Assembly: GCA_965224245.1 (NCBI GenBank)
Contig: OZ245046.1
Span: forward strand, 864,001-928,000
Direction: 5' to 3'
Source of the DNA: Candidatus Eiseniibacteriota bacterium
GTDB lineage: Bacteria > Eisenbacteria > RBG-16-71-46 > CAZAMP01
DNA length: 64,000 bases
Part shown: positions 1 to 64,000 of the stretch, piece by piece
How positions within the stretch are numbered: position 1 is the stretch's first letter
Layout of the letters: the number at the start of each line of letters is the position of its first letter
The notes under the pieces: model-generated
Told to the model about the DNA's origin: nothing
The model's database searches: none
Seen by the model: the letters and a program-made list of their open reading frames with translations, nothing else
Made by a program: the position numbers and the translations under genes

Positions 1-1125
1 ATCGAGCAGCGGTTCTCGCAGCATCTCGAGAAGGAGATGCTCAACACCGTCATCCCCAAGGCGTACAAGGAGGCGGTGGCCGAGTCCGAGCTCGATCCGA
101 TCGCGCCGGGGACCATCCGCGACTTCGACTACAAGAAGGGTGAGCCCCTGTCGTTCTACGCGGACCTCGAGATCCGCCCGTCGCTGGTGCTGAAAGACCT
201 CGACGACATCGAGCTCCAGAAGCGCATCTTCGACGTGCCCGAGGAGGAGATCCAGAGCACGATCGACGCGCTCCTCGATCAGGGCGCCACCTGGGAGACG
301 GTCGAGCGCCCGAGCGAGAGCGGTGATCGGGTCAAGCTCGAGCTTCGCGACCAGACCGACGGCGCCACCGACGACGCTCCGGAGGAGACCGAGGTCGTCG
401 TCGGGGCCGATGGCATGCTGCCCGAGTTCGTGGAGGCGCTCACCGGCGCCGGCGCCGGGGACGAGAAGACCGTTCCGGTGAGCTATCCCGACGAGATGGA
501 GCAGGAGGAGCTGAAGGGCTCGTCGCGCACGTTCGCGGTCAAGGTGCTCGAGGTGTCCGAGAAGAAGCTACCGGCGTTCGACGATGCATTCGCGTCGGAG
601 CTGGGTTACGAATCCACCGAGGCGCTCCGGGCGAAGATCCAGGCCCGGCTCGAGGCCGAAGAGGTGGAGCGGGCGGACCGGGAGCTCGAGGGCATGCTGA
701 TCGAGGCCATCGTGCAGCGGCACCCGTTCGACGCGCCCGATGCCATGGTCGAGAACCTGCTCACGAACATCGCGCGCGACTACCGCGTGCCCGACGAGCA
801 GATGGAGGAGTTCCGGGAGAGCCAGCACGCCGCGGCGGTCCGCTACGTGAAGCGGGCGCTGGTGCTGGACGCGGTGATCGAGGCCGAGGAGCTGACCGCG
901 TCCGACGAGGAGTGCGAGGCGGAGCTGACCAAGGAGGTCGAGGACGACCGCCAGGCGGCCAAGCGAATCGCCCAGGCTCGCAAGAGCGGCGAGCTGGAGC
1001 GAATCCGCCACCGCCTCCGCGAGCGAAAGGCGCTCGATTTTCTCCTCGGCAAGGCCGAAGTAGAAGAGGTGCGCGGGCCTAGGCCTGCACTGCCGCCCGA
1101 AGAGGGCGGCGCGGCGGCGGGCTAG
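1..1125 (+). CDS. tig: Trigger factor (5' end outside window)
   Basis: FKBP-like middle region ([23 protein letters not shown]), C-terminal '[14 protein letters not shown]', and position directly upstream of clpP-clpX. Confidence 0.93.
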
Positions 1126-1232
1126 CATCGGGGCGGCGCCCATCGAGGGGCGCCGTGGAGTCAGGACGGCGGCGCGCGCGCCGCGGTCGAATCACGCACA
1201 TCCGCGAACGGAATCCTCCGAAAGGGGTGGTC

Positions 1233-1820
1233 ATGGGCCTGGTGCCGATCGTCGTCGAGCAAACGAGCCGGGGAGAGCGGTCGTGGGATATCTACTCGCG
1301 CTTGCTCAAGGACCGCATCGTCTTCATCGGCCAGCCGATCGACGATCACATCGCGAACGTCGTCATCGCGCAGCTCCTGTTCCTGGAGGCCGATGACCCC
1401 GAGCGCGACATCAGCCTGTACATCAACTCGCCCGGCGGAATGGTGACGGCGGGTCTGGCCATCTACGACACGATGCAGTTCATCAAGCCCGACGTGGGAA
1501 CGATCTGCCTCGGACAGGCGGCCAGCATGGGCGCCATCCTGCTGGCCGCGGGAGCGCCGGGGAAGCGGTCGGCGCTGCCCAACGCGCGCGTGATGATCCA
1601 TCAGCCGCTCGGGGGAAGTCAGGGGCAGGCCGCCGACATCGAGATCTATGCCAACGAGATCCTCGCGACGCGAGAGCGGCTGAACACCGTCCTGGCGATG
1701 CACACCGGGAAGAGCGTGGAGCAGATCGAGGTCGACACCGACCGAAACTACTTCATGTCGGCCCCCGAGGCGAAGGAATATGGTATCGTCGACGACGTCA
1801 TCGTCAACCGGGGTGGTTAG
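1233..1820 (+). CDS. clpP: ATP-dependent Clp protease proteolytic subunit
   Basis: [28 protein letters not shown] and MIHQPLGG motifs. ATG at 1233 preferred over the ORF-track start. Confidence 0.97.
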
Positions 1821-1943
1821 CTTCCCGAGTCAGTTGCTTCGCGCGTCCTGGGGCGCGCTCGACGTCGAGTCGGACCGCGTCGTCGCGTCCGGCAACTGGG
1901 CCGCGCCAGATCGTGTCCGGCGGCCCGCGCCGAGAGGATCAGC

Positions 1944-3197
<1,254 letters not shown>

Positions 3198-3238
3198 CGT
3201 CCTCTCCTTTCTCTTTTCTTTCTTCATGCGTGCGGGGT

Positions 3239-3368
3239 GGGGTCTCGACTCCGGCGGCGGGATACCCTCGTGCTCGGACAGTCCTCGCCGCGGCGCGCCC
3301 TCGAGGCGCGCCTGATCCGGCTGCGGAAACTGCGCGCGAGGGCATCCCCCCGCCGGAGCCGAGACCCC
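3239..3368. repeat. Long stem-loop repeat, copy 1
   Basis: Core 3264-3340 is the reverse complement of 3779-3855 with one mismatch. It is enclosed by imperfect inverted arms GGGGTCTCG.CTCCGGCGG / CCGCCGGAG.CGAGACCCC. Confidence 0.8.
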
Positions 3369-3755
3369 GGTCTCGCGCCGGGGAGAAGCTGCGTAAAGAA
3401 ACCTCGGCGTGCGCCACCTCGAGGCGGGAAGCGCTCGGGCTCCGTGGGGGGGCGTGCAGTTGTGAGTGCGCCTCGCGATCGGTGTGCATGGGCGATGGCG
3501 CAGGTGTGAACCTCTCGTGACGCCGGTTGCGTGGGCACAACCGCGAGCGCGTGATTTGTCCATGCCGTGCAGGTGGCGCCGACGTCGACAACCGATACAG
3601 TCACGTCGTTCCAGGACCCTCTCGGACGGCGTTTGTCCCGCCACGTTCACGTTCGTCGGCGGCCCGTCGAAGACGCGACCATCCAGCTCGTATCCCTGCT
3701 GCCGTCTCCAGTGCACGTGCTCTTCGGAGGCCAACGAGAGTCTCCGGCGTTGGAC

Positions 3756-3875
3756 GCCCTCGGAGCGGGCGGGGGACGCTCGCGCGCAGTTTCCGCAGCC
3801 GGATCAGGCGCGCCTCGAGGGCGCGCCGCGGTGAGGACTGTCCGAGCACGAGGGTCCCCCGCCCGCTCCGAGGGC
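3756..3875. repeat. Long stem-loop repeat, copy 2 (inverted relative to copy 1)
   Basis: Same 77-nt core, enclosed by perfect arms GCCCTCGGAGCGGGCGGGGGA / TCCCCCGCCCGCTCCGAGGGC. Confidence 0.8.
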
Positions 3876-4077
3876 AGGAAACCACGGGAATACCCGCGTT
3901 CCGGGCGAAGGACCCCGCGGTTCAAACGCGCCACCCGCGACCGCGCACCAACCCGGGACGATGGCCGCTCGGGAGTAAGGATCGAACCAGACCCGCCGAT
4001 CGATCTTCACAGACGCCGCGCACGGCGGCCCACGTCTTCGACCGCGGTCTCGAGTCCGCCCCGAGGGATCCCGATCC

Positions 4078-6444
<2,367 letters not shown>

Positions 6445-6457
6445 CCCGGAGCGCCCG

Positions 6458-7999
6458 ATGAACGTGACCGAAGACGAACGGGCCAGACCGGGGCCGGCGA
6501 CGCTCCCTTCGCCGACCGCGACCACTTCGCCGGCCCCGACCGCCGCGCCGACCGCGACCACTCCGCCCAACGCGACCGCCGCGCAGACCCCGACCGCCGC
6601 GCAGACCCCGGTCGCGCCGCCCAACGCGACCGCGCCGCCCAACGCGACCGCGCCGGGCGACGTGCTCACGGCGGGGGGGACGCCCGTGCGACCGATCTCG
6701 GCCCGGGAGCTCGGCGGCGCGTCGCGCCCGTCGCCCGTGCTGAGGTACGTGGCGGCCGGGCTCGTCGGCGTGGCGGTGACGCTCGCCGTCGTGGGGCTCC
6801 CCTGGGGCGGAGCGCGTCCCACGGCGTCCGGTCCGGCGACCGCCACGGACGACGGGGCCGACCCGGTCCTGGCCGCCCGGGCCGGGCTCGCCGGCGCGAG
6901 CGAGGCCGCGGCGCGGCCCGGCGCACGCGGAGCCGCGGCGCCGTCCGAAACGGACGATGTCGCGACGACGTCGATCGCGTCGTCGTCGGCGAGAGCGCCG
7001 GCGCCGGTGACGGCGGGGTCGAGCCTGCTGTCGACATCCGCCGCGGCCGAGGACCCGAGGACGTTCGGCGTGCCCGTGTACAGCGACGTCGAGGTGCGTG
7101 CGTCCACGCAGCGCTACGCGTACCTGCCGGGGCACGTTCGCGACCCGCACGCGGTGGCCGAGTCGACCGTCGTGCCCGAGCCGTCGTCCCCTCCGGTCGA
7201 TCCGGTCGATCCGGCCGACGAGGCGCGGACGCGCGCGGCGTACCGCGAGCGCGTGCGGCAATCGACCTACGACCGGATCCTCCAGGGCGCCGGAATCACG
7301 CCCGAGGAGGCCCGTCAGGAGATCGCCGGTGCGGCCGGGAGCGGACGGCTCGAGGCCCCGGCGACGGGCCCGTCGAGTCCGTCGGCCGACGGTCTGTGGC
7401 CGGACCCCGCGTCCATCGTGGCCGAGAGCCCCGAGCGCGCCCGGGCGGCGCTGGCCATGTCGATGCGGAGCGCCGAGGCCGGCCAGATCGAGCGCGCGCT
7501 CTTGCAGGGGTTCGTCGCGTGGCGTCACGCGCCCCGCGATCCGGAGATCTCGGGCCACATGGCCGAGCTGAGCCTCCGGCGGGACGACGCGCACGCGGCG
7601 ACGTTGTGGGCCCACGAGGCGGTCGCCGCCGACCCGGGCTTCACCCGCGGGTGGGTGGCCCTCGGCGACGCGTGTCTGGCCGATGCGCACACCGCCGACG
7701 CGCGCGACGCCTTCCGCCGGGCGGTCGGGACCGACCCCGACGACTGGCGAGCCACCGCGGGGCTCGCGCGAGCCCAGAGCCTCCTCGGCTTCCACGCCGA
7801 GTCGATCCGGGGCTACCGGAACGCGATCGCGATGGCCAGCCACGAGATCGCGCTGCAGGTCGAGCTGGGGCTGGCGCTGGAGCGGGCCGGGCGGATCGCC
7901 GAGGCGCGACAGGCGTTCCTGGAGTACCTGCGGCTCTCCGACGGACGGGACCCCGATCGCGAGAGCCAGGCCAGGGAGTGGCTGAACCACCACCGCTGA
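6458..7999 (+). CDS. Membrane-anchored TPR-repeat protein with Pro/Thr/Ala-rich N-terminus
   Basis: PTAAQT/PPNATA repeats, one hydrophobic segment (YVAAGLVGVAVTLAVVGL), C-terminal TPR-like helices. Starts 13 nt after lon. Confidence 0.65.
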   Translation: MNVTEDERARPGPATLPSPTATTSPAPTAAPTATTPPNATAAQTPTAAQTPVAPPNATAPPNATAPGDVLTAGGTPVRPISARELGGASRPSPVLRYVAAGLVGVAVTLAVVGLPWGGARPTASGPATATDDGADPVLAARAGLAGASEAAARPGARGAAAPSETDDVATTSIASSSARAPAPVTAGSSLLSTSAAAEDPRTFGVPVYSDVEVRASTQRYAYLPGHVRDPHAVAESTVVPEPSSPPVDPVDPADEARTRAAYRERVRQSTYDRILQGAGITPEEARQEIAGAAGSGRLEAPATGPSSPSADGLWPDPASIVAESPERARAALAMSMRSAEAGQIERALLQGFVAWRHAPRDPEISGHMAELSLRRDDAHAATLWAHEAVAADPGFTRGWVALGDACLADAHTADARDAFRRAVGTDPDDWRATAGLARAQSLLGFHAESIRGYRNAIAMASHEIALQVELGLALERAGRIAEARQAFLEYLRLSDGRDPDRESQAREWLNHHR

Positions 8000-8116
8000 C
8001 CTCTCGTTGCCCTCCCCCGATCGCTCTGATACGCTCGGCGGTCTTTTGACGAGAACGCCGCCGCCTCCCGGCGGCGTTCCGACGTCGGGCCGTGTCGAGA
8101 ATTCCGGAGCGTCATC

Positions 8117-9433
8117 GTGAGCGTGACCGCGCTGGTCGGCTGTCAGTGGGGCGACGAAGGCAAGGGCAAGATCGTCGACATCCTGTCGGCCGGCGCCGAC
8201 GCCGTCGCCCGCTATCAGGGCGGGGCGAACGCCGGGCACACGGTGGTGATCGGCGACGACAAGCACGTGCTGCATCTGTTGCCCGTGGGCATCCTGCGCG
8301 AGGGGGTGCGTTGCCTCCTCGGCAACGGCATGGTCATCGAGCCCGGCGCGCTCCTGGAGGAGATCGACGCGGTCGAGAGCGCCGGCCGGCGCATCGGCGA
8401 TCGCCTGTCGATCAGCCCCTCGGCCCACTTGATCCTGCCCATCCACAAGGCCGTCGAGCGGCATCGCGAGTCGGCCTGGTCCACCCGCATCGGCACCACG
8501 CTCCGGGGCATCGGGCCCGCGTACGAGACGAAGTGCGCGCGCATCGGGCTCCGGATGGGTGACCTGTTCGACGCCGCGCGCACCCGGGAGCGCGTCGAGG
8601 CCATCCGCCGCTGGGCGCTGGAGTCGGGCTGCCCCGACGCCGAGGTGCCGCCGCTCGACGAGACGATCGCCGAGGTCACCCGGCGGTTCGAGCGCATCGG
8701 GCCGCACGTGCGCGAGCTCCGCGCGGTCACGCGCGAGATCCTCGACGGCGGCGGTGAGCTGCTTCTCGAGGGGGCGCAGGGCGTGCTCCTGGATCTGGAC
8801 CACGGGTCGTATCCGTTCGTGACCTCGTCCAGCACGTCGTCGGGCGGCGCCGCGCTCGGCATCGGGCTCGCGCCCACGCGGCTGGATCGCGTCGTCGGCG
8901 TGGCCAAGGCCTACACCACCCGCGTCGGCGAGGGACCGTTCCCGACCGAGTTCGACGAGGGGCCGCGCACCGATGCGTTCCGCGAGCGGGCCGGCGAGTT
9001 CGGCGCCACCACCGGACGCCCCCGGCGCTGCGGCTGGCTCGACGGCGAGCTCCTGCGCCTCGCGTGCGAGGTGAACGGCGTCACCGCGCTGGTGATCACG
9101 AAGCTCGACGTGCTCGACGGCGAGGAGACGATCCGAATCGCCACCGGGTACGAGAGCGTGGCCGGCGGCGTGGACGGCTGGATCGGCATGCTCGAGCGCG
9201 CGGTGCCGGTGTACGAGGAGCACCCCGGCTGGCACGCGTCGACCGCCGGCGTCACCGAGTGGGACGCGCTCCCCGAAGCGGCGCGCCGCTACGTGGCGCG
9301 GATCGAGGAGATCGCGGGCGTTCCGGTGGCCATGGTGTCGACCGGGGTGCGCCGCGACGAGTTCGTCGTCCGGCACCCGAGTCTTCTGACCGCGCGGGGA
9401 ACGCTCGTGTCGGGAGCGAAGGCCCACCGCTAG
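8117..9433 (+). CDS. purA: Adenylosuccinate synthetase
   Basis: QWGDEGKGK, GGANAGHT, EGAQG, GATTGRPRRCGW and TKLDVL motifs. Confidence 0.97.
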   Translation: MSVTALVGCQWGDEGKGKIVDILSAGADAVARYQGGANAGHTVVIGDDKHVLHLLPVGILREGVRCLLGNGMVIEPGALLEEIDAVESAGRRIGDRLSISPSAHLILPIHKAVERHRESAWSTRIGTTLRGIGPAYETKCARIGLRMGDLFDAARTRERVEAIRRWALESGCPDAEVPPLDETIAEVTRRFERIGPHVRELRAVTREILDGGGELLLEGAQGVLLDLDHGSYPFVTSSSTSSGGAALGIGLAPTRLDRVVGVAKAYTTRVGEGPFPTEFDEGPRTDAFRERAGEFGATTGRPRRCGWLDGELLRLACEVNGVTALVITKLDVLDGEETIRIATGYESVAGGVDGWIGMLERAVPVYEEHPGWHASTAGVTEWDALPEAARRYVARIEEIAGVPVAMVSTGVRRDEFVVRHPSLLTARGTLVSGAKAHR

Positions 9434-9581
9434 TCACCTCGTGGTCGGTTAGTCACCTTTTGATCAGTATTGCCTGGCAGGTCGCGGAACGGCCGTCGGG
9501 AGCAGTCGTCCGGCTGGCCTCCGGTGCCTGGTGGATCATGGGATTGCCTGCTCGACGGTTCGGTTCGTTCGTCCCGAGGCT

Positions 9582-9872
9582 CGTTGCACCCGGGTGCAAC
9601 GAACACCCGGGTGCAACGAACACCCGGGTTCAAACGAACACCCGGGCGCAACGAACACGCGGGTGCAAACGAACATCCGGATGCAAACGAACATCCGGAT
9701 GCAAACGAACACCCGGCCACAACGAACACCCGGGTGCAACGAGCACTCGGGTGCAACGAATACGCGGTGCAAACGAACATCCGGATGCAAACGAACACCC
9801 GGCCACAACGAACACCCGGGTGCAACGAACGCCCAGGTCCAACGAACACCCGGGTACAACGAACCCTCGGGC
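9582..9872. repeat. Tandem array of ~16 units of 17-18 nt (consensus GAACACCCGGGTGCAAC)
   Basis: Read directly. Many units carry a 10-nt palindrome (CACCCGGGTG or CATCCGGATG). Confidence 0.9.
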
Positions 9873-10029
9873 GCTCGGCGTTCACGTCACGCACTCGAGG
9901 TCCTGGATCGAACCCGATCGAACGCCGCGAGCGAGAACGTGACGACCCATCCCAGATGGTCTTGGCCTCGATGTCGGACCTTCCGGGTGCCTGCGACGGT
10001 CCATGCGGAACACGGCGTCGACAGGCGTG

Positions 10030-10420
10030 CGTTCGCGTCCATCCTTCCGGTCTTGCGGCTGGCAGCTCTCGTGTGATGCCCACGCCTCGATCAACGTCCG
10101 GGTCCATGAGGATGTCGCGCCATCGACCGTGAAGTGCTCATCGGAGAGAAGTCCCGCTTCACCCGGCCACGTTCTGCTCGAAGAACGCACGCGCGATGTC
10201 GCCCCTCAGACGCCCACTCGCGGAGAGCCAGCTCGCCGGTGGTCCCGGTTCCTGGTGACCGTCTGGCCCCCACCGGATCGTCGATCTCCAGACCGGCGAA
10301 CCCGCGGAGCAACCGTCTTTGTCCGGTTGCTCCCTCAGCTGACGTGCACGACGGATCGCGTCCAGCGCCAGCAACGACAGCGCTCGAGAGGCTGCTCGGC
10401 AGCTACCGAGGGGCGACGTA
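10030..10420 (-). pseudogene. Degenerate IS5/IS1182-type DDE transposase relic
   Basis: Fragments in different frames match the typical order: RQLREQ / FAGLEIDDPV / GDIARAFF / LLSDEHFTVDG..TLIEAWASH. Boundaries approximate. Confidence 0.7.
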
Positions 10421-10539
10421 CCTCCCGCGCATGGATCGAAGCGACTTCGATGGCGTCAGGCGAGTTCCCGGCAACCTGCCAGACCGAAAACGCTTCGGAC
10501 GTGTACCCGGGTACACTCTCGATCAGGCGTTACAGCCTA

Positions 10540-11820
10540 TTAGTCCCAGATCTCGTCGTAGATGCGCGCGACGTCGAGCCGCACCGCGAAGCCCGCCGGC
10601 TCCAGGTCCTCGGTCAGATCCCCCGGTGGGGGCAACGTCGCGCTGTCGTACTGCACGTGGCCGTAGGGACCGAGGGGAAGCCGGACGCCCCAGCCCTCGG
10701 TGTCTCCCTCGATCGCGAGCCCGCCGTCGTCGACGTGGCCTCGCCGGATCGAGAAGACGTTGAGAAGCGTCAGCTCCCATCCGTCGCCGTCGATGTCCTG
10801 GTCGCGGATCTCGGGGTCGTCCGCCTGCGGCGTGCGCACCTCGGTCGTGCCGTCGACGCGTCCGAACTGGATCGCGGGCACCATCGCGTCGGCGAGCCAG
10901 CCGAGCCGGCGCGACCGGAGCGACTCGTCGATCGACGTCGGGAGCCCGACCGCGACGCGCCAGGCCGTGCTCGTGCGATCGAGCTGCGGGATCGGCGACG
11001 TCTCGCCGCTCCGGAACTCGACGAACTTGTTCTCGCCGTTCTGCCGCGATCGTCCGACGGCGACGTCGAGGTCCACGAAGCCGACGCGCTGGTGCACGGC
11101 GTCGTGGTACGCGGGGACCAGGACCTCGAGCACCGCGAGCGGATTGATGCGGGCAAGAACGCCGACGTCCTCGATGTCGCCTTCGCCCTTGCCGGCGGTG
11201 CCGTCCGGCGTGGCCCAGGCCGGAGCGAGATCCACCGACAGCTCCTTGTCCGCGTAGCCGAACGCGACGTCGCCGAGGCGGGACGGGGAGACCGTGTCCT
11301 CGTCGAGGCGATCGGCCAGAACGGTGTCGAGGACGCGCGCCACGCTCAGCGAGACGCCGAACCACTGGATGTCCTCGTGGGAGTCGAACTCGCCGAGCAC
11401 GGTGCCCCCGTCGTCGACGACCGAGCTCGTTCCGTAGTCGAGTCGGGTCCGCACGGGGTCGAAGGAGGCGGTCAGACCGACACCGGAGATCTGGAAGAAG
11501 AGGCGGTTGGCGGTGAAGGCGACGTCGTCGGCGAGCTCGGAGACGAGCTTCACCCGCTGGCGCTCGTACTGGAAGTCCTCCCGGTACGACAGGAGCGCCG
11601 GGTTGGCCCAGTCGCTGGTCGCGTCGCCCCAGAAGACGGCCCCCGCGGCGCCGCCCATCCCGGCCGCGCGCGCGGAGGGGTTTCGGATGAGCGACGGCAC
11701 GGAGGACGACTGCGCGTGCGCGGAGGCCCACGGGGTCACGGACGCGGCGGTGATCGCGAGGGCGAGCACGACGGCGGGCGGGAGGGGGCGGCGGCGCGCC
11801 GTCGGGATCGGATGGCACAT
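10540..11820 (-). CDS. Outer-membrane beta-barrel, PorV/FadL-like
   Basis: Signal peptide ending AHA, then SARAAGMGGA...WANPALL N-terminal hatch motif typical of the FadL/PorV superfamily. Start taken at ATG 11820. Confidence 0.6.
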   Translation of the reverse strand: MCHPIPTARRRPLPPAVVLALAITAASVTPWASAHAQSSSVPSLIRNPSARAAGMGGAAGAVFWGDATSDWANPALLSYREDFQYERQRVKLVSELADDVAFTANRLFFQISGVGLTASFDPVRTRLDYGTSSVVDDGGTVLGEFDSHEDIQWFGVSLSVARVLDTVLADRLDEDTVSPSRLGDVAFGYADKELSVDLAPAWATPDGTAGKGEGDIEDVGVLARINPLAVLEVLVPAYHDAVHQRVGFVDLDVAVGRSRQNGENKFVEFRSGETSPIPQLDRTSTAWRVAVGLPTSIDESLRSRRLGWLADAMVPAIQFGRVDGTTEVRTPQADDPEIRDQDIDGDGWELTLLNVFSIRRGHVDDGGLAIEGDTEGWGVRLPLGPYGHVQYDSATLPPPGDLTEDLEPAGFAVRLDVARIYDEIWD

Positions 11821-12021
11821 GACGCGGTCCTTCCTGTGGAACGTGGGAGAGCCACCTGTTGCCGGGATCGTACGCGACGGGGGTGGGGGCGTCGACCGGC
11901 GGTGTGTGCGCCGCGGCGGAGTGGAGGTCGGCGGCTCTCCTGCCGCGGGCGAGCGCGGTGTGTCTCCCGTGGTTCGCGAACCCGATTGCCCCACCCCGCG
12001 ATTCGGTAGTAGCTTCGCGCG

Positions 12022-14661
12022 ATGGCACTCACGAGTGGAACACGGCTCGGCCCCTACCAGATCATCGACTCCATCGGCGCCGGTGGGATGGGGGAGGTCT
12101 ACCGCGCGCTCGACACGCGCCTCGATCGGAACGTGGCCATCAAGGTCCTGCCCGATCACCTGTCGCGGAACCCCCAGCTCCGCCAGCGGTTCGACCGCGA
12201 GGCTCGCGCCCTCTCGAACCTCCAGCACCCCGGGATCTGCACGCTGCACGACGTCGGTCACGAGAGCGGGGTCGACTTCCTGGTCATGGAGTACCTGGAC
12301 GGCGAGACGCTGGCCCAGCGCCTGGCGAGTGGCCCCATGTCCCTCGACGACGTGCTGACCACCGGGACCCAGATCACCGAGGCCCTCGACGCCGCGCACC
12401 GGGCCGGTGTCGTCCACCGGGACCTGAAGCCCGGCAACGTCATCCTGACCGCGACCGGCGCCAAGCTCCTCGACTTCGGGCTAGCGAAGCGATCGGCGAC
12501 CGAGGAGACGCCGCACTCGGTGTTCACGCAGGTCGCGACCGAGGCCGCGTCCGAGCCCCTGACTCAGGAGGGCACGATCCTGGGCACGTTCCAGTACATG
12601 TCGCCCGAGCAGCTCGAGGGCGCCGAGGCCGACGCCCGGAGCGACATCTTCTCGCTGGGGGCGGTGCTCCACGAGATGGTGACCGGCCACAAGGCGTTCG
12701 AGGGGAAGAGCCAGGCCAGCCTCATCGCGGCCATCATGCAGTCGCAGCCGCCGGCGCTGTCGACCGTGCAGCCGATGTCGCCGCCTGCCCTGGAGCGGAT
12801 CGTGCGAACGTGCCTCGAGAAGTCCCCCGCGGACCGATGGCAGACCGCGCACGACATCGCGATCCAGCTGAGGTGGGTGCGCGAAGGCGGCTCCGAGGCC
12901 GGGGTTCCGCGTCCGGTCTCGGCTCGACGGCGAGGGCGCGAGCGCATCGCGTGGGTGATCGCTGTGATCGCGGTCGCGGCGGCGGTGGCGCTGGGGGTCC
13001 GCGCCCTTCGCGAGCCCGCGCCGGAGGAGGGCTCGCGGATCCGGTTCTCGATCCCGGCGCCGGCCGGCGTCGTCGACGTGGGGTCGCCGCGCATCTCACC
13101 CGACGGCCGCACGATCGCGTTCAACGGCACGGACACCACGCAGACGACACGGATCTGGCTCCGACGGCTGGACTCGGTCGAGGCCGTGCCGCTGCCCGGC
13201 ACCGAGGGGTGTGGGCGACCGTTCTGGTCGCCTGACGGGCGGCACCTCGCGTACTTCGTGGGAGAGGAGCTCGAGCGGATCTCCATCGGCGGTGGCCCGC
13301 CACTGACGCTCTGCCGGGCCCAGGGCTACGACGGAGCGTGGGGACGCGACGTGATGGTGTTCGACGGGTCGGTGGGCGACTCCATCCGCGCGGTTCCGGT
13401 CGGAGGCGGGGAGATCCGCGGGGTGACCCGGCTGGATCGGGCGCGCGGCGACACCGGGCATGGGTGGCCGTTCTTCCTTCCCGACGGGCGCCGGTTCCTG
13501 TTCGTGGCCATGATGCCGGGCGCCGACGAGATCCGTCTCGGCGAGGTCGGGAGCTTCGAGACCACGCGCGTGGCGGCCGGCGACTCGCGCGTGGAGTACG
13601 TGCACCCCGGCTACATCGTGTACGAGCGCGAAGGCACGCTGCTCGCGCAGCCGTTCGACCTCGACGCCGGCCGGGTCAGCGGCGACCCCTTCGCGCTGGC
13701 CGCCGGGATCGGGGTCGGCGGCTCCGGGCTCGCGCACTTCTCGGGCTCGTCGACTGGCACGCTGATCTACACCGAGAGCGCCAACAGCAACCGCGAGCTC
13801 CTGTGGCTCGACCGCGAAGGGCACGAGCTCGGCACGGTGGGAGAGCCGGCAGCGTACTGGCATCCGGCACTGTCACCGGACGAGGAGCGACTCGCCGTGG
13901 AGGTCTTCGGCCTCGATCGCGTTCCGGACGTGTGGATCTTCGATCTCGCGCGCGGACTCCGCTCCCGGTTCACGTCCGGAGGCCGGAACGTGGATCCCGT
14001 CTGGTCACCGGACGGGTCGCGCATCGTCTTCACGTCGGACCGAGACGGCACCAACGCGCTCTACGTGAAGAAGGTCGACGGAGACCGCACCCCTCGGAAG
14101 CTCGTCGAGCGCTCGACCACGCTGTATGCCCACGACTGGGCGCCCGACGGTCGGATCGTGTTCCTGGCGCGCAGCCCCACGGGACTGGGTCTGTCCACGA
14201 TCACGCTCGACGAGCCCGACCGCATCCGCCCGTTGTTTCACACTCCGGCGACGGAGGGCCAGGGCCAGGTCTCGCCGGACGGCAGGTACGTCGCGTACAC
14301 GTCCGACGAGAGCGGGGCGGCGAACGTCTACGTGACGGAGTTCGTCGACGGCGGACGCACGTGGCAGGTCTCGACCCACGGGGGATCCGAGGCGATGTGG
14401 CGCGGTGATGGTCGCGAGCTGTTCTACCTCTCCCCCGACCGGAAGATGATGGCGGTGGACCTGACGCCGGGGAACGGGCTGAAGCTGGGGATCCCGCACG
14501 CGCTGTTCCGGACGCCCGTGCAGCGAGACCGTATCGTGCGGAACCGGTACGTTGTGAGCGGGGATGGTCAGCGGTTCCTGGTGGCGGCGGTCGTGGATCG
14601 CGATGGGGTGCCGATGACGAGCGTGATCGTGAACTGGACGGCGGGGCTTTCGGATCGTTGA
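12022..14661 (+). CDS. Ser/Thr protein kinase with TM segment and TolB-like (PD40) beta-propeller
   Basis: GAGGMGEVY, HRDLKPGN, DFGLAK, YMSPEQ, hydrophobic helix, multiple SPDG repeats. Confidence 0.92.
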   Translation: MALTSGTRLGPYQIIDSIGAGGMGEVYRALDTRLDRNVAIKVLPDHLSRNPQLRQRFDREARALSNLQHPGICTLHDVGHESGVDFLVMEYLDGETLAQRLASGPMSLDDVLTTGTQITEALDAAHRAGVVHRDLKPGNVILTATGAKLLDFGLAKRSATEETPHSVFTQVATEAASEPLTQEGTILGTFQYMSPEQLEGAEADARSDIFSLGAVLHEMVTGHKAFEGKSQASLIAAIMQSQPPALSTVQPMSPPALERIVRTCLEKSPADRWQTAHDIAIQLRWVREGGSEAGVPRPVSARRRGRERIAWVIAVIAVAAAVALGVRALREPAPEEGSRIRFSIPAPAGVVDVGSPRISPDGRTIAFNGTDTTQTTRIWLRRLDSVEAVPLPGTEGCGRPFWSPDGRHLAYFVGEELERISIGGGPPLTLCRAQGYDGAWGRDVMVFDGSVGDSIRAVPVGGGEIRGVTRLDRARGDTGHGWPFFLPDGRRFLFVAMMPGADEIRLGEVGSFETTRVAAGDSRVEYVHPGYIVYEREGTLLAQPFDLDAGRVSGDPFALAAGIGVGGSGLAHFSGSSTGTLIYTESANSNRELLWLDREGHELGTVGEPAAYWHPALSPDEERLAVEVFGLDRVPDVWIFDLARGLRSRFTSGGRNVDPVWSPDGSRIVFTSDRDGTNALYVKKVDGDRTPRKLVERSTTLYAHDWAPDGRIVFLARSPTGLGLSTITLDEPDRIRPLFHTPATEGQGQVSPDGRYVAYTSDESGAANVYVTEFVDGGRTWQVSTHGGSEAMWRGDGRELFYLSPDRKMMAVDLTPGNGLKLGIPHALFRTPVQRDRIVRNRYVVSGDGQRFLVAAVVDRDGVPMTSVIVNWTAGLSDR

Positions 14662-14812
14662 TCCGCCCGGGGAGGTTGTCGCCGTGTCGATGCGGGCGTC
14701 ACCGGCGGCGTTGACGGGCTTCTCGGGGGCCTGACGGGCCGCTCACGGCCGGGTGAGTTGACCTCGCCGGAGGGGGCTGCGATGATCGGTGACTTCCAAT
14801 CGCTTGTCGCGT

Positions 14813-14888
14813 GACCCGGTAGCTCAGGTGGTAGAGCAACGGCCTTTTAAGCCGTGGGTCCTGGGTTCGAGCCCCAGCCGGGTCACCA
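14813..14888 (+). tRNA. tRNA-Lys(UUU)
   Basis: Acceptor stem GACCCGG/CCGGGTC, anticodon arm ACGGC-CTTTTAA-GCCGT, GGTTCGA T-loop, encoded CCA, 76 nt. Confidence 0.97.
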
Positions 14889-15083
14889 ATGATGTGCTCG
14901 TATCGACTGTGATCGCAATAGGTTGTGGCGGTGCTGTGTCACGTCTACCGCTCTCCCACGCCCATCTAGCTACTTCCCGCCTGGATCTTCCGTTTCCTTT
15001 CCCGCCTGCCGATCAATTGAGGAGCCGGGCTGGTCCGTCAGGGGCCGGTTGGGGACGTCACGGTTCAACTCGTGGGAGAGCGC

Positions 15084-15395
15084 ATGCGAGATCCAGCAGA
15101 GGTGGTCAACGACATCGTGGGCGCGGTGAAGGAGCAGGGCATCTCGCAGGTGCCGGGCTACGTCCGCTTTGTCTATCGTCGGCAGACTCCCGCTTCGGTT
15201 GTCTTGGAGCGAAGGAACGGCAGAGATGTGGCAGTTCCCTTCTCGAAGCTTCGCACCGCGATCGAAGCAGTTCGAGAGGATCACTCTGTCTACATCTCCG
15301 GTCCACACTGCCTGCGAAAGTACGGCATCACGCACATCAACTCGCCCACGTGGTCACTGATCCGCCTGCTTCCCCTCAACAGATTGATCGACTAA
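15084..15395 (+). CDS. Hypothetical protein
   Basis: 103-aa ORF with plausible composition and GGGAG upstream. First gene after the tRNA. Confidence 0.55.
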   Translation: MRDPAEVVNDIVGAVKEQGISQVPGYVRFVYRRQTPASVVLERRNGRDVAVPFSKLRTAIEAVREDHSVYISGPHCLRKYGITHINSPTWSLIRLLPLNRLID

Positions 15396-15522
15396 GTTCG
15401 GATCGACGCGCCCCGCTCGGGCGCTTCACCGAGAGGATGAAGCGGCAAGGTTGTCACGGCGCTGATTGATGGACGGTGAACCTTGGTCGCGTCGATAGTC
15501 TCGGGGCTCGTCAGTGGAGGTG

Positions 15523-16418
15523 ATGGTGAGCGGTACCACGAGAAAAACGATATTCGAGCAGGCTTCGAGAAAGCTTCGTCAGGACTTCGACGAGTTATCG
15601 ATCGTCCCTCACAACGTATTGAAGGGCAGTGAAGCCGAGAAGCTAGTCCGTGATTTTCTGAGCGCACACTTGCCGAAACGATTTGGAGTCGGAGCTGGCT
15701 TCATCATCGACCCATCGGATGACGTCTCGAAACAGACGGACATCATCGTCTACGATGCCCTCAACTGTCCGATCTATCGCGCATCCGAGGACGCCTCGAT
15801 TTTTCCAAGCGATAATGTCGCTGCCGTAGTCGAAGTTAAGTCTCGGCTCACCACGGGTAGTCTCAAGAGCGCGTTTCTCAACCTCCGCAGAGCGAAGTCT
15901 CTGCGTAAGCGCGGAGCGGCATCGGACTGGGGACCGGAACGTACTCAAACGCTGGGGTGTGTGTTTGCATTCAAGAGTGACATCTCCGTCGAGAAGCTCG
16001 GTGAGCACTTTGCGAAGCAGACGAGAGAAGCTGGCCTAGGCCCCCATCCGGATCTTCTAGTGGTTCTGGACGAATGCGTTGTCATGATGGCGTGCAATCT
16101 TCCGAATCGCCCAGGCTGGAACCCTGTCTTCTTCGAGGGCTTCGGGGAGAAGACGCAGAAGGAGCTCACGTAGGCGTGGCTGTAGGCGAGACTGGTCTCG
16201 ACAGCCTCGACTACTTTCTACGTTTCTTCCTGGTCAATATCGCGAACTTTCGTCACACAATGGATGTTCCGCCGTTTGACTGGACATCGACGCCGTCTGA
16301 GGGGAAAGTGCAGATCACGTACCTCACCTCACTTACGAACGAGTCCGATCCAGCGAAGCGAGAGAGTAACCTCATTCGATATGCCGCAGCGGCGAAGAGA
16401 GACCTCGCCGCTCAATGA
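15523..16418 (+). pseudogene. DUF6602-like protein (PD-(D/E)XK-like), frameshifted near 16144-16147
   Basis: G..AE..VRDFL..HLP..FGV..GFIID...SKQTDIIVYD...VEVKS pattern. Reading continues in another frame (GEDAEGAHVG...) after a G4 run. Confidence 0.65.
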
Positions 16419-16550
16419 GCGCACGGAACTGATCGGCGAGCACCAATACGAGCGGCCCGGTCCGTGGAACGTGCCGAAGGGGAACTCGGAGGAGTGCCCG
16501 TTGCGGGCCAGTCGCTTCAAGGATCTGGGGCAGAAGACGACGGAGCAGCA

Positions 16551-17084
16551 TTAGCGAGTGGTCTCGAAGATTGATTCGAGCTTTCCGTTCACGCACGTGT
16601 AGCAGGTGGTTCGATTGTACGTCCAATACGTCCGCGAAACGTAGTTTTCAGCGCTGTAGGTGTCTGTGAGCTCGATCTCTCCTTTGAGAAGGGCCTGAAG
16701 GCAGAATTCGGAGATGCCGATCTTCAGCGCGGGGCAGAGTTCTCGAAGTCGTTTCGCATCTTCTTCTCTTTGCTTGTCGTTCTCTATTCGTTGGAGTCTT
16801 AGCTTCGCCTCGATCTCCGCTGCCTGTGCGTTTCGAACCGCCATCATGCTGTCGACATAGGCCGCTACGCTGTCCTGCTTGGCTTGTACCCGGGCCCGCT
16901 CTTTGGCTTCCCGAACGACCTGAAGAGCTTCAAGGCTATCCCGACGGGCGGCGAGCCGGAGCATCCGATCTTCGTGTGAGATTTGCGGGCTGCAAGACAC
17001 GACCGGCATGATCGAGATCAAGACAATCAGCCCAATCCTCGCCATGGCGGCTAATTGCACAGCGCTCACGGGCATCTTCTCCAA
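16551..17084 (-). CDS. Hypothetical exported/lipoprotein-like coiled-coil protein
   Basis: Hydrophobic N-terminus ending VVSC, charged helical middle. Start codon uncertain. Confidence 0.55.
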   Translation of the reverse strand: MEKMPVSAVQLAAMARIGLIVLISIMPVVSCSPQISHEDRMLRLAARRDSLEALQVVREAKERARVQAKQDSVAAYVDSMMAVRNAQAAEIEAKLRLQRIENDKQREEDAKRLRELCPALKIGISEFCLQALLKGEIELTDTYSAENYVSRTYWTYNRTTCYTCVNGKLESIFETTR

Positions 17085-17117
17085 GGAAGTTCAAAATCCT
17101 CGATCGTGTGGCTCGGA

Positions 17118-17282
17118 CCGGAGGTTTCCACGATGCCGTCTGGAACCACCGGGCCGTGCACGATGAGCTCCGCAAGCGACAAATCGAAGCGTTCAAAATC
17201 CTCGACGCCGGAGGTTTCCACGATGCCGTCTGGAACCACCGGGCCGTGCACGATGAGCTCCGCAAGCGACAAATCGAAGCGT
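17118..17282. repeat. Identical 75-bp direct repeat (17118-17192, 17208-17282)
   Basis: Read directly. Period is 90 nt, and GTTCAAAATCCTCGA precedes both copies. Confidence 0.9.
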
Positions 17283-17361
17283 GACGCCGCTGGTCGCGAT
17301 GAGACCCATGACCGTGAACCCGCGCAGCTCGCCTGACCTCCGTAACATGTTGCTCCACAAA

Positions 17362-17490
17362 CCGTTCTGGAGTCCATCGGAATCCGCGGGAGCAACGTCG
17401 GCGAGATACGCGGTCAGCTCCTCAATCACAAACCGCTTGATGTCGCCTGTCGGGATCGATTCGGTCGCACAGGCGTAGGACCCAAGGCCC
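17362..17490 (-). pseudogene. Relic of a large serine recombinase C-terminus
   Basis: ACATESIPTGDIKRFVIEELTAYLADVAPADSDGLQNG matches ACPTKSIPAGEIERFVIEELAGYLADVSPADADGLQNG of 19290-20555. Confidence 0.8.
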
Positions 17491-17771
17491 CGTCGTGGTC
17501 CGATGGGCGGGACCCCTGTCGTCCTACCGAACCGGATCGACGCACCGGCCAACGGTCCGGTGTCGTCAATCTATGTCCCAGATGGCCCAGGTGCCTACGT
17601 CCACCTCCTCCACGTGCTCTGCCAAGTCGCCCGGCTGCAATGGCTCGCCCCCGGGAGCATGGCGTTCCAAGAGGCTCGTCCGCCTCCCAAACCAGTAGCG
17701 ATCCCGTGAATATCAGAGCGGGGACCCGTGTACTATTGTTTACATGGATCAGCAATCTATCAGGGGGAACG

Positions 17772-18734
17772 ATGAGTGCTTCAACGCCTAACGGTTCGTC
17801 GGAGAAGCCTCGCGCATGGGGGCTGTTGAGTGCGCTTGGGAGGGCGGCGGGATGGGTGCGACGAAATCCGGACACGACGATTGCACTGTTTGCCGGCGTC
17901 ATGATTCCCTTGTCGATCTTCGTTGTCGGGGCTTGGACAATCAAGGCATCCTCACGCGCAGCACTTCTCACGCTCGCGATCTCCCAACTGGAGAGGCGCT
18001 CGTCGCCGCCGGAACTACGTTCTCTTGCTGTGGACATACTCCGCCGCCACTCTCTCCTGGACAACGAGGAACTCTTCGAACGGATCGAAGGAGGCGAACT
18101 GTATCTCCTGATGGACGAGAGCGAAAGGCTCGACGACCATCAGTATGAAATCGATCGACTAGCACTCCTGTACGAGCAGTGGTACAGCGTCGCAGCCAGT
18201 GGCGATAGCTCCGATGTCGCGCTCACCTACGCAGCAACCGTGGGTGATCACCTTGTCAGCGAGTGCACGTCTATGGAGCGACGGTTACGCCAGATCGACA
18301 GCAGCCTGCTTCGACAACGTCCAAACCAGGAACTGGGTCGCCATGTGTACCTCGCCATCGCTAACGCGATTCCTGCAATCGTCCTCTTTCATCGCGGCGA
18401 TGAGCGAGCCAGTCGCTACGCATTGGCCGTGCTGAGAAACTGTGAAGACGGCGCGACAGCGTGGCGCGACATATCCGTGCGCGCGCAGCGACTGGGCATT
18501 GAAACCTCTGCCTTCGTGAAACAGGAATGGTATACTCATGATGTTGAGAGCCAACGTGTTCAGTTGCTCGCTTACAAGGCTTACGCGCTCACCATCCTTT
18601 TCGATGGAGGCGAAACCAGCAAAGCGGAGGCGTGCAGCGCCATCAAGACTGTAGACGACGAGAGGTACTTTCCCAATCGACCAGGCGACAATGCCATCCT
18701 GATACCAGTTGTTGAGCAGCTCGGTTGTCCGTAA
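17772..18734 (+). CDS. Hypothetical membrane-anchored helical protein
   Basis: Long ORF, one TM segment (IALFAGVMIPLSIFVVGAW), GGGGGA upstream of ATG 17772. Confidence 0.6.
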   Translation: MSASTPNGSSEKPRAWGLLSALGRAAGWVRRNPDTTIALFAGVMIPLSIFVVGAWTIKASSRAALLTLAISQLERRSSPPELRSLAVDILRRHSLLDNEELFERIEGGELYLLMDESERLDDHQYEIDRLALLYEQWYSVAASGDSSDVALTYAATVGDHLVSECTSMERRLRQIDSSLLRQRPNQELGRHVYLAIANAIPAIVLFHRGDERASRYALAVLRNCEDGATAWRDISVRAQRLGIETSAFVKQEWYTHDVESQRVQLLAYKAYALTILFDGGETSKAEACSAIKTVDDERYFPNRPGDNAILIPVVEQLGCP

Positions 18735-18750
18735 ACGAAGGAGAACGACC

Positions 18751-18843
18751 ATGCGTAGCATGCTGACGGCGCTTCTTGGCGGCCTGTTCGTGGTGAGCAT
18801 CTTCATCGGTACGCATAGCGCGGCCTTGAGCCAATTGTCGTAG
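18751..18843 (+). CDS. 30-aa hydrophobic peptide MRSMLTALLGGLFVVSIFIGTHSAALSQLS
   Basis: Strong AAGGAG RBS upstream of the ATG, directly behind the previous gene. Below the ORF-track cutoff. Confidence 0.35.
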   Translation: MRSMLTALLGGLFVVSIFIGTHSAALSQLS

Positions 18844-18918
18844 GCGTCAGGGGGTCGCTTCGAAGACGCATCTGACGAGACCGATGGGCGGTTCGAGGTA
18901 CCAATCTCGGTACAACAC

Positions 18919-19293
18919 TCAGGCTACGAAGACGGGTTGGATCACCGATTGTTCGCGCCAGTCGGGAGCAGCGGCGATCATGAGCAAAGTCGGCTCGGGG
19001 ATTGCCACCTCTCCACAGAGCACACGCCGCTGGATCGCAGCGGATAGATCGAGCAATCGCAGAATCTGTGTCACCCGCGCCGGGGTGACCCCCGCGATCT
19101 TCGCTAGCCTCGTCTGAGTCGGCACATCACCGCTGGCGAGCAGTGCGTTCATCCGATGGGCAAGGGCGAGGAGTTCGGCGGCGCGGGTTGGACGTTCTCC
19201 TGAGACGATGTCAGGCTCGTCCCCACTGCGTAGGTCCCGCCGCCCATCACGCCCGTTGCCGATGTGAACGGCCCGGGAGACCCTGCGACTCAT
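18919..19293 (-). CDS. Small HTH-like protein coupled to the serine recombinase
   Basis: LAKIAGVTPARVTQILRL HTH pattern. 4-nt overlap with the recombinase stop. Confidence 0.7.
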   Translation of the reverse strand: MSRRVSRAVHIGNGRDGRRDLRSGDEPDIVSGERPTRAAELLALAHRMNALLASGDVPTQTRLAKIAGVTPARVTQILRLLDLSAAIQRRVLCGEVAIPEPTLLMIAAAPDWREQSVIQPVFVA

Positions 19294-20555
19294 GCCGTCT
19301 CATCTCGAAACGTGATCGTCACGCGACCGGCCCCGCGGTCGTAGACCACGCAATCGATCCAGCCGCGGACCACCGCAGCTCGCGAGCCGTTCTGGAGCCC
19401 GTCGGCGTCGGCAGGGGAGACATCGGCCAGGTACCCGGCCAACTCCTCGATCACGAACCGCTCGATCTCCCCGGCCGGGATCGACTTCGTCGGACAGGCG
19501 TCGAACCCGAAATCCTTCGTGGTCCGACAGACGTAGTAGCGATACCGACGTGGCCCTCTCGTCGTGTGCTTCGGCACCATGGCCTTGTCGCAGTGACCGC
19601 AGCGCAGGAGGCCGCGGAGCAGGGCAGGCGAGCTTCCGGTGATCGCACCGGTCAGGTCCGGGCCGTTGCGGCGTAGCTGGTCCTGGACGGCGGCGAACGT
19701 TGCCTCGTCCGCGATGGCGTCATGCTCGCCGTCGAGCACCTCGCCCTTGAACGCGACCTTCCCGATGTAGACGACGTTCTTGAGCGTCCGGTTGACCCAG
19801 TTCTTGGAGATGGGCTTGCCGCCGCAGCGGTTGCCGGTCTTGGAGGTCCACGCCTTCGTGGTCCAGCCTCGGCGGTGCAGTTCCTGGACGACGGGGAGGA
19901 TGGAGCCGAGGTCCAGGTAGAGGCGGAAGACCTCGACGACTTGCTTCGCCTCTTGGCGGTTGACCACGAGGCGACCGCCATCGGGGTGGACGTCGTAGCC
20001 GAGGGGAGGCGTGCCCCCGATCCACCTCCCGCGCCGCCGGGCTGCGTGAACCTTGTCCCGGACGCGCTCCCGGATGGTTTCCCGCTCGAACTCCGCGAAC
20101 CCGACGATCATGTGAAGCATCATCTTGCCTGCGGGCGTCGCGGTGTTGAAGTGCTCGGTGACGGAGACGAAGGTGACGCCGTGGCGGTCGAGTTCATCGG
20201 TGATGGCCAGGAAGTCGCGAGGAGATCGTGATAGCCGGTCATACCGGTACACCAGGACGCAGTCGACCTTCCCGGACCGCACGTCGTCCAGCAGCCGCTG
20301 GAGGGCAGGTCGCTTCAGGGTGGCTCCACTGATGCCCTCGTCGTCGTATCGGGTGGCGATCGCCTTCCAGCCCTTCTCCCGCTGACTCCGGATGTACGCC
20401 TCCACGCTCTCCCGCTGGTTGTCGATTGAGGTGAACTCCGAGCCGGAGCGGTCCTCGACGGACTGCCGGCAGTACACGGCGCACCGGACGGTCTCCGCCC
20501 GGGGCTTCGTGCCGTTCCACCCTCGGCGGACCTGGGTGTGGACTTGGAGGGTCAC
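19290..20555 (-). CDS. Large serine recombinase (resolvase + recombinase + Zn ribbon)
   Basis: AVYCRQS catalytic Ser, YDDEGISG, RPALQRLL, DRLSRS, GLLRCGHC...YYVC. Confidence 0.93.
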   Translation of the reverse strand: MTLQVHTQVRRGWNGTKPRAETVRCAVYCRQSVEDRSGSEFTSIDNQRESVEAYIRSQREKGWKAIATRYDDEGISGATLKRPALQRLLDDVRSGKVDCVLVYRYDRLSRSPRDFLAITDELDRHGVTFVSVTEHFNTATPAGKMMLHMIVGFAEFERETIRERVRDKVHAARRRGRWIGGTPPLGYDVHPDGGRLVVNRQEAKQVVEVFRLYLDLGSILPVVQELHRRGWTTKAWTSKTGNRCGGKPISKNWVNRTLKNVVYIGKVAFKGEVLDGEHDAIADEATFAAVQDQLRRNGPDLTGAITGSSPALLRGLLRCGHCDKAMVPKHTTRGPRRYRYYVCRTTKDFGFDACPTKSIPAGEIERFVIEELAGYLADVSPADADGLQNGSRAAVVRGWIDCVVYDRGAGRVTITFRDETA

Positions 20556-21049
20556 GGCTTGCCGGACTCCTTGATCTTGAAGAACCGGGGACCGGACAGA
20601 TGTTGGCCGGTGATCGCGCGTGCCACGGCCGTCAGCGACCGGTACACCTCACCCCCATACTCGAACTCCCCGCCATCAAGCACGACGACCTCGTGCACAC
20701 GGCCGCGATAGCGGCGCACGAGGCGCGTACCGGGGAGGAGGGCTCCGGGTTCGCGGGTCTGGTTGATCTCGCGGGACGTGGCCTGTGTGGGCGACGTGGG
20801 CGCGGTCGGGGGCCAGTCCTTGGGCGGGTTCAGCCGCACCACGGCATTCGCGGCGAGTTCCTGGATGCGGGCCTTGGCCCGCTCGCTCAACCCCCCGTGC
20901 GCCTGCTCCTGGATCCGCCAGGCAATCCTACGGATGAGCCATTTTCGATTGTGCGAGTGCGATTGATATCCCCACCGCTCTGTGAACTCGGCGACCAGCT
21001 CCTTTGTCGCCATGCCCTCCAATCTGGCAATCTCGCGCTTAATGTCCAA
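20552..21049 (-). CDS. DUF2924-type protein
   Basis: RRIAWRIQEQAHGGLS, PGTRLVRRYRG, YRSLTAVARAITG..SGPRFF. Likely TTG start at 21049 after GGAG. Overlaps the recombinase start. Confidence 0.82.
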   Translation of the reverse strand: MDIKREIARLEGMATKELVAEFTERWGYQSHSHNRKWLIRRIAWRIQEQAHGGLSERAKARIQELAANAVVRLNPPKDWPPTAPTSPTQATSREINQTREPGALLPGTRLVRRYRGRVHEVVVLDGGEFEYGGEVYRSLTAVARAITGQHLSGPRFFKIKESGKP

Positions 21050-21085
21050 CCAGGTCTCCAGGTCGGTGGTTTCAGTCCTGGGGGA

Positions 21086-21117
21086 CATGACCGCTCTCTC
21101 TGCCCGGGACATCAAGT
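21086..21117 (-). promoter_or_regulatory. Shared promoter-like motif ACTTGA..AGAG.G..CATG, upstream of DUF2924
   Basis: Similar sequences at 28892-28922 and 29727-29757 (minus) and 29768-29799 (plus). Confidence 0.45.
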
Positions 21118-21299
21118 GAATCCTCTCTGGTTTGTACAGCGGCGTATCGCGAGCGAGACGCCTATTCGCCCGGGCGAGGAGGGTGGTGAGGTCGCACGGC
21201 GGAGGTTGAGCGCGCCTGTCGGGGTTGATAGACACAGTTACTGCCCTCCCTACATGAAGAAGGGCGGGTTGAACCGTACCGGGTTCTCCGGAGAGCTGG

Positions 21300-22633
<1,334 letters not shown>

Positions 22634-22812
22634 GGAGGTATCCTCTCAAGGAATACACCCTCCGGCAAACCCGGCGTGGTTCATTCCCGCAGTTGAGAGC
22701 TTCGCCATCTGACCCACTCCACTGGTGGGCTGAGCGGGCCGTGATATCATTGAGGCGTCGTGAAGCCGCAAGAGGCCCGCCGAACGATCACATAGCGCCT
22801 GGAGGTGTTGGT

Positions 22813-25800
22813 GTGAACGTCATCAGATCCTGGCTGTCCACCGCCTTGCCCCTGCTGGGGTACGCGACTCTCGCCACCGCCGCTACCTGGCACGTCCCGG
22901 CCGACCATCCCACCATCCAGGAAGCGATAAACGCCGCGACTACCGGTGACAGCGTGGTTGTCGCCGATGGCACGTACACCGGCCCCCTGAACCGCGACCT
23001 GGACTTCGGCGGCAAGAACCTCGTCCTGGCATCAGTCAACGGTCCGGAGTTCACGACAATCGACTGTGAGGAACTCGGACGTGGACTCATCTTGCAGTCA
23101 GGTGAAGACAGCACCTCGGTCGTGGAGGGATTTCATATCTACCGTGGGCGTTCCGCGCCGGGCCACTACACGGAGATCCCGCCCGGGGGGGGCATCTACG
23201 CCGTGTTCGCCACGCCCGTCATCCGGAACTGCGTCATCGATTCGTGCGTGGCTGGAGGCGGGGGCGGAGTGTGGACACGCGGTGGAAGGATCGAGGACTG
23301 TCTCTTCCGCTCCAACCAGGGCGGTGGGAAAGAACCCGGTGGTGCCCTCTTCGCCTACAGCGGGACGGCGCAAGTGATGGTCGAGAATTGCGAGTTCGTA
23401 GACAACTACTCCCGAGGAACCGGTGGCGGCGTGGGAACCAGCGGACCCAACGGGGTCACGATCTCGAACGGGTCGTTCTCTGGGAACGTATCGAGAAACA
23501 AGGGCGGAGGCATCTGGGTTTCCGGCCCGACGACGATTGTCCACACAACCATCACGGGAGACAGTGCGGACGCCGGAGGGGCGATCGGGATCACCAACTA
23601 TCCGGTTTCCATAATCGATTGCACATTGCAGCACAACCGCGCCGCAAGCAGCGGTGGCGCGCTGGTGCTACAGACCGCTGCCGTCGTGGATATGATCGGC
23701 TGCGATATCGCGGGGAACCGGGCGGTGGTGGACGGCGGGGCGATCTACGGGATTTCGACGTCCAGCAACTACACGCTGACCCTCGACGATTGTGATGTTC
23801 TAGACAACGTGGCCGGCCAGCGAGGCGGTGCGCTGTACACACCTCAGGAGGTGACGCTTGGAAACTGCCGCTTCAAGGGGAACAGCGCCAACCAGGGCGG
23901 AGGTCTCTTCTTCGGGGTCCAGCCGCTTCTCATCGAAGACTGTGTGATTGCCGGAAACTTCGCGACCGACGTGGGGGGTGGAATCTATGCGGTGATCGAG
24001 ACAATCGGCCTGACCTCGTACTGGCGCCGGTGCTCGATTGTCGCGAACGCCGCAGGAGCGGAAGCTGGGGGCATATACCTCGAGACCGTGGTGTCCCCGA
24101 CCGTCCGGATGGAGCATTCCATTCTTTGGGGTAACTGTCCCGAGGGTGCGAACGGTGAGATGGCCGGTGGGATGGGAGAGGTCAGGTTTCTGTGTTCGGA
24201 TCTGGATCAGTATGACATCGGGGGCCTCCTCGTGATCATGGACCAGTCCATCGACATCGACCCGCAGTTCTGCGATCGCCCTCCTTGCGAGGACGCACCC
24301 ACCTCGCAGGGGGACTTCACGTTGGTTCCAGGGTCGCCATGTCGTGCAGAGGCGGTGATCAATCCCTGCGGTGAGCTCATGGGGCCGCTGGATCAGGGGT
24401 GTACGCGCCAGTTTGAGCCGGTCGGGCTTCCCGGCGGAGCCTACTCTCTTCCCGGAGTCATCCGGGGCGATGCGCGGTTCGGAGACGCGGATGGAGATCA
24501 CGACTTCGAGATCCTCCTGACGGGGCTCGGGGATCCGGACAATGTGACGGGTCTATATCGGGTGTTCGCCAACGGCGAGGACCAGGTCTTCCTCGATGTC
24601 GGGGCGGGGTTTCCAGCGCTCGAGAAATCCTCGGTGGCGTGGGGTGATCACGACAACGACGGGGATCTGGATGTGCTCATCTCGGGTGACTCGGATGGCG
24701 GGACTCCGATCACCGCCATCTACGAGAACGACGCCGGCACGTACGTGGATGTCGGCGCGGATCTCGTGGGTTTTGAGAGTCCTGCAATGGCCTGGGGGGA
24801 TTACGACAATGACGGGGACGCGGACCTCGTGCTGACCGGCAACGACGAAAGCTCCGTTGGCATCTCCCCGAACTCGGTCCTCTACCGCAACGAGGGCGGC
24901 GTCGAGTTCGTGGACGTGGGGGCCGGGCTTCCGGGAGTGTGGCGCTCTTCCGTCGACTGGGGAGACTATGATGGCGACGGTGATCTGGATCTTGCGATCG
25001 CCGGGGAGGATGCAGGGTCTTCGAAGATCGCCGCAATCTATCGAAACGACGATCAGGTGTTCACCGATACCGGCGCCGCTCTGCCGGGCGTCACGTTCGC
25101 TACGGTCGAGTGGGGTGACTACGACAGTGACGGTGATCCGGATCTTTTGATTGCCGGTAGTGGAGACTCTGAGAACGTCCTCGCGATCCATCGAAACGAT
25201 GGCGGACTGTTCACGGACGTCAGCGCCGGGCTCATGGGACTTGGTGCTTCCTCGGCAGCCTGGGGAGACTGTGATGGTGACGGCGATCTCGACATAATCC
25301 TCGCCGGACTTGGACCGGGACCTGAGTGGGGAAGCGCAACGGTCGTCTACCGAAACGACGGAGACGATGTGTTCACCGGATTAGACCTCGGAATACTCGG
25401 CGTTGGCTACTCGTCGGTCCAGTGGGGGGACTCGGACAACGACGGTGATCTTGACGTCCTAATCACGGGCCTCAACGGCGGGACCTACCTTTCGCTTCTT
25501 TATCGAAACAACAGTGCCGTTGCCAACGCTCCCCCGTCAGCGCCAACGGGACTATCTGCCGAAGTAGTCGGTGGAGTCGCGACGTTTACCTGGGGAACCG
25601 CAACGGATTCCGAGACGCCGACCGCTGGGTTGACCTACAACCTCCGTGTGGGCACGACGCCCGGTGGCAGTGAGGTGATGTCAGCGCTGGCCGACCCATC
25701 GGATGGCCATCGGTACGTTCCGGCTTTCGGAAACGTCGGACACCGGTTGAGCTGGTCACTCACGGTGGATACGGAGGACCTCTACTGGAGCGTCCAGGCT

Positions 25801-26157
25801 ATCGACGCCGGGTTCGCCGGCTCGCCGTTCGCGCCCGAGGCCACTGTCGGGATGCTGGCGGTCGAGGATGTTCCGCTGCCGAGCGTCCACGCACTGAGAG
25901 CCGGTCGTCCCAACCCCTTCCGAACACGGACCACGATCTCGTTCGACCTGCCGGAAGCGGCCGTCACACGACTCACGCTGTATGACGTCGGAGGACGGCA
26001 CGTGTGCACGATTGCTGACGGTGAGTACTCCGCGGGCCGGCATCGCGCGACTGTCACCAGTCGAACTGGCGGGTCGCGCCTCTATCCCGGCGTCTACTTC
26101 CTGCGTATGGAGGCGGGGGAGTTCAGGGCGGATCGTCGGTTGGTGGTGCTGGAGTAG
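22813..26157 (+). CDS. Secreted protein: right-handed beta-helix + FG-GAP/VCBS repeats + FnIII-like + FlgD-Ig/T9SS-type CTD
   Basis: GTG start after GGAGG, signal peptide, VPADHPTIQEAI, GGAI/GGGI repeats, WGDYDNDGDxD repeats, PNPF...YDVGGR...PGVYF C-terminus. Confidence 0.85.
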   Translation: MNVIRSWLSTALPLLGYATLATAATWHVPADHPTIQEAINAATTGDSVVVADGTYTGPLNRDLDFGGKNLVLASVNGPEFTTIDCEELGRGLILQSGEDSTSVVEGFHIYRGRSAPGHYTEIPPGGGIYAVFATPVIRNCVIDSCVAGGGGGVWTRGGRIEDCLFRSNQGGGKEPGGALFAYSGTAQVMVENCEFVDNYSRGTGGGVGTSGPNGVTISNGSFSGNVSRNKGGGIWVSGPTTIVHTTITGDSADAGGAIGITNYPVSIIDCTLQHNRAASSGGALVLQTAAVVDMIGCDIAGNRAVVDGGAIYGISTSSNYTLTLDDCDVLDNVAGQRGGALYTPQEVTLGNCRFKGNSANQGGGLFFGVQPLLIEDCVIAGNFATDVGGGIYAVIETIGLTSYWRRCSIVANAAGAEAGGIYLETVVSPTVRMEHSILWGNCPEGANGEMAGGMGEVRFLCSDLDQYDIGGLLVIMDQSIDIDPQFCDRPPCEDAPTSQGDFTLVPGSPCRAEAVINPCGELMGPLDQGCTRQFEPVGLPGGAYSLPGVIRGDARFGDADGDHDFEILLTGLGDPDNVTGLYRVFANGEDQVFLDVGAGFPALEKSSVAWGDHDNDGDLDVLISGDSDGGTPITAIYENDAGTYVDVGADLVGFESPAMAWGDYDNDGDADLVLTGNDESSVGISPNSVLYRNEGGVEFVDVGAGLPGVWRSSVDWGDYDGDGDLDLAIAGEDAGSSKIAAIYRNDDQVFTDTGAALPGVTFATVEWGDYDSDGDPDLLIAGSGDSENVLAIHRNDGGLFTDVSAGLMGLGASSAAWGDCDGDGDLDIILAGLGPGPEWGSATVVYRNDGDDVFTGLDLGILGVGYSSVQWGDSDNDGDLDVLITGLNGGTYLSLLYRNNSAVANAPPSAPTGLSAEVVGGVATFTWGTATDSETPTAGLTYNLRVGTTPGGSEVMSALADPSDGHRYVPAFGNVGHRLSWSLTVDTEDLYWSVQAIDAGFAGSPFAPEATVGMLAVEDVPLPSVHALRAGRPNPFRTRTTISFDLPEAAVTRLTLYDVGGRHVCTIADGEYSAGRHRATVTSRTGGSRLYPGVYFLRMEAGEFRADRRLVVLE

Positions 26158-26177
26158 ATCACACGTTTGGCGCCACA

Positions 26178-26220
26178 GTTCGAGCCCCAGCCGGACTACC
26201 ATTCGGTGAACGTGGGGTCG
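26178..26220 (+). repeat. tRNA-Lys 3' fragment / partial junction element
   Basis: GTTCGAGCCCCAGCCGGACTACCA matches tRNA 14865-14888 at 21 of 24 positions. Lies 20 nt after the CTD gene. Confidence 0.8.
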
Positions 26221-26319
26221 CGGCGCCTTACTTGAGTCACCCCAAGCGGTTACTGTAGAGAGACACCCCAGAGTTGAGCTAAGGCGACACCCAGATTTAC
26301 GCACTATCGCGTAAGTCCT

Positions 26320-27612
26320 ATGTCTGTGACGCTCTCGATCGAGGAGGGCGTCATGGCCAAGCTCGATCGAGGGGATCGCATGAGCATCATCTCGTTGTCG
26401 GACCGGGGTCACTCGTCTCGCCGGATCGCCCGCATGCTGGGCGTGACCGAGGGCACGGTTCGCTACCATCTCCGACGCCACCGCCAGGGCGACCACGACG
26501 GCCGGGCCGATCAGCCGCATCTGGCGAGCGCGCACGCCGAGGCCATCACGCGGTGGATCGAGTCCCGTGGCACCGGTCCGCTCAACGTGGCCGCCCTTCA
26601 CGATCATCTCCAGGAGGAGCATCGCTACACGGGGAGCCTGCGCTCGGTACAGCGCTTCGTTCGCACGCACTACCCCACGCCCGCGCGCCGCGCCCGCCGA
26701 CGCGTGGAGACCCCGCCGGGCGCGCAAGCGCAGGCGGACTGGAGCGAGTGGCGGGACGTGTGGATCGGCGGCCGGCGCGAGCGTCTGTACGCGTTCGAGC
26801 TTCAGCTGAGCTACAGCCGGTACGCGGTTCGGGTGTGGTCGCGGCGCAAGGACCAGCTCTCGTGGCATCACGTGCACAACGAGGCGCTGCGGCGTCTGGA
26901 GGGCGTGCCGGCCACGATCCGCGTGGACAACGAGCGGACGGCGGTCTCGCGCGGTGCGGGGTGCTGGGGCGAGCTCAACCCGTCGTACCGGCAGTACGCC
27001 CGCGTGGTGCGCTTCCACATCGACGCCTGCCCGCCGCGTGAGCCGTGGACGAAGGGGAAGATCGAACGCCGCATCCGTGACGGTCGTTTCTGGAGCGACC
27101 CTCGCGACCGTCACTGGGACTCGCTGGTGGAGCTTCAGAGCTGGACCGACGAGAGGAGCGTTCGCTCGGCACACCGCCGCCGGTGTCCGCGCACGGGAAC
27201 GAGCGTGATGAGCGCGTACGCGAGCGAGCAGCCGCTGCTGGGCGCACTGCCGATCCAGCCCGAACCGTTCGACGTGGTGGTGATGCGGGCGGTGAGCCAC
27301 GACTGTCTGGTGTCGTTCGAGGGGCGACAGTACTCGGTGCCGTTCCGGTTCGTGGGTCGCCGGGTCGAGGTGCGTGGCTGCGCCGAGCGGGTGCAGATGC
27401 TGGGCGAGGGTGCGATCGTGGCGATGCATCCGCGCTACGGGGAGGAGCGGATCGTGATCGATCCGGCCCATTACGAGGGCGAGGACACCGCCACGGTGCG
27501 TGCTCCACGCCCGCTGGGGAAGATGGGCCGACGTCTGGAGGAGATCGCCCAGATGGTGCCCGAGGCGCGTCCGGTCGATCTGTACGCGGCGATCGCCGAG
27601 GTGGCCCGATGA
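26320..27612 (+). CDS. istA: IS21 transposase IstA
   Basis: N-terminal HTH, ETPPGAQAQADW, VDNER, KGKIER, YSVP. Confidence 0.9.
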   Translation: MSVTLSIEEGVMAKLDRGDRMSIISLSDRGHSSRRIARMLGVTEGTVRYHLRRHRQGDHDGRADQPHLASAHAEAITRWIESRGTGPLNVAALHDHLQEEHRYTGSLRSVQRFVRTHYPTPARRARRRVETPPGAQAQADWSEWRDVWIGGRRERLYAFELQLSYSRYAVRVWSRRKDQLSWHHVHNEALRRLEGVPATIRVDNERTAVSRGAGCWGELNPSYRQYARVVRFHIDACPPREPWTKGKIERRIRDGRFWSDPRDRHWDSLVELQSWTDERSVRSAHRRRCPRTGTSVMSAYASEQPLLGALPIQPEPFDVVVMRAVSHDCLVSFEGRQYSVPFRFVGRRVEVRGCAERVQMLGEGAIVAMHPRYGEERIVIDPAHYEGEDTATVRAPRPLGKMGRRLEEIAQMVPEARPVDLYAAIAEVAR

Positions 27613-28427
27613 GCAGCACCCCCAAGACCAAGAAGATCACGCCCCGACTCGATCTGGACACGACGCGGGAACGGCTCGAGCAGCTCGGACTGGCGCGTGC
27701 GGCCGAGTCGCTCGATCACCTGATCGCCGAGGCGGTCAAGGAGGAGATGCCGCCGCAACGGTTCCTCGATCAGCTGCTCGGTGAAGAGCTCTCGTTCCGC
27801 GATGAGCGTCGCGTACGGACCTCGCTGAAGCTCTCCGGTCTGCCCACTGGACAGACGCTGGGGAACTTCGACTTCGCGTTCCAGCCGTCGATCGAGCGCT
27901 CGCGGATCGAGACGCTGGCCACGTGTCAGTGAATCCGAGAGAACCGGACGCTCTTGATCCAGGGACCGCCAGGAGTCGGGAAGACGCATCTGGCGGTGGC
28001 GCTCGGCATCCGAGCGGTCGAAGCCGGGTTCGGCGTCACGTTCATGCGACTCGAAGAACTGCTGGCCGCACTACGGCGCGATGCCGATCTGCCACCGGCG
28101 AGGATCCGGCGACGCAAGTATGCGAACGTGTCGCTGCTCGTGATCGACGAAGTCGGGTTCGAGCCGATGAACCGGCACGAGGCGAGTCTGTTCTTCCGGC
28201 TCGTCAGCTATCGCTATCAGCGCGGCGCGATCCTCATCACCACGAACAAGGGCATCCGAGACTGGCCGGAGATCCTCGCCGGAGACGAGATCCTGGCCAC
28301 GGCCATCCTCGATCGCCTGCTTCATCGCAGTCACGTGCTGAACATCGCCGGGCGGAGCTACCGGCTCCGGGACCTGGAACGAGCCGCGACGGCCGCTCAC
28401 ACGACCTCAACTGCGCGCGACACCTGA
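27609..28427 (+). pseudogene. istB: IS21 helper ATPase IstB with in-frame TGA at 27930
   Basis: FDFAFQP before the stop. GPPGVGKTHL, IDEVG and AILDRLLH in the same frame after it. Confidence 0.85.
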
Positions 28428-28574
28428 CGGTGTCGCTTGCTGACTCCCGAGGGCCTGTAAGACGATGAAAGGAGAACCACTTATCCCGAACTCAGGTGCG
28501 TAAGACTGGGTGTCGCCTAAGTGCGTAACACTGGGTGTCGCTTGACACCGGGGAGAGAGGCGGGGGATGCAGTC

Positions 28575-28875
28575 GGCGGGGCATCTTCCAGGTGAGGAAG
28601 CGTTCTAGCTTCGCGATGAGCCGATCGGGCAGGAAGACCTCGCCATTGCGCTTGCCCTTCGTGCGAGCCTGATCCAGCCGCACCCGGTGACGTACCGTTT
28701 CGCCGTCCGGCGTGACGTGGCGCACGTCCAGACCGAGCACCTCGGACAGCCGGAGGCCCGTGCCAAGGGCCATGGAGAAGAGGACGTGGTCGCGGGGGCG
28801 AGGGGGTTGGCCGGACACTTCGAGCAGCTTGGCCTGCTCGGCCTGAGTCATGGTCTCAGGGGCGCGGTAGGGCAT
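28575..28875 (-). pseudogene. Tyrosine recombinase, 3'-truncated next to IS21
   Basis: RDHVLFSMALGTGLRLSEVLGL (box I Arg) and TKGKR (catalytic Lys). HxxR and Tyr motifs are missing. ATG 28875 follows GGAGG. Confidence 0.82.
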
Positions 28876-28959
28876 GGGGCCTCCTGCGGACCATGTTCCC
28901 TCTGGTTGCCGGTAGGTCAAGTCATTCTGGCGCCGCGATCACCTCTTCCATCGTTGTGC

Positions 28960-29592
28960 TCACAGAATCTGCTTCTCGTAGACAGTGAAGTCCGAGTCGA
29001 GCGCCGGATACTCGCGGTGTTCCGCCCAGGCGGTGAACTCGACGTCCTTCTCCAGAATACCAGTCCACTTCTCGGCGAGACGCTCGAACTCGGCGAACAC
29101 ATGATGTGTGCGCTTGTGGCCATAGATCTCGGGGTAGTGAACGGTTGGCAATCCATACGCCCGGTCTTTCTTGCGCGGGTAAGGCTTGATGTACTGGAGG
29201 CCCTTTGAACCCTTGTACTGATGAGACTCCATGAAGGCCGGGACGAGCGGTCCCTCGAAGATGAGGTCGTAGTCGGAGTTCTTGCCGAATGAATGGTCGA
29301 GGGGCTTCGACGGATTGCGCGAGTAGCCGGTTGTCGACGACCCCGTTAGGAGGATGCGGCTGATCATCTTCGTCGCGTCGGCGACGACGGTCACGTCATG
29401 AACGAACTGCCGGTATTGTTCCGTGCTCGAGAATCCCAACGGGCATTCCTTTCGCCTCATCTGCTCAAACGCACCGCGCTGACCATCGACTGGGCCCTGC
29501 GCGTCTTGAATGCGAGCGCGCAGCTCTCGATGAACCATCTGCAGTTGTGCGTCGAATGCTCCCGTCGTCTGGATTGTCGGAGTCACGGACAT
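28960..29592 (-). CDS. Putative Pol-beta-superfamily nucleotidyltransferase
   Basis: LTGSSTTGYS...SDYDL (GS + DxD signature). AGGAG RBS. Confidence 0.6.
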   Translation of the reverse strand: MSVTPTIQTTGAFDAQLQMVHRELRARIQDAQGPVDGQRGAFEQMRRKECPLGFSSTEQYRQFVHDVTVVADATKMISRILLTGSSTTGYSRNPSKPLDHSFGKNSDYDLIFEGPLVPAFMESHQYKGSKGLQYIKPYPRKKDRAYGLPTVHYPEIYGHKRTHHVFAEFERLAEKWTGILEKDVEFTAWAEHREYPALDSDFTVYEKQIL

Positions 29593-29827
29593 GATCGCTC
29601 CTGTTCCGGGGAATGAAAGGCGCTGACGACGCGGCAAGATACCATGGAGACGGCGCGCGCAACCAGGTCATCTCCGTTCGTGTGCATGAGAGCCGACGCG
29701 CGGGCATCACGGGACCTCTCGGGCAGCATGTTCCCTCTGCCTGCCCGGACATCAAGTCCTTCTGTCGCCTTGACTGTCTCTCCCGCTGGAGCGTGCATCG
29801 TCCTGTAGCCCGAACAGGAGGTATTGC

Positions 29828-30280
29828 ATGGGCAGGAAGCGTAGCGGCCAGCTGGAGCTAGACGGCCTGAGGGCCGCAGTAGAAGCCGCACAGGCGGGCG
29901 TGGACGCGGCGACCAAGGAAGCGGACCGCCTTCGGGCCAGGGCGAAAGCGGCCGTCACAGACGCCAAGACCGCCTACCGGATCGCCCACACGGCGTACCG
30001 CGACGCGTGCCGTCGGGCGGGCGTGGACTGCGAGTTCGCCCGGGGCCGCTCGGAGAACGTGTCGCCGCGGGTCAGCTTCGAGGTGGTCAAGGTGGCGAAG
30101 GGGGTTCGCGTCACGGTCCGGGGGCGACCGGAGACGGCAGAAGTGATCCCGATGGCGAAGCTCAATGTCTCCATCGGCAAGGCGGCCCTCCACTACTGCG
30201 AGAGGCACATCGGGCCGCCGGAGGTCGTGGGGAACAAGCAGGGGAGTCTGGCGAATAGGTTGAGGACGCTGCTCGCATAG
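29828..30280 (+). CDS. Hypothetical element-backbone protein
   Basis: Strong AGGAGGT RBS, coiled-coil N-half. A decayed copy lies at 55218-55350. Confidence 0.7.
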   Translation: MGRKRSGQLELDGLRAAVEAAQAGVDAATKEADRLRARAKAAVTDAKTAYRIAHTAYRDACRRAGVDCEFARGRSENVSPRVSFEVVKVAKGVRVTVRGRPETAEVIPMAKLNVSIGKAALHYCERHIGPPEVVGNKQGSLANRLRTLLA

Positions 30281-30384
30281 CAGAGACCGGGCGTTCCTTC
30301 TGGGCTGTCTCGTATTCCAGCGGCAAGTCCACGCACTCGACATGACCGAGTTGCGAAGCGGCAAGGGCAAGCCCTGGCAGACCG

Positions 30385-30627
30385 CCGGAACCTGCGTCGG
30401 CGCCACTCGATGACGGTTCTCGGCTTCACGATGTAGAGAAGCTCACGCCAGCGGGCGGAGATGCGAGAAAAGAGCGACCAAAGCAGGCGATCGCGATCTC
30501 GAAGCTTCGGTCGCTTTACCGATCGCTTGTGGACGGCGAGCTGGTGGCGGAGCAGGGCGTTCTCGAGCTGGAGCTGCGAGTGAGAGACGACGAGCCCTCG
30601 AACGAAGGCGAAGACGGCCGCGAGCAT
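30385..30627 (-). pseudogene. N-terminal relic of an integrase-core (rve-type) transposase
   Basis: LENALLRHQLAV..R...RPKL...DRLLW...IVKPRTVIEW pattern. Truncated. Confidence 0.65.
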
Positions 30628-31009
30628 GGATGATCCAGGGTAGAATGGACGTTGGCGACGAGCCGGGGAGGCTGCCATGGCCACTGCGCCAACGTCAACG
30701 GAAGCAACGTGTAGGGGTTTTCGGGAGGCACAGGTGTCAAGTGGTACCTGCCACCACTTCTCGCCCGACGAGTGAGACCGAGAAGGCGATGCGATCCAGG
30801 AGTCCCTGTCGGGGACCTGCGTCGGCGTTTCGGGTTCCCCGTACTGCATCGCCAGTATCGAGGAACCTACCATTGGAAGCATTACTGTGAGTACGTCCCG
30901 TAACGTCGGATGGAGTTCCGTGTCTTGCGGCAAGGACACGTCGCGAACTGGGGTGCCCGCAAGCCATCGATCCCCTCGGGGGGCATCGAGCCCTCGGTTG
31001 GCAGCGCGG

Positions 31010-31130
31010 GAACTCCTGGGGGATGTCACGCCCGTCGAGTTCGAGGAGGCGATCCACGACGATCCACGAGACCCCGCCAGAGTGGTGGGACTCAACCACA
31101 CCGCTCTCGGGAACCCCCGGAGTGGTTCGG
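31010..31130 (+). pseudogene. 3'-end relic of an IS3 element
   Basis: LGDVTPVEFEE resembles [11 protein letters not shown] of the OrfB end. Followed by an IR-like CTCTCGGGAACCCCCGGAGTGGTTC. Confidence 0.5.
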
Positions 31131-31143
31131 TCTGGGGGACTCC

Positions 31144-34100
31144 ATGACGCGAAGGGCACGAGCAGTGCCGGCTCTAATGGCGGTACTGGCCATCCTTGTT
31201 AGCCACGCGCACCCTGCCACTGGTGTGATCCAGAGCTACACCGAGGACTTCACGACCAAGACGTACTGCGACACCCTGAGCACGACGGCATGGTGGGATA
31301 CCGCTGCCGGGGAGCTGAAGCTACATGCCTTGACCCCTACGCTGGTCGGTACGTACGACACGCCGGGATCAGCCTTCGCCGTCACGATTTCGGGCGATCA
31401 GGCGTTCATCGCCGATTATACGGGCGGTCTACACATCATCGATGTCACCGATCCGGCAGACCCGGTCCTGCTCGGCACTCACGGCACTCCACACAAGGCC
31501 GCCGATGTCGCGGTGGCCTCGGATCGCGCGTTCGTCGCCGACGGCCTGAGCGGTCTGCAGATCGTCGACGTCACCGATCCAGTCAGCCCGGCGTTCGTGG
31601 GTGCGTACGATACGCCGGATCTGGCACTGGGCGTGGCGGTCGATGGCACCCATGCCTTCGTGGCGGACGGCGAGACCGGGCTCATCGTGATCGACTGCTC
31701 CGACCCGTCGAATCCGGTTCCGGTGGGCCTTCAGGACACCTCGGGATTTGCGTGGGACGTCGAGGTGTCGGGAGATCTCGCATTCCTCGCCGACGACGTG
31801 GCGGGACTCGTCGTGTTCGACATCTCCGATCTCACGAACCCCGCGATCATCAGCACGTACGACACACCCGGAGCGGCGAGGGGCGTCGCGGTCGCCGGGG
31901 ATCTGGCATTCGTCTCGGACGAGAGCAGCGGCCTCCACATCATCGATGTTTCCGACCCGGCCAGTCCTCTTCACGTCAGCACCACCGGCACGCCCGGCGA
32001 TGCCATCGGCATCACGGTCTCCGGTGACCTCGTCTTCGTTGCATGCGACACGCAGGGTCTTCAGGTCTTCGACATCCGCGATCCATCGAACCCGGTCATC
32101 GCCAATGCCTTCGTCACGCCCAGCTCCGCAATCGGTGTCGCGGTGGCCGGAGATCTCGCCTTCGTCACGGACGAGATACAGGGTCTGCATGTGATCAGGG
32201 TCCGATACCCCACGAGCCCGGCGCTGGAAGGTACCTTCGTGGACTCCGACGGCATCTACGATGTCGCGGTGTCCGGAGACCTGGCGTTCGTGGCCGCGCA
32301 GACCGGGTTGCTGATCATCGACATCAGTGACCCGTCCACCCCGGTCGTCATCGGCAGCTACGATACGCCGGCAACTACCGCTCACATCGCGATCGCCGGG
32401 AACCTCGCCTTCCTGGCGGAGTACGACTATTCGAACTACCGATACACGCTGCTGATCGTCGACGTCACGGACCCCGCGAGTCCCGCGCTCGTCAGCTCGC
32501 ATGACACGACGGACTCGATCAACAGCCTCTCCGTGGCCGACGATCTTCTGCTCGTGCAGGTCGCCTTCTCCGGATTGGAGATCTACGACGTCAGTGATCC
32601 GACCAGCCCTGTGCTGGTCGGCACCAGTGGCGGTCCATTCGGCGGCAGTACCATCTACGGCCATCGTGCCTATTTCGGCGGCAGTGGTCTCGGGATTCTC
32701 GACATCAGCGACCCTTCGATGCCCGTGCCGGTCGGCAGCTGCTCTCTCTTCGGAAACGGCGGCTTTGGCGTGGAGGTGGAGGGCGATCTGGCCTATCTCG
32801 CAAACGGGATCTGGGGCCTCGCGGTCGTCGACATCAGTGACCCTACCGCGCCGGAGGTGCTTTCCTACACCTGGACAGAGGAGGACGCGAGCCACATCGC
32901 CGTCAGCGGCAACATCGCGCTCGTCACGGATCGCAACTGGGGGCTACACGTGTTCGACATCACCGACCCTGTGAACCCGGTCCTCACCGACGTGTACGAT
33001 ACGCCGGATGATGCTCGACGAGTCGTGATCGAAGGGGAGCTCGCGTTCATCGCAGACTGGGCGGGTGGCCTGCACATTCTCCGCATCTACCAGCATGAGC
33101 TGGATACCGCGAATCACGCAGGCCAGTCTCTCCCGGTCGATGGAGCTTCCAGCACGATCCCGCGTGCTCGTGTCCTGGATGTGAGTACCGGTGTGGTCTC
33201 CTGGGAGCTGAGCGCCGACGCGGGCGCGAGCTGGACGGCCGTTGCCACGCCCGATGCATGGACACGGATCGCATCCCCGGGTGCGGATCTCCAGTGGAGA
33301 TCGTTACTCGAACTGGGTGGAGTGGGTCTGCCCACCGTGTCGGAACTCACCCTGGAGTGGCTGAACGAATCTGGCCCGGTCGTCTCGATCACCGACATCG
33401 CCGATGATCAGGGCGGCTGGGTGCGTCTGAGCTTCGGCCGCTCGGGCTACGACTTCGCCGACGAGAGCAGCCTCCCGGTGGCGACGTACCAGATCTATCG
33501 ACGCCTGGATGACGAGGTCCTTCGCCGGCAGGTGCTCGAGGACGGCCGTATGGCCGATGCCGAGGTACTGGAGCGGGCGCCGATGTCGTCTCTCCATCCG
33601 TCAGCCGTTCGGAGCTTCCGTGATCGCCTGTATGTCCTGGGCGAGGAAGGGAGCGCCAGAGGTGAGATGCCTCCCGGGGTCTGGGAGATTCTGACGACAG
33701 TCTCGGCCTTGCAGCAGGATGAGTACGTGGTAGCGGTTCCAACCCTCGGAGACTCGAGCGATGCCGGAATCGCCTGGTCGGTCAACCTCGTCACCACACA
33801 CACGACGACGCCGTCGATCTGGTTCGCCTCCGCGCCCGATAGCGGCTACTCGGTCGACAACATCGCTCCGGGCATCCCGTCGGGTCTTGCCCTGCTTGGC
33901 ACGGAGCTCTCGTGGGATGCAGCACCGGAGGATGACTTCCGGCATCACAGCGTCTATGGCTCGGAGCTGGAGGAGTTCGATCCGGCGGCCACACTGATGG
34001 GCTACACGGTCGACCCTATCTACGACGTGAGCGGTGCCTCGTACGGCTACTACCACGTGACGACGACCGATCACGTGGGCAATGAAGGGGACGCGGCCAG

Positions 34101-34422
34101 CGTGGAGGGAAGCCTGCTCTCGTCACCCGAGGCGCCGATCCCGATGACGTATACACTGTCCTCGCCGGGCCCGAATCCGTCTGGTGGCCGCACCGCGATG
34201 ACGTTCGCACTGCCCGAGGCGGGGAACGTGCAGCTCGCGATCTACGACGCGAGCGGTCGTGCGGTCCGGACGCTGGCCGATGGGGCGTATGCGCCCGCGG
34301 TCCATCGGGTGTTCTGGGACGCGCGCGATGACTGCGGTCGGCGCGTGGGCCCAGGCGTCTACTTCGTGCGGATCGAGGTCGGGACGTTCCATGCGGAGCG
34401 ACGGCTCACGGTGATGCGGTGA
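31144..34422 (+). CDS. Secreted LVIVD-repeat beta-propeller protein with FlgD-Ig/T9SS-type CTD
   Basis: Signal peptide, more than 12 GL.I.D.SDP..P repeats, PNP...IYDASGR...WD.RDD.GRRVGPGVYF C-terminus. Confidence 0.88.
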   Translation: MTRRARAVPALMAVLAILVSHAHPATGVIQSYTEDFTTKTYCDTLSTTAWWDTAAGELKLHALTPTLVGTYDTPGSAFAVTISGDQAFIADYTGGLHIIDVTDPADPVLLGTHGTPHKAADVAVASDRAFVADGLSGLQIVDVTDPVSPAFVGAYDTPDLALGVAVDGTHAFVADGETGLIVIDCSDPSNPVPVGLQDTSGFAWDVEVSGDLAFLADDVAGLVVFDISDLTNPAIISTYDTPGAARGVAVAGDLAFVSDESSGLHIIDVSDPASPLHVSTTGTPGDAIGITVSGDLVFVACDTQGLQVFDIRDPSNPVIANAFVTPSSAIGVAVAGDLAFVTDEIQGLHVIRVRYPTSPALEGTFVDSDGIYDVAVSGDLAFVAAQTGLLIIDISDPSTPVVIGSYDTPATTAHIAIAGNLAFLAEYDYSNYRYTLLIVDVTDPASPALVSSHDTTDSINSLSVADDLLLVQVAFSGLEIYDVSDPTSPVLVGTSGGPFGGSTIYGHRAYFGGSGLGILDISDPSMPVPVGSCSLFGNGGFGVEVEGDLAYLANGIWGLAVVDISDPTAPEVLSYTWTEEDASHIAVSGNIALVTDRNWGLHVFDITDPVNPVLTDVYDTPDDARRVVIEGELAFIADWAGGLHILRIYQHELDTANHAGQSLPVDGASSTIPRARVLDVSTGVVSWELSADAGASWTAVATPDAWTRIASPGADLQWRSLLELGGVGLPTVSELTLEWLNESGPVVSITDIADDQGGWVRLSFGRSGYDFADESSLPVATYQIYRRLDDEVLRRQVLEDGRMADAEVLERAPMSSLHPSAVRSFRDRLYVLGEEGSARGEMPPGVWEILTTVSALQQDEYVVAVPTLGDSSDAGIAWSVNLVTTHTTTPSIWFASAPDSGYSVDNIAPGIPSGLALLGTELSWDAAPEDDFRHHSVYGSELEEFDPAATLMGYTVDPIYDVSGASYGYYHVTTTDHVGNEGDAASVEGSLLSSPEAPIPMTYTLSSPGPNPSGGRTAMTFALPEAGNVQLAIYDASGRAVRTLADGAYAPAVHRVFWDARDDCGRRVGPGVYFVRIEVGTFHAERRLTVMR

Positions 34423-34445
34423 AGCCGGGATCCGCGTGCCAGAGC

Positions 34446-34644
34446 TCGAGCCCCGTACGTTCACCCGACGCGGGCTCGAAGTCCTCTCTACCTCTCTGTT
34501 TGGAAGGCCGTTCGAACAATCGCGATAACCGGCTGGCTGCAGCAACGTTGTCTGGTTGACTACTGGCGTACCCGCTCAGAGTTTGCACTGTCTCACACGG
34601 GTCACCATGGTCTGTCATGTAAGTGCATTTCGACAAATGGGTTA
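34446..34644 (+). repeat. Conserved junction element (att-like), full copy 1
   Basis: TCGAGCCC/GGGCTCGA hairpin, ACCTCTCTGTTTGGA at 34490-34504, CGGGTCACCA at 34598-34607, 25-nt motif at 34620-34644. Confidence 0.8.
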
Positions 34645-34872
34645 TGAGCCTACTCGCCCCCCCCTCGGCCAGCGTGATCGATCACTTCGCTTGAACTAGC
34701 CTGTCCCATTCGACCAGTTCTGACGCGGAGTGTCTTAGACCGCCCTCACTTCCCCGGCAGGCCCTGTCCACATCCGTCGAGCTTGCCGCGTGGTGATCGG
34801 AACGTCGCTACCGAAGGAAGAGTGAACCGTGGAGCCCGTACTCGACGGGAAGCCCCGAAACGAGAGAGAGTC

Positions 34873-37119
34873 ATGCGTAACCTATTGCTAATGATCGCGA
34901 TGTCACTCGAAACCCTTGTCGGCTGTTCACCAGACGGGGATGCTGGGGTCGGTCCCCGAGACGACGCGCCCCAGGAGGCAGCCACGATCGACGCGGATGG
35001 CGGCACGGTCACCGCAGTGTCCGAAGGCGTGAGCTCCTCGTTGAACTTTCCCCCGGGATCGCTCGGCGAAACGACCCGCATCGCGCTCCTGCCCGGCGAG
35101 GCGGAAGAGGGCGAGCTGGCCCGGTTCCGGATCGACGCCGACGAGCGGCGACTGCGGCGGCCGGCCAGCTTCCGGTTCACACTCCCGGACACCGTGGCCC
35201 CCGAACGCCTGGCGATCTTCCTGGAGACCGGAGCCCGCCGTGTCCCCCTCGTCACGTCGGTGGACGGTGGTGATCTCGTGGCCGAGATCTGGAGCTTCGG
35301 ACTCGACCTCGGCGACATCGGCACCGGTCGGTCAGGCGGCCTCTTCTCGGATGCGTTCATCGCGTACCTGGATTGTCAGTGGGAGCACGACCTCGTCCGC
35401 GAGGAACTCGTCCGCCTGAACGCGTGGATGTCCATGGACGGCGAACCGGGCATCGTGACCAGCCGGACCGAGCAGCTGATCGCACGGCTGAACGCGGTGA
35501 AGATCAGTTGCGGGGGTGTCGAGGGAACGGACGAGCTGGTGCAGTACGCGATGACGGCGAGCTGCGATCGCTACCGCGAGGCCTACGTCGATGCAGCGGC
35601 ACTGCCACCGCCGTCTGACTACGACACCATGCTCCGCCAGATCGTGCCCGTGCTGTCCAGTCATGCCGTCGTCGAGAACGTTGGCGTCGAGGCCTGCGGC
35701 TCCCCGATGTACCCGCTGATACAGGATGAGCTCTCGTCCTTCGTCGATCAGTATGCTGCCGAGATCACGGCCCCCGGCTACCTCGACGGCGCCGGGCCGT
35801 GGCGGCTGGTGTGGGCAGACCTCCGGTCGACGATCGGCAACCTCGCCGCCGACGTGGAAATGCTCGGCGTGGCGGAGGAGGTGCCCGTCTACGAGGATCT
35901 CGTGTACCCGCTCGCGAACATCCTCCGGCGTGCGGCCTACCAGTCGTGTCGTGAGTTCAACACCCAGGTGTACCTCGTCGACCTTCTCACCGGTGGGTGG
36001 TACCTCGAGCACCCCATCAGCCCGACGTCCGACCCATCGATCCTGAACCTCGAGTCGAGTGCGGTTCGGGAAGACGTCGAGCACTGTGCCTGCGAGTTCA
36101 CGGTGAAGGCCTTCGACGCCATCGGTGAGGTACTGGCCGAGGAGTCACTCGGCGGCGGCGATGCTCCCGGATCGGCCGTCACTACGGCGGCGATGTTCGT
36201 TCCGGCGGATGGCGTCCTCGAGTTCAGCGGATCCGTGCGGGCGTTTCGGTGCGAGCCTCCCGATCGGTCCGCCAGCTGGAGCATCGATCGCCTGGTGGTC
36301 CGGATCGGCGACGACGAGCTGGCCAGTCGCTTCGCCGGTGCGGACGGCCAGTACCTGAGCACGCCGCTCGACGTCTCCATGGAGGACGTGCTGGCCGCCG
36401 ACGCCTCGCGTCCCATTCTCCTGACCGTGCACCGCGTGGGCCCCGCGTGCGGTGGCTGGTACGCGGGGCACGCCGGTGAAGCGGAGGTCGACACTCAGCT
36501 ACTCGAGATCGAGCTCCGCTCCAACTTCGTGGTGCGGGACGGGGAGTTCGAGGACGGGGACTGGTCGCACGATCTCTTCGTGAACCATCCCAGCGGGGCC
36601 GGCCGTGCCTCCGTCGCGCGCTCGGGCTCGGCCGGCAACCCCGGAGCCGCCCAGACCGGCCGTCACGACTTCGGCCCGGGCGTGCTGACGTACGGACACC
36701 TCAACAACGAGGCCTGGTACGCTCCCGCGACGGACGGACCCATCTCATCGGTGTCCTTCTCGATCCAGTTTTCAGTCACGGCCGGCGGCGGTGCTTGCGG
36801 TGGTGATCCCGGCAATCCCCAGGTCTCTTGCGGGATGTTGCTTCATCAGGATGGGCACTACTTCAAGACCGGCGAGGCCTGGCTTTCAGCAGGGCAAGTG
36901 TCGGGCTGGGTGACGATTGCCGCACGCGATCTGACCGCCGAAGACTTCCGGCGCATTCGCGCCGACGGAACCACGGAGGCGGTTCACCCGGACTTCACCG
37001 AGAAGGGAAACCCGATCACCCTCGGGTACGGAACCGGAAACAGCACCGGGCTAGACACCTGTGTCCGGGACTGGAAGGTGGACAACTTCTACGTCGAGGT
37101 CGTGCCGGAGGAGCGCTGA
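34873..37119 (+). CDS. Large hypothetical lipoprotein
   Basis: Lipobox-like LVGC after a hydrophobic N-terminus, IDADGGTV domain start, beta-rich C-terminus. Confidence 0.7.
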   Translation: MRNLLLMIAMSLETLVGCSPDGDAGVGPRDDAPQEAATIDADGGTVTAVSEGVSSSLNFPPGSLGETTRIALLPGEAEEGELARFRIDADERRLRRPASFRFTLPDTVAPERLAIFLETGARRVPLVTSVDGGDLVAEIWSFGLDLGDIGTGRSGGLFSDAFIAYLDCQWEHDLVREELVRLNAWMSMDGEPGIVTSRTEQLIARLNAVKISCGGVEGTDELVQYAMTASCDRYREAYVDAAALPPPSDYDTMLRQIVPVLSSHAVVENVGVEACGSPMYPLIQDELSSFVDQYAAEITAPGYLDGAGPWRLVWADLRSTIGNLAADVEMLGVAEEVPVYEDLVYPLANILRRAAYQSCREFNTQVYLVDLLTGGWYLEHPISPTSDPSILNLESSAVREDVEHCACEFTVKAFDAIGEVLAEESLGGGDAPGSAVTTAAMFVPADGVLEFSGSVRAFRCEPPDRSASWSIDRLVVRIGDDELASRFAGADGQYLSTPLDVSMEDVLAADASRPILLTVHRVGPACGGWYAGHAGEAEVDTQLLEIELRSNFVVRDGEFEDGDWSHDLFVNHPSGAGRASVARSGSAGNPGAAQTGRHDFGPGVLTYGHLNNEAWYAPATDGPISSVSFSIQFSVTAGGGACGGDPGNPQVSCGMLLHQDGHYFKTGEAWLSAGQVSGWVTIAARDLTAEDFRRIRADGTTEAVHPDFTEKGNPITLGYGTGNSTGLDTCVRDWKVDNFYVEVVPEER

Positions 37120-37244
37120 GCGTGTCGAAACGAATGGTCGGCGCTCGGTTTCCCGGGATCGCTGCGTCGTTCCGACCAGATGCGTGACGATGCTCCGGAC
37201 GTGAGCAGCGATCGCGATGCAGGATCAACGACCGAGGGTGAGTG

Positions 37245-37847
37245 TCATTCTGACGGACTGTCGTTCGAGCTCCGCGAGCTCTCGCCCTGCATGTCGCGGT
37301 AGAGCCACGCCTGAGCGTACTGGCAGTAGCGGCGAACGGATCGCGGTGTGACGTTCAAGACCTCAGCGATCTCCTCGTCGGGCACGCCGGCGAAGAGCTT
37401 CAGCTCCAGCACCCGCGCCTTCTCGGGGGCATGCTCGGTGAGGCGGGTCAGCGATTGATCGAGCGCGATGACGTCGAGCATCGGAACGTCGGCGGCCGAT
37501 ACCGTGATCGCGTGATCGAGGTCGATCGGCGTGACACCTCCGCCTCGGCGAAGGCGCTTCTTGCGGCGGGCATGATCGACGAGCACGCGTCGCATGGCCT
37601 GAGCGGCGATGGCGAAGAAGTGCGCGCGATCCTTCCACTCGGCCCGGGTCTGATCGATGAGCTTGAGGTAGGCCTCGTGCACGAGCGCCGTCGCCTGGAG
37701 GGTGTGGTCCGGTCGCTCTCGGGCGAGGTAGTACTGGGCGAGTCGGCGCAGCTCGTCGTAGACGAGGGGCAGCAGAGTGTCGGCCGCATCGGCTTCCTTG
37801 GCCGACGCCGCCTGGAGAAGTCTCGTGGCCTGGTCTGCACCGGACAT
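37245..37847 (-). CDS. ECF sigma factor, kinase-associated (TIGR02999-like)
   Basis: LLPLVYDELRRLA, HTLQATALVHEAYLKL, HFFAIAAQAMRRVLVDHAR. Confidence 0.9.
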   Translation of the reverse strand: MSGADQATRLLQAASAKEADAADTLLPLVYDELRRLAQYYLARERPDHTLQATALVHEAYLKLIDQTRAEWKDRAHFFAIAAQAMRRVLVDHARRKKRLRRGGGVTPIDLDHAITVSAADVPMLDVIALDQSLTRLTEHAPEKARVLELKLFAGVPDEEIAEVLNVTPRSVRRYCQYAQAWLYRDMQGESSRSSNDSPSE

Positions 37848-37950
37848 GTGACGACACCTCCCATGTTCCGTCGCCGTGGTTCACGAGTATAATCGTGTGA
37901 CGACTCGTGTAGGTCAACCTGCTCACATTGCTTGCCGGAGCCCCGCCCGC

Positions 37951-40900
37951 ATGACTGATCCACGACCCGACGCCGCCACGATCTTCTCCGATGCACTCGA
38001 GCTCCCGTCGTCCGAGCGTGAGGCCTTCGTGGCCCGGCAGTGTGGATCGGACGAGGCGCTCCGAACGGAGGTGGAGGCGCTCCTGGCCGTTCTTCCGGAG
38101 GCGGAGCGGGTGCTGGATCCGCGGGCGGTGGCGGCGGAAGTCGACGAGTCCGTTCGAGGCCTCGAGAGTCGCATGATCGGAACCCGGGTCGATGCCTACT
38201 GCATCATCGGCCTGCTCGGCACGGGCGGCATGGGCGCGGTCTATCTCGGTGAGCGGAGCGACGCCGAGTTCGACAAGCGCGTCGCGATCAAGCTCTTCCG
38301 CACGTCGGTCGGCAGCGACGCGATGCTGGAGCGGTTTCGCACCGAGCGTCGGGTTCTCGCGGCGCTGGAACACGCGAACATCGCGCGGCTGCTGGACGGC
38401 GGGGCCACGGACGACGGCGTTCCGTACATCATCATGGAGCACGTGGACGGTGTCGCGATCGATCGGCACGCCGACGACGCCCGACTCGAACTGAACGAGC
38501 GACTCCGAATCTTCCAGTTCGTCTGCGAGGCCGTCCGGTACGCGCACCAGAACCTCGTCATCCACCGCGACCTCAAGCCGTCGAACATTCTCGTCAGCCG
38601 CGACGGGCAGCCGAAGCTGCTCGACTTCGGAATCGCCAAGGTTGTCGACGACTCCGTCGATCCGGCCCAGCACACGGTCACCAACCTCCGCATGTTGACG
38701 CCACGGTATGCGAGCCCCGAGCAGATCAGGGGAGAGCCCGTCACCACGGCCACCGACGTCTACTCGCTCGGTGTCGTTCTCCACGAGCTTCTCACGGGCC
38801 TGCACCCGCACGACCGAGGCACGCAGTCGTCGACGGGCCTGGAGCGGATCATCGCGGAGGAGGACGCCGTGCGACCGAGCGTCGCGCTCGATCGGGATCC
38901 GGAGCGAGCCGAGCGTGCGGCCCGCGCGCGCGGGACCGATGTTCGCGGGCTTCGGTCGCGGCTGCGAGGTGACCTCGACACGGTCGTTCTCAAGGCCATC
39001 GACAACGATCCCGCGCGTCGCTACGACTCCGTTGGCGCGTTCTCCGAGGACATCCGACGTCACCTCGAGGGTCACACCGTCCTCGCCCGCCCGGACACGA
39101 TCCGATACCGGACGATGAAGTTCGCGCGCCGGAACAAGCCGATCGTACTCGGCATTCTCGGTGTCGTGCTGGCGCTCGTCGCTGGCCTCGTGGCCACACG
39201 AAGCCAGTACGTTCGCGCCGATCGCGAGCGGATGCGGGCCGAGGATCAGACGCGTGAGGCCACGTGGATCGCCTATGCCGCCAAGGTCTCGGCAGCCGAG
39301 AACGCAATCCGGGCGAACGAGATCGAGGACGCCGAGCGTTTCCTCGATGATGCGCCCGTCGAGCTCAGGGGCTGGGAGTGGCATCACCTGCGCCGGCGTC
39401 TGGATCGCAGCCTCGCGTCGATTCCCGCGCACGACTTCTGGGTGACCGCACTCGCGTTCAGTCCGGATGGCCAGCTGCTCGTCAGTGGATCCTACGATCA
39501 GACGGTCAAGGTGTGGGAGCTGGACCCCCCGCGCCTGCGGCACACGCTCCGTCGTCCGCTCACGTTGACGGGCCTGGCCTCCTGGGAGTTCGGTGTCCTG
39601 GACATCGACGTGCTTCCCGACGCGCGACGCGCCGTCGTGAACTATCTGCACGAGTCAGACCCCGGTGATGCGAAGGCGGGCGGCGCGGTGGTGATCTGGG
39701 ATCTGGAACGAGGCGAAGCCCTCGAGTCGTTCCGCGATCCCGGTCTATCGTGGTGGCATGGCGATGTCGACCGCACGGGTCGGCTGATCGCTGTCGGTAA
39801 CCGGTCGGGAACGGTCCGGGTCTTCGAGGGTGGTCTCCGGGATGTGGTGGCGACCTTCGACGCCTCACCGTCCACCGACGGGACGTTCCAGCGGCTACAC
39901 TCGGTCGCGTTCCATCCGGATCAGCCGATCGTGGCCACGGCCCGGAGCCGGATCGAGACCTGGCGCGCGACGGACGGCTCGCCGCTCGCCGCGTTTCCAT
40001 CCACGCCCGACAGACCGTCGACGTTGAGGTACTCGAACCGGGGAGATCGCCTCGCGGCGATCATGCGGCGTGGTCCGGTGACGATCTGGGACACGTCCAC
40101 CGTCACGGCGCTCACGCACTTCGCCGGCCACCAGGGCGCGGTTCAGGATCTCGTCTTCGGCGACACGGACGAGGAGATCTTCTCGGTCGGAGATGACGCG
40201 CGCGTCCTCGCCTGGGACTCGCGTACGGGAACGATCCGTCGAACGCTTCGCGGACACCGGAGCGCGGTCCGGGCGATTGCGATGAGCGATGACGGTCGTC
40301 GCCTGGCCACCGGCGACGAGCGGGGCGAGCTCCGGATCTGGAGTCCCGAGACCTCGGATGTCCCGAAGCGCACCATCCAGCAGGCCTGGCGCCCGATGTG
40401 GCCCACCGAGGCGATTCCGACCCCGGATGGTCGCGGCATCCTCAGTGCCGGAACGCACAAGCAGGTCGAGCGGTGGGACCGCGATGGAACCGATCGGGGC
40501 GAGCTGCTGCGGGAGCTCGACACGTGCGGAGCCCGCGCTCTGGCTCTTTCCGACGACGGAGACCTCCTGGTCGTGGCGAACGACCGGGGTTGCGTGACCG
40601 TGGCGGACTATTCGGCGCGCCGTCTGGAGCGCGTGTTCTGGGCGCACGGGGGGCACGTCGTGGACGTCGACATCCATCCCGACGGCGTCCACTTCGCCAC
40701 GGTGGGGGACGACTCTCTCCTTCGAGTCTGGCGTCGTGACGACCTCGACACCCCGGTGCACACATCGAAGCATCACAGCCCGACCACGGCGGTTGGCTTC
40801 GATCGAAGTGGCTCGAGCGTGCTCGTGGGAACTCGCGGAGGGGCGATCACCATCGTCAACTCGACGACGGGGGCGCTCGTCACGAAGATCGACGCGCACG

Positions 40901-41973
40901 CGGGATCGGTCGCGGACCTCGTCGTGGCTCCCGATGGCGAGACGTTCGTCACCGCCTCGGCGGACGGGTCGGTTCGAGAGTGGCGACTCCCCGGGGGCGA
41001 GTCCCTGCGCGTCCTCGTCGACGGCGACGCGCCGATGGACGCCGTGGTCTTTCATCCGGACGGAAGTCGCATCTTCGCGGGGGGGGACGGCGGTGCGATC
41101 CGCGTCATCGGCGCGACGCTCGGCCGGGAGATCGTTCGACTCGGCGGTCACCAGGCGGCGATACGGTCACTCTCGGTCGGCGACGACGGGCTCCTCGTGT
41201 CGACGTCGCGCGACGGCACGGTTCGATGGTGGGATCCGCACCCGGCTCGGCAGGCGGAGATCGAAGAGCAGTTACCGGTACCGGTAGCACCGGTGCACGC
41301 AGAGGCCGGTCTGGATGGAGACGACGTCGTCTCACGAGACCTCGTGGCGGCATGGCGAGGCGACGACAGCGCCCGCGACGCTGTCGGGGCTCACCACGGT
41401 GTCCTCCAGAACGGCGCTCGGTTCGCGGGCGGTGTGATAGGCGAGGCCTTCGAGTTTCAGGATCCGCTCGCGGTCGTTCGCATCGAGCCCGTACCTCGCT
41501 GTCTCCAATCGGGGGACGACTACTCGATCGTCCTCTGGGCCTCTCTTGCCGACTCGACGTCGAGCGGGACCGTGATCTCATGCCGGCCTGAGCGATGGCA
41601 CTTCGCTCGCAAGGGGTGGACGCTGCGCCGCAGCGCGGAGACGTGGCGCTTGGGGCGGGCCGAGCCACAGGAGCCGGCGCTCCTGGTTCCCGGCTCGGCC
41701 GATGGGGGTCGGTTCACGCACCTCGCGCTGGTCGTGGAGCCCCGGTTCGAGCGGGTGACGCTGTACGTCGACGGAACACCGCACGTCGGCCCCGGCGATC
41801 TCTTCGCCGACGTGGCGCTTCCGGGGACCGCGCTCCTGCGGATCGGGCGCGACGCCTACCACGAGGACACCACGTGGGACCCCCTCTCGGGCCGCGTCGA
41901 CGAGGTGGAGGTCTACGACCGCGCACTCCGCGCGAGCGAGATCCGAGCTTTCGCGTCTCGATACGCCCGGTAG
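37951..41973 (+). CDS. Ser/Thr kinase with TM, WD40 repeats and C-terminal LamG-like domain
   Basis: GTGGMGAVY, HRDLKPSN, DFGIAK, GH...WD repeats, and LYVDG...GRVDEVEVYDRAL at the end. Confidence 0.9.
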   Translation: MTDPRPDAATIFSDALELPSSEREAFVARQCGSDEALRTEVEALLAVLPEAERVLDPRAVAAEVDESVRGLESRMIGTRVDAYCIIGLLGTGGMGAVYLGERSDAEFDKRVAIKLFRTSVGSDAMLERFRTERRVLAALEHANIARLLDGGATDDGVPYIIMEHVDGVAIDRHADDARLELNERLRIFQFVCEAVRYAHQNLVIHRDLKPSNILVSRDGQPKLLDFGIAKVVDDSVDPAQHTVTNLRMLTPRYASPEQIRGEPVTTATDVYSLGVVLHELLTGLHPHDRGTQSSTGLERIIAEEDAVRPSVALDRDPERAERAARARGTDVRGLRSRLRGDLDTVVLKAIDNDPARRYDSVGAFSEDIRRHLEGHTVLARPDTIRYRTMKFARRNKPIVLGILGVVLALVAGLVATRSQYVRADRERMRAEDQTREATWIAYAAKVSAAENAIRANEIEDAERFLDDAPVELRGWEWHHLRRRLDRSLASIPAHDFWVTALAFSPDGQLLVSGSYDQTVKVWELDPPRLRHTLRRPLTLTGLASWEFGVLDIDVLPDARRAVVNYLHESDPGDAKAGGAVVIWDLERGEALESFRDPGLSWWHGDVDRTGRLIAVGNRSGTVRVFEGGLRDVVATFDASPSTDGTFQRLHSVAFHPDQPIVATARSRIETWRATDGSPLAAFPSTPDRPSTLRYSNRGDRLAAIMRRGPVTIWDTSTVTALTHFAGHQGAVQDLVFGDTDEEIFSVGDDARVLAWDSRTGTIRRTLRGHRSAVRAIAMSDDGRRLATGDERGELRIWSPETSDVPKRTIQQAWRPMWPTEAIPTPDGRGILSAGTHKQVERWDRDGTDRGELLRELDTCGARALALSDDGDLLVVANDRGCVTVADYSARRLERVFWAHGGHVVDVDIHPDGVHFATVGDDSLLRVWRRDDLDTPVHTSKHHSPTTAVGFDRSGSSVLVGTRGGAITIVNSTTGALVTKIDAHAGSVADLVVAPDGETFVTASADGSVREWRLPGGESLRVLVDGDAPMDAVVFHPDGSRIFAGGDGGAIRVIGATLGREIVRLGGHQAAIRSLSVGDDGLLVSTSRDGTVRWWDPHPARQAEIEEQLPVPVAPVHAEAGLDGDDVVSRDLVAAWRGDDSARDAVGAHHGVLQNGARFAGGVIGEAFEFQDPLAVVRIEPVPRCLQSGDDYSIVLWASLADSTSSGTVISCRPERWHFARKGWTLRRSAETWRLGRAEPQEPALLVPGSADGGRFTHLALVVEPRFERVTLYVDGTPHVGPGDLFADVALPGTALLRIGRDAYHEDTTWDPLSGRVDEVEVYDRALRASEIRAFASRYAR

Positions 41974-42229
41974 TGTCTGTCCAGCGCAGGAATCTCTCCG
42001 AAAGCTGTCCAAGATCCTTCTCGTTGTCGCGTACCTGATGATCGGCACTATCTAGACCGCTCGCTGGTGGGAACGGAGCCGTGTTCCGGCCGGCGCCGCA
42101 GGAAGGGGCGCGCATCCGATGGAGCGGAGTTGCGATCCCGCAACCACGAGGCAGCTCACATGACAGTTAGGCCGAACGCGCAGTCCAACTCGTCCATCGC
42201 CATACTCACTCAATCGGAGAGAGTGCAAC

Positions 42230-45200
42230 ATGAGTCATCGTGTGTCGCTTGCGATGTTTCTGCTGGCCATCGCTGCCTTGTCTCGTGCAAGTACCTTCAC
42301 CGAGGACTTCACGACCACAACCTACTGGGATGCAGCCGAGACGACCGCAAACTGGAACACCGGGGCCGGGGAGCTTGGACTGCACCCGTTCGAACCGAGC
42401 ATCGTCTCGGGTGTGGCTACGGGGCATGTGCGGAACGTGGCTGTGTCGGGGAACCTCGTCTTCGTGGCCAACGGCAGCCAGGGGTTTCTCGTGATCGACA
42501 TCACGGACCCCGCGAGTCCAGTGACCATCGGCAGTCTTCTCGACGCCTGGACTAAGTACGATCTCGCCGTGGCCGGGGATCATGTCTTCGCGGTGGGTAC
42601 GAGCGGCATTCAGGGGCTCGACGTCTCCGATCCCACCACGCCCGTGCTTGTCGGCAGCGCCGCGATACCGGGGACGTGTCTGGGCGTGGCACTGGCTGGA
42701 GACCACGCCTTCGTGGCAAACGGCAGCGATGGCCTTCGCGTGATCGACATCTCCGATCCGACGAGCCCCGCGATCGTCGGTCTCGTCGATACGCCAGGGT
42801 CCGCGTACGACGTGACGCTGGCCGGCGATCTAGCGTACGTGGCAGACCTCAACTTCGGTCTGCAGGTGATCGACATCTCCGATCCCACGACCCCTGGCAT
42901 CATGAGCAACGTCGATACGCCCGGGTCAGCAGCTTCGGTGGCGGTTTCGGGTGACATCGTGCACCTGACTGATCAGGCGGACGGACTGCACATGATCGAC
43001 GTGTCCGATCCCACATCGCCCACGATCGTCGGCAGCATCGATCCCGGCCTGGCGGCGGGCATCGCGGTGTCCGGAGACGTCGCGATCCTTGCGGACTTCA
43101 CTGCCGGGCTCCTGCTAATTGACATCACCGATCCTACGATGCCCACCATCCTCTCAAGCGCGCCGGTTCCCGCTGGCGGGACCGCGGTGACGGTAGCCGG
43201 GAACCTCGCATTTGTGGCAGACGGTAATCTTGATCTGCAGGTGTTCGAGATTGCTACTCCTGCGAGCCCTCTGAATGTCGGCAGCGTCGACACGCCGGAC
43301 GAAACCTACAGCGTCGCGATCGCCGGCGACGTCGCCTATGTGGCGGACCTGGGTTCCGGCGTCCAGGTGGTCGACATCTCTGATCCCGCGACCCCGGCAA
43401 TCATCGGCAGCGTCAACACACCGGGAGACGCCCGGGATATCGTCGCGACCGGTGACGTGGTGTATCTGGCCGATGACGCCTCCGGGCTCCAGGTGATCGA
43501 TGTGTCCGACCCCACAGCGCCGGCGATCATTGGAAGCATGGTCACTCCTGGGCGGGCACTCGGCCTCGCCGTGGAAGGCGATCTGGCCATCGTGGGAGAC
43601 TTCACGTCGGGACAGGTACTGACGGTCGATATCTCCTCGCCGGCGGCTCCAAGCATCGTCGGTAGCGTGCTCACGCCCGAGCGCCCCTTCAGCGTGGCGG
43701 TGGCCGGCGATGTCGCCTACGTGACCGACTACAACGTCGGTCTGCGGGCAATCGACATCTCCGATCCCGCGATCCCGGTGGAGATCGGTTCCGTCGCCAC
43801 ACCGGGCCCTCCGCGAACGGTCACCCTGTCCGGCGACGTCGCCTTCGTATCGGCCCGCGAGGCCGGCGTGGTGGCCATCGACGTCTCGGATCCAACCACG
43901 CCGACGATCGTTGGCAGCGTCGACACGCCGGGGTTCGCCACCGGCGTGACGGGCATCGCCGTCGCCGGCGACGTGGCGTTCGTGGCGGACTACGACTTCG
44001 GGGTCCAGGTGATCGACATCTCCGATCCCACGACGCTCGCGATCATCGGCGGGCTCGATACACCCGGCCTGTGCCGGAGCGTCGTGCTAGCCGGCGAGCA
44101 CGCCTTCGTGTCCGATGGTGAAGTCGGCCTCCAGATGATGCGCGTCTTCCAGCACACGTTCGATGAGTCTCGCAACGTCGGCCAGTCTCTGCCGCTACCC
44201 ACGGGTACCGACATCGTCATGAAGACGCGACTCTCGAGCGTTCAGACCGATCACGTCAGCTGGGAACTCAGCGCGAACGGGGAGAGCGATTTCACGTCGG
44301 TCGTTCCGGGCGCGGACTGGATGACGATCAACCCCGGCCAGAATCTCGTGTGGCGGTCGACCCATGCGCTCTCGGCGTCCCTCGCGAACCCCGCGGCCCA
44401 GGAGGTGACGATCGAGTGGCTCACGAAGTGGGCGCCGATCATCTCGATCACCGACGTTCCCGACGACGAGGGGCGCGCGGTATCGCTCACACTGACCCGC
44501 TCGGCGCACGAGTTCGACGACGAGACGACCTTCCCGGTGGTCGGCTACGCGATCTACCGGCGGGTCGACCAGGCGTCACTCGTCCGCGATGTCATGGAAG
44601 TCGGCACGATGCCCGATGCCGTCAGTCTCGACGGCACGCCGCTGGCCTCGTACGGGCCGGATCGCGTCCGTCTCATCGGCGATCGCGAGTTCGTGCTGGG
44701 CGATGCGCTGGCGGCGGGCGACGGCTTCCCCCCCGGTGTCTGGGAAGGTGTCGGCTGGGTGCTTCCCGAGCGAAGCGACACGTACACGACCACGGTCGCC
44801 ACGGCCGCCGACTCGAGTGGTTTCGGCATCCCGTGGTCGGTCTACCTCACGGCCACGCACACGACGACGCCGGCGGCGTACTTCCTGAGCGAGCCCGACA
44901 GCGCCTACTCGGTGGACAATCGCGCGCCGGCTGCACCGACGGGCCTGGCGCTCGTCGGGAACGATCTCTCCTGGGACACGGCCCCCGAATCCGACTTTGC
45001 GTATCATAGTGTCTACGGATCGTCATCATCGGAGTTCGATCCCGGAGCAACGTTCATCGACTACACGATCGATGCGACGTACGACGTGACTGGGCACGTC
45101 CATGCGTACTTCCACGTCACGACCACGGACTTCGCCGACAACGAGGGCGACGCCGCGAGCATCGAGAGTGATTTGCTGTCGGCGCCCGAAATGACGGTCC

Positions 45201-45481
45201 CGTCGGCGTACGCGCTGGCCCCACCGGGGCCGAACCCTGTCCGCAGCGGAACGACGTTGACGTTCACGTTGCCCGAGAGGGAAGAGGTGGTGCTGGTCAT
45301 CTACGACACCGGGGGGCGGGCCGTTCGGACCCTGGCTCGTGGTGCACACCGCGCCGCGGTCCATCGTGTGTCGTGGGAGGGCCGTGACGACGACGGGCGA
45401 CCCATCGCCCCGGGTGTCTACTTCGCACGTCTCCGCGCGGGCGCGTTTCACGCGGAGCGTCGTCTCACCGTGGTCCGGTGA
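42230..45481 (+). CDS. Secreted LVIVD-repeat protein with FlgD-Ig/T9SS-type CTD (paralog of 31144-34422)
   Basis: Same collinear architecture: TEDFTT, LVIVD repeats, PPGVWE, HTTTP, YSVDN.AP, PGVYF. Confidence 0.88.
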   Translation: MSHRVSLAMFLLAIAALSRASTFTEDFTTTTYWDAAETTANWNTGAGELGLHPFEPSIVSGVATGHVRNVAVSGNLVFVANGSQGFLVIDITDPASPVTIGSLLDAWTKYDLAVAGDHVFAVGTSGIQGLDVSDPTTPVLVGSAAIPGTCLGVALAGDHAFVANGSDGLRVIDISDPTSPAIVGLVDTPGSAYDVTLAGDLAYVADLNFGLQVIDISDPTTPGIMSNVDTPGSAASVAVSGDIVHLTDQADGLHMIDVSDPTSPTIVGSIDPGLAAGIAVSGDVAILADFTAGLLLIDITDPTMPTILSSAPVPAGGTAVTVAGNLAFVADGNLDLQVFEIATPASPLNVGSVDTPDETYSVAIAGDVAYVADLGSGVQVVDISDPATPAIIGSVNTPGDARDIVATGDVVYLADDASGLQVIDVSDPTAPAIIGSMVTPGRALGLAVEGDLAIVGDFTSGQVLTVDISSPAAPSIVGSVLTPERPFSVAVAGDVAYVTDYNVGLRAIDISDPAIPVEIGSVATPGPPRTVTLSGDVAFVSAREAGVVAIDVSDPTTPTIVGSVDTPGFATGVTGIAVAGDVAFVADYDFGVQVIDISDPTTLAIIGGLDTPGLCRSVVLAGEHAFVSDGEVGLQMMRVFQHTFDESRNVGQSLPLPTGTDIVMKTRLSSVQTDHVSWELSANGESDFTSVVPGADWMTINPGQNLVWRSTHALSASLANPAAQEVTIEWLTKWAPIISITDVPDDEGRAVSLTLTRSAHEFDDETTFPVVGYAIYRRVDQASLVRDVMEVGTMPDAVSLDGTPLASYGPDRVRLIGDREFVLGDALAAGDGFPPGVWEGVGWVLPERSDTYTTTVATAADSSGFGIPWSVYLTATHTTTPAAYFLSEPDSAYSVDNRAPAAPTGLALVGNDLSWDTAPESDFAYHSVYGSSSSEFDPGATFIDYTIDATYDVTGHVHAYFHVTTTDFADNEGDAASIESDLLSAPEMTVPSAYALAPPGPNPVRSGTTLTFTLPEREEVVLVIYDTGGRAVRTLARGAHRAAVHRVSWEGRDDDGRPIAPGVYFARLRAGAFHAERRLTVVR

Positions 45482-45528
45482 TATGGAATGACCCTGTCAA
45501 GAGGCGAGTCTCTCCGGTCGGGAGGGGG

Positions 45529-46881
45529 GGATGCGTCCCGATTGTTGTGGAAAAGCGTAGCGCCCTCCTGATTGCGTGATAGTAGCGCGTTACGCGGCGT
45601 CTCGGCACCTCCGAGCCGAGATCGTGGCCACGTGCTGGTGTCCGTTGATCTTGCGCATCTTGATCTGACCGAACGCAACGAGACCGTAGAGCAACGTCAG
45701 CGCCGCCTCTTCGGTCGAGAACGACGCTTGGGTCTTGGTCCGCCGGCGGAACTCTCGGTTCAGATTCTCGATCGAGTTGGTCGATCGCAGCGACTTCCAC
45801 ATCGGCTTGGGGAACTCGTAGAACGTGAGGAGCTGATGCCCCACCTCCTCGAGACTTCTCGCGACGGCCGGACAGAGCGTCCGCCACTTACCCAGGAACG
45901 CGTCGTACGCCCCTCGTGCGTCCATGGCCGAGGTGGCCATGACGATCGCGTGGTAGTCGCGGGCGAGCTCAGGCCGGGCATGGACCGGACAGCACGCCTC
46001 GAGATTCGCACGCTTGTGAACCGTGCACCGCTGAACGCCAGCTTCGGGCCAGAGCGCAACCGCGCGAAGCAGTCCTTTGTGACCGTCGCTGATGATCAGC
46101 TCAGGACTCGGGAGTCCGCGAGCCCCAAGGTCCTCGATCACCGCGCCCCAGTTCGTCGCCGCCTCGCTGGCGGCGAGTCGAAGCGCCACCAGGCGCTTGT
46201 TTCCGGCCTCATCGACGCCCATCACCACCAGGACCGGCACGCTCACCACCCGGCGAGCCAGCCGCACCTTCAGGTGGATCGCATCGAGCATGACGATCGG
46301 ATAGGTCTCCTCGCTCAGGTCCCGCTCGCTCCAGCTCTGGAACAGCGCCTTGAGTCGAGATACGACCCGAGAAACGGCGCTCTTCGAGAGGTTCGCTTCG
46401 CCAAGAAGCGGCAGAAGCGCCTTGCGGATACGTCGACTGTTCGCGCCGGCGAGATACACCCCGAGGATGGCGTCGTCGACCCGGCGGGTACGACGGGCGT
46501 AGCGGGGCAGGATCTCGCTCGTGAACTCGGTGGTGTTCCCCGACTCGTCGCGGACGCGAGCCCTGGGAACCGAGATCTCCATCGGACCGGACTCCGTCGT
46601 GATCGTTCGCGACGTTCGCCCGTTCCGATAGCCTCGACGCTCATCGGTCCGCTGGTATCGAGAAGACCCGAGAAGCTCCGACAGCTCCTCCTCGATCACG
46701 ACCTCGACGACCTGTGCGATCCGCTGCTGGAGAAGCTCACGAACGACGTGACGGACGGGAAGTTGGGACGGAGCGGTGGTAGACTGAGCCATGGCGTTTC
46801 CTCCTCGCCCGGTGGGCGGTCTGGTTTGGCAACCAGGAGGTTACGCCATTTTCGTTTTTCCACAGGACTCGGGACGGATCC
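45529..46881 (-). mobile_element. IS256-family element, copy 1
   Basis: IRs GGATGCGTCCCG / CGGGACGGATCC. Perfect 8-bp target duplication GGAGGGGG. Confidence 0.93.
45590..46792 (-). CDS. IS256 (Mutator-type) transposase
   Basis: GYRNG, VPRAR, LDAIHLKVR, ISDGHKGL, QRCTVHK, STNSIENLN. Confidence 0.93.
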   Translation of the reverse strand: MAQSTTAPSQLPVRHVVRELLQQRIAQVVEVVIEEELSELLGSSRYQRTDERRGYRNGRTSRTITTESGPMEISVPRARVRDESGNTTEFTSEILPRYARRTRRVDDAILGVYLAGANSRRIRKALLPLLGEANLSKSAVSRVVSRLKALFQSWSERDLSEETYPIVMLDAIHLKVRLARRVVSVPVLVVMGVDEAGNKRLVALRLAASEAATNWGAVIEDLGARGLPSPELIISDGHKGLLRAVALWPEAGVQRCTVHKRANLEACCPVHARPELARDYHAIVMATSAMDARGAYDAFLGKWRTLCPAVARSLEEVGHQLLTFYEFPKPMWKSLRSTNSIENLNREFRRRTKTQASFSTEEAALTLLYGLVAFGQIKMRKINGHQHVATISARRCRDAA

Positions 46882-47364
46882 GGAGGGGGTCGCCTCTCTT
46901 CGTATAGACGAGTTCGAGATGACATCGATCAATGGCGGCTTCGACGACGAGTCACGCTGCTGTTCGCGGGTTGAACCGGCGTCTCGGCCAGAGCCGCATG
47001 TGATCCGTCGGGAGAGGACGCTGTCTGAACTCGCGGGTTCGGGAGTGAACTCCGTACCGCACACCGCAGTTGCGCGCCGTCTCCAGATTCGTGCCTTCGA
47101 TCAGATGTCACCTCGAACGTCAACATCGTGGTGTCGTCAGTGGGCGATCGCGAGCCGGTCATTCCATCTTGTCTGAGCTGATCACGGGAAGTTCCATGGG
47201 CTCTGGGTCTTGGCGCGCCTACGCCTTGCCGACGCGAATGACGCCCGTGAGCCCGTTACCCTTGGCGTCTGGAGACGAGCGTGCTGTGATACGTATCCGT
47301 TCGGTGAACCCATGTTGAGCCCATCGGCCGGTCCTGAGAACGTGCGCACCCGAGGAGGTGCCGC

Positions 47365-47721
47365 ATGCTCTCGAAGTCGATCACGACCGCGCTCGCCCCG
47401 ATCTCCGACAACCGCTACTGGCGGGAGTCGGACGCGGAACGCGCACTTGCCATCTGGAGCCAGAGTGGGCTCACACTGAACGCCTTTGCGCGACAGTGTG
47501 GCCTCAGTGTGTCGCGACTGCGCCGCTGGAAGTCCAAGCTCGAGGCCGACGGCAGCCCCCGCTTCCACCCGGTCGAGATCGTGGAGACGGCTGACGCCGA
47601 CGTGGCCGACTCCGACGCCGGTATCGAGCTCATCGTCGGACAGCGCCACCGGATCGTCGTCCGCCGCGGCTTCGATCGCACGCTGCTACACGAGCTCATC
47701 GAGGCGCTCGATCCGTGCTGA
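47365..47721 (+). CDS. IS66 accessory protein TnpA
   Basis: SGLTLNAFARQCGLS HTH and position in the element. Confidence 0.8.
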   Translation: MLSKSITTALAPISDNRYWRESDAERALAIWSQSGLTLNAFARQCGLSVSRLRRWKSKLEADGSPRFHPVEIVETADADVADSDAGIELIVGQRHRIVVRRGFDRTLLHELIEALDPC

Positions 47722-48095
47722 CCCTGCCGCACACCGTGCGCATCTACATCGCCGCTGAGCCCGTCGATCTCCGCAAGGGCTTCGACGGGCTCTCGGCGGC
47801 CACGCGCGAGATCATCTCCGCCGATCCCCTCTCGGGACACCTGTTCGTGTTCATCAACCGGCGCGCGAACCGGATGAAGATCCTCGTCTGGCAGCCCTCG
47901 GGCTATCTCCTCGTCTACAAGCGCCTCGAACGCGGCCGCTTCACGCTCCCGCGCCACCCCGAGGTCGGGTCCTCGCACGTCGAGATCGAGTCGTCGGAGC
48001 TGACGTTGCTCCTGGATGGGATCGATCTTCGCGGCTCCCAGCGCCGGAGTCGCTGGTCGCCGAAGAAGGGACTTGCCTGGCGCGCGACGATGTGA
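47715..48095 (+). CDS. IS66 accessory protein TnpB
   Basis: VDLRKGFDGL, LFVFINR, KRLERGRF. Confidence 0.9.
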   Translation: MLTLPHTVRIYIAAEPVDLRKGFDGLSAATREIISADPLSGHLFVFINRRANRMKILVWQPSGYLLVYKRLERGRFTLPRHPEVGSSHVEIESSELTLLLDGIDLRGSQRRSRWSPKKGLAWRATM

Positions 48096-48107
48096 TTCAA
48101 AGAGTGC

Positions 48108-49721
48108 ATGACCTTCGCGCAACTCACTCGTGAACTCGAGCGCTTCCGCTCCGAGCTCCAGACGCTGGCCGCCAACGGCCGTACCGATGACGCGATCGAG
48201 AAGGCGTTCGAGCGCATGCGCCTGCTCCTGCACCGGAACCTCCATCTCGAGCTGGCGCTGTTCGCCGAGCGTCGCAAGCGCGCGGGGATCCGGAGCGAGA
48301 AGGTGGACCCGGCTCAGCTGTTGTTGATGTTGGCCAAGATGCCCGAGAACAACGTCGATCCCGAGAACGATCTCGACGACACCGAGACCGACGATGCGCA
48401 GCTGACGGAGGAGATCGCGGCGGCCGAAGCGGCGTTGCCGAGTCCGCCGACGCGGCGGCCCCGCCGGCAACGGCTCCCCGAGACACTCCCACGCGAGATC
48501 GTGACCCACACGCTGCCGGAGCAGGATCTGCCTTGCGGCACGTGTGGCGTTCCGATGAAGGCGATCGGCGAGGACGTGAGCGAGATCCTGCGCCTGGTCC
48601 CCGCCCGGTTCGAGGTCGAGGAGCACCGTCGCACGAAGTACGCGTGTTCGACGTGCAAGGACGCGGTGGTCACCGCGCCGGGGCCCGCCAAGTTCATCGA
48701 CAAGGGTCGTGCGGCGCCGAGCCTCTTGGCGCACGTCGTTCAAGCGAAGTACCAGGACCACATCCCGCTGGCGCGGCTGAGCGAGATCTACGCCCGCGGC
48801 GGGGTCGCGATCGCGCGCTCCACGCTCTGCGACTGGACGGCGCGCGTGGCCGAGGAGCTACGGCCCATCGCCGAGCGGATCTGGGAGAAGGCGTTCCACG
48901 CGCACACGCTGCAGAGCGACGCGACCGGGCTGCGGGTGCTCGATCGTGACGACCCGAACGGGGTGCGGATGGGCACGATGTGGTGCGCCATCGGGGATGG
49001 GACGTACGCGGCGTTCCACTACGCGAAGACCGGCACGGGCGAGGACGGCCCGTGGCGCTTCCTGGCGGGCCGCGAGGGCTATCACCAGGCGGACGCGGCG
49101 ACGGTCTACGATCGGGTGTACAACGGCGAGGTGGCCAGCGCGATCGAGGTCGGCTGCTGGGCGCATGCCAGGCGGGGCTTCGAGGCGTTGCGCGACACGG
49201 ACTCTCGCGTGGCGTATCCGCTGAAGCTGATCGCGCAGCTGTATCGAGTGGAGACGCTGGCCGATCGGCGTGGGCTCGATCCCCCCGAACGCCAGGAGCT
49301 CCGCACCGAGCGCAGCCGAGCGATCCTGGATCGGCTCGATCGATGGATCGTGCGAACCGAAGAGTCCGAGCCGCCCGAGAGCGCGCTGTCGAAGGCGTGC
49401 GGGTACGTCGTGAATCAACACGACGCGCTCTGGTGCTTCCTCGACGACGGACATCTGCCGTTGGACAACAACCTGTGCGAGCGGCAGTTGAGAGCGGTCG
49501 CCGTCGGTCGGAAGAACTACCTGTTCGCGGGATCCGACCGGGCCGCCCAGCGCGCGGCGATCCTCTACTCCGTCGTGCGCACCGCCGCGCTGGCGAAGAT
49601 CGACGTCTACGCGTATCTCATCCGCGTTCTCGAGCGCATCGCCGATGGGTGGCCCGACGCCAAGATCGACGAGCTGCTGCCCGAGAACCACGTTCCCTGC
49701 TACGAAGCAGACCCCAGGTAG
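48108..49721 (+). CDS. IS66 transposase TnpC
   Basis: RSEK, CxxCG zinc finger, CWAHARR, DNNLCERQLR, GRKNYLFAGS. Confidence 0.92.
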   Translation: MTFAQLTRELERFRSELQTLAANGRTDDAIEKAFERMRLLLHRNLHLELALFAERRKRAGIRSEKVDPAQLLLMLAKMPENNVDPENDLDDTETDDAQLTEEIAAAEAALPSPPTRRPRRQRLPETLPREIVTHTLPEQDLPCGTCGVPMKAIGEDVSEILRLVPARFEVEEHRRTKYACSTCKDAVVTAPGPAKFIDKGRAAPSLLAHVVQAKYQDHIPLARLSEIYARGGVAIARSTLCDWTARVAEELRPIAERIWEKAFHAHTLQSDATGLRVLDRDDPNGVRMGTMWCAIGDGTYAAFHYAKTGTGEDGPWRFLAGREGYHQADAATVYDRVYNGEVASAIEVGCWAHARRGFEALRDTDSRVAYPLKLIAQLYRVETLADRRGLDPPERQELRTERSRAILDRLDRWIVRTEESEPPESALSKACGYVVNQHDALWCFLDDGHLPLDNNLCERQLRAVAVGRKNYLFAGSDRAAQRAAILYSVVRTAALAKIDVYAYLIRVLERIADGWPDAKIDELLPENHVPCYEADPR

Positions 49722-49833
49722 GCCTCACCCGACAGCGCGCCGGGACACGGGCTGATCACCCGGATGGGATGCCCGAACGGTTACTGTGATACGGCACTCG
49801 TGGTGCTGCGCGGGCTCACGGCAGCGGGATTTG

Positions 49834-50033
49834 GAGCCCCAGCCGGTCTCCCCGATATCGCTTGGGGCTCGAAAACATCTCTACCTCTCTGTTTGGAGTG
49901 ACGTTCGGTTGATCGCTGTAAGTTGTTGGTGGGGGGGTGTCGTGATCTTGGCGAGGGTCGGACGGAAGAGTTCGAACCGCCTCACTCGGGTCACCACTGA
50001 TGCGTCCGTAGCGGCTTTATCGGCCGCGGGCTA
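49834..50033 (+). repeat. Conserved junction element (att-like), full copy 2
   Basis: GAGCCCCAGCCGG...GGGGCTCGAA, ACCTCTCTGTTTGGA at 49883-49897, CGGGTCACCA at 49987-49996, weak 25-nt motif at 50009-50033. Confidence 0.8.
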
Positions 50034-51015
50034 CAGCCCTGACCGTCGACCCGTCAGCACCTTTCGCCCGAGCAGTGCACTCCACCAGCACGCTCTTCGT
50101 GCGATTCCCTCGAGCGGTCTCGTCGCCTCTCTTCTTGCTCTCCAGGCGGGAGCATCTGAGACCTATCCGTTCTCCCGGGAGTGGCCAGCGTCGAGCAACA
50201 TGCGCTCGATGCGCCAAGAGAACCGGAGCACTGCTACGGGGTGACCACGGAGCGAAGGGTCCACGTCGACGTCTCCAGTCGCAGCCGCGCGAAGTAGACA
50301 CCCGGAACGAGCTCGACCCCCGCCACGTTGACGAGACGCCCCTCCGGTCCGGTTCGTGGGACATCCTGCTCGTAGACACGTCTCCCCAGGACATCGAACA
50401 CTTCCAGCCGCCCGGTCGCGGAAACCCCTGGCAGAACCCGGTAGGAGAGGCTCGGGCCCGGATTGCGCGTTGCATGCAGCAGGGCCGGTCGCTGCGCGAT
50501 CCCGACGTCCGTATCCGAGGTCGAGAGAAGCGCCTGCGGTCCCCGGAACAGCACCTCGCTCAGCCCCACGTATTCGGCGGCCAGGCCACTGTGCGCGCTG
50601 TCTGTGTCGAACTTGACCAGTCGGACTCCCGTTGCCTGGAAGGAGACGAGCTGCGCCGGCTCTGCGGGTCCGCCCGCCGCGACGTCGAGCGTGAACACGT
50701 CGACGGGGTCGCGGTCAGAGGATCCAGGTCGCTCGACACCAGGAGCCGAAAGCTGGCCACACCACGGTCTTCCAGGGCCGACTGATTGTGGTTCCAGATG
50801 TAGGCTCCGAGGAGATCGTATTCAGCACCGAGGTCGAAGATGAGTGCCTGTTCGTCGACCGCCGGCGGAGTCCCGACAGGGCCTCCGAGGCCACCATCGA
50901 CATCACCCGCGTGCCACATCGTTGCGGCACTGGCATCGTCGTCGTGTGTCCATGTCTCTACCGGTCCAGCACCGGACAGTCCGCTACCGTTGATGAGATT
51001 GATGGCGCGTCCATC

Positions 51016-52264
51016 TGGAGTTGACCCGGTTTCGTGGACACCAAGCCCTTACAATGGGGCGAGGAGGTCCCGATGCCAAGATCCCGTCGATCGTACCCGC
51101 CTGAGTTCCGCCGCCAGCTGATCGAGCTGGTCCGTGCCGGACGAACCCCCGAGTCTCTCGCCCGTGAGTTCGAACCGTCGGCCGGGGCGATCCGGAACTG
51201 GGTCAGACAGGCCGATCTCGATGAAGGCCGCCGGGAGGACGGTGTGACCAGCGAGGAGCGAGAGGAACTCACCCGCCTGCGCCGTGAGAACCGGCAGCTT
51301 CGTGAAGAGCGGGAGATTCTAAAAAAAGCCGCGGCCTGGTTCGCTCGGGAGACCGAGTCAACGCCCCCGAAGCGTTCGCGTTCGTGAAGGCGAATCGGGC
51401 CGACCACGCGGTGCGCACGATGTGCCGAGTGCTGGGCGTCTCCACCAGCGGGTACTACGCGTGGCTTGATCGTCCCCTCAGCAACCGGGCACGGGAGGAT
51501 GCGGTCTTGCTGGAGATGATCGAGGAGTTCCACACGCGATCGGATGGGACCTATGGCGTTCCCCGCATCCACCAGGATCTGATCGATGAGGACATCTTCG
51601 TGGGAAAGAAGCGGGTTGGGCGCTTGATGCGCCTCAAGCAGCTCCAGGGCGTTCATCGACGGGCTCGGAGACGGACCACGATCCGTGGCGATGAACCCCC
51701 GTCTCAGGATCTGGTGAACCGGCGCTTCGAAGCCGACGGACCCGATCAGCTCTGGGTGGCGGACATCACCTACGTGCCGACCTGGGTGGGCTTTCTGTTC
51801 CTGGCCGTGGTGCTCGACGCGTGGAGTCGGCGCGTGGTGGGCTGGGCCATGGCCTCGCACCTGCGATCGGAGCTGGTTCTCGAGGCCCTGGAGATGGCCC
51901 TTCATCGCCGCCGTCCCGAGAACGTGATCCATCACTCCGACCAGGGGTGTCAGTACACGTCCTACGCCTTCGGAAAGCGTTGTCGGCAAGCCGGCGTGCG
52001 CCCCTCGATGGGATCGGTGGGCGACTGCTACGACAACGCTATGTGCGAGAGCTTCTTCGCCACACTGGAGTGCGAGCTCATCGAGCGCCGCACCTTCCGG
52101 AACCGGACCGATGCGAGGCGAGAGCTGTTCCAGTTCATCGAGGGGTGGTACAACCCTCATCGTCGTCACTCCGCCTTGGGGTATCGTTCACCCATGGCGT
52201 TCGAGGCGGCTCAGCTCGAGCCGATCCTCACATGAAACCTGTCCACCGAAGCGGGGCAACTCCA
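51016..52264 (+). mobile_element. IS3-family element with A7G frameshift signal
   Basis: IRs TGGAGTTGACCCG / CGGGGCAACTCCA, 3-bp duplication ATC, AAAAAAAG at 51321-51328. Confidence 0.93.
51073..52235 (+). CDS. IS3 transposase OrfA (51073-51387) / OrfB (to 52235), -1 frameshift fusion
   Basis: YPPEFRR, EREILKKAA, WVADITY, HHSDQGCQY, YDNAMCESFF. Confidence 0.9.
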
Positions 52265-52472
52265 ATCCGTTTCCCCGCCGCCCCATTCCGACGTACTCAG
52301 CACCTCGACCGGCGCGATGACGAGCGAGGGTTCTTGGGGGACACACTCGACATAAGCGGGTGTGAAGTCACTGATGTCCACGAGATCTAGTCCGCCGCTC
52401 CGTCCGTCAAAGTTAGACGTGGCGACGAATGCGTATCCCGACAACGTGGGATCGTCGCAGGCTGCAATCGGT

Positions 52473-53825
52473 GGATCCGTCCCGAGTCCTGTGGAAAAAC
52501 GAAAATGGCGTAACCTCCTGGTTGCCAAACCAGACCGCCCACCGGGCGAGGAGGAAACGCCATGGCTCAGTCTACCACCGCTCCGTCCCAACTTCCCGTC
52601 CGTCACGTCGTTCGTGAGCTTCTCCAGCAGCGGATCGCACAGGTCGTCGAGGTCGTGATCGAGGAGGAGCTGTCGGAGCTTCTCGGGTCTTCTCGATACC
52701 AGCGGACCGATGAGCGTCGAGGCTATCGGAACGGGCGAACGTCGCGAACGATCACGACGGAGTCCGGTCCGATGGAGATCTCGGTTCCCAGGGCTCGCGT
52801 CCGCGACGAGTCGGGGAACACCACCGAGTTCACGAGCGAGATCCTGCCCCGCTACGCCCGTCGTACCCGCCGGGTCGACGACGCCATCCTCGGGGTGTAT
52901 CTCGCCGGCGCGAACAGTCGACGTATCCGCAAGGCGCTTCTGCCGCTTCTTGGCGAAGCGAACCTCTCGAAGAGCGCCGTTTCTCGGGTCGTATCTCGAC
53001 TCAAGGCGCTGTTCCAGAGCTGGAGCGAGCGGGACCTGAGCGAGGAGACCTATCCGATCGTCATGCTCGATGCGATCCACCTGAAGGTGCGGCTGGCTCG
53101 CCGGGTGGTGAGCGTGCCGGTCCTGGTGGTGATGGGCGTCGATGAGGCCGGAAACAAGCGCCTGGTGGCGCTTCGACTCGCCGCCAGCGAGGCGGCGACG
53201 AACTGGGGCGCGGTGATCGAGGACCTTGGGGCTCGCGGACTCCCGAGTCCTGAGCTGATCATCAGCGACGGTCACAAAGGACTGCTTCGCGCGGTTGCGC
53301 TCTGGCCCGAAGCTGGCGTTCAGCGGTGCACGGTTCACAAGCGTGCGAATCTCGAGGCGTGCTGTCCGGTCCATGCCCGGCCTGAGCTCGCCCGCGACTA
53401 CCACGCGATCGTCATGGCCACCTCGGCCATGGACGCACGAGGGGCGTACGACGCGTTCCTGGGTAAGTGGCGGACGCTCTGTCCGGCCGTCGCGAGAAGT
53501 CTCGAGGAGGTGGGGCATCAGCTCCTCACGTTCTACGAGTTCCCCAAGCCGATGTGGAAGTCGCTGCGATCGACCAACTCGATCGAGAATCTGAACCGAG
53601 AGTTCCGCCGGCGGACCAAGACCCAAGCGTCGTTCTCGACCGAAGAGGCGGCGCTGACGTTGCTCTACGGTCTCGTTGCGTTCGGTCAGATCAAGATGCG
53701 CAAGATCAACGGACACCAGCACGTGGCCACGATCTCGGCTCGGAGGTGCCGAGACGCCGCGTAACGCGCTACTATCACGCAATCAGGAGGGCGCTACGCT
53801 TTTCCACAACAATCGGGACGCATCC
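52473..53825 (+). mobile_element. IS256-family element, copy 2 (inverted relative to copy 1)
   Basis: Same 1353-bp length and same 400-aa transposase. Flanks CAATCGGT / CAATCGCA form an imperfect duplication. Confidence 0.93.
52562..53764 (+). CDS. IS256 transposase
   Basis: Translation identical to 45590-46792. Confidence 0.93.
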   Translation: MAQSTTAPSQLPVRHVVRELLQQRIAQVVEVVIEEELSELLGSSRYQRTDERRGYRNGRTSRTITTESGPMEISVPRARVRDESGNTTEFTSEILPRYARRTRRVDDAILGVYLAGANSRRIRKALLPLLGEANLSKSAVSRVVSRLKALFQSWSERDLSEETYPIVMLDAIHLKVRLARRVVSVPVLVVMGVDEAGNKRLVALRLAASEAATNWGAVIEDLGARGLPSPELIISDGHKGLLRAVALWPEAGVQRCTVHKRANLEACCPVHARPELARDYHAIVMATSAMDARGAYDAFLGKWRTLCPAVARSLEEVGHQLLTFYEFPKPMWKSLRSTNSIENLNREFRRRTKTQASFSTEEAALTLLYGLVAFGQIKMRKINGHQHVATISARRCRDAA

Positions 53826-55217
53826 CAATCGCATATCCGCCTGCGCTCAGGGTTGTAGACCCCACCATCGTCGGGGTCTGGGGACTACTGATGTCGATGA
53901 CATCCAAGGTGCCGGCACTACTGGGCAAGGAAGCGGTTGCGACGTACGCATGAGTGCCGGCGAGTGCAATTGAACGTCCGCCCAGGTTAAGTGAAATGTT
54001 TATGTAGGGGAGGGGATTCAAGGGATTACTGATGTCGATCGGCGTGAAGTAGCCCGCGTCCTCATAGAGTTCATCGAAATCGGTAGAGGCGACAAAGAGG
54101 GTGTTGTCACAACCGGCGATCGCGCGCGCTCCAACGCCTAGATCGATTGATGCGACGATCACCGGATCGAGTGGGTCCGCGATGTCCACGACCACGAGTG
54201 CTCCTGTATCCCAGTCAACGGGGTCGACGTCTGCCGTGCCAATGTATGCGAAGTCGCCGACAACGGTGACCGCATGCCCTCCGTAGGGAAGATCGATGGA
54301 ACCTAGAGATACGGGGCTGAACGGGTCCTGGATGTCGATGATGTGGAAGGTGCCCGCATCCCAGCCTCCGTAGTTGACGTCCGCGGTCACGACGTAGGCA
54401 TGGAGATCGTCCTCGCTCAGGTCGACGGCACGGGCGCCCCAGGGAAGATTTACCGTCGATCCACTACTGAATGGAGGAGCCGCCCATATCACGTGAAAGC
54501 TGCCATAGTCTGGTCCGTTGGCCTCGACTTCCGAGAGTGCCATGAAGGCGTAGCGATCTCCATACACCTCCAAGATCTCCAGATCGTGAACTCCGTCGTG
54601 TTGACCAATGAAATGCGGGTAGTAGTTGTCATCACTCTCGAGAAACGTCGGATCGGAGATGTCCCAGACTTGATAATGGCCGCGATCGGTTCCTCCGTGT
54701 ACGTCGATCTCCGTCATGCCAAGGAACAACTCCAAGCCGACCACGTCCATGGCACGTCCGCCTCGTTCGAGGTCGTAGGTCGCCAGGACCTCGAATGCGT
54801 ACGACGTGCGGAGGGCCAGGGGAATGCCGATCAGGGTGAAGCAGAGTACAACGACACATCGTGCAAGCAGACTCGACCGTCGGGCCCGAGTCACGGAGAG
54901 TTGATCAGCCAAGCGTGGCAACCTGGCTCCGGAGCTCGCTCGTATCGAACCAAGTGCTGCACTCGGCATATCGTGCACTCCTCTGGGGGAAACCGTTGAT
55001 GGGTCTACAGACTGGACCGGCTGGGCGGCCTCAGATCAGCGGAGTATACTGCACTCGGTAATCGATGGTGCGGAACCGGGTGTCGCCCAGTCGCAGGGCT
55101 GACGGCTCCGGTGGAGCTCACCTGTCCGCGGTGATCGGTCCATCCGGAGTCTCGGTTCTTAGGCCATGCTCAGTGCCGGCCTGGGTTCGATGGCCTCCGG
55201 TGCCGGAGGCTGATGAC

Positions 55218-55350
55218 AGGAAGCGAACCGGCTTCGGGCCAGGGCGAAAGCGGCCGTCACAGAGGCCAAGACGGCCTACCGGATCGCCCACGCGGCCTAC
55301 CGCGATGCGTGCCGCCGGGCCAGGGTGGGCTGCGAGTTCGCACGGGGGCG
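55218..55350 (+). pseudogene. Relic copy of the 29828-30280 gene
   Basis: CTTCGGGCCAGGGCGAAAGCGGCCGTCACAGA...CCTACCGGATCGCCCAC...CTGCGAGTTCGC shared with ~29916-30049. Confidence 0.8.
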
Positions 55351-55814
55351 ACCATCGTGGACGGTCAGCGTTGCGCGTTCGTAACCGTTGCCCGTCCACT
55401 CCCGGCCCTCTGCGCGCGACTCAGCGAGTGATGGGCAGTTCAGTGTCCACCGATTGCAGACCACATGGTCTCGATCGGTTTTCGGATGCTGGTGTGTCCA
55501 GCGAAGGTCGGCGCGTTCAGTGCGGGAACACTGCCCGGAGTTCCCGGAGTCGCCACTCTTGATCACCCGACGTACAATCTTCCGCCGACGGCACCGGCCG
55601 CGGATCTGGCCTCGATCCTCGTGATTGCTGTATGATCGGGCCCCAGCCACAACTTCCAGATACGCTTCGTGCTCGCCGCGATCTCCGGTCGCTCGCGTTC
55701 GTGGCGAAGCTCGGTCGTTGAGGTTTGACCCCCGTACCCCGGCGGCGTGATGCGCGGCCGCGATCCCATCGTGAGGTACGGCATCGAGACCACACGCCAA
55801 CCGGGAGGCGAGCC

Positions 55815-58520
55815 TTGCGCGATCACATCGAGAAGACACGTTCGGTCACACTCTCGGGCACATCGTCGTTCATGACCGGGCTCCTGATCCTGGCCGCGGC
55901 ACTCGTTCCGATCGCACCGTCGTTTGCCGATCCTCCACCTCAGATCGACGTCACAAACCCCGCCAACTCGTCGGATGTCATTCTCGACCGTCTGCCCGCA
56001 CATGCCGGAGCGGTCACGCATCGCGTAGAAGCCCCTCGGACGCTGCGGATCGACACGAGCACCGGTGTCTCGACCTGGGTATCGGACGACCCGAGCCTGG
56101 CGGACCGGCAGGACCCGGTGGGTCGGGGCGCCGCCACGCCGGTGTACGCCAACGACACGACCGAGCTGGCCGCGTATGTCATCCCCGGAGTGACGACGGG
56201 CGTCGTGTTCGGGGACTGGGTCAATCTGATCGAGCCGGGGAGGGTCGACGCGTGCCAGATAACCGTCTACAACGACCCCGGCTCCCCCGGGGCGCTCCTC
56301 ACGGCGACGGTGCGGGTGAGTTTCTACGATGCCAACGACTGGCCGACCTTTCCCGTGGGGTACCCGGCCACGCTGCTCGGCTCCTTCGACTACGACGTGG
56401 ACTTCGGAGCCGGCCTGTCGCCGTCGGCCACGACCATCGTTGCCCTTACCGATCTGGTCGCTTCGGGGACTGACATCTACTTGCCGACGAACATCGTGGT
56501 GGTGCAGCAGATCGTGTCGTTCACGGGCGACGTGACCGGCATCGGGATCGCGTTCTACGATCCTCCATCGATCGGCTACAGCGATGGCAGCAGCTGGTTC
56601 GTTGCGGCCGAAGGAATCGGCATCCCCTCGGGTCTCTACGGCGCCCTCTCGGGCCTGTATGGAAATCTCGGCTACCGCATCGGTCTGGAGCCGCCGGGGG
56701 GCGACGTGCTTCACGACCAGTCGGACTTCGTCGTCGGGGGCCCCGTCTTCACCGACTACTGGGGTCTCGCCAGTGGCATTCCCGGTCTCAGCGATGTCAC
56801 GGTTGACGGCGACGGCTGGAACATCGAACGCATCACCAGCTACTACGCGCTCGACCATCCCGAATGGGGTGGAAGCGTGACTGGGGGCTACGTCAGCGTG
56901 TTCCAGAAGACCGGCCCGCTGCCACTGTGGCCGGACCACAATCCCCATGACAGCCCGCTTGTCCCGATGTCCGCGTCGAACGCCGGTGACCACTGGGTCG
57001 TCACGGCCTCGGCACTGGACATCGACCTGGCACCGGGCGAGTACTGGATCGGCATCACGCCGATATCTGTCTATTCGCCCGACCGACGCCTGTCGTCCGG
57101 CACGTTTCTGGGCCATGCAACGGCGACGTGGCATGAGGGGTTCGGCACTCCCCCGTTCGGGGAGCCCCCGTACTGGTACAACGAACATCCAGGTGTGGAT
57201 GCGGCCATGCTGATCCGGGGCACCCGGCTGTGTACCTCGCCCCACATCGAAGTGGACACCACGTACTTCAACTTTGATCTGAACTTCAACGACGCGATCG
57301 CCTTCCAGCTCCCCATCAGCAACGAGAACGGCTGCTCGACACTGGACTACGAGGTCACCGGAAGCTGCCCGATAGGAACTGCGTCGGGATCGATCCCGGC
57401 CGGTGAGGTGGGTGGGCCGTGGCTCGTGATCGACCCGTTCGGGTATGCGCCGGGATCGTATACCTGCTGGCTTCAGGTGGACTCGAACGACCCGTACACC
57501 CCACTGGTCCTGGTCCAGGTCGACTTCACGCTCAACGGCACGATCTCCGATGCGGTCCCCGGGGTGCTGTACGCCACCCAGGGCACGGGCGGGATCAGCC
57601 AGTGGGTGGAGATCGATCCGCTCACCGGGGCCGGTACGGTCTCCGGATCGACGGGGCGTCTGCCGGACGATCTGACCGTCGACGGCGACGGTCGTCTCTG
57701 GGCCGCCTACACTGGCTACATCTACCGCGTCGACTCCGCAAGTGGCGCGATGGTCCGGCTCGGACTGACCGGCATGGAGACGCTCGCGAGCCACGAGGGC
57801 TTTCTCTACGGTCTCGACGTGGCCAACCAGGTGTGGCAGTTCAACCTCGACACCTACGAACAGCTCGGTCCGCTGGCGACCGTGACGCCCCACATGGACG
57901 GGTGTGCGATCGACCCGACCACTGGCATCATGTACCTGACGCCGTCCGGTGCGGGACCCGGCTCGGACACGCTCTACATGCTCGACCTTCCCGGACTCGG
58001 TGACGAAGCTGTGGCCGTGGGCCCGCTCGGGTACGGGGAGCCGATCGGCGACATCGCGTTCGACGGTCAGGGCAACCTGTTCGGCGTCATCGGTGGGGCG
58101 GGGCCGACGACGCTGGTCACGATCGACAAGACGACCGGGCTCGCCGACGACATCGGGGTGGTCGGTGTCGATCACCTGTCCGGGCTCGCGATGATCGGCA
58201 GCGGGCTTCTGAGCGCCCCGAGCGACGAGGTGTCGAGCCCGACGGCCGCCTCGTTCCGCGCGGCGTCGCCGAACCCGTTCCGCGGTGGCACGTCTCTGTC
58301 GTTCGGGTTGCCCGAGGCCGGACCCGTGAGGCTCGTCATCTTCGACGCGACCGGCCGCGAGGTACGGACCCTGGTCGATGGAACCTACCCTGCCGCCGCG
58401 CACCGCGTGGTCTGGGACGGCCGCGATCTGTCGGGGCGGACCGTGGCGCCCGGGATCTACTTCGCTCGGATCCGGGCAGGGGAGTACGAGTCGGTCCAGC
58501 GACTCACGCTGATTCGGTGA
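55815..58520 (+). CDS. Secreted multidomain protein with beta-propeller-like repeats and FlgD-Ig/T9SS-type CTD
   Basis: Signal peptide ending SFA, DP.TG/DIAFD repeats, PNPF...FDATGR...WDGRD..G..VAPGIYF. Start is TTG 55815 or ATG 55872. Confidence 0.82.
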   Translation: MRDHIEKTRSVTLSGTSSFMTGLLILAAALVPIAPSFADPPPQIDVTNPANSSDVILDRLPAHAGAVTHRVEAPRTLRIDTSTGVSTWVSDDPSLADRQDPVGRGAATPVYANDTTELAAYVIPGVTTGVVFGDWVNLIEPGRVDACQITVYNDPGSPGALLTATVRVSFYDANDWPTFPVGYPATLLGSFDYDVDFGAGLSPSATTIVALTDLVASGTDIYLPTNIVVVQQIVSFTGDVTGIGIAFYDPPSIGYSDGSSWFVAAEGIGIPSGLYGALSGLYGNLGYRIGLEPPGGDVLHDQSDFVVGGPVFTDYWGLASGIPGLSDVTVDGDGWNIERITSYYALDHPEWGGSVTGGYVSVFQKTGPLPLWPDHNPHDSPLVPMSASNAGDHWVVTASALDIDLAPGEYWIGITPISVYSPDRRLSSGTFLGHATATWHEGFGTPPFGEPPYWYNEHPGVDAAMLIRGTRLCTSPHIEVDTTYFNFDLNFNDAIAFQLPISNENGCSTLDYEVTGSCPIGTASGSIPAGEVGGPWLVIDPFGYAPGSYTCWLQVDSNDPYTPLVLVQVDFTLNGTISDAVPGVLYATQGTGGISQWVEIDPLTGAGTVSGSTGRLPDDLTVDGDGRLWAAYTGYIYRVDSASGAMVRLGLTGMETLASHEGFLYGLDVANQVWQFNLDTYEQLGPLATVTPHMDGCAIDPTTGIMYLTPSGAGPGSDTLYMLDLPGLGDEAVAVGPLGYGEPIGDIAFDGQGNLFGVIGGAGPTTLVTIDKTTGLADDIGVVGVDHLSGLAMIGSGLLSAPSDEVSSPTAASFRAASPNPFRGGTSLSFGLPEAGPVRLVIFDATGREVRTLVDGTYPAAAHRVVWDGRDLSGRTVAPGIYFARIRAGEYESVQRLTLIR

Positions 58521-58542
58521 GAAAGGCGACACGCAGCTAGAT

Positions 58543-58743
58543 GGGTTCGAGCCCCGCAGGGACATCCGGCTGGGGCTCGAAGACCTCTCCACCTCTCTGT
58601 TTGGAGCGGTGTTCGATTGGTCCCGGCAAACGACTTGAGAGGTAGGGGACTGTGGGCTCAATGCCCCGACCCAGCCTGACAGTTTGGCCCGCCTCGTTCG
58701 GGTCACCATGCCCTACCTCAACATGCTTTATTGCAATGAGTTA
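58543..58743 (+). repeat. Conserved junction element (att-like), full copy 3
   Basis: GGGTTCGAGCCCC...CCGGCTGGGGCTCGAA, ACCTCTCTGTTTGGA at 58591-58605, CGGGTCACCA at 58699-58708, 25-nt motif at 58719-58743. Confidence 0.82.
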
Positions 58744-59040
58744 TAGTCGCACATAGGGGGCGTAGCGCCAACCTCTGGGCTCACCTAGCGTATCTCGGCC
58801 TGCCAATCGGGTAGGATGTGCCTTTCGCCCAACGATCTCCATCGGGTGGGGTTGGGGGATCACGTTGCCCAGTCGGCCATATTGGGGCAAGGCACCGAAC
58901 CCGACACGACCTGCCCTTGGAGGCAAGGTCATCCGCTGCACCGTGGGGGAAACGGATCGCGCTCTGGTCCTTCGGCGTCTAGGCGGCTCGCCGTTGCGGG
59001 ATGACAAACCCATCCAGCTTGCACGAGGGGGCTGAGCGGC

Positions 59041-61956
59041 GTGGACGTACACGAGTTTCGGCGGGCTGAGGCCATCTTCCAGGTCATGGCTGACCTCCCG
59101 CGCGACCAGCGCGAGTCGGCCGTCGCCGAGGCGTGCGCCGGGGACACCCAGCTTCTCGCCCTGGTTCAGCGGCTGCTTGCCCATCACGAAGATGGTCTAA
59201 GCGAGTTCCTGATCCCGCCCGAGCTGCAACATCTCGATCCGCTCACCGACGATGTCCCGGCGCACGTCCGCATCGGTGCCTACGAGATCCTGCGCAAGAT
59301 CGGCGAGGGCGGCATGGGCACCGTCTACGAGGCCCGGCAGAGCAACCCCCGCCGAACCGTGGCACTGAAGGTGGCCCGAGGCGCAACCGTCGACCCCTCG
59401 CGGGTTCGGAGGTTTCGGTTCGAAACCCGGGTGTTGGCGGAGCTGAATCATCCGGGCATCGCGCGAGTCTACGAGGCCGGCGAGACCGACGACGGCATCC
59501 CGTACTTCGCCATGGAGATGGTGTCGGGGCTATCGCTCACCCACCATGCCGAAGAGCGCAAGCTCGACGTGGCCGAGCGCCTCGAGCTCATGACGAGGAT
59601 CTGTGATGCCGTCCATCATGCCCACGAGGCGGGTGTCATCCACCGGGACCTGAAACCTGCCAACATCCTCGTTTCCGAGGACGGAGGACGTGGCCCGCAA
59701 CCAAAGATTCTCGATTTCGGTGTGGCGCGCGCACTCCGCGCCGATCTGCAGACGGTTTCGATGTACACCTCGGCCGGACAGCTGGTCGGAACGCTCGCGT
59801 ACATGAGCCCCGAGCAGGTCTCCGGCAACTCCGAGAACCTCGATGCACGATCGGACGTTTACCAGCTCGGTGTGATCCTCTACGAGCTTCTGGCTGGGCG
59901 TCGGCCCTACTCGGTGACGGGCCTCGAGGTTCCCCGTGCTGCACGTGTGATCCTGGAGGAAGACCCTCCATCCCTCAGTGCCGCCGACACCGCGTACCGG
60001 GGGGACATCGAGGCCATCGTGGGCAAGGCGCTGTGCAAGGAGCCCGAGCGTCGGTACCCGACCGCAGCGGCCATGGCGGACGACATCCGTCGCCACCTCC
60101 GCAACGAGCCGATCATCGCGCGTCCCAGCAGCGGCCTGTACCGGCTCCGGAAGCTCGCGATGAGGAGGCGCGAGGCGATCGGCGGACTGGCCGTGGGGGT
60201 CGTGCTCGCGGCTACGATCATCCTGGCGCTGGTGATGCGGAACGGTGGGTCGGCGACCGATGGACCGATGTCGGTGCAGGAGACCCGGCTCACCGCGATG
60301 ACCCCGGAGTTCCTCGTCGCGATCGGCGCCGTGTCCCCCGACGGATCGAAGCTCGCCTGCATACGAAACGATGGGCTCGTGTTTCAGGACATCATCTCCG
60401 GCGAGAGTGCCCACGTCCTGCTTCCGGACGGGTTCGCCCGGTACCGCCAGACGCGCTGGCACCCCGTCGACCAGCGGTTCTTCACCCGGCTGACCGGAGA
60501 GCGCGGAAAGAAAGACTGGTACTTCGTGAACGCCGACGGAGAGATCGCGCGTGCCCTGCCCACCTCCGTCGCCGCCTCCATGGGGGATACCCCCAGGGAC
60601 GCGCGCCTCACGCCGGATGGCGAACGCTGGCTCTTCATGTCCTCGGATTACCGGAGCCTGTGGGTCATGGACGCGAACGGGACGACGCCGGAACGACTGA
60701 TCACACTCCCCGAGTCCGACTGGCTCGAGTCTCCGGTGTGGAGCCCGACCGGGGAGCGGATCGCGTTTCTGCGGTGCGACAGTGTCCGAGAGCGGTACAC
60801 CCTCCAGTCGATAGATCTCGAGGGCCGGTCCACGACAATCATCGGGCCTGATCCACGCCTCTTACAGCCGTACGCCGTCGGAGACCCGTGGGACTCGCTC
60901 TGCTGGCTTCCGGATGGGCGCCTGCTCTACTCGCGAGCGATGCCCACCCCGAACGAGCTGAGCTCGGAGCTTGCCTCGATCCACGTCGACCCCGGACGTG
61001 GCGAGCCCCGGGGCGAGGTCGAGGTCGTCGCCGGCTGGGTGGGCTCCGGCATCTTCGGACTGTCGGCGACGAGCGATGGCGGTGTCATCACCTGCGTTCG
61101 CAAGCAATCCCAGGATGACATCTTCCTCGTGGACCTCGACGAGGACGGGCACTTCCAGGGCGCCCCGAAGCGATTCACGCTCGACGAGCGCATCGATCGT
61201 CCCGGTGCCTGGGGACCGGATGGGACGAGCATGTACTTCGCCTCGAACCGGTTCGGGGTGTGGAACGTCCTGCACAAGCGGCTCGGTGAGCTGACGCCGA
61301 CGCGAATCGTGACCGATCTCGCGGACTGGCCACGCATCGTCGTCGCCCCCGGGGGGGAGGATCTTCTCGTCGTGGGGCGCCGTGTCCGTGACGGAGAGGA
61401 CGACGATCGCCTCTGCGTGCAGCGCGTACCGATCGCCGGCGGTGACCCGGAGGTGGTTGCCTGGCTGGGCGCTGACGATCGCCTCGCCTGCGATCCTGCG
61501 TCGGGCGGTCGATGCGTCATCTCCCGTCGATCGGCGTCCAGCGTCGCCTTCTTCGAACTCGATGGAGGGTGGAAGCCGGGCGTCGAGCTCGGACGCATCG
61601 ACGTCGGAAACGATTTCTACAACTGGGCGCTGTCGCCGGATGGGGGAGAGCTCGCGGTCGTCACCGGTCACATGACAACGCTACACGTGCTCGAGCTCTC
61701 GTCCGGCCGATGGCAGAGGATTCTCGAACGACGCAGACTGCAGCACGTCACCTACGCTACCGGGCAGAGCGGCTTCTACCTGACGAGCTACGACCCCAAA
61801 CAGCTCCTGCGGGTCTCGAGGGAAGGCGATGTCGAGCAGGTCATTGACGTCTATCCGTCTTGGCCGTTCGCACCGAGCGTGTCACCGGACGGGGCGGTCC
61901 TGGCGTGCGGCCTGCGTGAGCAGGGCCAAAACGTGTGGATGCTCGAAGGACTCTGA
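59041..61956 (+). CDS. Ser/Thr kinase with TM and TolB-like beta-propeller
   Basis: GEGGMGTVY, HRDLKPAN, DFGVAR, YMSPEQ, SPDG/WSP repeats. Confidence 0.9.
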   Translation: MDVHEFRRAEAIFQVMADLPRDQRESAVAEACAGDTQLLALVQRLLAHHEDGLSEFLIPPELQHLDPLTDDVPAHVRIGAYEILRKIGEGGMGTVYEARQSNPRRTVALKVARGATVDPSRVRRFRFETRVLAELNHPGIARVYEAGETDDGIPYFAMEMVSGLSLTHHAEERKLDVAERLELMTRICDAVHHAHEAGVIHRDLKPANILVSEDGGRGPQPKILDFGVARALRADLQTVSMYTSAGQLVGTLAYMSPEQVSGNSENLDARSDVYQLGVILYELLAGRRPYSVTGLEVPRAARVILEEDPPSLSAADTAYRGDIEAIVGKALCKEPERRYPTAAAMADDIRRHLRNEPIIARPSSGLYRLRKLAMRRREAIGGLAVGVVLAATIILALVMRNGGSATDGPMSVQETRLTAMTPEFLVAIGAVSPDGSKLACIRNDGLVFQDIISGESAHVLLPDGFARYRQTRWHPVDQRFFTRLTGERGKKDWYFVNADGEIARALPTSVAASMGDTPRDARLTPDGERWLFMSSDYRSLWVMDANGTTPERLITLPESDWLESPVWSPTGERIAFLRCDSVRERYTLQSIDLEGRSTTIIGPDPRLLQPYAVGDPWDSLCWLPDGRLLYSRAMPTPNELSSELASIHVDPGRGEPRGEVEVVAGWVGSGIFGLSATSDGGVITCVRKQSQDDIFLVDLDEDGHFQGAPKRFTLDERIDRPGAWGPDGTSMYFASNRFGVWNVLHKRLGELTPTRIVTDLADWPRIVVAPGGEDLLVVGRRVRDGEDDDRLCVQRVPIAGGDPEVVAWLGADDRLACDPASGGRCVISRRSASSVAFFELDGGWKPGVELGRIDVGNDFYNWALSPDGGELAVVTGHMTTLHVLELSSGRWQRILERRRLQHVTYATGQSGFYLTSYDPKQLLRVSREGDVEQVIDVYPSWPFAPSVSPDGAVLACGLREQGQNVWMLEGL

Positions 61957-61976
61957 CCGTCCGCCATGGAGGACCT

Positions 61977-62549
61977 TCAGTCGGCGCCGCGGAGCTCATC
62001 GAAGAGCACCACCCGAGCGAACCGCCAGTCGCGCTCCACGGTGGGAAGTGAGACACCCAGGACGTCGGCCGTCTCCTTCATCGTCAGACCCGCGAAGTAG
62101 CGGAGTTCGACGACGTCGGCCTTTCTCGGATCGTTCTCACGCAGCCGGTCGAGGCTCTCGGCGAGTGCCTCGATGTCCCCGGAAGGAGACTCCACGGAGA
62201 TGTCGATCTCGTTCACGTCGAGCCGGTGCTGATCGCCGCCCCGCTTCACGGCGGCCTTGCGCCGCGCCTGCTCGATGAGGATCCGGCGCATCGCCTTGGC
62301 GGCCGCGCCGAAGAAGTAGCGACGACTCTTCCAGTCGCGAACGTCGCTGGACACGAGGCGCAGATAGCCCTCGTGCACGAGGGCGGTTGGTTGGAGCGTG
62401 TTCCCGGGAGGAACGCGCACCATGAGCGAGCGAGCGAGGGCACGAAGCTCGTCGTAGACGGCGACGAGGAGGCGCTCGGAGGCCGTGGGGTCTCCGTCCT
62501 GGATGGACTTGACGATGCACGTGACGGTTCCGGGCGACGAGTCGTCCAC
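61977..62549 (-). CDS. ECF sigma factor, kinase-associated (TIGR02999-like)
   Basis: VYDELRALA, TLQPTALVHEGYLRL, VVELRYFAGLT, TVERDWRFAR. GTG start at 62549. Confidence 0.9.
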   Translation of the reverse strand: MDDSSPGTVTCIVKSIQDGDPTASERLLVAVYDELRALARSLMVRVPPGNTLQPTALVHEGYLRLVSSDVRDWKSRRYFFGAAAKAMRRILIEQARRKAAVKRGGDQHRLDVNEIDISVESPSGDIEALAESLDRLRENDPRKADVVELRYFAGLTMKETADVLGVSLPTVERDWRFARVVLFDELRGAD

Positions 62550-62722
62550 GCGATCCTCGATCGTTGGGGGTGTCCCTGGTGACGGCCCCGGCGGTTCGAA
62601 GTGTACCCTACCCCGGTGGGAAGCACGTATCGCCGCGCGGGTGGGATGCGTCGGGCGCCGTGGCAACCCGAACACACCCCACCCCGACGGCGTCGCGGAC
62701 CCACCACGGAGGCGCTGGCAGG

Positions 62723-64000
62723 TCATCGCTTGAGCGCGATCCTCCTGGACTCGGACTGGCCGGAAGCCTCGAGGCGGACGTAGTAGACGCCATTCACGAG
62801 CGGCTGTCCCCGACCGTCCGTCGCCAGGTTGCCATCGAACCGATGCGTGCCCGCATCGAGCTCGCGCTCGATCAGCGTGCGGATCTCCCGTCCCATCACG
62901 TCGAACACCGATACCCGCACGGTCGAGCGTTCGGAGAGCTCGACGGTGTAGGTGAACTCATCTGCCACCGGATTGGGCTGGATGGCGCCGAGCGTGACGG
63001 ACGCCGGCATGTTCGGAGTCGTCGGTGATCCGACGTCGATCAGCTCACCGAAGTGGCGCATCACGAACCCGTCCTTCCACTCGATGTCCGTGTGCTCGGC
63101 GAACTCCATGTCGTAGGCACCATCGGTGATCGGGAAGTCGGCCTGTGCCCCGCCGCCCAGGACCAGACGTCCGGCGGAATCCCGGAGCAGGCGATGGATG
63201 TAGTCCCGCCGGGAGCCTCCGATGTAGGTCGAGTACCGGAGATCGTCGGAACCGTTTCCTTCCGGGCGGATGCGGAAGAGCACACCTTCCTCGCGACCGT
63301 TGGGGGTAGTGTCGAAGGCGCCGGGCGTCGTGGGAAACCCGGTCGAGCTGCTGAACCCGGCGGCAATGATGTCACCGGAGGCGTCGAACATGAGGTCATA
63401 CACGGCCTCCCACAAGCCGCCGCCGATCAGGGTCGAATACAGGAGATCCGAGGCTCCACCCCCCTGAGGGGCGAGCAGGCATACGATCGCGTCGTCGTTT
63501 GCCATGAACGTGTCCTCGAACGCCCCCGGTGTCGTGGGGAAGGCGGCCGATCGTGTGAATCCTCCGACGGCGATCCGTCCCAGATCGTCGACGGTAACCG
63601 TCGTGAAGACGTCTCTTGACGAGCCTCCCATGAACGTGCTGTACAGAAGGTCCGAGCCCGTCGGATCCAGGCGACACACGACGGCGTCGTAGTCGCCGTT
63701 GTGCGTGACGTCGTAGGCCCCGGACGTCGTCGGGAAGTCGGCTGAGAACGTCATGCCACCCAGCACGAGGGCCCCGGTCGGATCGACTGCGATTGTCTGG
63801 TACCAGGGCTGAGCGTCCGGCGGGTCGGCGGGGTCGGCAAAGAGACCCTCGGCGCTGGAGCCCCCGAGGAGCGTCGACCAGACGAGGTCGGAGCCGTCGG
63901 CCTCGAGGTGTGTGATGAAGTAGTCCCGGCTGCCCCCGAGGGTCCGGTCGTAGGCCCCGTCCGTCGTGGGGTACGCAGACGATCCCGTGATGCCGACCAC
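62723..64000 (-). CDS. Secreted SBBP-type beta-propeller repeat protein with CTD (5' end outside window)
   Basis: FPTTPGAFD / LLYST.IGG repeats, PNP...FDVMGR...NGVYYVRL C-terminus. Confidence 0.85.
   Translation of the reverse strand: MVGITGSSAYPTTDGAYDRTLGGSRDYFITHLEADGSDLVWSTLLGGSSAEGLFADPADPPDAQPWYQTIAVDPTGALVLGGMTFSADFPTTSGAYDVTHNGDYDAVVCRLDPTGSDLLYSTFMGGSSRDVFTTVTVDDLGRIAVGGFTRSAAFPTTPGAFEDTFMANDDAIVCLLAPQGGGASDLLYSTLIGGGLWEAVYDLMFDASGDIIAAGFSSSTGFPTTPGAFDTTPNGREEGVLFRIRPEGNGSDDLRYSTYIGGSRRDYIHRLLRDSAGRLVLGGGAQADFPITDGAYDMEFAEHTDIEWKDGFVMRHFGELIDVGSPTTPNMPASVTLGAIQPNPVADEFTYTVELSERSTVRVSVFDVMGREIRTLIERELDAGTHRFDGNLATDGRGQPLVNGVYYVRLEASGQSESRRIALKR

Follow-up and report, generated by a model that had tools for sequence, protein, structure and literature searches.

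A probable tandem array of integrative elements accreted behind tRNA-Lys(UUU) in a Candidatus Eiseniibacteriota genome

The region downstream of the single tRNA-Lys(UUU) gene of this 6.9 Mb genome has probably grown as integrative elements accreted in tandem, each inserting site-specifically at the 3' end of that gene, its internal junctions being attP-like attR/attL fusions. The region was analyzed in a window of 64,000 nucleotides, to which all positions refer unless the prefix C1 marks those of the contig. At least 10 junctions were found across 141 kb, bounding multi-gene units of 8-15 kb with their own regulators. The evidence comes from the anatomy of the junctions, their confinement to one side of the tRNA, the unrelated cargo of the units, a parallel array at tRNA-Asn and the tRNA association of a recombinase family.

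Junction anatomy and confinement downstream of tRNA-Lys

In three full junctions (J34, J49 and J58) a hairpin derived from tRNA-Lys is followed by an invariant 15-nt box and then by the final 10 nt of the tRNA (Table 1). Exact copies of the box ACCTCTCTGTTTGGA lie at 34490, 49883 and 58591, and the core CGGGTCACCA, which forms the end of the tRNA gene (14879-14888), recurs exactly at 34598, 49987 and 58699; as many matches (three and four, respectively) occurred in 0 of 100 shuffles. Counted from the box, the end of the core lies 103, 99 and 103 nt downstream. A preliminary description had reported three full copies and one partial copy (26178) of fixed element order with this spacing, and the coordinates confirm it. 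It had also placed a 25-nt motif after the core; a right-arm motif is common to J34, J49 and J58, with a length of ~45 nt, beyond which the flanks right of the cores have nothing in common. Pairwise identity of the full junctions is 55-57% (125-130 of 227-229 aligned positions). Invariant columns number 91 of 240 and include blocks of 15 (box), 10 (core), 9 (GGGCTCGAA) and 7 (GAGCCCC), a pattern that points to block-wise constraint and not to recent duplication.

The partial junction J26 matches the final 24 nt of tRNA-Lys at 21 positions, 17 of them in one exact run, and contains neither the box nor an exact core. It abuts an IS21 element, for which no target-site duplication was found and which probably removed the remainder of the junction. 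Hairpin left arm and loop match the same 24 nt at 13-21 positions in eight of nine junctions compared; the hairpin of J49 matches at 10 out of register and at 17 after realignment by eye. A tRNA-Lys-specific string, GAGCCCCAGCCGG, occurs five times in the genome, four of these inside the array. Each junction holds two tRNA-derived segments, hairpin and core, ~150 nt apart, which simple accretion does not predict and which counts against it.

Table 1 Features of the tRNA-Lys array in the window
Feature	Position	Strand	Remarks
tRNA-Lys(UUU), array anchor	14813-14888	+	ARAGORN; Rfam tRNA 70.7 bits
Unit 1, 11.3 kb	14889-26177	+	DUF6602 gene, unknown ORFs, HTH/serine recombinase/DUF2924 module, IS3, FG-GAP/beta-helix protein; Pfam, IS map
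Small HTH (ParB-HTH-like) gene	18919-19293	-	Overlaps recombinase gene by 4 nt, as in tRNA-Asn element
Large serine recombinase (Resolvase, Recombinase, Zn ribbon)	19290-20555	-	Pfam; homologue in tRNA-Asn element
DUF2924 gene, upstream of serine recombinase	20552-21235	-	Paralogous pair on contig C23
IS3-family insertion sequence	21267-22685	-	ALIL frameshift pseudoknot 22239-22355
FG-GAP/beta-helix secreted protein gene, FlgD_ig-type C-terminal domain	22686-26157	+	Pfam
Partial junction J26	26178-26251	+	tRNA-Lys 3'-end copy, imperfect hairpin
IS21 (IstA/IstB)	26252-28547	+	Cuts into tyrosine recombinase gene
Short tyrosine recombinase fragment, first half of catalytic domain	28573-28875	-	Pfam
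Gene X'	29828-30280	+	54-66% identical to gene divergent beside short tyrosine recombinase on C18, C22, C23
LVIVD-repeat secreted protein, FlgD_ig C-terminal domain, last gene of unit 2	30910-34422	+	Pfam
Junction J34	34444-34652	+	Hairpin 34444-34481, box 34490-34504, core 34598-34607, right arm to ~34652
Unit 3 cargo	34783-45481	+	778-aa unknown protein first
ECF sigma factor, unit 3	37245-37847	-	Pfam
Ser/Thr kinase-WD40, unit 3	37876-41973	+	Pfam
LVIVD/FlgD_ig protein, unit 3	42230-45481	+	Pfam
IS256-family element	45528-46881	-	Target duplication GGAGGGG
IS66-family element	47288-49784	+	Target duplication TGTGATAC
Junction J49	49830-50041	+	Hairpin 49830-49874, box 49883-49897, core 49987-49996, right arm to ~50041
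IS3-like element, unit 4	51016-52264	+	Pfam, IS map
Second IS256 copy, unit 4	52468-53826	+	Pfam, IS map
931-aa secreted protein, FlgD_ig C-terminal domain, last gene of unit 4	55725-58520	+	Stop 23 nt before hairpin
Junction J58	58544-58753	+	Hairpin 58544-58581, box 58591-58605, core 58699-58708, right arm to ~58753
Unit 5 start	59041-64000		Unit continues to decayed junction C1:936415
Ser/Thr kinase, unit 5	59041-61956	+	Pfam
ECF sigma factor, unit 5	61977-62726	-	Pfam
Secreted protein with sorting tail, unit 5	62723 onwards	-	Pfam

A whole-genome nhmmer search with a profile of the three full copies revealed six further decayed copies on the + strand (C1:936415, 957272, 978563, 987784, 1001948 and 1019983) and none outside C1:878871-1020062 in 6.9 Mb. 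All copies lie on the strand of tRNA-Lys, downstream of it and within 141 kb, so that the element is not scattered over the genome; this co-orientation and confinement are supported, as is the origin from the tRNA-Lys 3' end proposed earlier. A covariance-model search added one weak match in the same genome (C1:37539-37634, 24.7 bits). The three intact junctions are found 20-44 kb from tRNA-Lys and the others are decayed or damaged by IS21. Decay does not track distance: J26, closest of all to the tRNA, has suffered damage, while profile scores of 30 and 36 bits at 58 and 78 kb rise to 54 bits for the copy at 109 kb. Both observations argue against accretion. Neither 150 genomes of the phylum nor two metagenome scans yielded a related junction, a joint at the cores was absent from the contigs of 4 runs (one sample), and neither close relatives nor excision products were found; these searches gave no sign of the mobilisation in trans proposed earlier.

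Among the loci examined in relatives, purA is located directly upstream of tRNA-Lys in 11 of 14, and five of those 11 have ychF directly downstream. In the array genome ychF is 1.7 Mb distant from the tRNA. The surroundings of tRNA-Lys in relatives represent the empty arrangement, which counts for accretion. Kinase genes of the same families as the array cargo are also present between purA and tRNA-Lys, upstream of the tRNA, and therefore not all such genes came via the core. The flank of the genuine tRNA-Lys has no significant likeness to the junction right arm (0.4 bits), so that the crossover point would be placed by the core alone. Both the upstream kinase genes and this dissimilar flank count against accretion.

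Cargo and recombinases of the units

The cargo of adjacent units is for the most part not paralogous and its best paralogs are mostly found elsewhere in the genome, for example at C1:6405771 for the last protein of unit 2 (72%). By this comparison the junctions join unrelated blocks, in agreement with the differing cargo noted before. At 6 of 10 junctions the hairpin follows 19-23 nt past the stop of a + strand secreted-protein gene, and these proteins have the same C-terminal domain. The FG-GAP/beta-helix protein of unit 1 ends in GVYFLRMEAGEFRADRRLVVLE and its stop, 21 nt before the hairpin; the 5' end of its gene runs into the IS3 element, of which 7 matching pieces occur elsewhere in the genome. 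No conjugation genes were found among the window ORFs scanned against Pfam.

Of the site-specific recombinases in the array, only the serine recombinase of unit 1 looks complete. Its identity to a 561-aa enzyme encoded in the tRNA-Asn array described below is 48%, and it is without ~110 residues (420-531 of the latter). This stretch is presumably the coiled-coil that large serine integrases need for synapsis. The tyrosine recombinase piece shares 64-70% amino acid identity with ~197-aa enzymes of prophage-like elements on small contigs, and no longer relatives were found for it; judged by these matches it is a broken homologue of the short enzyme and not of a classical tRNA integrase, a further point against accretion. 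Genome-wide scans with PF00589 and PF00239 gave only these two matches in the array, both before 34607, and Pfam analysis of 19 ORFs yielded only DDE transposases (IS256 twice, IS66 and IS3). The earlier statement that no site-specific recombinase follows 34607 holds, and since units 3 (34608-49996) and 4 (49997-58708) encode none, the term 'non-autonomous' fits them. No recombinase is tied to the tRNA-Lys core, which counts against accretion. Serine integrases normally need sites of only ~50 bp; the conserved junction of ~210 bp is unlike this usual size and counts against accretion as well. The large serine recombinase family would be the likeliest actor, on roughly even terms with a lost tyrosine integrase.

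The tRNA-Asn array, the accretion model and its alternatives

A second array of like architecture, and better preserved, is located at tRNA-Asn(GUU) in the same genome. Its 9-nt core, GGGGAGCCA, equals the end of the tRNA, two internal junction copies are present, and the ~220-nt right arm also follows the genuine tRNA. The first unit is prophage-like and encodes the 561-aa large serine recombinase; the element also carries a D5-type primase-helicase. In the second unit (66 kb) no recombinase was detected by PF00589 and PF00239 scans. The HTH/serine recombinase/DUF2924 module of unit 1 at tRNA-Lys is homologous to that of the tRNA-Asn element. Of 150 other genomes of the phylum, 28 contain homologues of the serine recombinase (E <= 1e-30), and at six of ten fetched loci the sole tRNA found was tRNA-Asn(GUU), 1.0-6.1 kb away on the same strand.

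Under accretion, integrative elements would have entered in succession, each recombining site-specifically with the 3' end of tRNA-Lys(UUU) and crossing over at the core, and the attachment-site core of each incoming element would have rebuilt the last 10 nt of the tRNA. An internal junction would then unite the right arm of one element (hairpin, box and ~100 nt) with the left arm of its successor across the core, and thus be an attP-like attR/attL fusion. The fusion claimed in the preliminary description fits, because the core is exactly the part that a new element has to bring along if the tRNA is to be restored. The array at tRNA-Asn shows this architecture more clearly. The need for a functional tRNA after every integration would explain the exact core in junctions that are otherwise so diverged. 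Most units now lack a recombinase, are CIME-like, contain genes for ECF sigma factors, Ser/Thr kinases and secreted proteins, and have become colonised by insertion sequences; the present array is probably a fossil or dependent on an outside helper. The original observation was confirmed and its interpretation supported in part.

It is unlikely that units without a recombinase still move in and out via the cores with the help of such an enzyme provided in trans, the tRNA acting like an integron attI. An exact core does flank units 3 and 4 on each side, and neither end leaves space for a recombinase gene; the block-wise conservation of box and core indicates constraint, and intact serine and tyrosine recombinases are encoded by several prophage-like elements of the same assembly that are related. 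However, no intact recombinase in the assembly is accompanied by a junction-like attachment site, the recombinases of the related elements associate with tRNA-Asn and not with tRNA-Lys, and insertion sequences riddle the units. The label 'integron-like' was an overstatement, given that no IntI-type integrase lies beside the tRNA, no attC-like sites are present and the units are large, comprise multiple genes and include regulators of their own.

Segmental duplication in situ, by which an old attR-containing intergenic region behind a secreted-protein gene would have been copied repeatedly by unequal crossing-over and its flanking genes later replaced or diverged, the junctions never having been independent integration sites, is quite improbable. 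It would suit the hairpins placed behind genes with a common C-terminal domain, the lack of a working recombinase in the array and the existence of mutual best paralogs within it (for example the proteins of 55725-58520 and C1:933619-936258, 54%). Most adjacent cargo is nevertheless not paralogous within the array, duplication followed by drift would not predict an exact tRNA 10-mer and 15-nt box in such divergent copies, and at tRNA-Asn a mobile element is still attached to a like architecture. A cis-regulatory or RNA element, with hairpin and pyrimidine-rich box serving the secreted-protein genes as terminator or 3' UTR signal, the right arm as promoter of the next gene and the tRNA resemblance incidental or ancient, without a role in recombination, is very improbable: although hairpin and box persist in decayed copies where the core is lost (J957, J936, J1020 and J978), the J978 hairpin lies between convergent genes, the J58 right arm has a sigma-70-like promoter match and GC-rich hairpins of similar sequence adjoin a tRNA-fMet in other genomes of the phylum, the junctions match no Rfam family, have no terminator-type U tract and fold no better than shuffles (z -0.6 to -1.6), hairpin and box are absent 3' of all nine other paralogous genes examined (5 elsewhere in the genome, 4 within the array region), the element occurs only behind tRNA-Lys, and the exact 10-nt tRNA end is left unexplained.

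Comparison with known systems

In integrons a fixed entry site is followed by units that all point the same way, and every unit closes with a conserved imperfect hairpin shortly after a stop codon. The array resembles them in these respects of layout. The core site of integrons is GTTRRRY. Unlike in integrons, no IntI adjoins the entry site, the hairpin arms do not fit GTTRRRY, the units of 8-15 kb comprise multiple genes, and crossover would take place ~150 nt beyond the hairpin. Accretion in streptococci is said to have been treated by Pavlovic and colleagues in 2004.

In Dehalococcoides, multiple tandem islands lie within ~100 kb downstream of ssrA, a tRNA-like gene; they target tmRNA with a 20 bp repeat and ~85 bp of conserved sequence, sixteen islands keep a six-gene integration module, and many others without it were read as cis-mobilizable elements (McMurdie et al. 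2011, PMC3146451). Shared with the present array are the tandem placement downstream, direct repeats of the 3' end as bounds, extra conserved sequence around the repeat, cargo that differs per island, the many members without an integration module and, close to attL, a module with a large serine recombinase that is encoded on the reverse strand (PMC3146451). Here, unlike there, the target is tRNA-Lys, a 10-nt core lies in a ~210-bp junction, a second tRNA-derived palindrome is present and only one shortened recombinase is found. For streptococcal ICEs, IMEs and CIMEs the account describes integration, decay to an integrase-less element that keeps attL and attR, and integration of the next element beside it, and mentions that in S. 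agalactiae a tRNA-Lys gene carries a composite island at its 3' end (PMC5704250). This three-step model fits the array, which differs in its at least 10 junctions and its lack of conjugation genes in the Pfam-scanned window ORFs from the two or three elements with tyrosine integrases and conjugation described there (PMC5704250).

Prochlorococcus tycheposons are described as elements that target tRNAs and encode, besides their cargo, a recombinase of the tyrosine or large serine type and a primase/helicase module for replication; their repeated integration pushes older elements deeper and leaves partial tRNAs and broken integrases (bioRxiv 10.1101/2020.12.28.424599). The tRNA-Asn element, with its D5-type primase-helicase and serine recombinase, is like them by layout; the cargo here consists of signalling and secreted-protein genes, and the tRNA-Lys array has no replication module. 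The Islander account likewise marks islands by a regenerated tRNA and its displaced 3' fragment and recognises tandem arrays; a tandem is accepted only if every member has its own integrase, a filter that the tRNA-Lys array would fail, and 3919 islands include 125 tandems of at least two and only 4 of at least three (PMC4383910). The layout shared with PMC3146451, PMC5704250 and bioRxiv 10.1101/2020.12.28.424599 was counted for accretion. On these sources, the earlier remark that the junction belongs to no described system stands for its sequence and not for its kind, which is known as tandem accretion, CIMEs, ssrA-GIs and tycheposon islands.

Stacking at tRNA ends is a familiar route by which genomes collect mobile DNA. 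Here it has probably produced an accretion array in a little-known phylum, with almost no working recombinase remaining.

Conserved junctions behind tRNA-Lys and their extent

The 6.9 Mb assembly consists of 27 contigs, and the window holds a single tRNA according to ARAGORN, a tRNA-Lys(UUU), with which Rfam agrees (70.7 bits). This intact target tRNA lies at one end of the array of conserved junctions reported in the preliminary description. The array proved to be real and well described: the 15-nt box is exact in three junctions, and the 10-nt end of tRNA-Lys (core CGGGTCACCA) is exact in the same three and in the tRNA itself, counts that none of 100 shuffles reached.

Features of the tRNA-Lys and tRNA-Asn arrays (plain positions refer to the window, positions with C1 to the contig on which it lies; gene content is from Pfam results and a repeat map against the own genome)
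Feature	Position	Strand	Content or remark
Interval between purA and tRNA-Lys	9434-14812		~5.4 kb
ORF indicated by codon-position GC	~10523-12028	minus	no Pfam match
Ser/Thr kinase-PD40 gene	12022-14661
tRNA-Lys(UUU)	14813-14888		core at 14879
Unit 1	14889-26177		DUF6602, small HTH gene, large serine recombinase, DUF2924, IS3, FG-GAP/beta-helix secreted protein (Pfam, repeat map)
Large serine recombinase of unit 1	19290-20555	minus	Pfam
J26	26178		partial junction
IS21 after J26	26252-28547		without target duplication; interrupts tyrosine recombinase gene
Tyrosine recombinase remnant	28573-28875		first half of catalytic domain only
Unit 2			last gene encodes LVIVD-repeat secreted protein
J34	34444		full junction; box at 34490, core at 34598
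Unit 3	34608-49996		778-aa protein of unknown type, ECF sigma factor, Ser/Thr kinase-WD40, LVIVD protein, IS256, IS66
J49	49830		full junction; box at 49883, core at 49987
Unit 4	49997-58708		IS3-like element, IS256, LVIVD fragment, 931-aa secreted protein
J58	58544		full junction; box at 58591, core at 58699
Unit 5			begins with kinase and sigma factor
Six further junction copies	C1:936415, 957272, 978563, 987784, 1001948, 1019983	plus	12-54 bits
tRNA-Asn(GUU)	C1:6096072-6096146
tRNA-Asn array	C1:6096072-6193517		outside the window; two internal junction copies at about 6127071 and 6193340 (junction profile)
tRNA-Asn unit 1			secreted protein with sorting tail; 198-aa tyrosine recombinase; HlyIII protein; small HTH protein gene overlapping 561-aa large serine recombinase; ECF-sigma-like protein; AAA_24; ERCC4 nuclease; D5-type primase-helicase; D12 methyltransferase; ParB_N; terminase fragment

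Pairwise identity among the three full junctions is just 55-57%, with 91 of 240 columns invariant in an alignment that spans from the hairpin start to ~45 nt beyond CCA. The invariant runs measure 15 (box), 10 (core), and 9 and 7 nt (hairpin arms), and the arms on both sides of the core are conserved among J34, J49 and J58. The left arm and loop of the hairpin form a degenerate copy of the last 24 nt of tRNA-Lys, matching it at 13-21 of 24 positions in eight of the nine junctions scored (J49 was out of register in that scoring); in J26 the match is 21 of 24. A diverged T-arm-like stretch is also present in the 20-30 nt preceding the core, so that each junction contains two tRNA-derived segments, ~150 nt apart. 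One possibility is that an ancestor gained an older attR with its flank through imprecise excision. The T-stem and acceptor sequence of tRNA-Lys, GAGCCCCAGCCGG, occurs five times in the genome, four of these within the array, and the long-loop form of the hairpin was found in the array only. When a profile of the right arm alone was used, the flank of the genuine tRNA-Lys was not significantly similar to the right arm of the junctions. Unit 1, the block nearest the tRNA, seems to be a different element with nothing but the core in common.

The nucleotide-profile search of the rest of the genome that the preliminary description had called for was performed with the three full copies. It yielded 13 rows at E <= 10: the three copies, six further plus-strand copies, three reverse-strand rows that are palindromic hairpins of copies already counted, and tRNA-Lys itself. 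Across the whole genome no match was found outside C1:878871-1020062; the copies are confined to the region downstream of tRNA-Lys and not scattered genome-wide. The array comprises at least ten junctions across 141 kb, and the direct repeats of the tRNA-Lys 3' end at the unit boundaries are all downstream of the tRNA, all on the plus strand and all within this region. Three junctions are intact (20-44 kb from tRNA-Lys) and the remaining ones are decayed, with no simple gradient with distance. Far from the array, at C1:37539-37634, a weak match (24.7 bits, E 6.5e-4) to a covariance model of hairpin and box was observed.

The family has one further genome, in which a pattern search did not find the box. 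The covariance model gave weak matches only (30 bits or less) in 150 other genomes of the phylum; the nine that were inspected fell in coding sequence or on GC-rich hairpins of a generic kind, three of them adjoining tRNA-fMet, and all lacked the box. Elsewhere in the phylum, three genomes have a hairpin rich in GC (TCGAGCCCCGGCAGG...CCTGCCGGGGCTC) that resembles the array hairpin arms and abuts an initiator tRNA-Met gene in convergent orientation. Metagenomes yielded no matches in two scans, one for the box together with GTTCG and one for the hairpin with part of the box. The bare box was rejected as a collection-wide probe, giving at least 118 matches in unrelated phyla, one per record, about the chance expectation. 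Four runs of a single sample gave contigs that, compared over 39950-59900, cross J49 and J58 unchanged without a joint at the cores, contigs being prone to drop rare variants; the joints listed in them have sides of 20-29 letters and are located away from the cores.

Neighbourhood, cargo and recombinases

Among 14 loci of relatives fetched around tRNA-Lys matches, 11 have purA directly upstream, the other three being the tRNA-Lys(CUU) neighbourhood, and in five of the 11 ychF follows tRNA-Lys. The relatives' order purA, tRNA-Lys, ychF is presumed to be the empty state. In the genome under study ychF is found at C1:2611300-2613300, 1.7 Mb away from tRNA-Lys and just behind genes that we take, from reading of the sequence, to be phoU and pstB-like. 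The displaced ychF suggests that a large rearrangement took place, one of its break points being behind tRNA-Lys. Synteny with relatives is broken at the tRNA, and the units differ in their cargo, which is unrelated from one to the next. The interval between purA and tRNA-Lys is absent in relatives. Just past purA (9587-9871) it contains a tandem repeat with a 17-nt unit, CACCCGGGTGCAACGAA (~16 copies, 83% matches). Elsewhere in the genome, islands of ordinary appearance, whose target 3' end is repeated over 12 nt, were noted at C1:1407069-1418056 and C1:3189400-3198192; their targets are tRNA-Arg(CCG), the tmRNA gene (3' end overlapped by a 445-aa integrase gene) and tRNA-Lys(CUU).

In six of the ten junctions the hairpin starts 19-23 nt past the stop codon of a plus-strand secreted-protein gene. 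The genes before the hairpins have a C-terminal FlgD_ig/sorting-type domain in common, and the DNA similarity upstream of the junctions corresponds to the C-terminus of this secreted-protein family. Hairpin and box are absent after all nine other paralogous genes (five elsewhere in the genome, four in the array region) despite the same coding end. The best paralogs of most array proteins lie elsewhere, notably at C1:6.14-6.41 Mb and 1.74-1.81 Mb, where clusters encode ECF sigma factor, Ser/Thr kinase-WD40 and LVIVD secreted proteins; the products of C1:6405771-6409151 and 30910-34422, for instance, are 72% identical. When unit 1 was compared with the genome by BLASTN, its recombinase gene alone had relatives. 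Comparison of the sequences to the right of the cores by tBLASTx and BLASTN gave noise only beyond ~45 nt, with no common left-end gene and no integrase relic. At C1:930814-931276 (window-equivalent 66814-67276), two short repeats (221 and 182 bp) lie next to each other, and each has nine matching pieces in other parts of the genome; together they resemble a miniature mobile element.

Whole-genome scans upheld the earlier observation that no site-specific recombinase follows 34607: the array holds just two, one of the 24 genome-wide PF00589 matches and one of the 13 for PF00239, both before this position. Pfam searches of the minus-strand ORFs right of each core and of the ORFs between purA and tRNA-Lys detected no recombinase. 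Units 3 and 4 are flanked by exact cores and contain neither a tyrosine nor a serine recombinase; by their sequence they would be CIMEs, elements without integration/transfer genes in which attL and attR are kept. The missing target duplication of the IS21 suggests that J26, the junction nearest tRNA-Lys, was damaged by an IS21-linked deletion. The tyrosine recombinase remnant is 64-70% identical to short ~197-aa enzymes of prophage-like elements, and a search for longer relatives found none; it is not a classical tRNA integrase.

Over residues 14-378 the serine recombinase of unit 1 shares 48% identity with the 561-aa enzyme of the tRNA-Asn array, and its last 22 residues align again; the ~110 residues in between are missing. 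These residues are presumably the coiled-coil stretch required for synapsis in large serine integrases, and their loss has probably crippled the enzyme. A sample of 150 other genomes of the phylum contains 28 with homologues (E <= 1e-30). Ten of the best homologue loci were fetched, one per genome, with up to 20 kb per side. In six of them a single tRNA was detected by ARAGORN; in each case it was tRNA-Asn(GUU), on the strand of the recombinase gene and at a distance of 1.0-6.1 kb. The other four, three of them on contigs < 32 kb, gave no tRNA. Repeats of the tRNA-Asn 3' end were absent from the stretches fetched for the six loci. This large serine recombinase family is tied to tRNA genes, as a CcrB-like enzyme is linked to ssrA in Dehalococcoides (PMC3146451). 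The serine recombinase is therefore the best candidate enzyme for the tRNA-Lys array. It is also possible that a tyrosine integrase, since lost, acted at the tRNA-Lys core, as the long conserved junction arms would suggest.

A second array at tRNA-Asn

Homologues of the recombinase pieces in the tRNA-Lys array led to a second array, at tRNA-Asn(GUU). The core GGGGAGCCA, the last 9 nt of tRNA-Asn, is common to all its junctions. A right arm of ~220 nt is also present after the genuine tRNA-Asn, and the left arms are alike among themselves and unlike the tRNA, so that conserved arms and a right arm behind the genuine tRNA are both fully present here. To judge from sequence, this is the textbook attL/attP-like pattern. 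Unit 1 of this array (31 kb) is prophage-like; unit 2 (66 kb) has no recombinase and carries paralogs of the tRNA-Lys cargo. The DNA directly after tRNA-Asn is 85-94% identical to at least ten small contigs, and the same range of identity to stretches of the tRNA-Asn element was found for contigs C2, C3, C5, C6, C9, C10, C11, C15, C18, C22, C23 and C27. Several of these carry a module of gene X, short tyrosine recombinase, HTH and serine recombinase genes. They may represent related elements from other strains in the sample, or unplaced copies. The tRNA-Asn array is the fresher one and the tRNA-Lys array is decayed.

Origin of the arrays and significance

Tandem accretion of integrative elements at tRNA-Lys is the probable origin of the array. 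An incoming attachment site would complete tRNA-Lys through its ten-base core and thereby keep the single-copy gene working. Since each integration must leave a working single-copy tRNA, junctions as diverged as these (55-57% identity) would still keep exactly the ten bases that complete it. Duplication does not account for this, as drift afterwards would not preserve precisely these bases; moreover, neighbouring units are not paralogous, and the right flanks of the cores are alike for ~45 nt at most. Accretion does not fit the kinase genes of array families that also lie between purA and tRNA-Lys, and it requires the IS21-linked deletion because the nearest junction is a damaged one. Nor does accretion readily explain the two tRNA-derived segments in every junction or the unlike flank of the genuine tRNA-Lys, and the contigs of the four runs gave no sign of present mobility.

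It is considered improbable that the recombinase-less units are working cassettes, with the tRNA-Lys and tRNA-Asn arrays as host-kept platforms served by serine recombinases in trans. Modules of ECF sigma factor, Ser/Thr kinase and secreted surface protein would then be inserted, excised and reordered via the tRNA-end cores, phage-type large serine recombinases would be supplied in trans, and the hairpin-box arm would act as a recognition or accessory site. If true, this would be an integron-like system handling whole signalling modules. The likeness to integrons drawn in the preliminary description was not borne out: no IntI-type tyrosine recombinase lies upstream of or beside tRNA-Lys, and the units, each 8-15 kb long, hold several genes, sigma factors and kinases among them, instead of being mostly promoterless single-gene cassettes. 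The hairpin arms also do not fit the attC consensus. A structured or tRNA-like RNA was rejected, as the junction has no Rfam match at gathering or permissive thresholds and the folds of the three junctions (z -0.6 to -1.6), like their consensus fold with the exception of the first hairpin, are no better than those of shuffles. No terminator-type site was detected in a promoter/terminator scan of the junctions, and the sole promoter-like match was in J58.

For tandem accretion, the layout of the tRNA-Lys array matches that described for accretion with cis-mobilizable elements (PMC5704250), for the ssrA islands of Dehalococcoides (PMC3146451) and for the tycheposon islands of Prochlorococcus (bioRxiv 10.1101/2020.12.28.424599). 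The likeness to tycheposons is one of layout only; among the genes of the tRNA-Asn element are those for a D5 primase-helicase and a serine recombinase. Islander, with 3919 islands, lists only 4 tandems that have at least three members, such tandems being few because an integrase was demanded for every member (PMC4383910).

Long, mostly recombinase-less accretion arrays such as that at tRNA-Lys are of a kind already known, and the Eisenbacteria case, with a sister array at tRNA-Asn, is new. No new principle is involved, the accretion layout being known from Dehalococcoides, streptococci and Prochlorococcus. To our knowledge the phylum Eisenbacteria is known from metagenomes only. Its large sigma-factor, kinase and secreted-protein gene families are partly stored in tRNA-anchored stacks of mobile DNA, which are probably driven by the tRNA-associated family of large serine recombinases. 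Having a decayed array together with a fresher one, this genome could serve to test how recombinase-less blocks persist or move.
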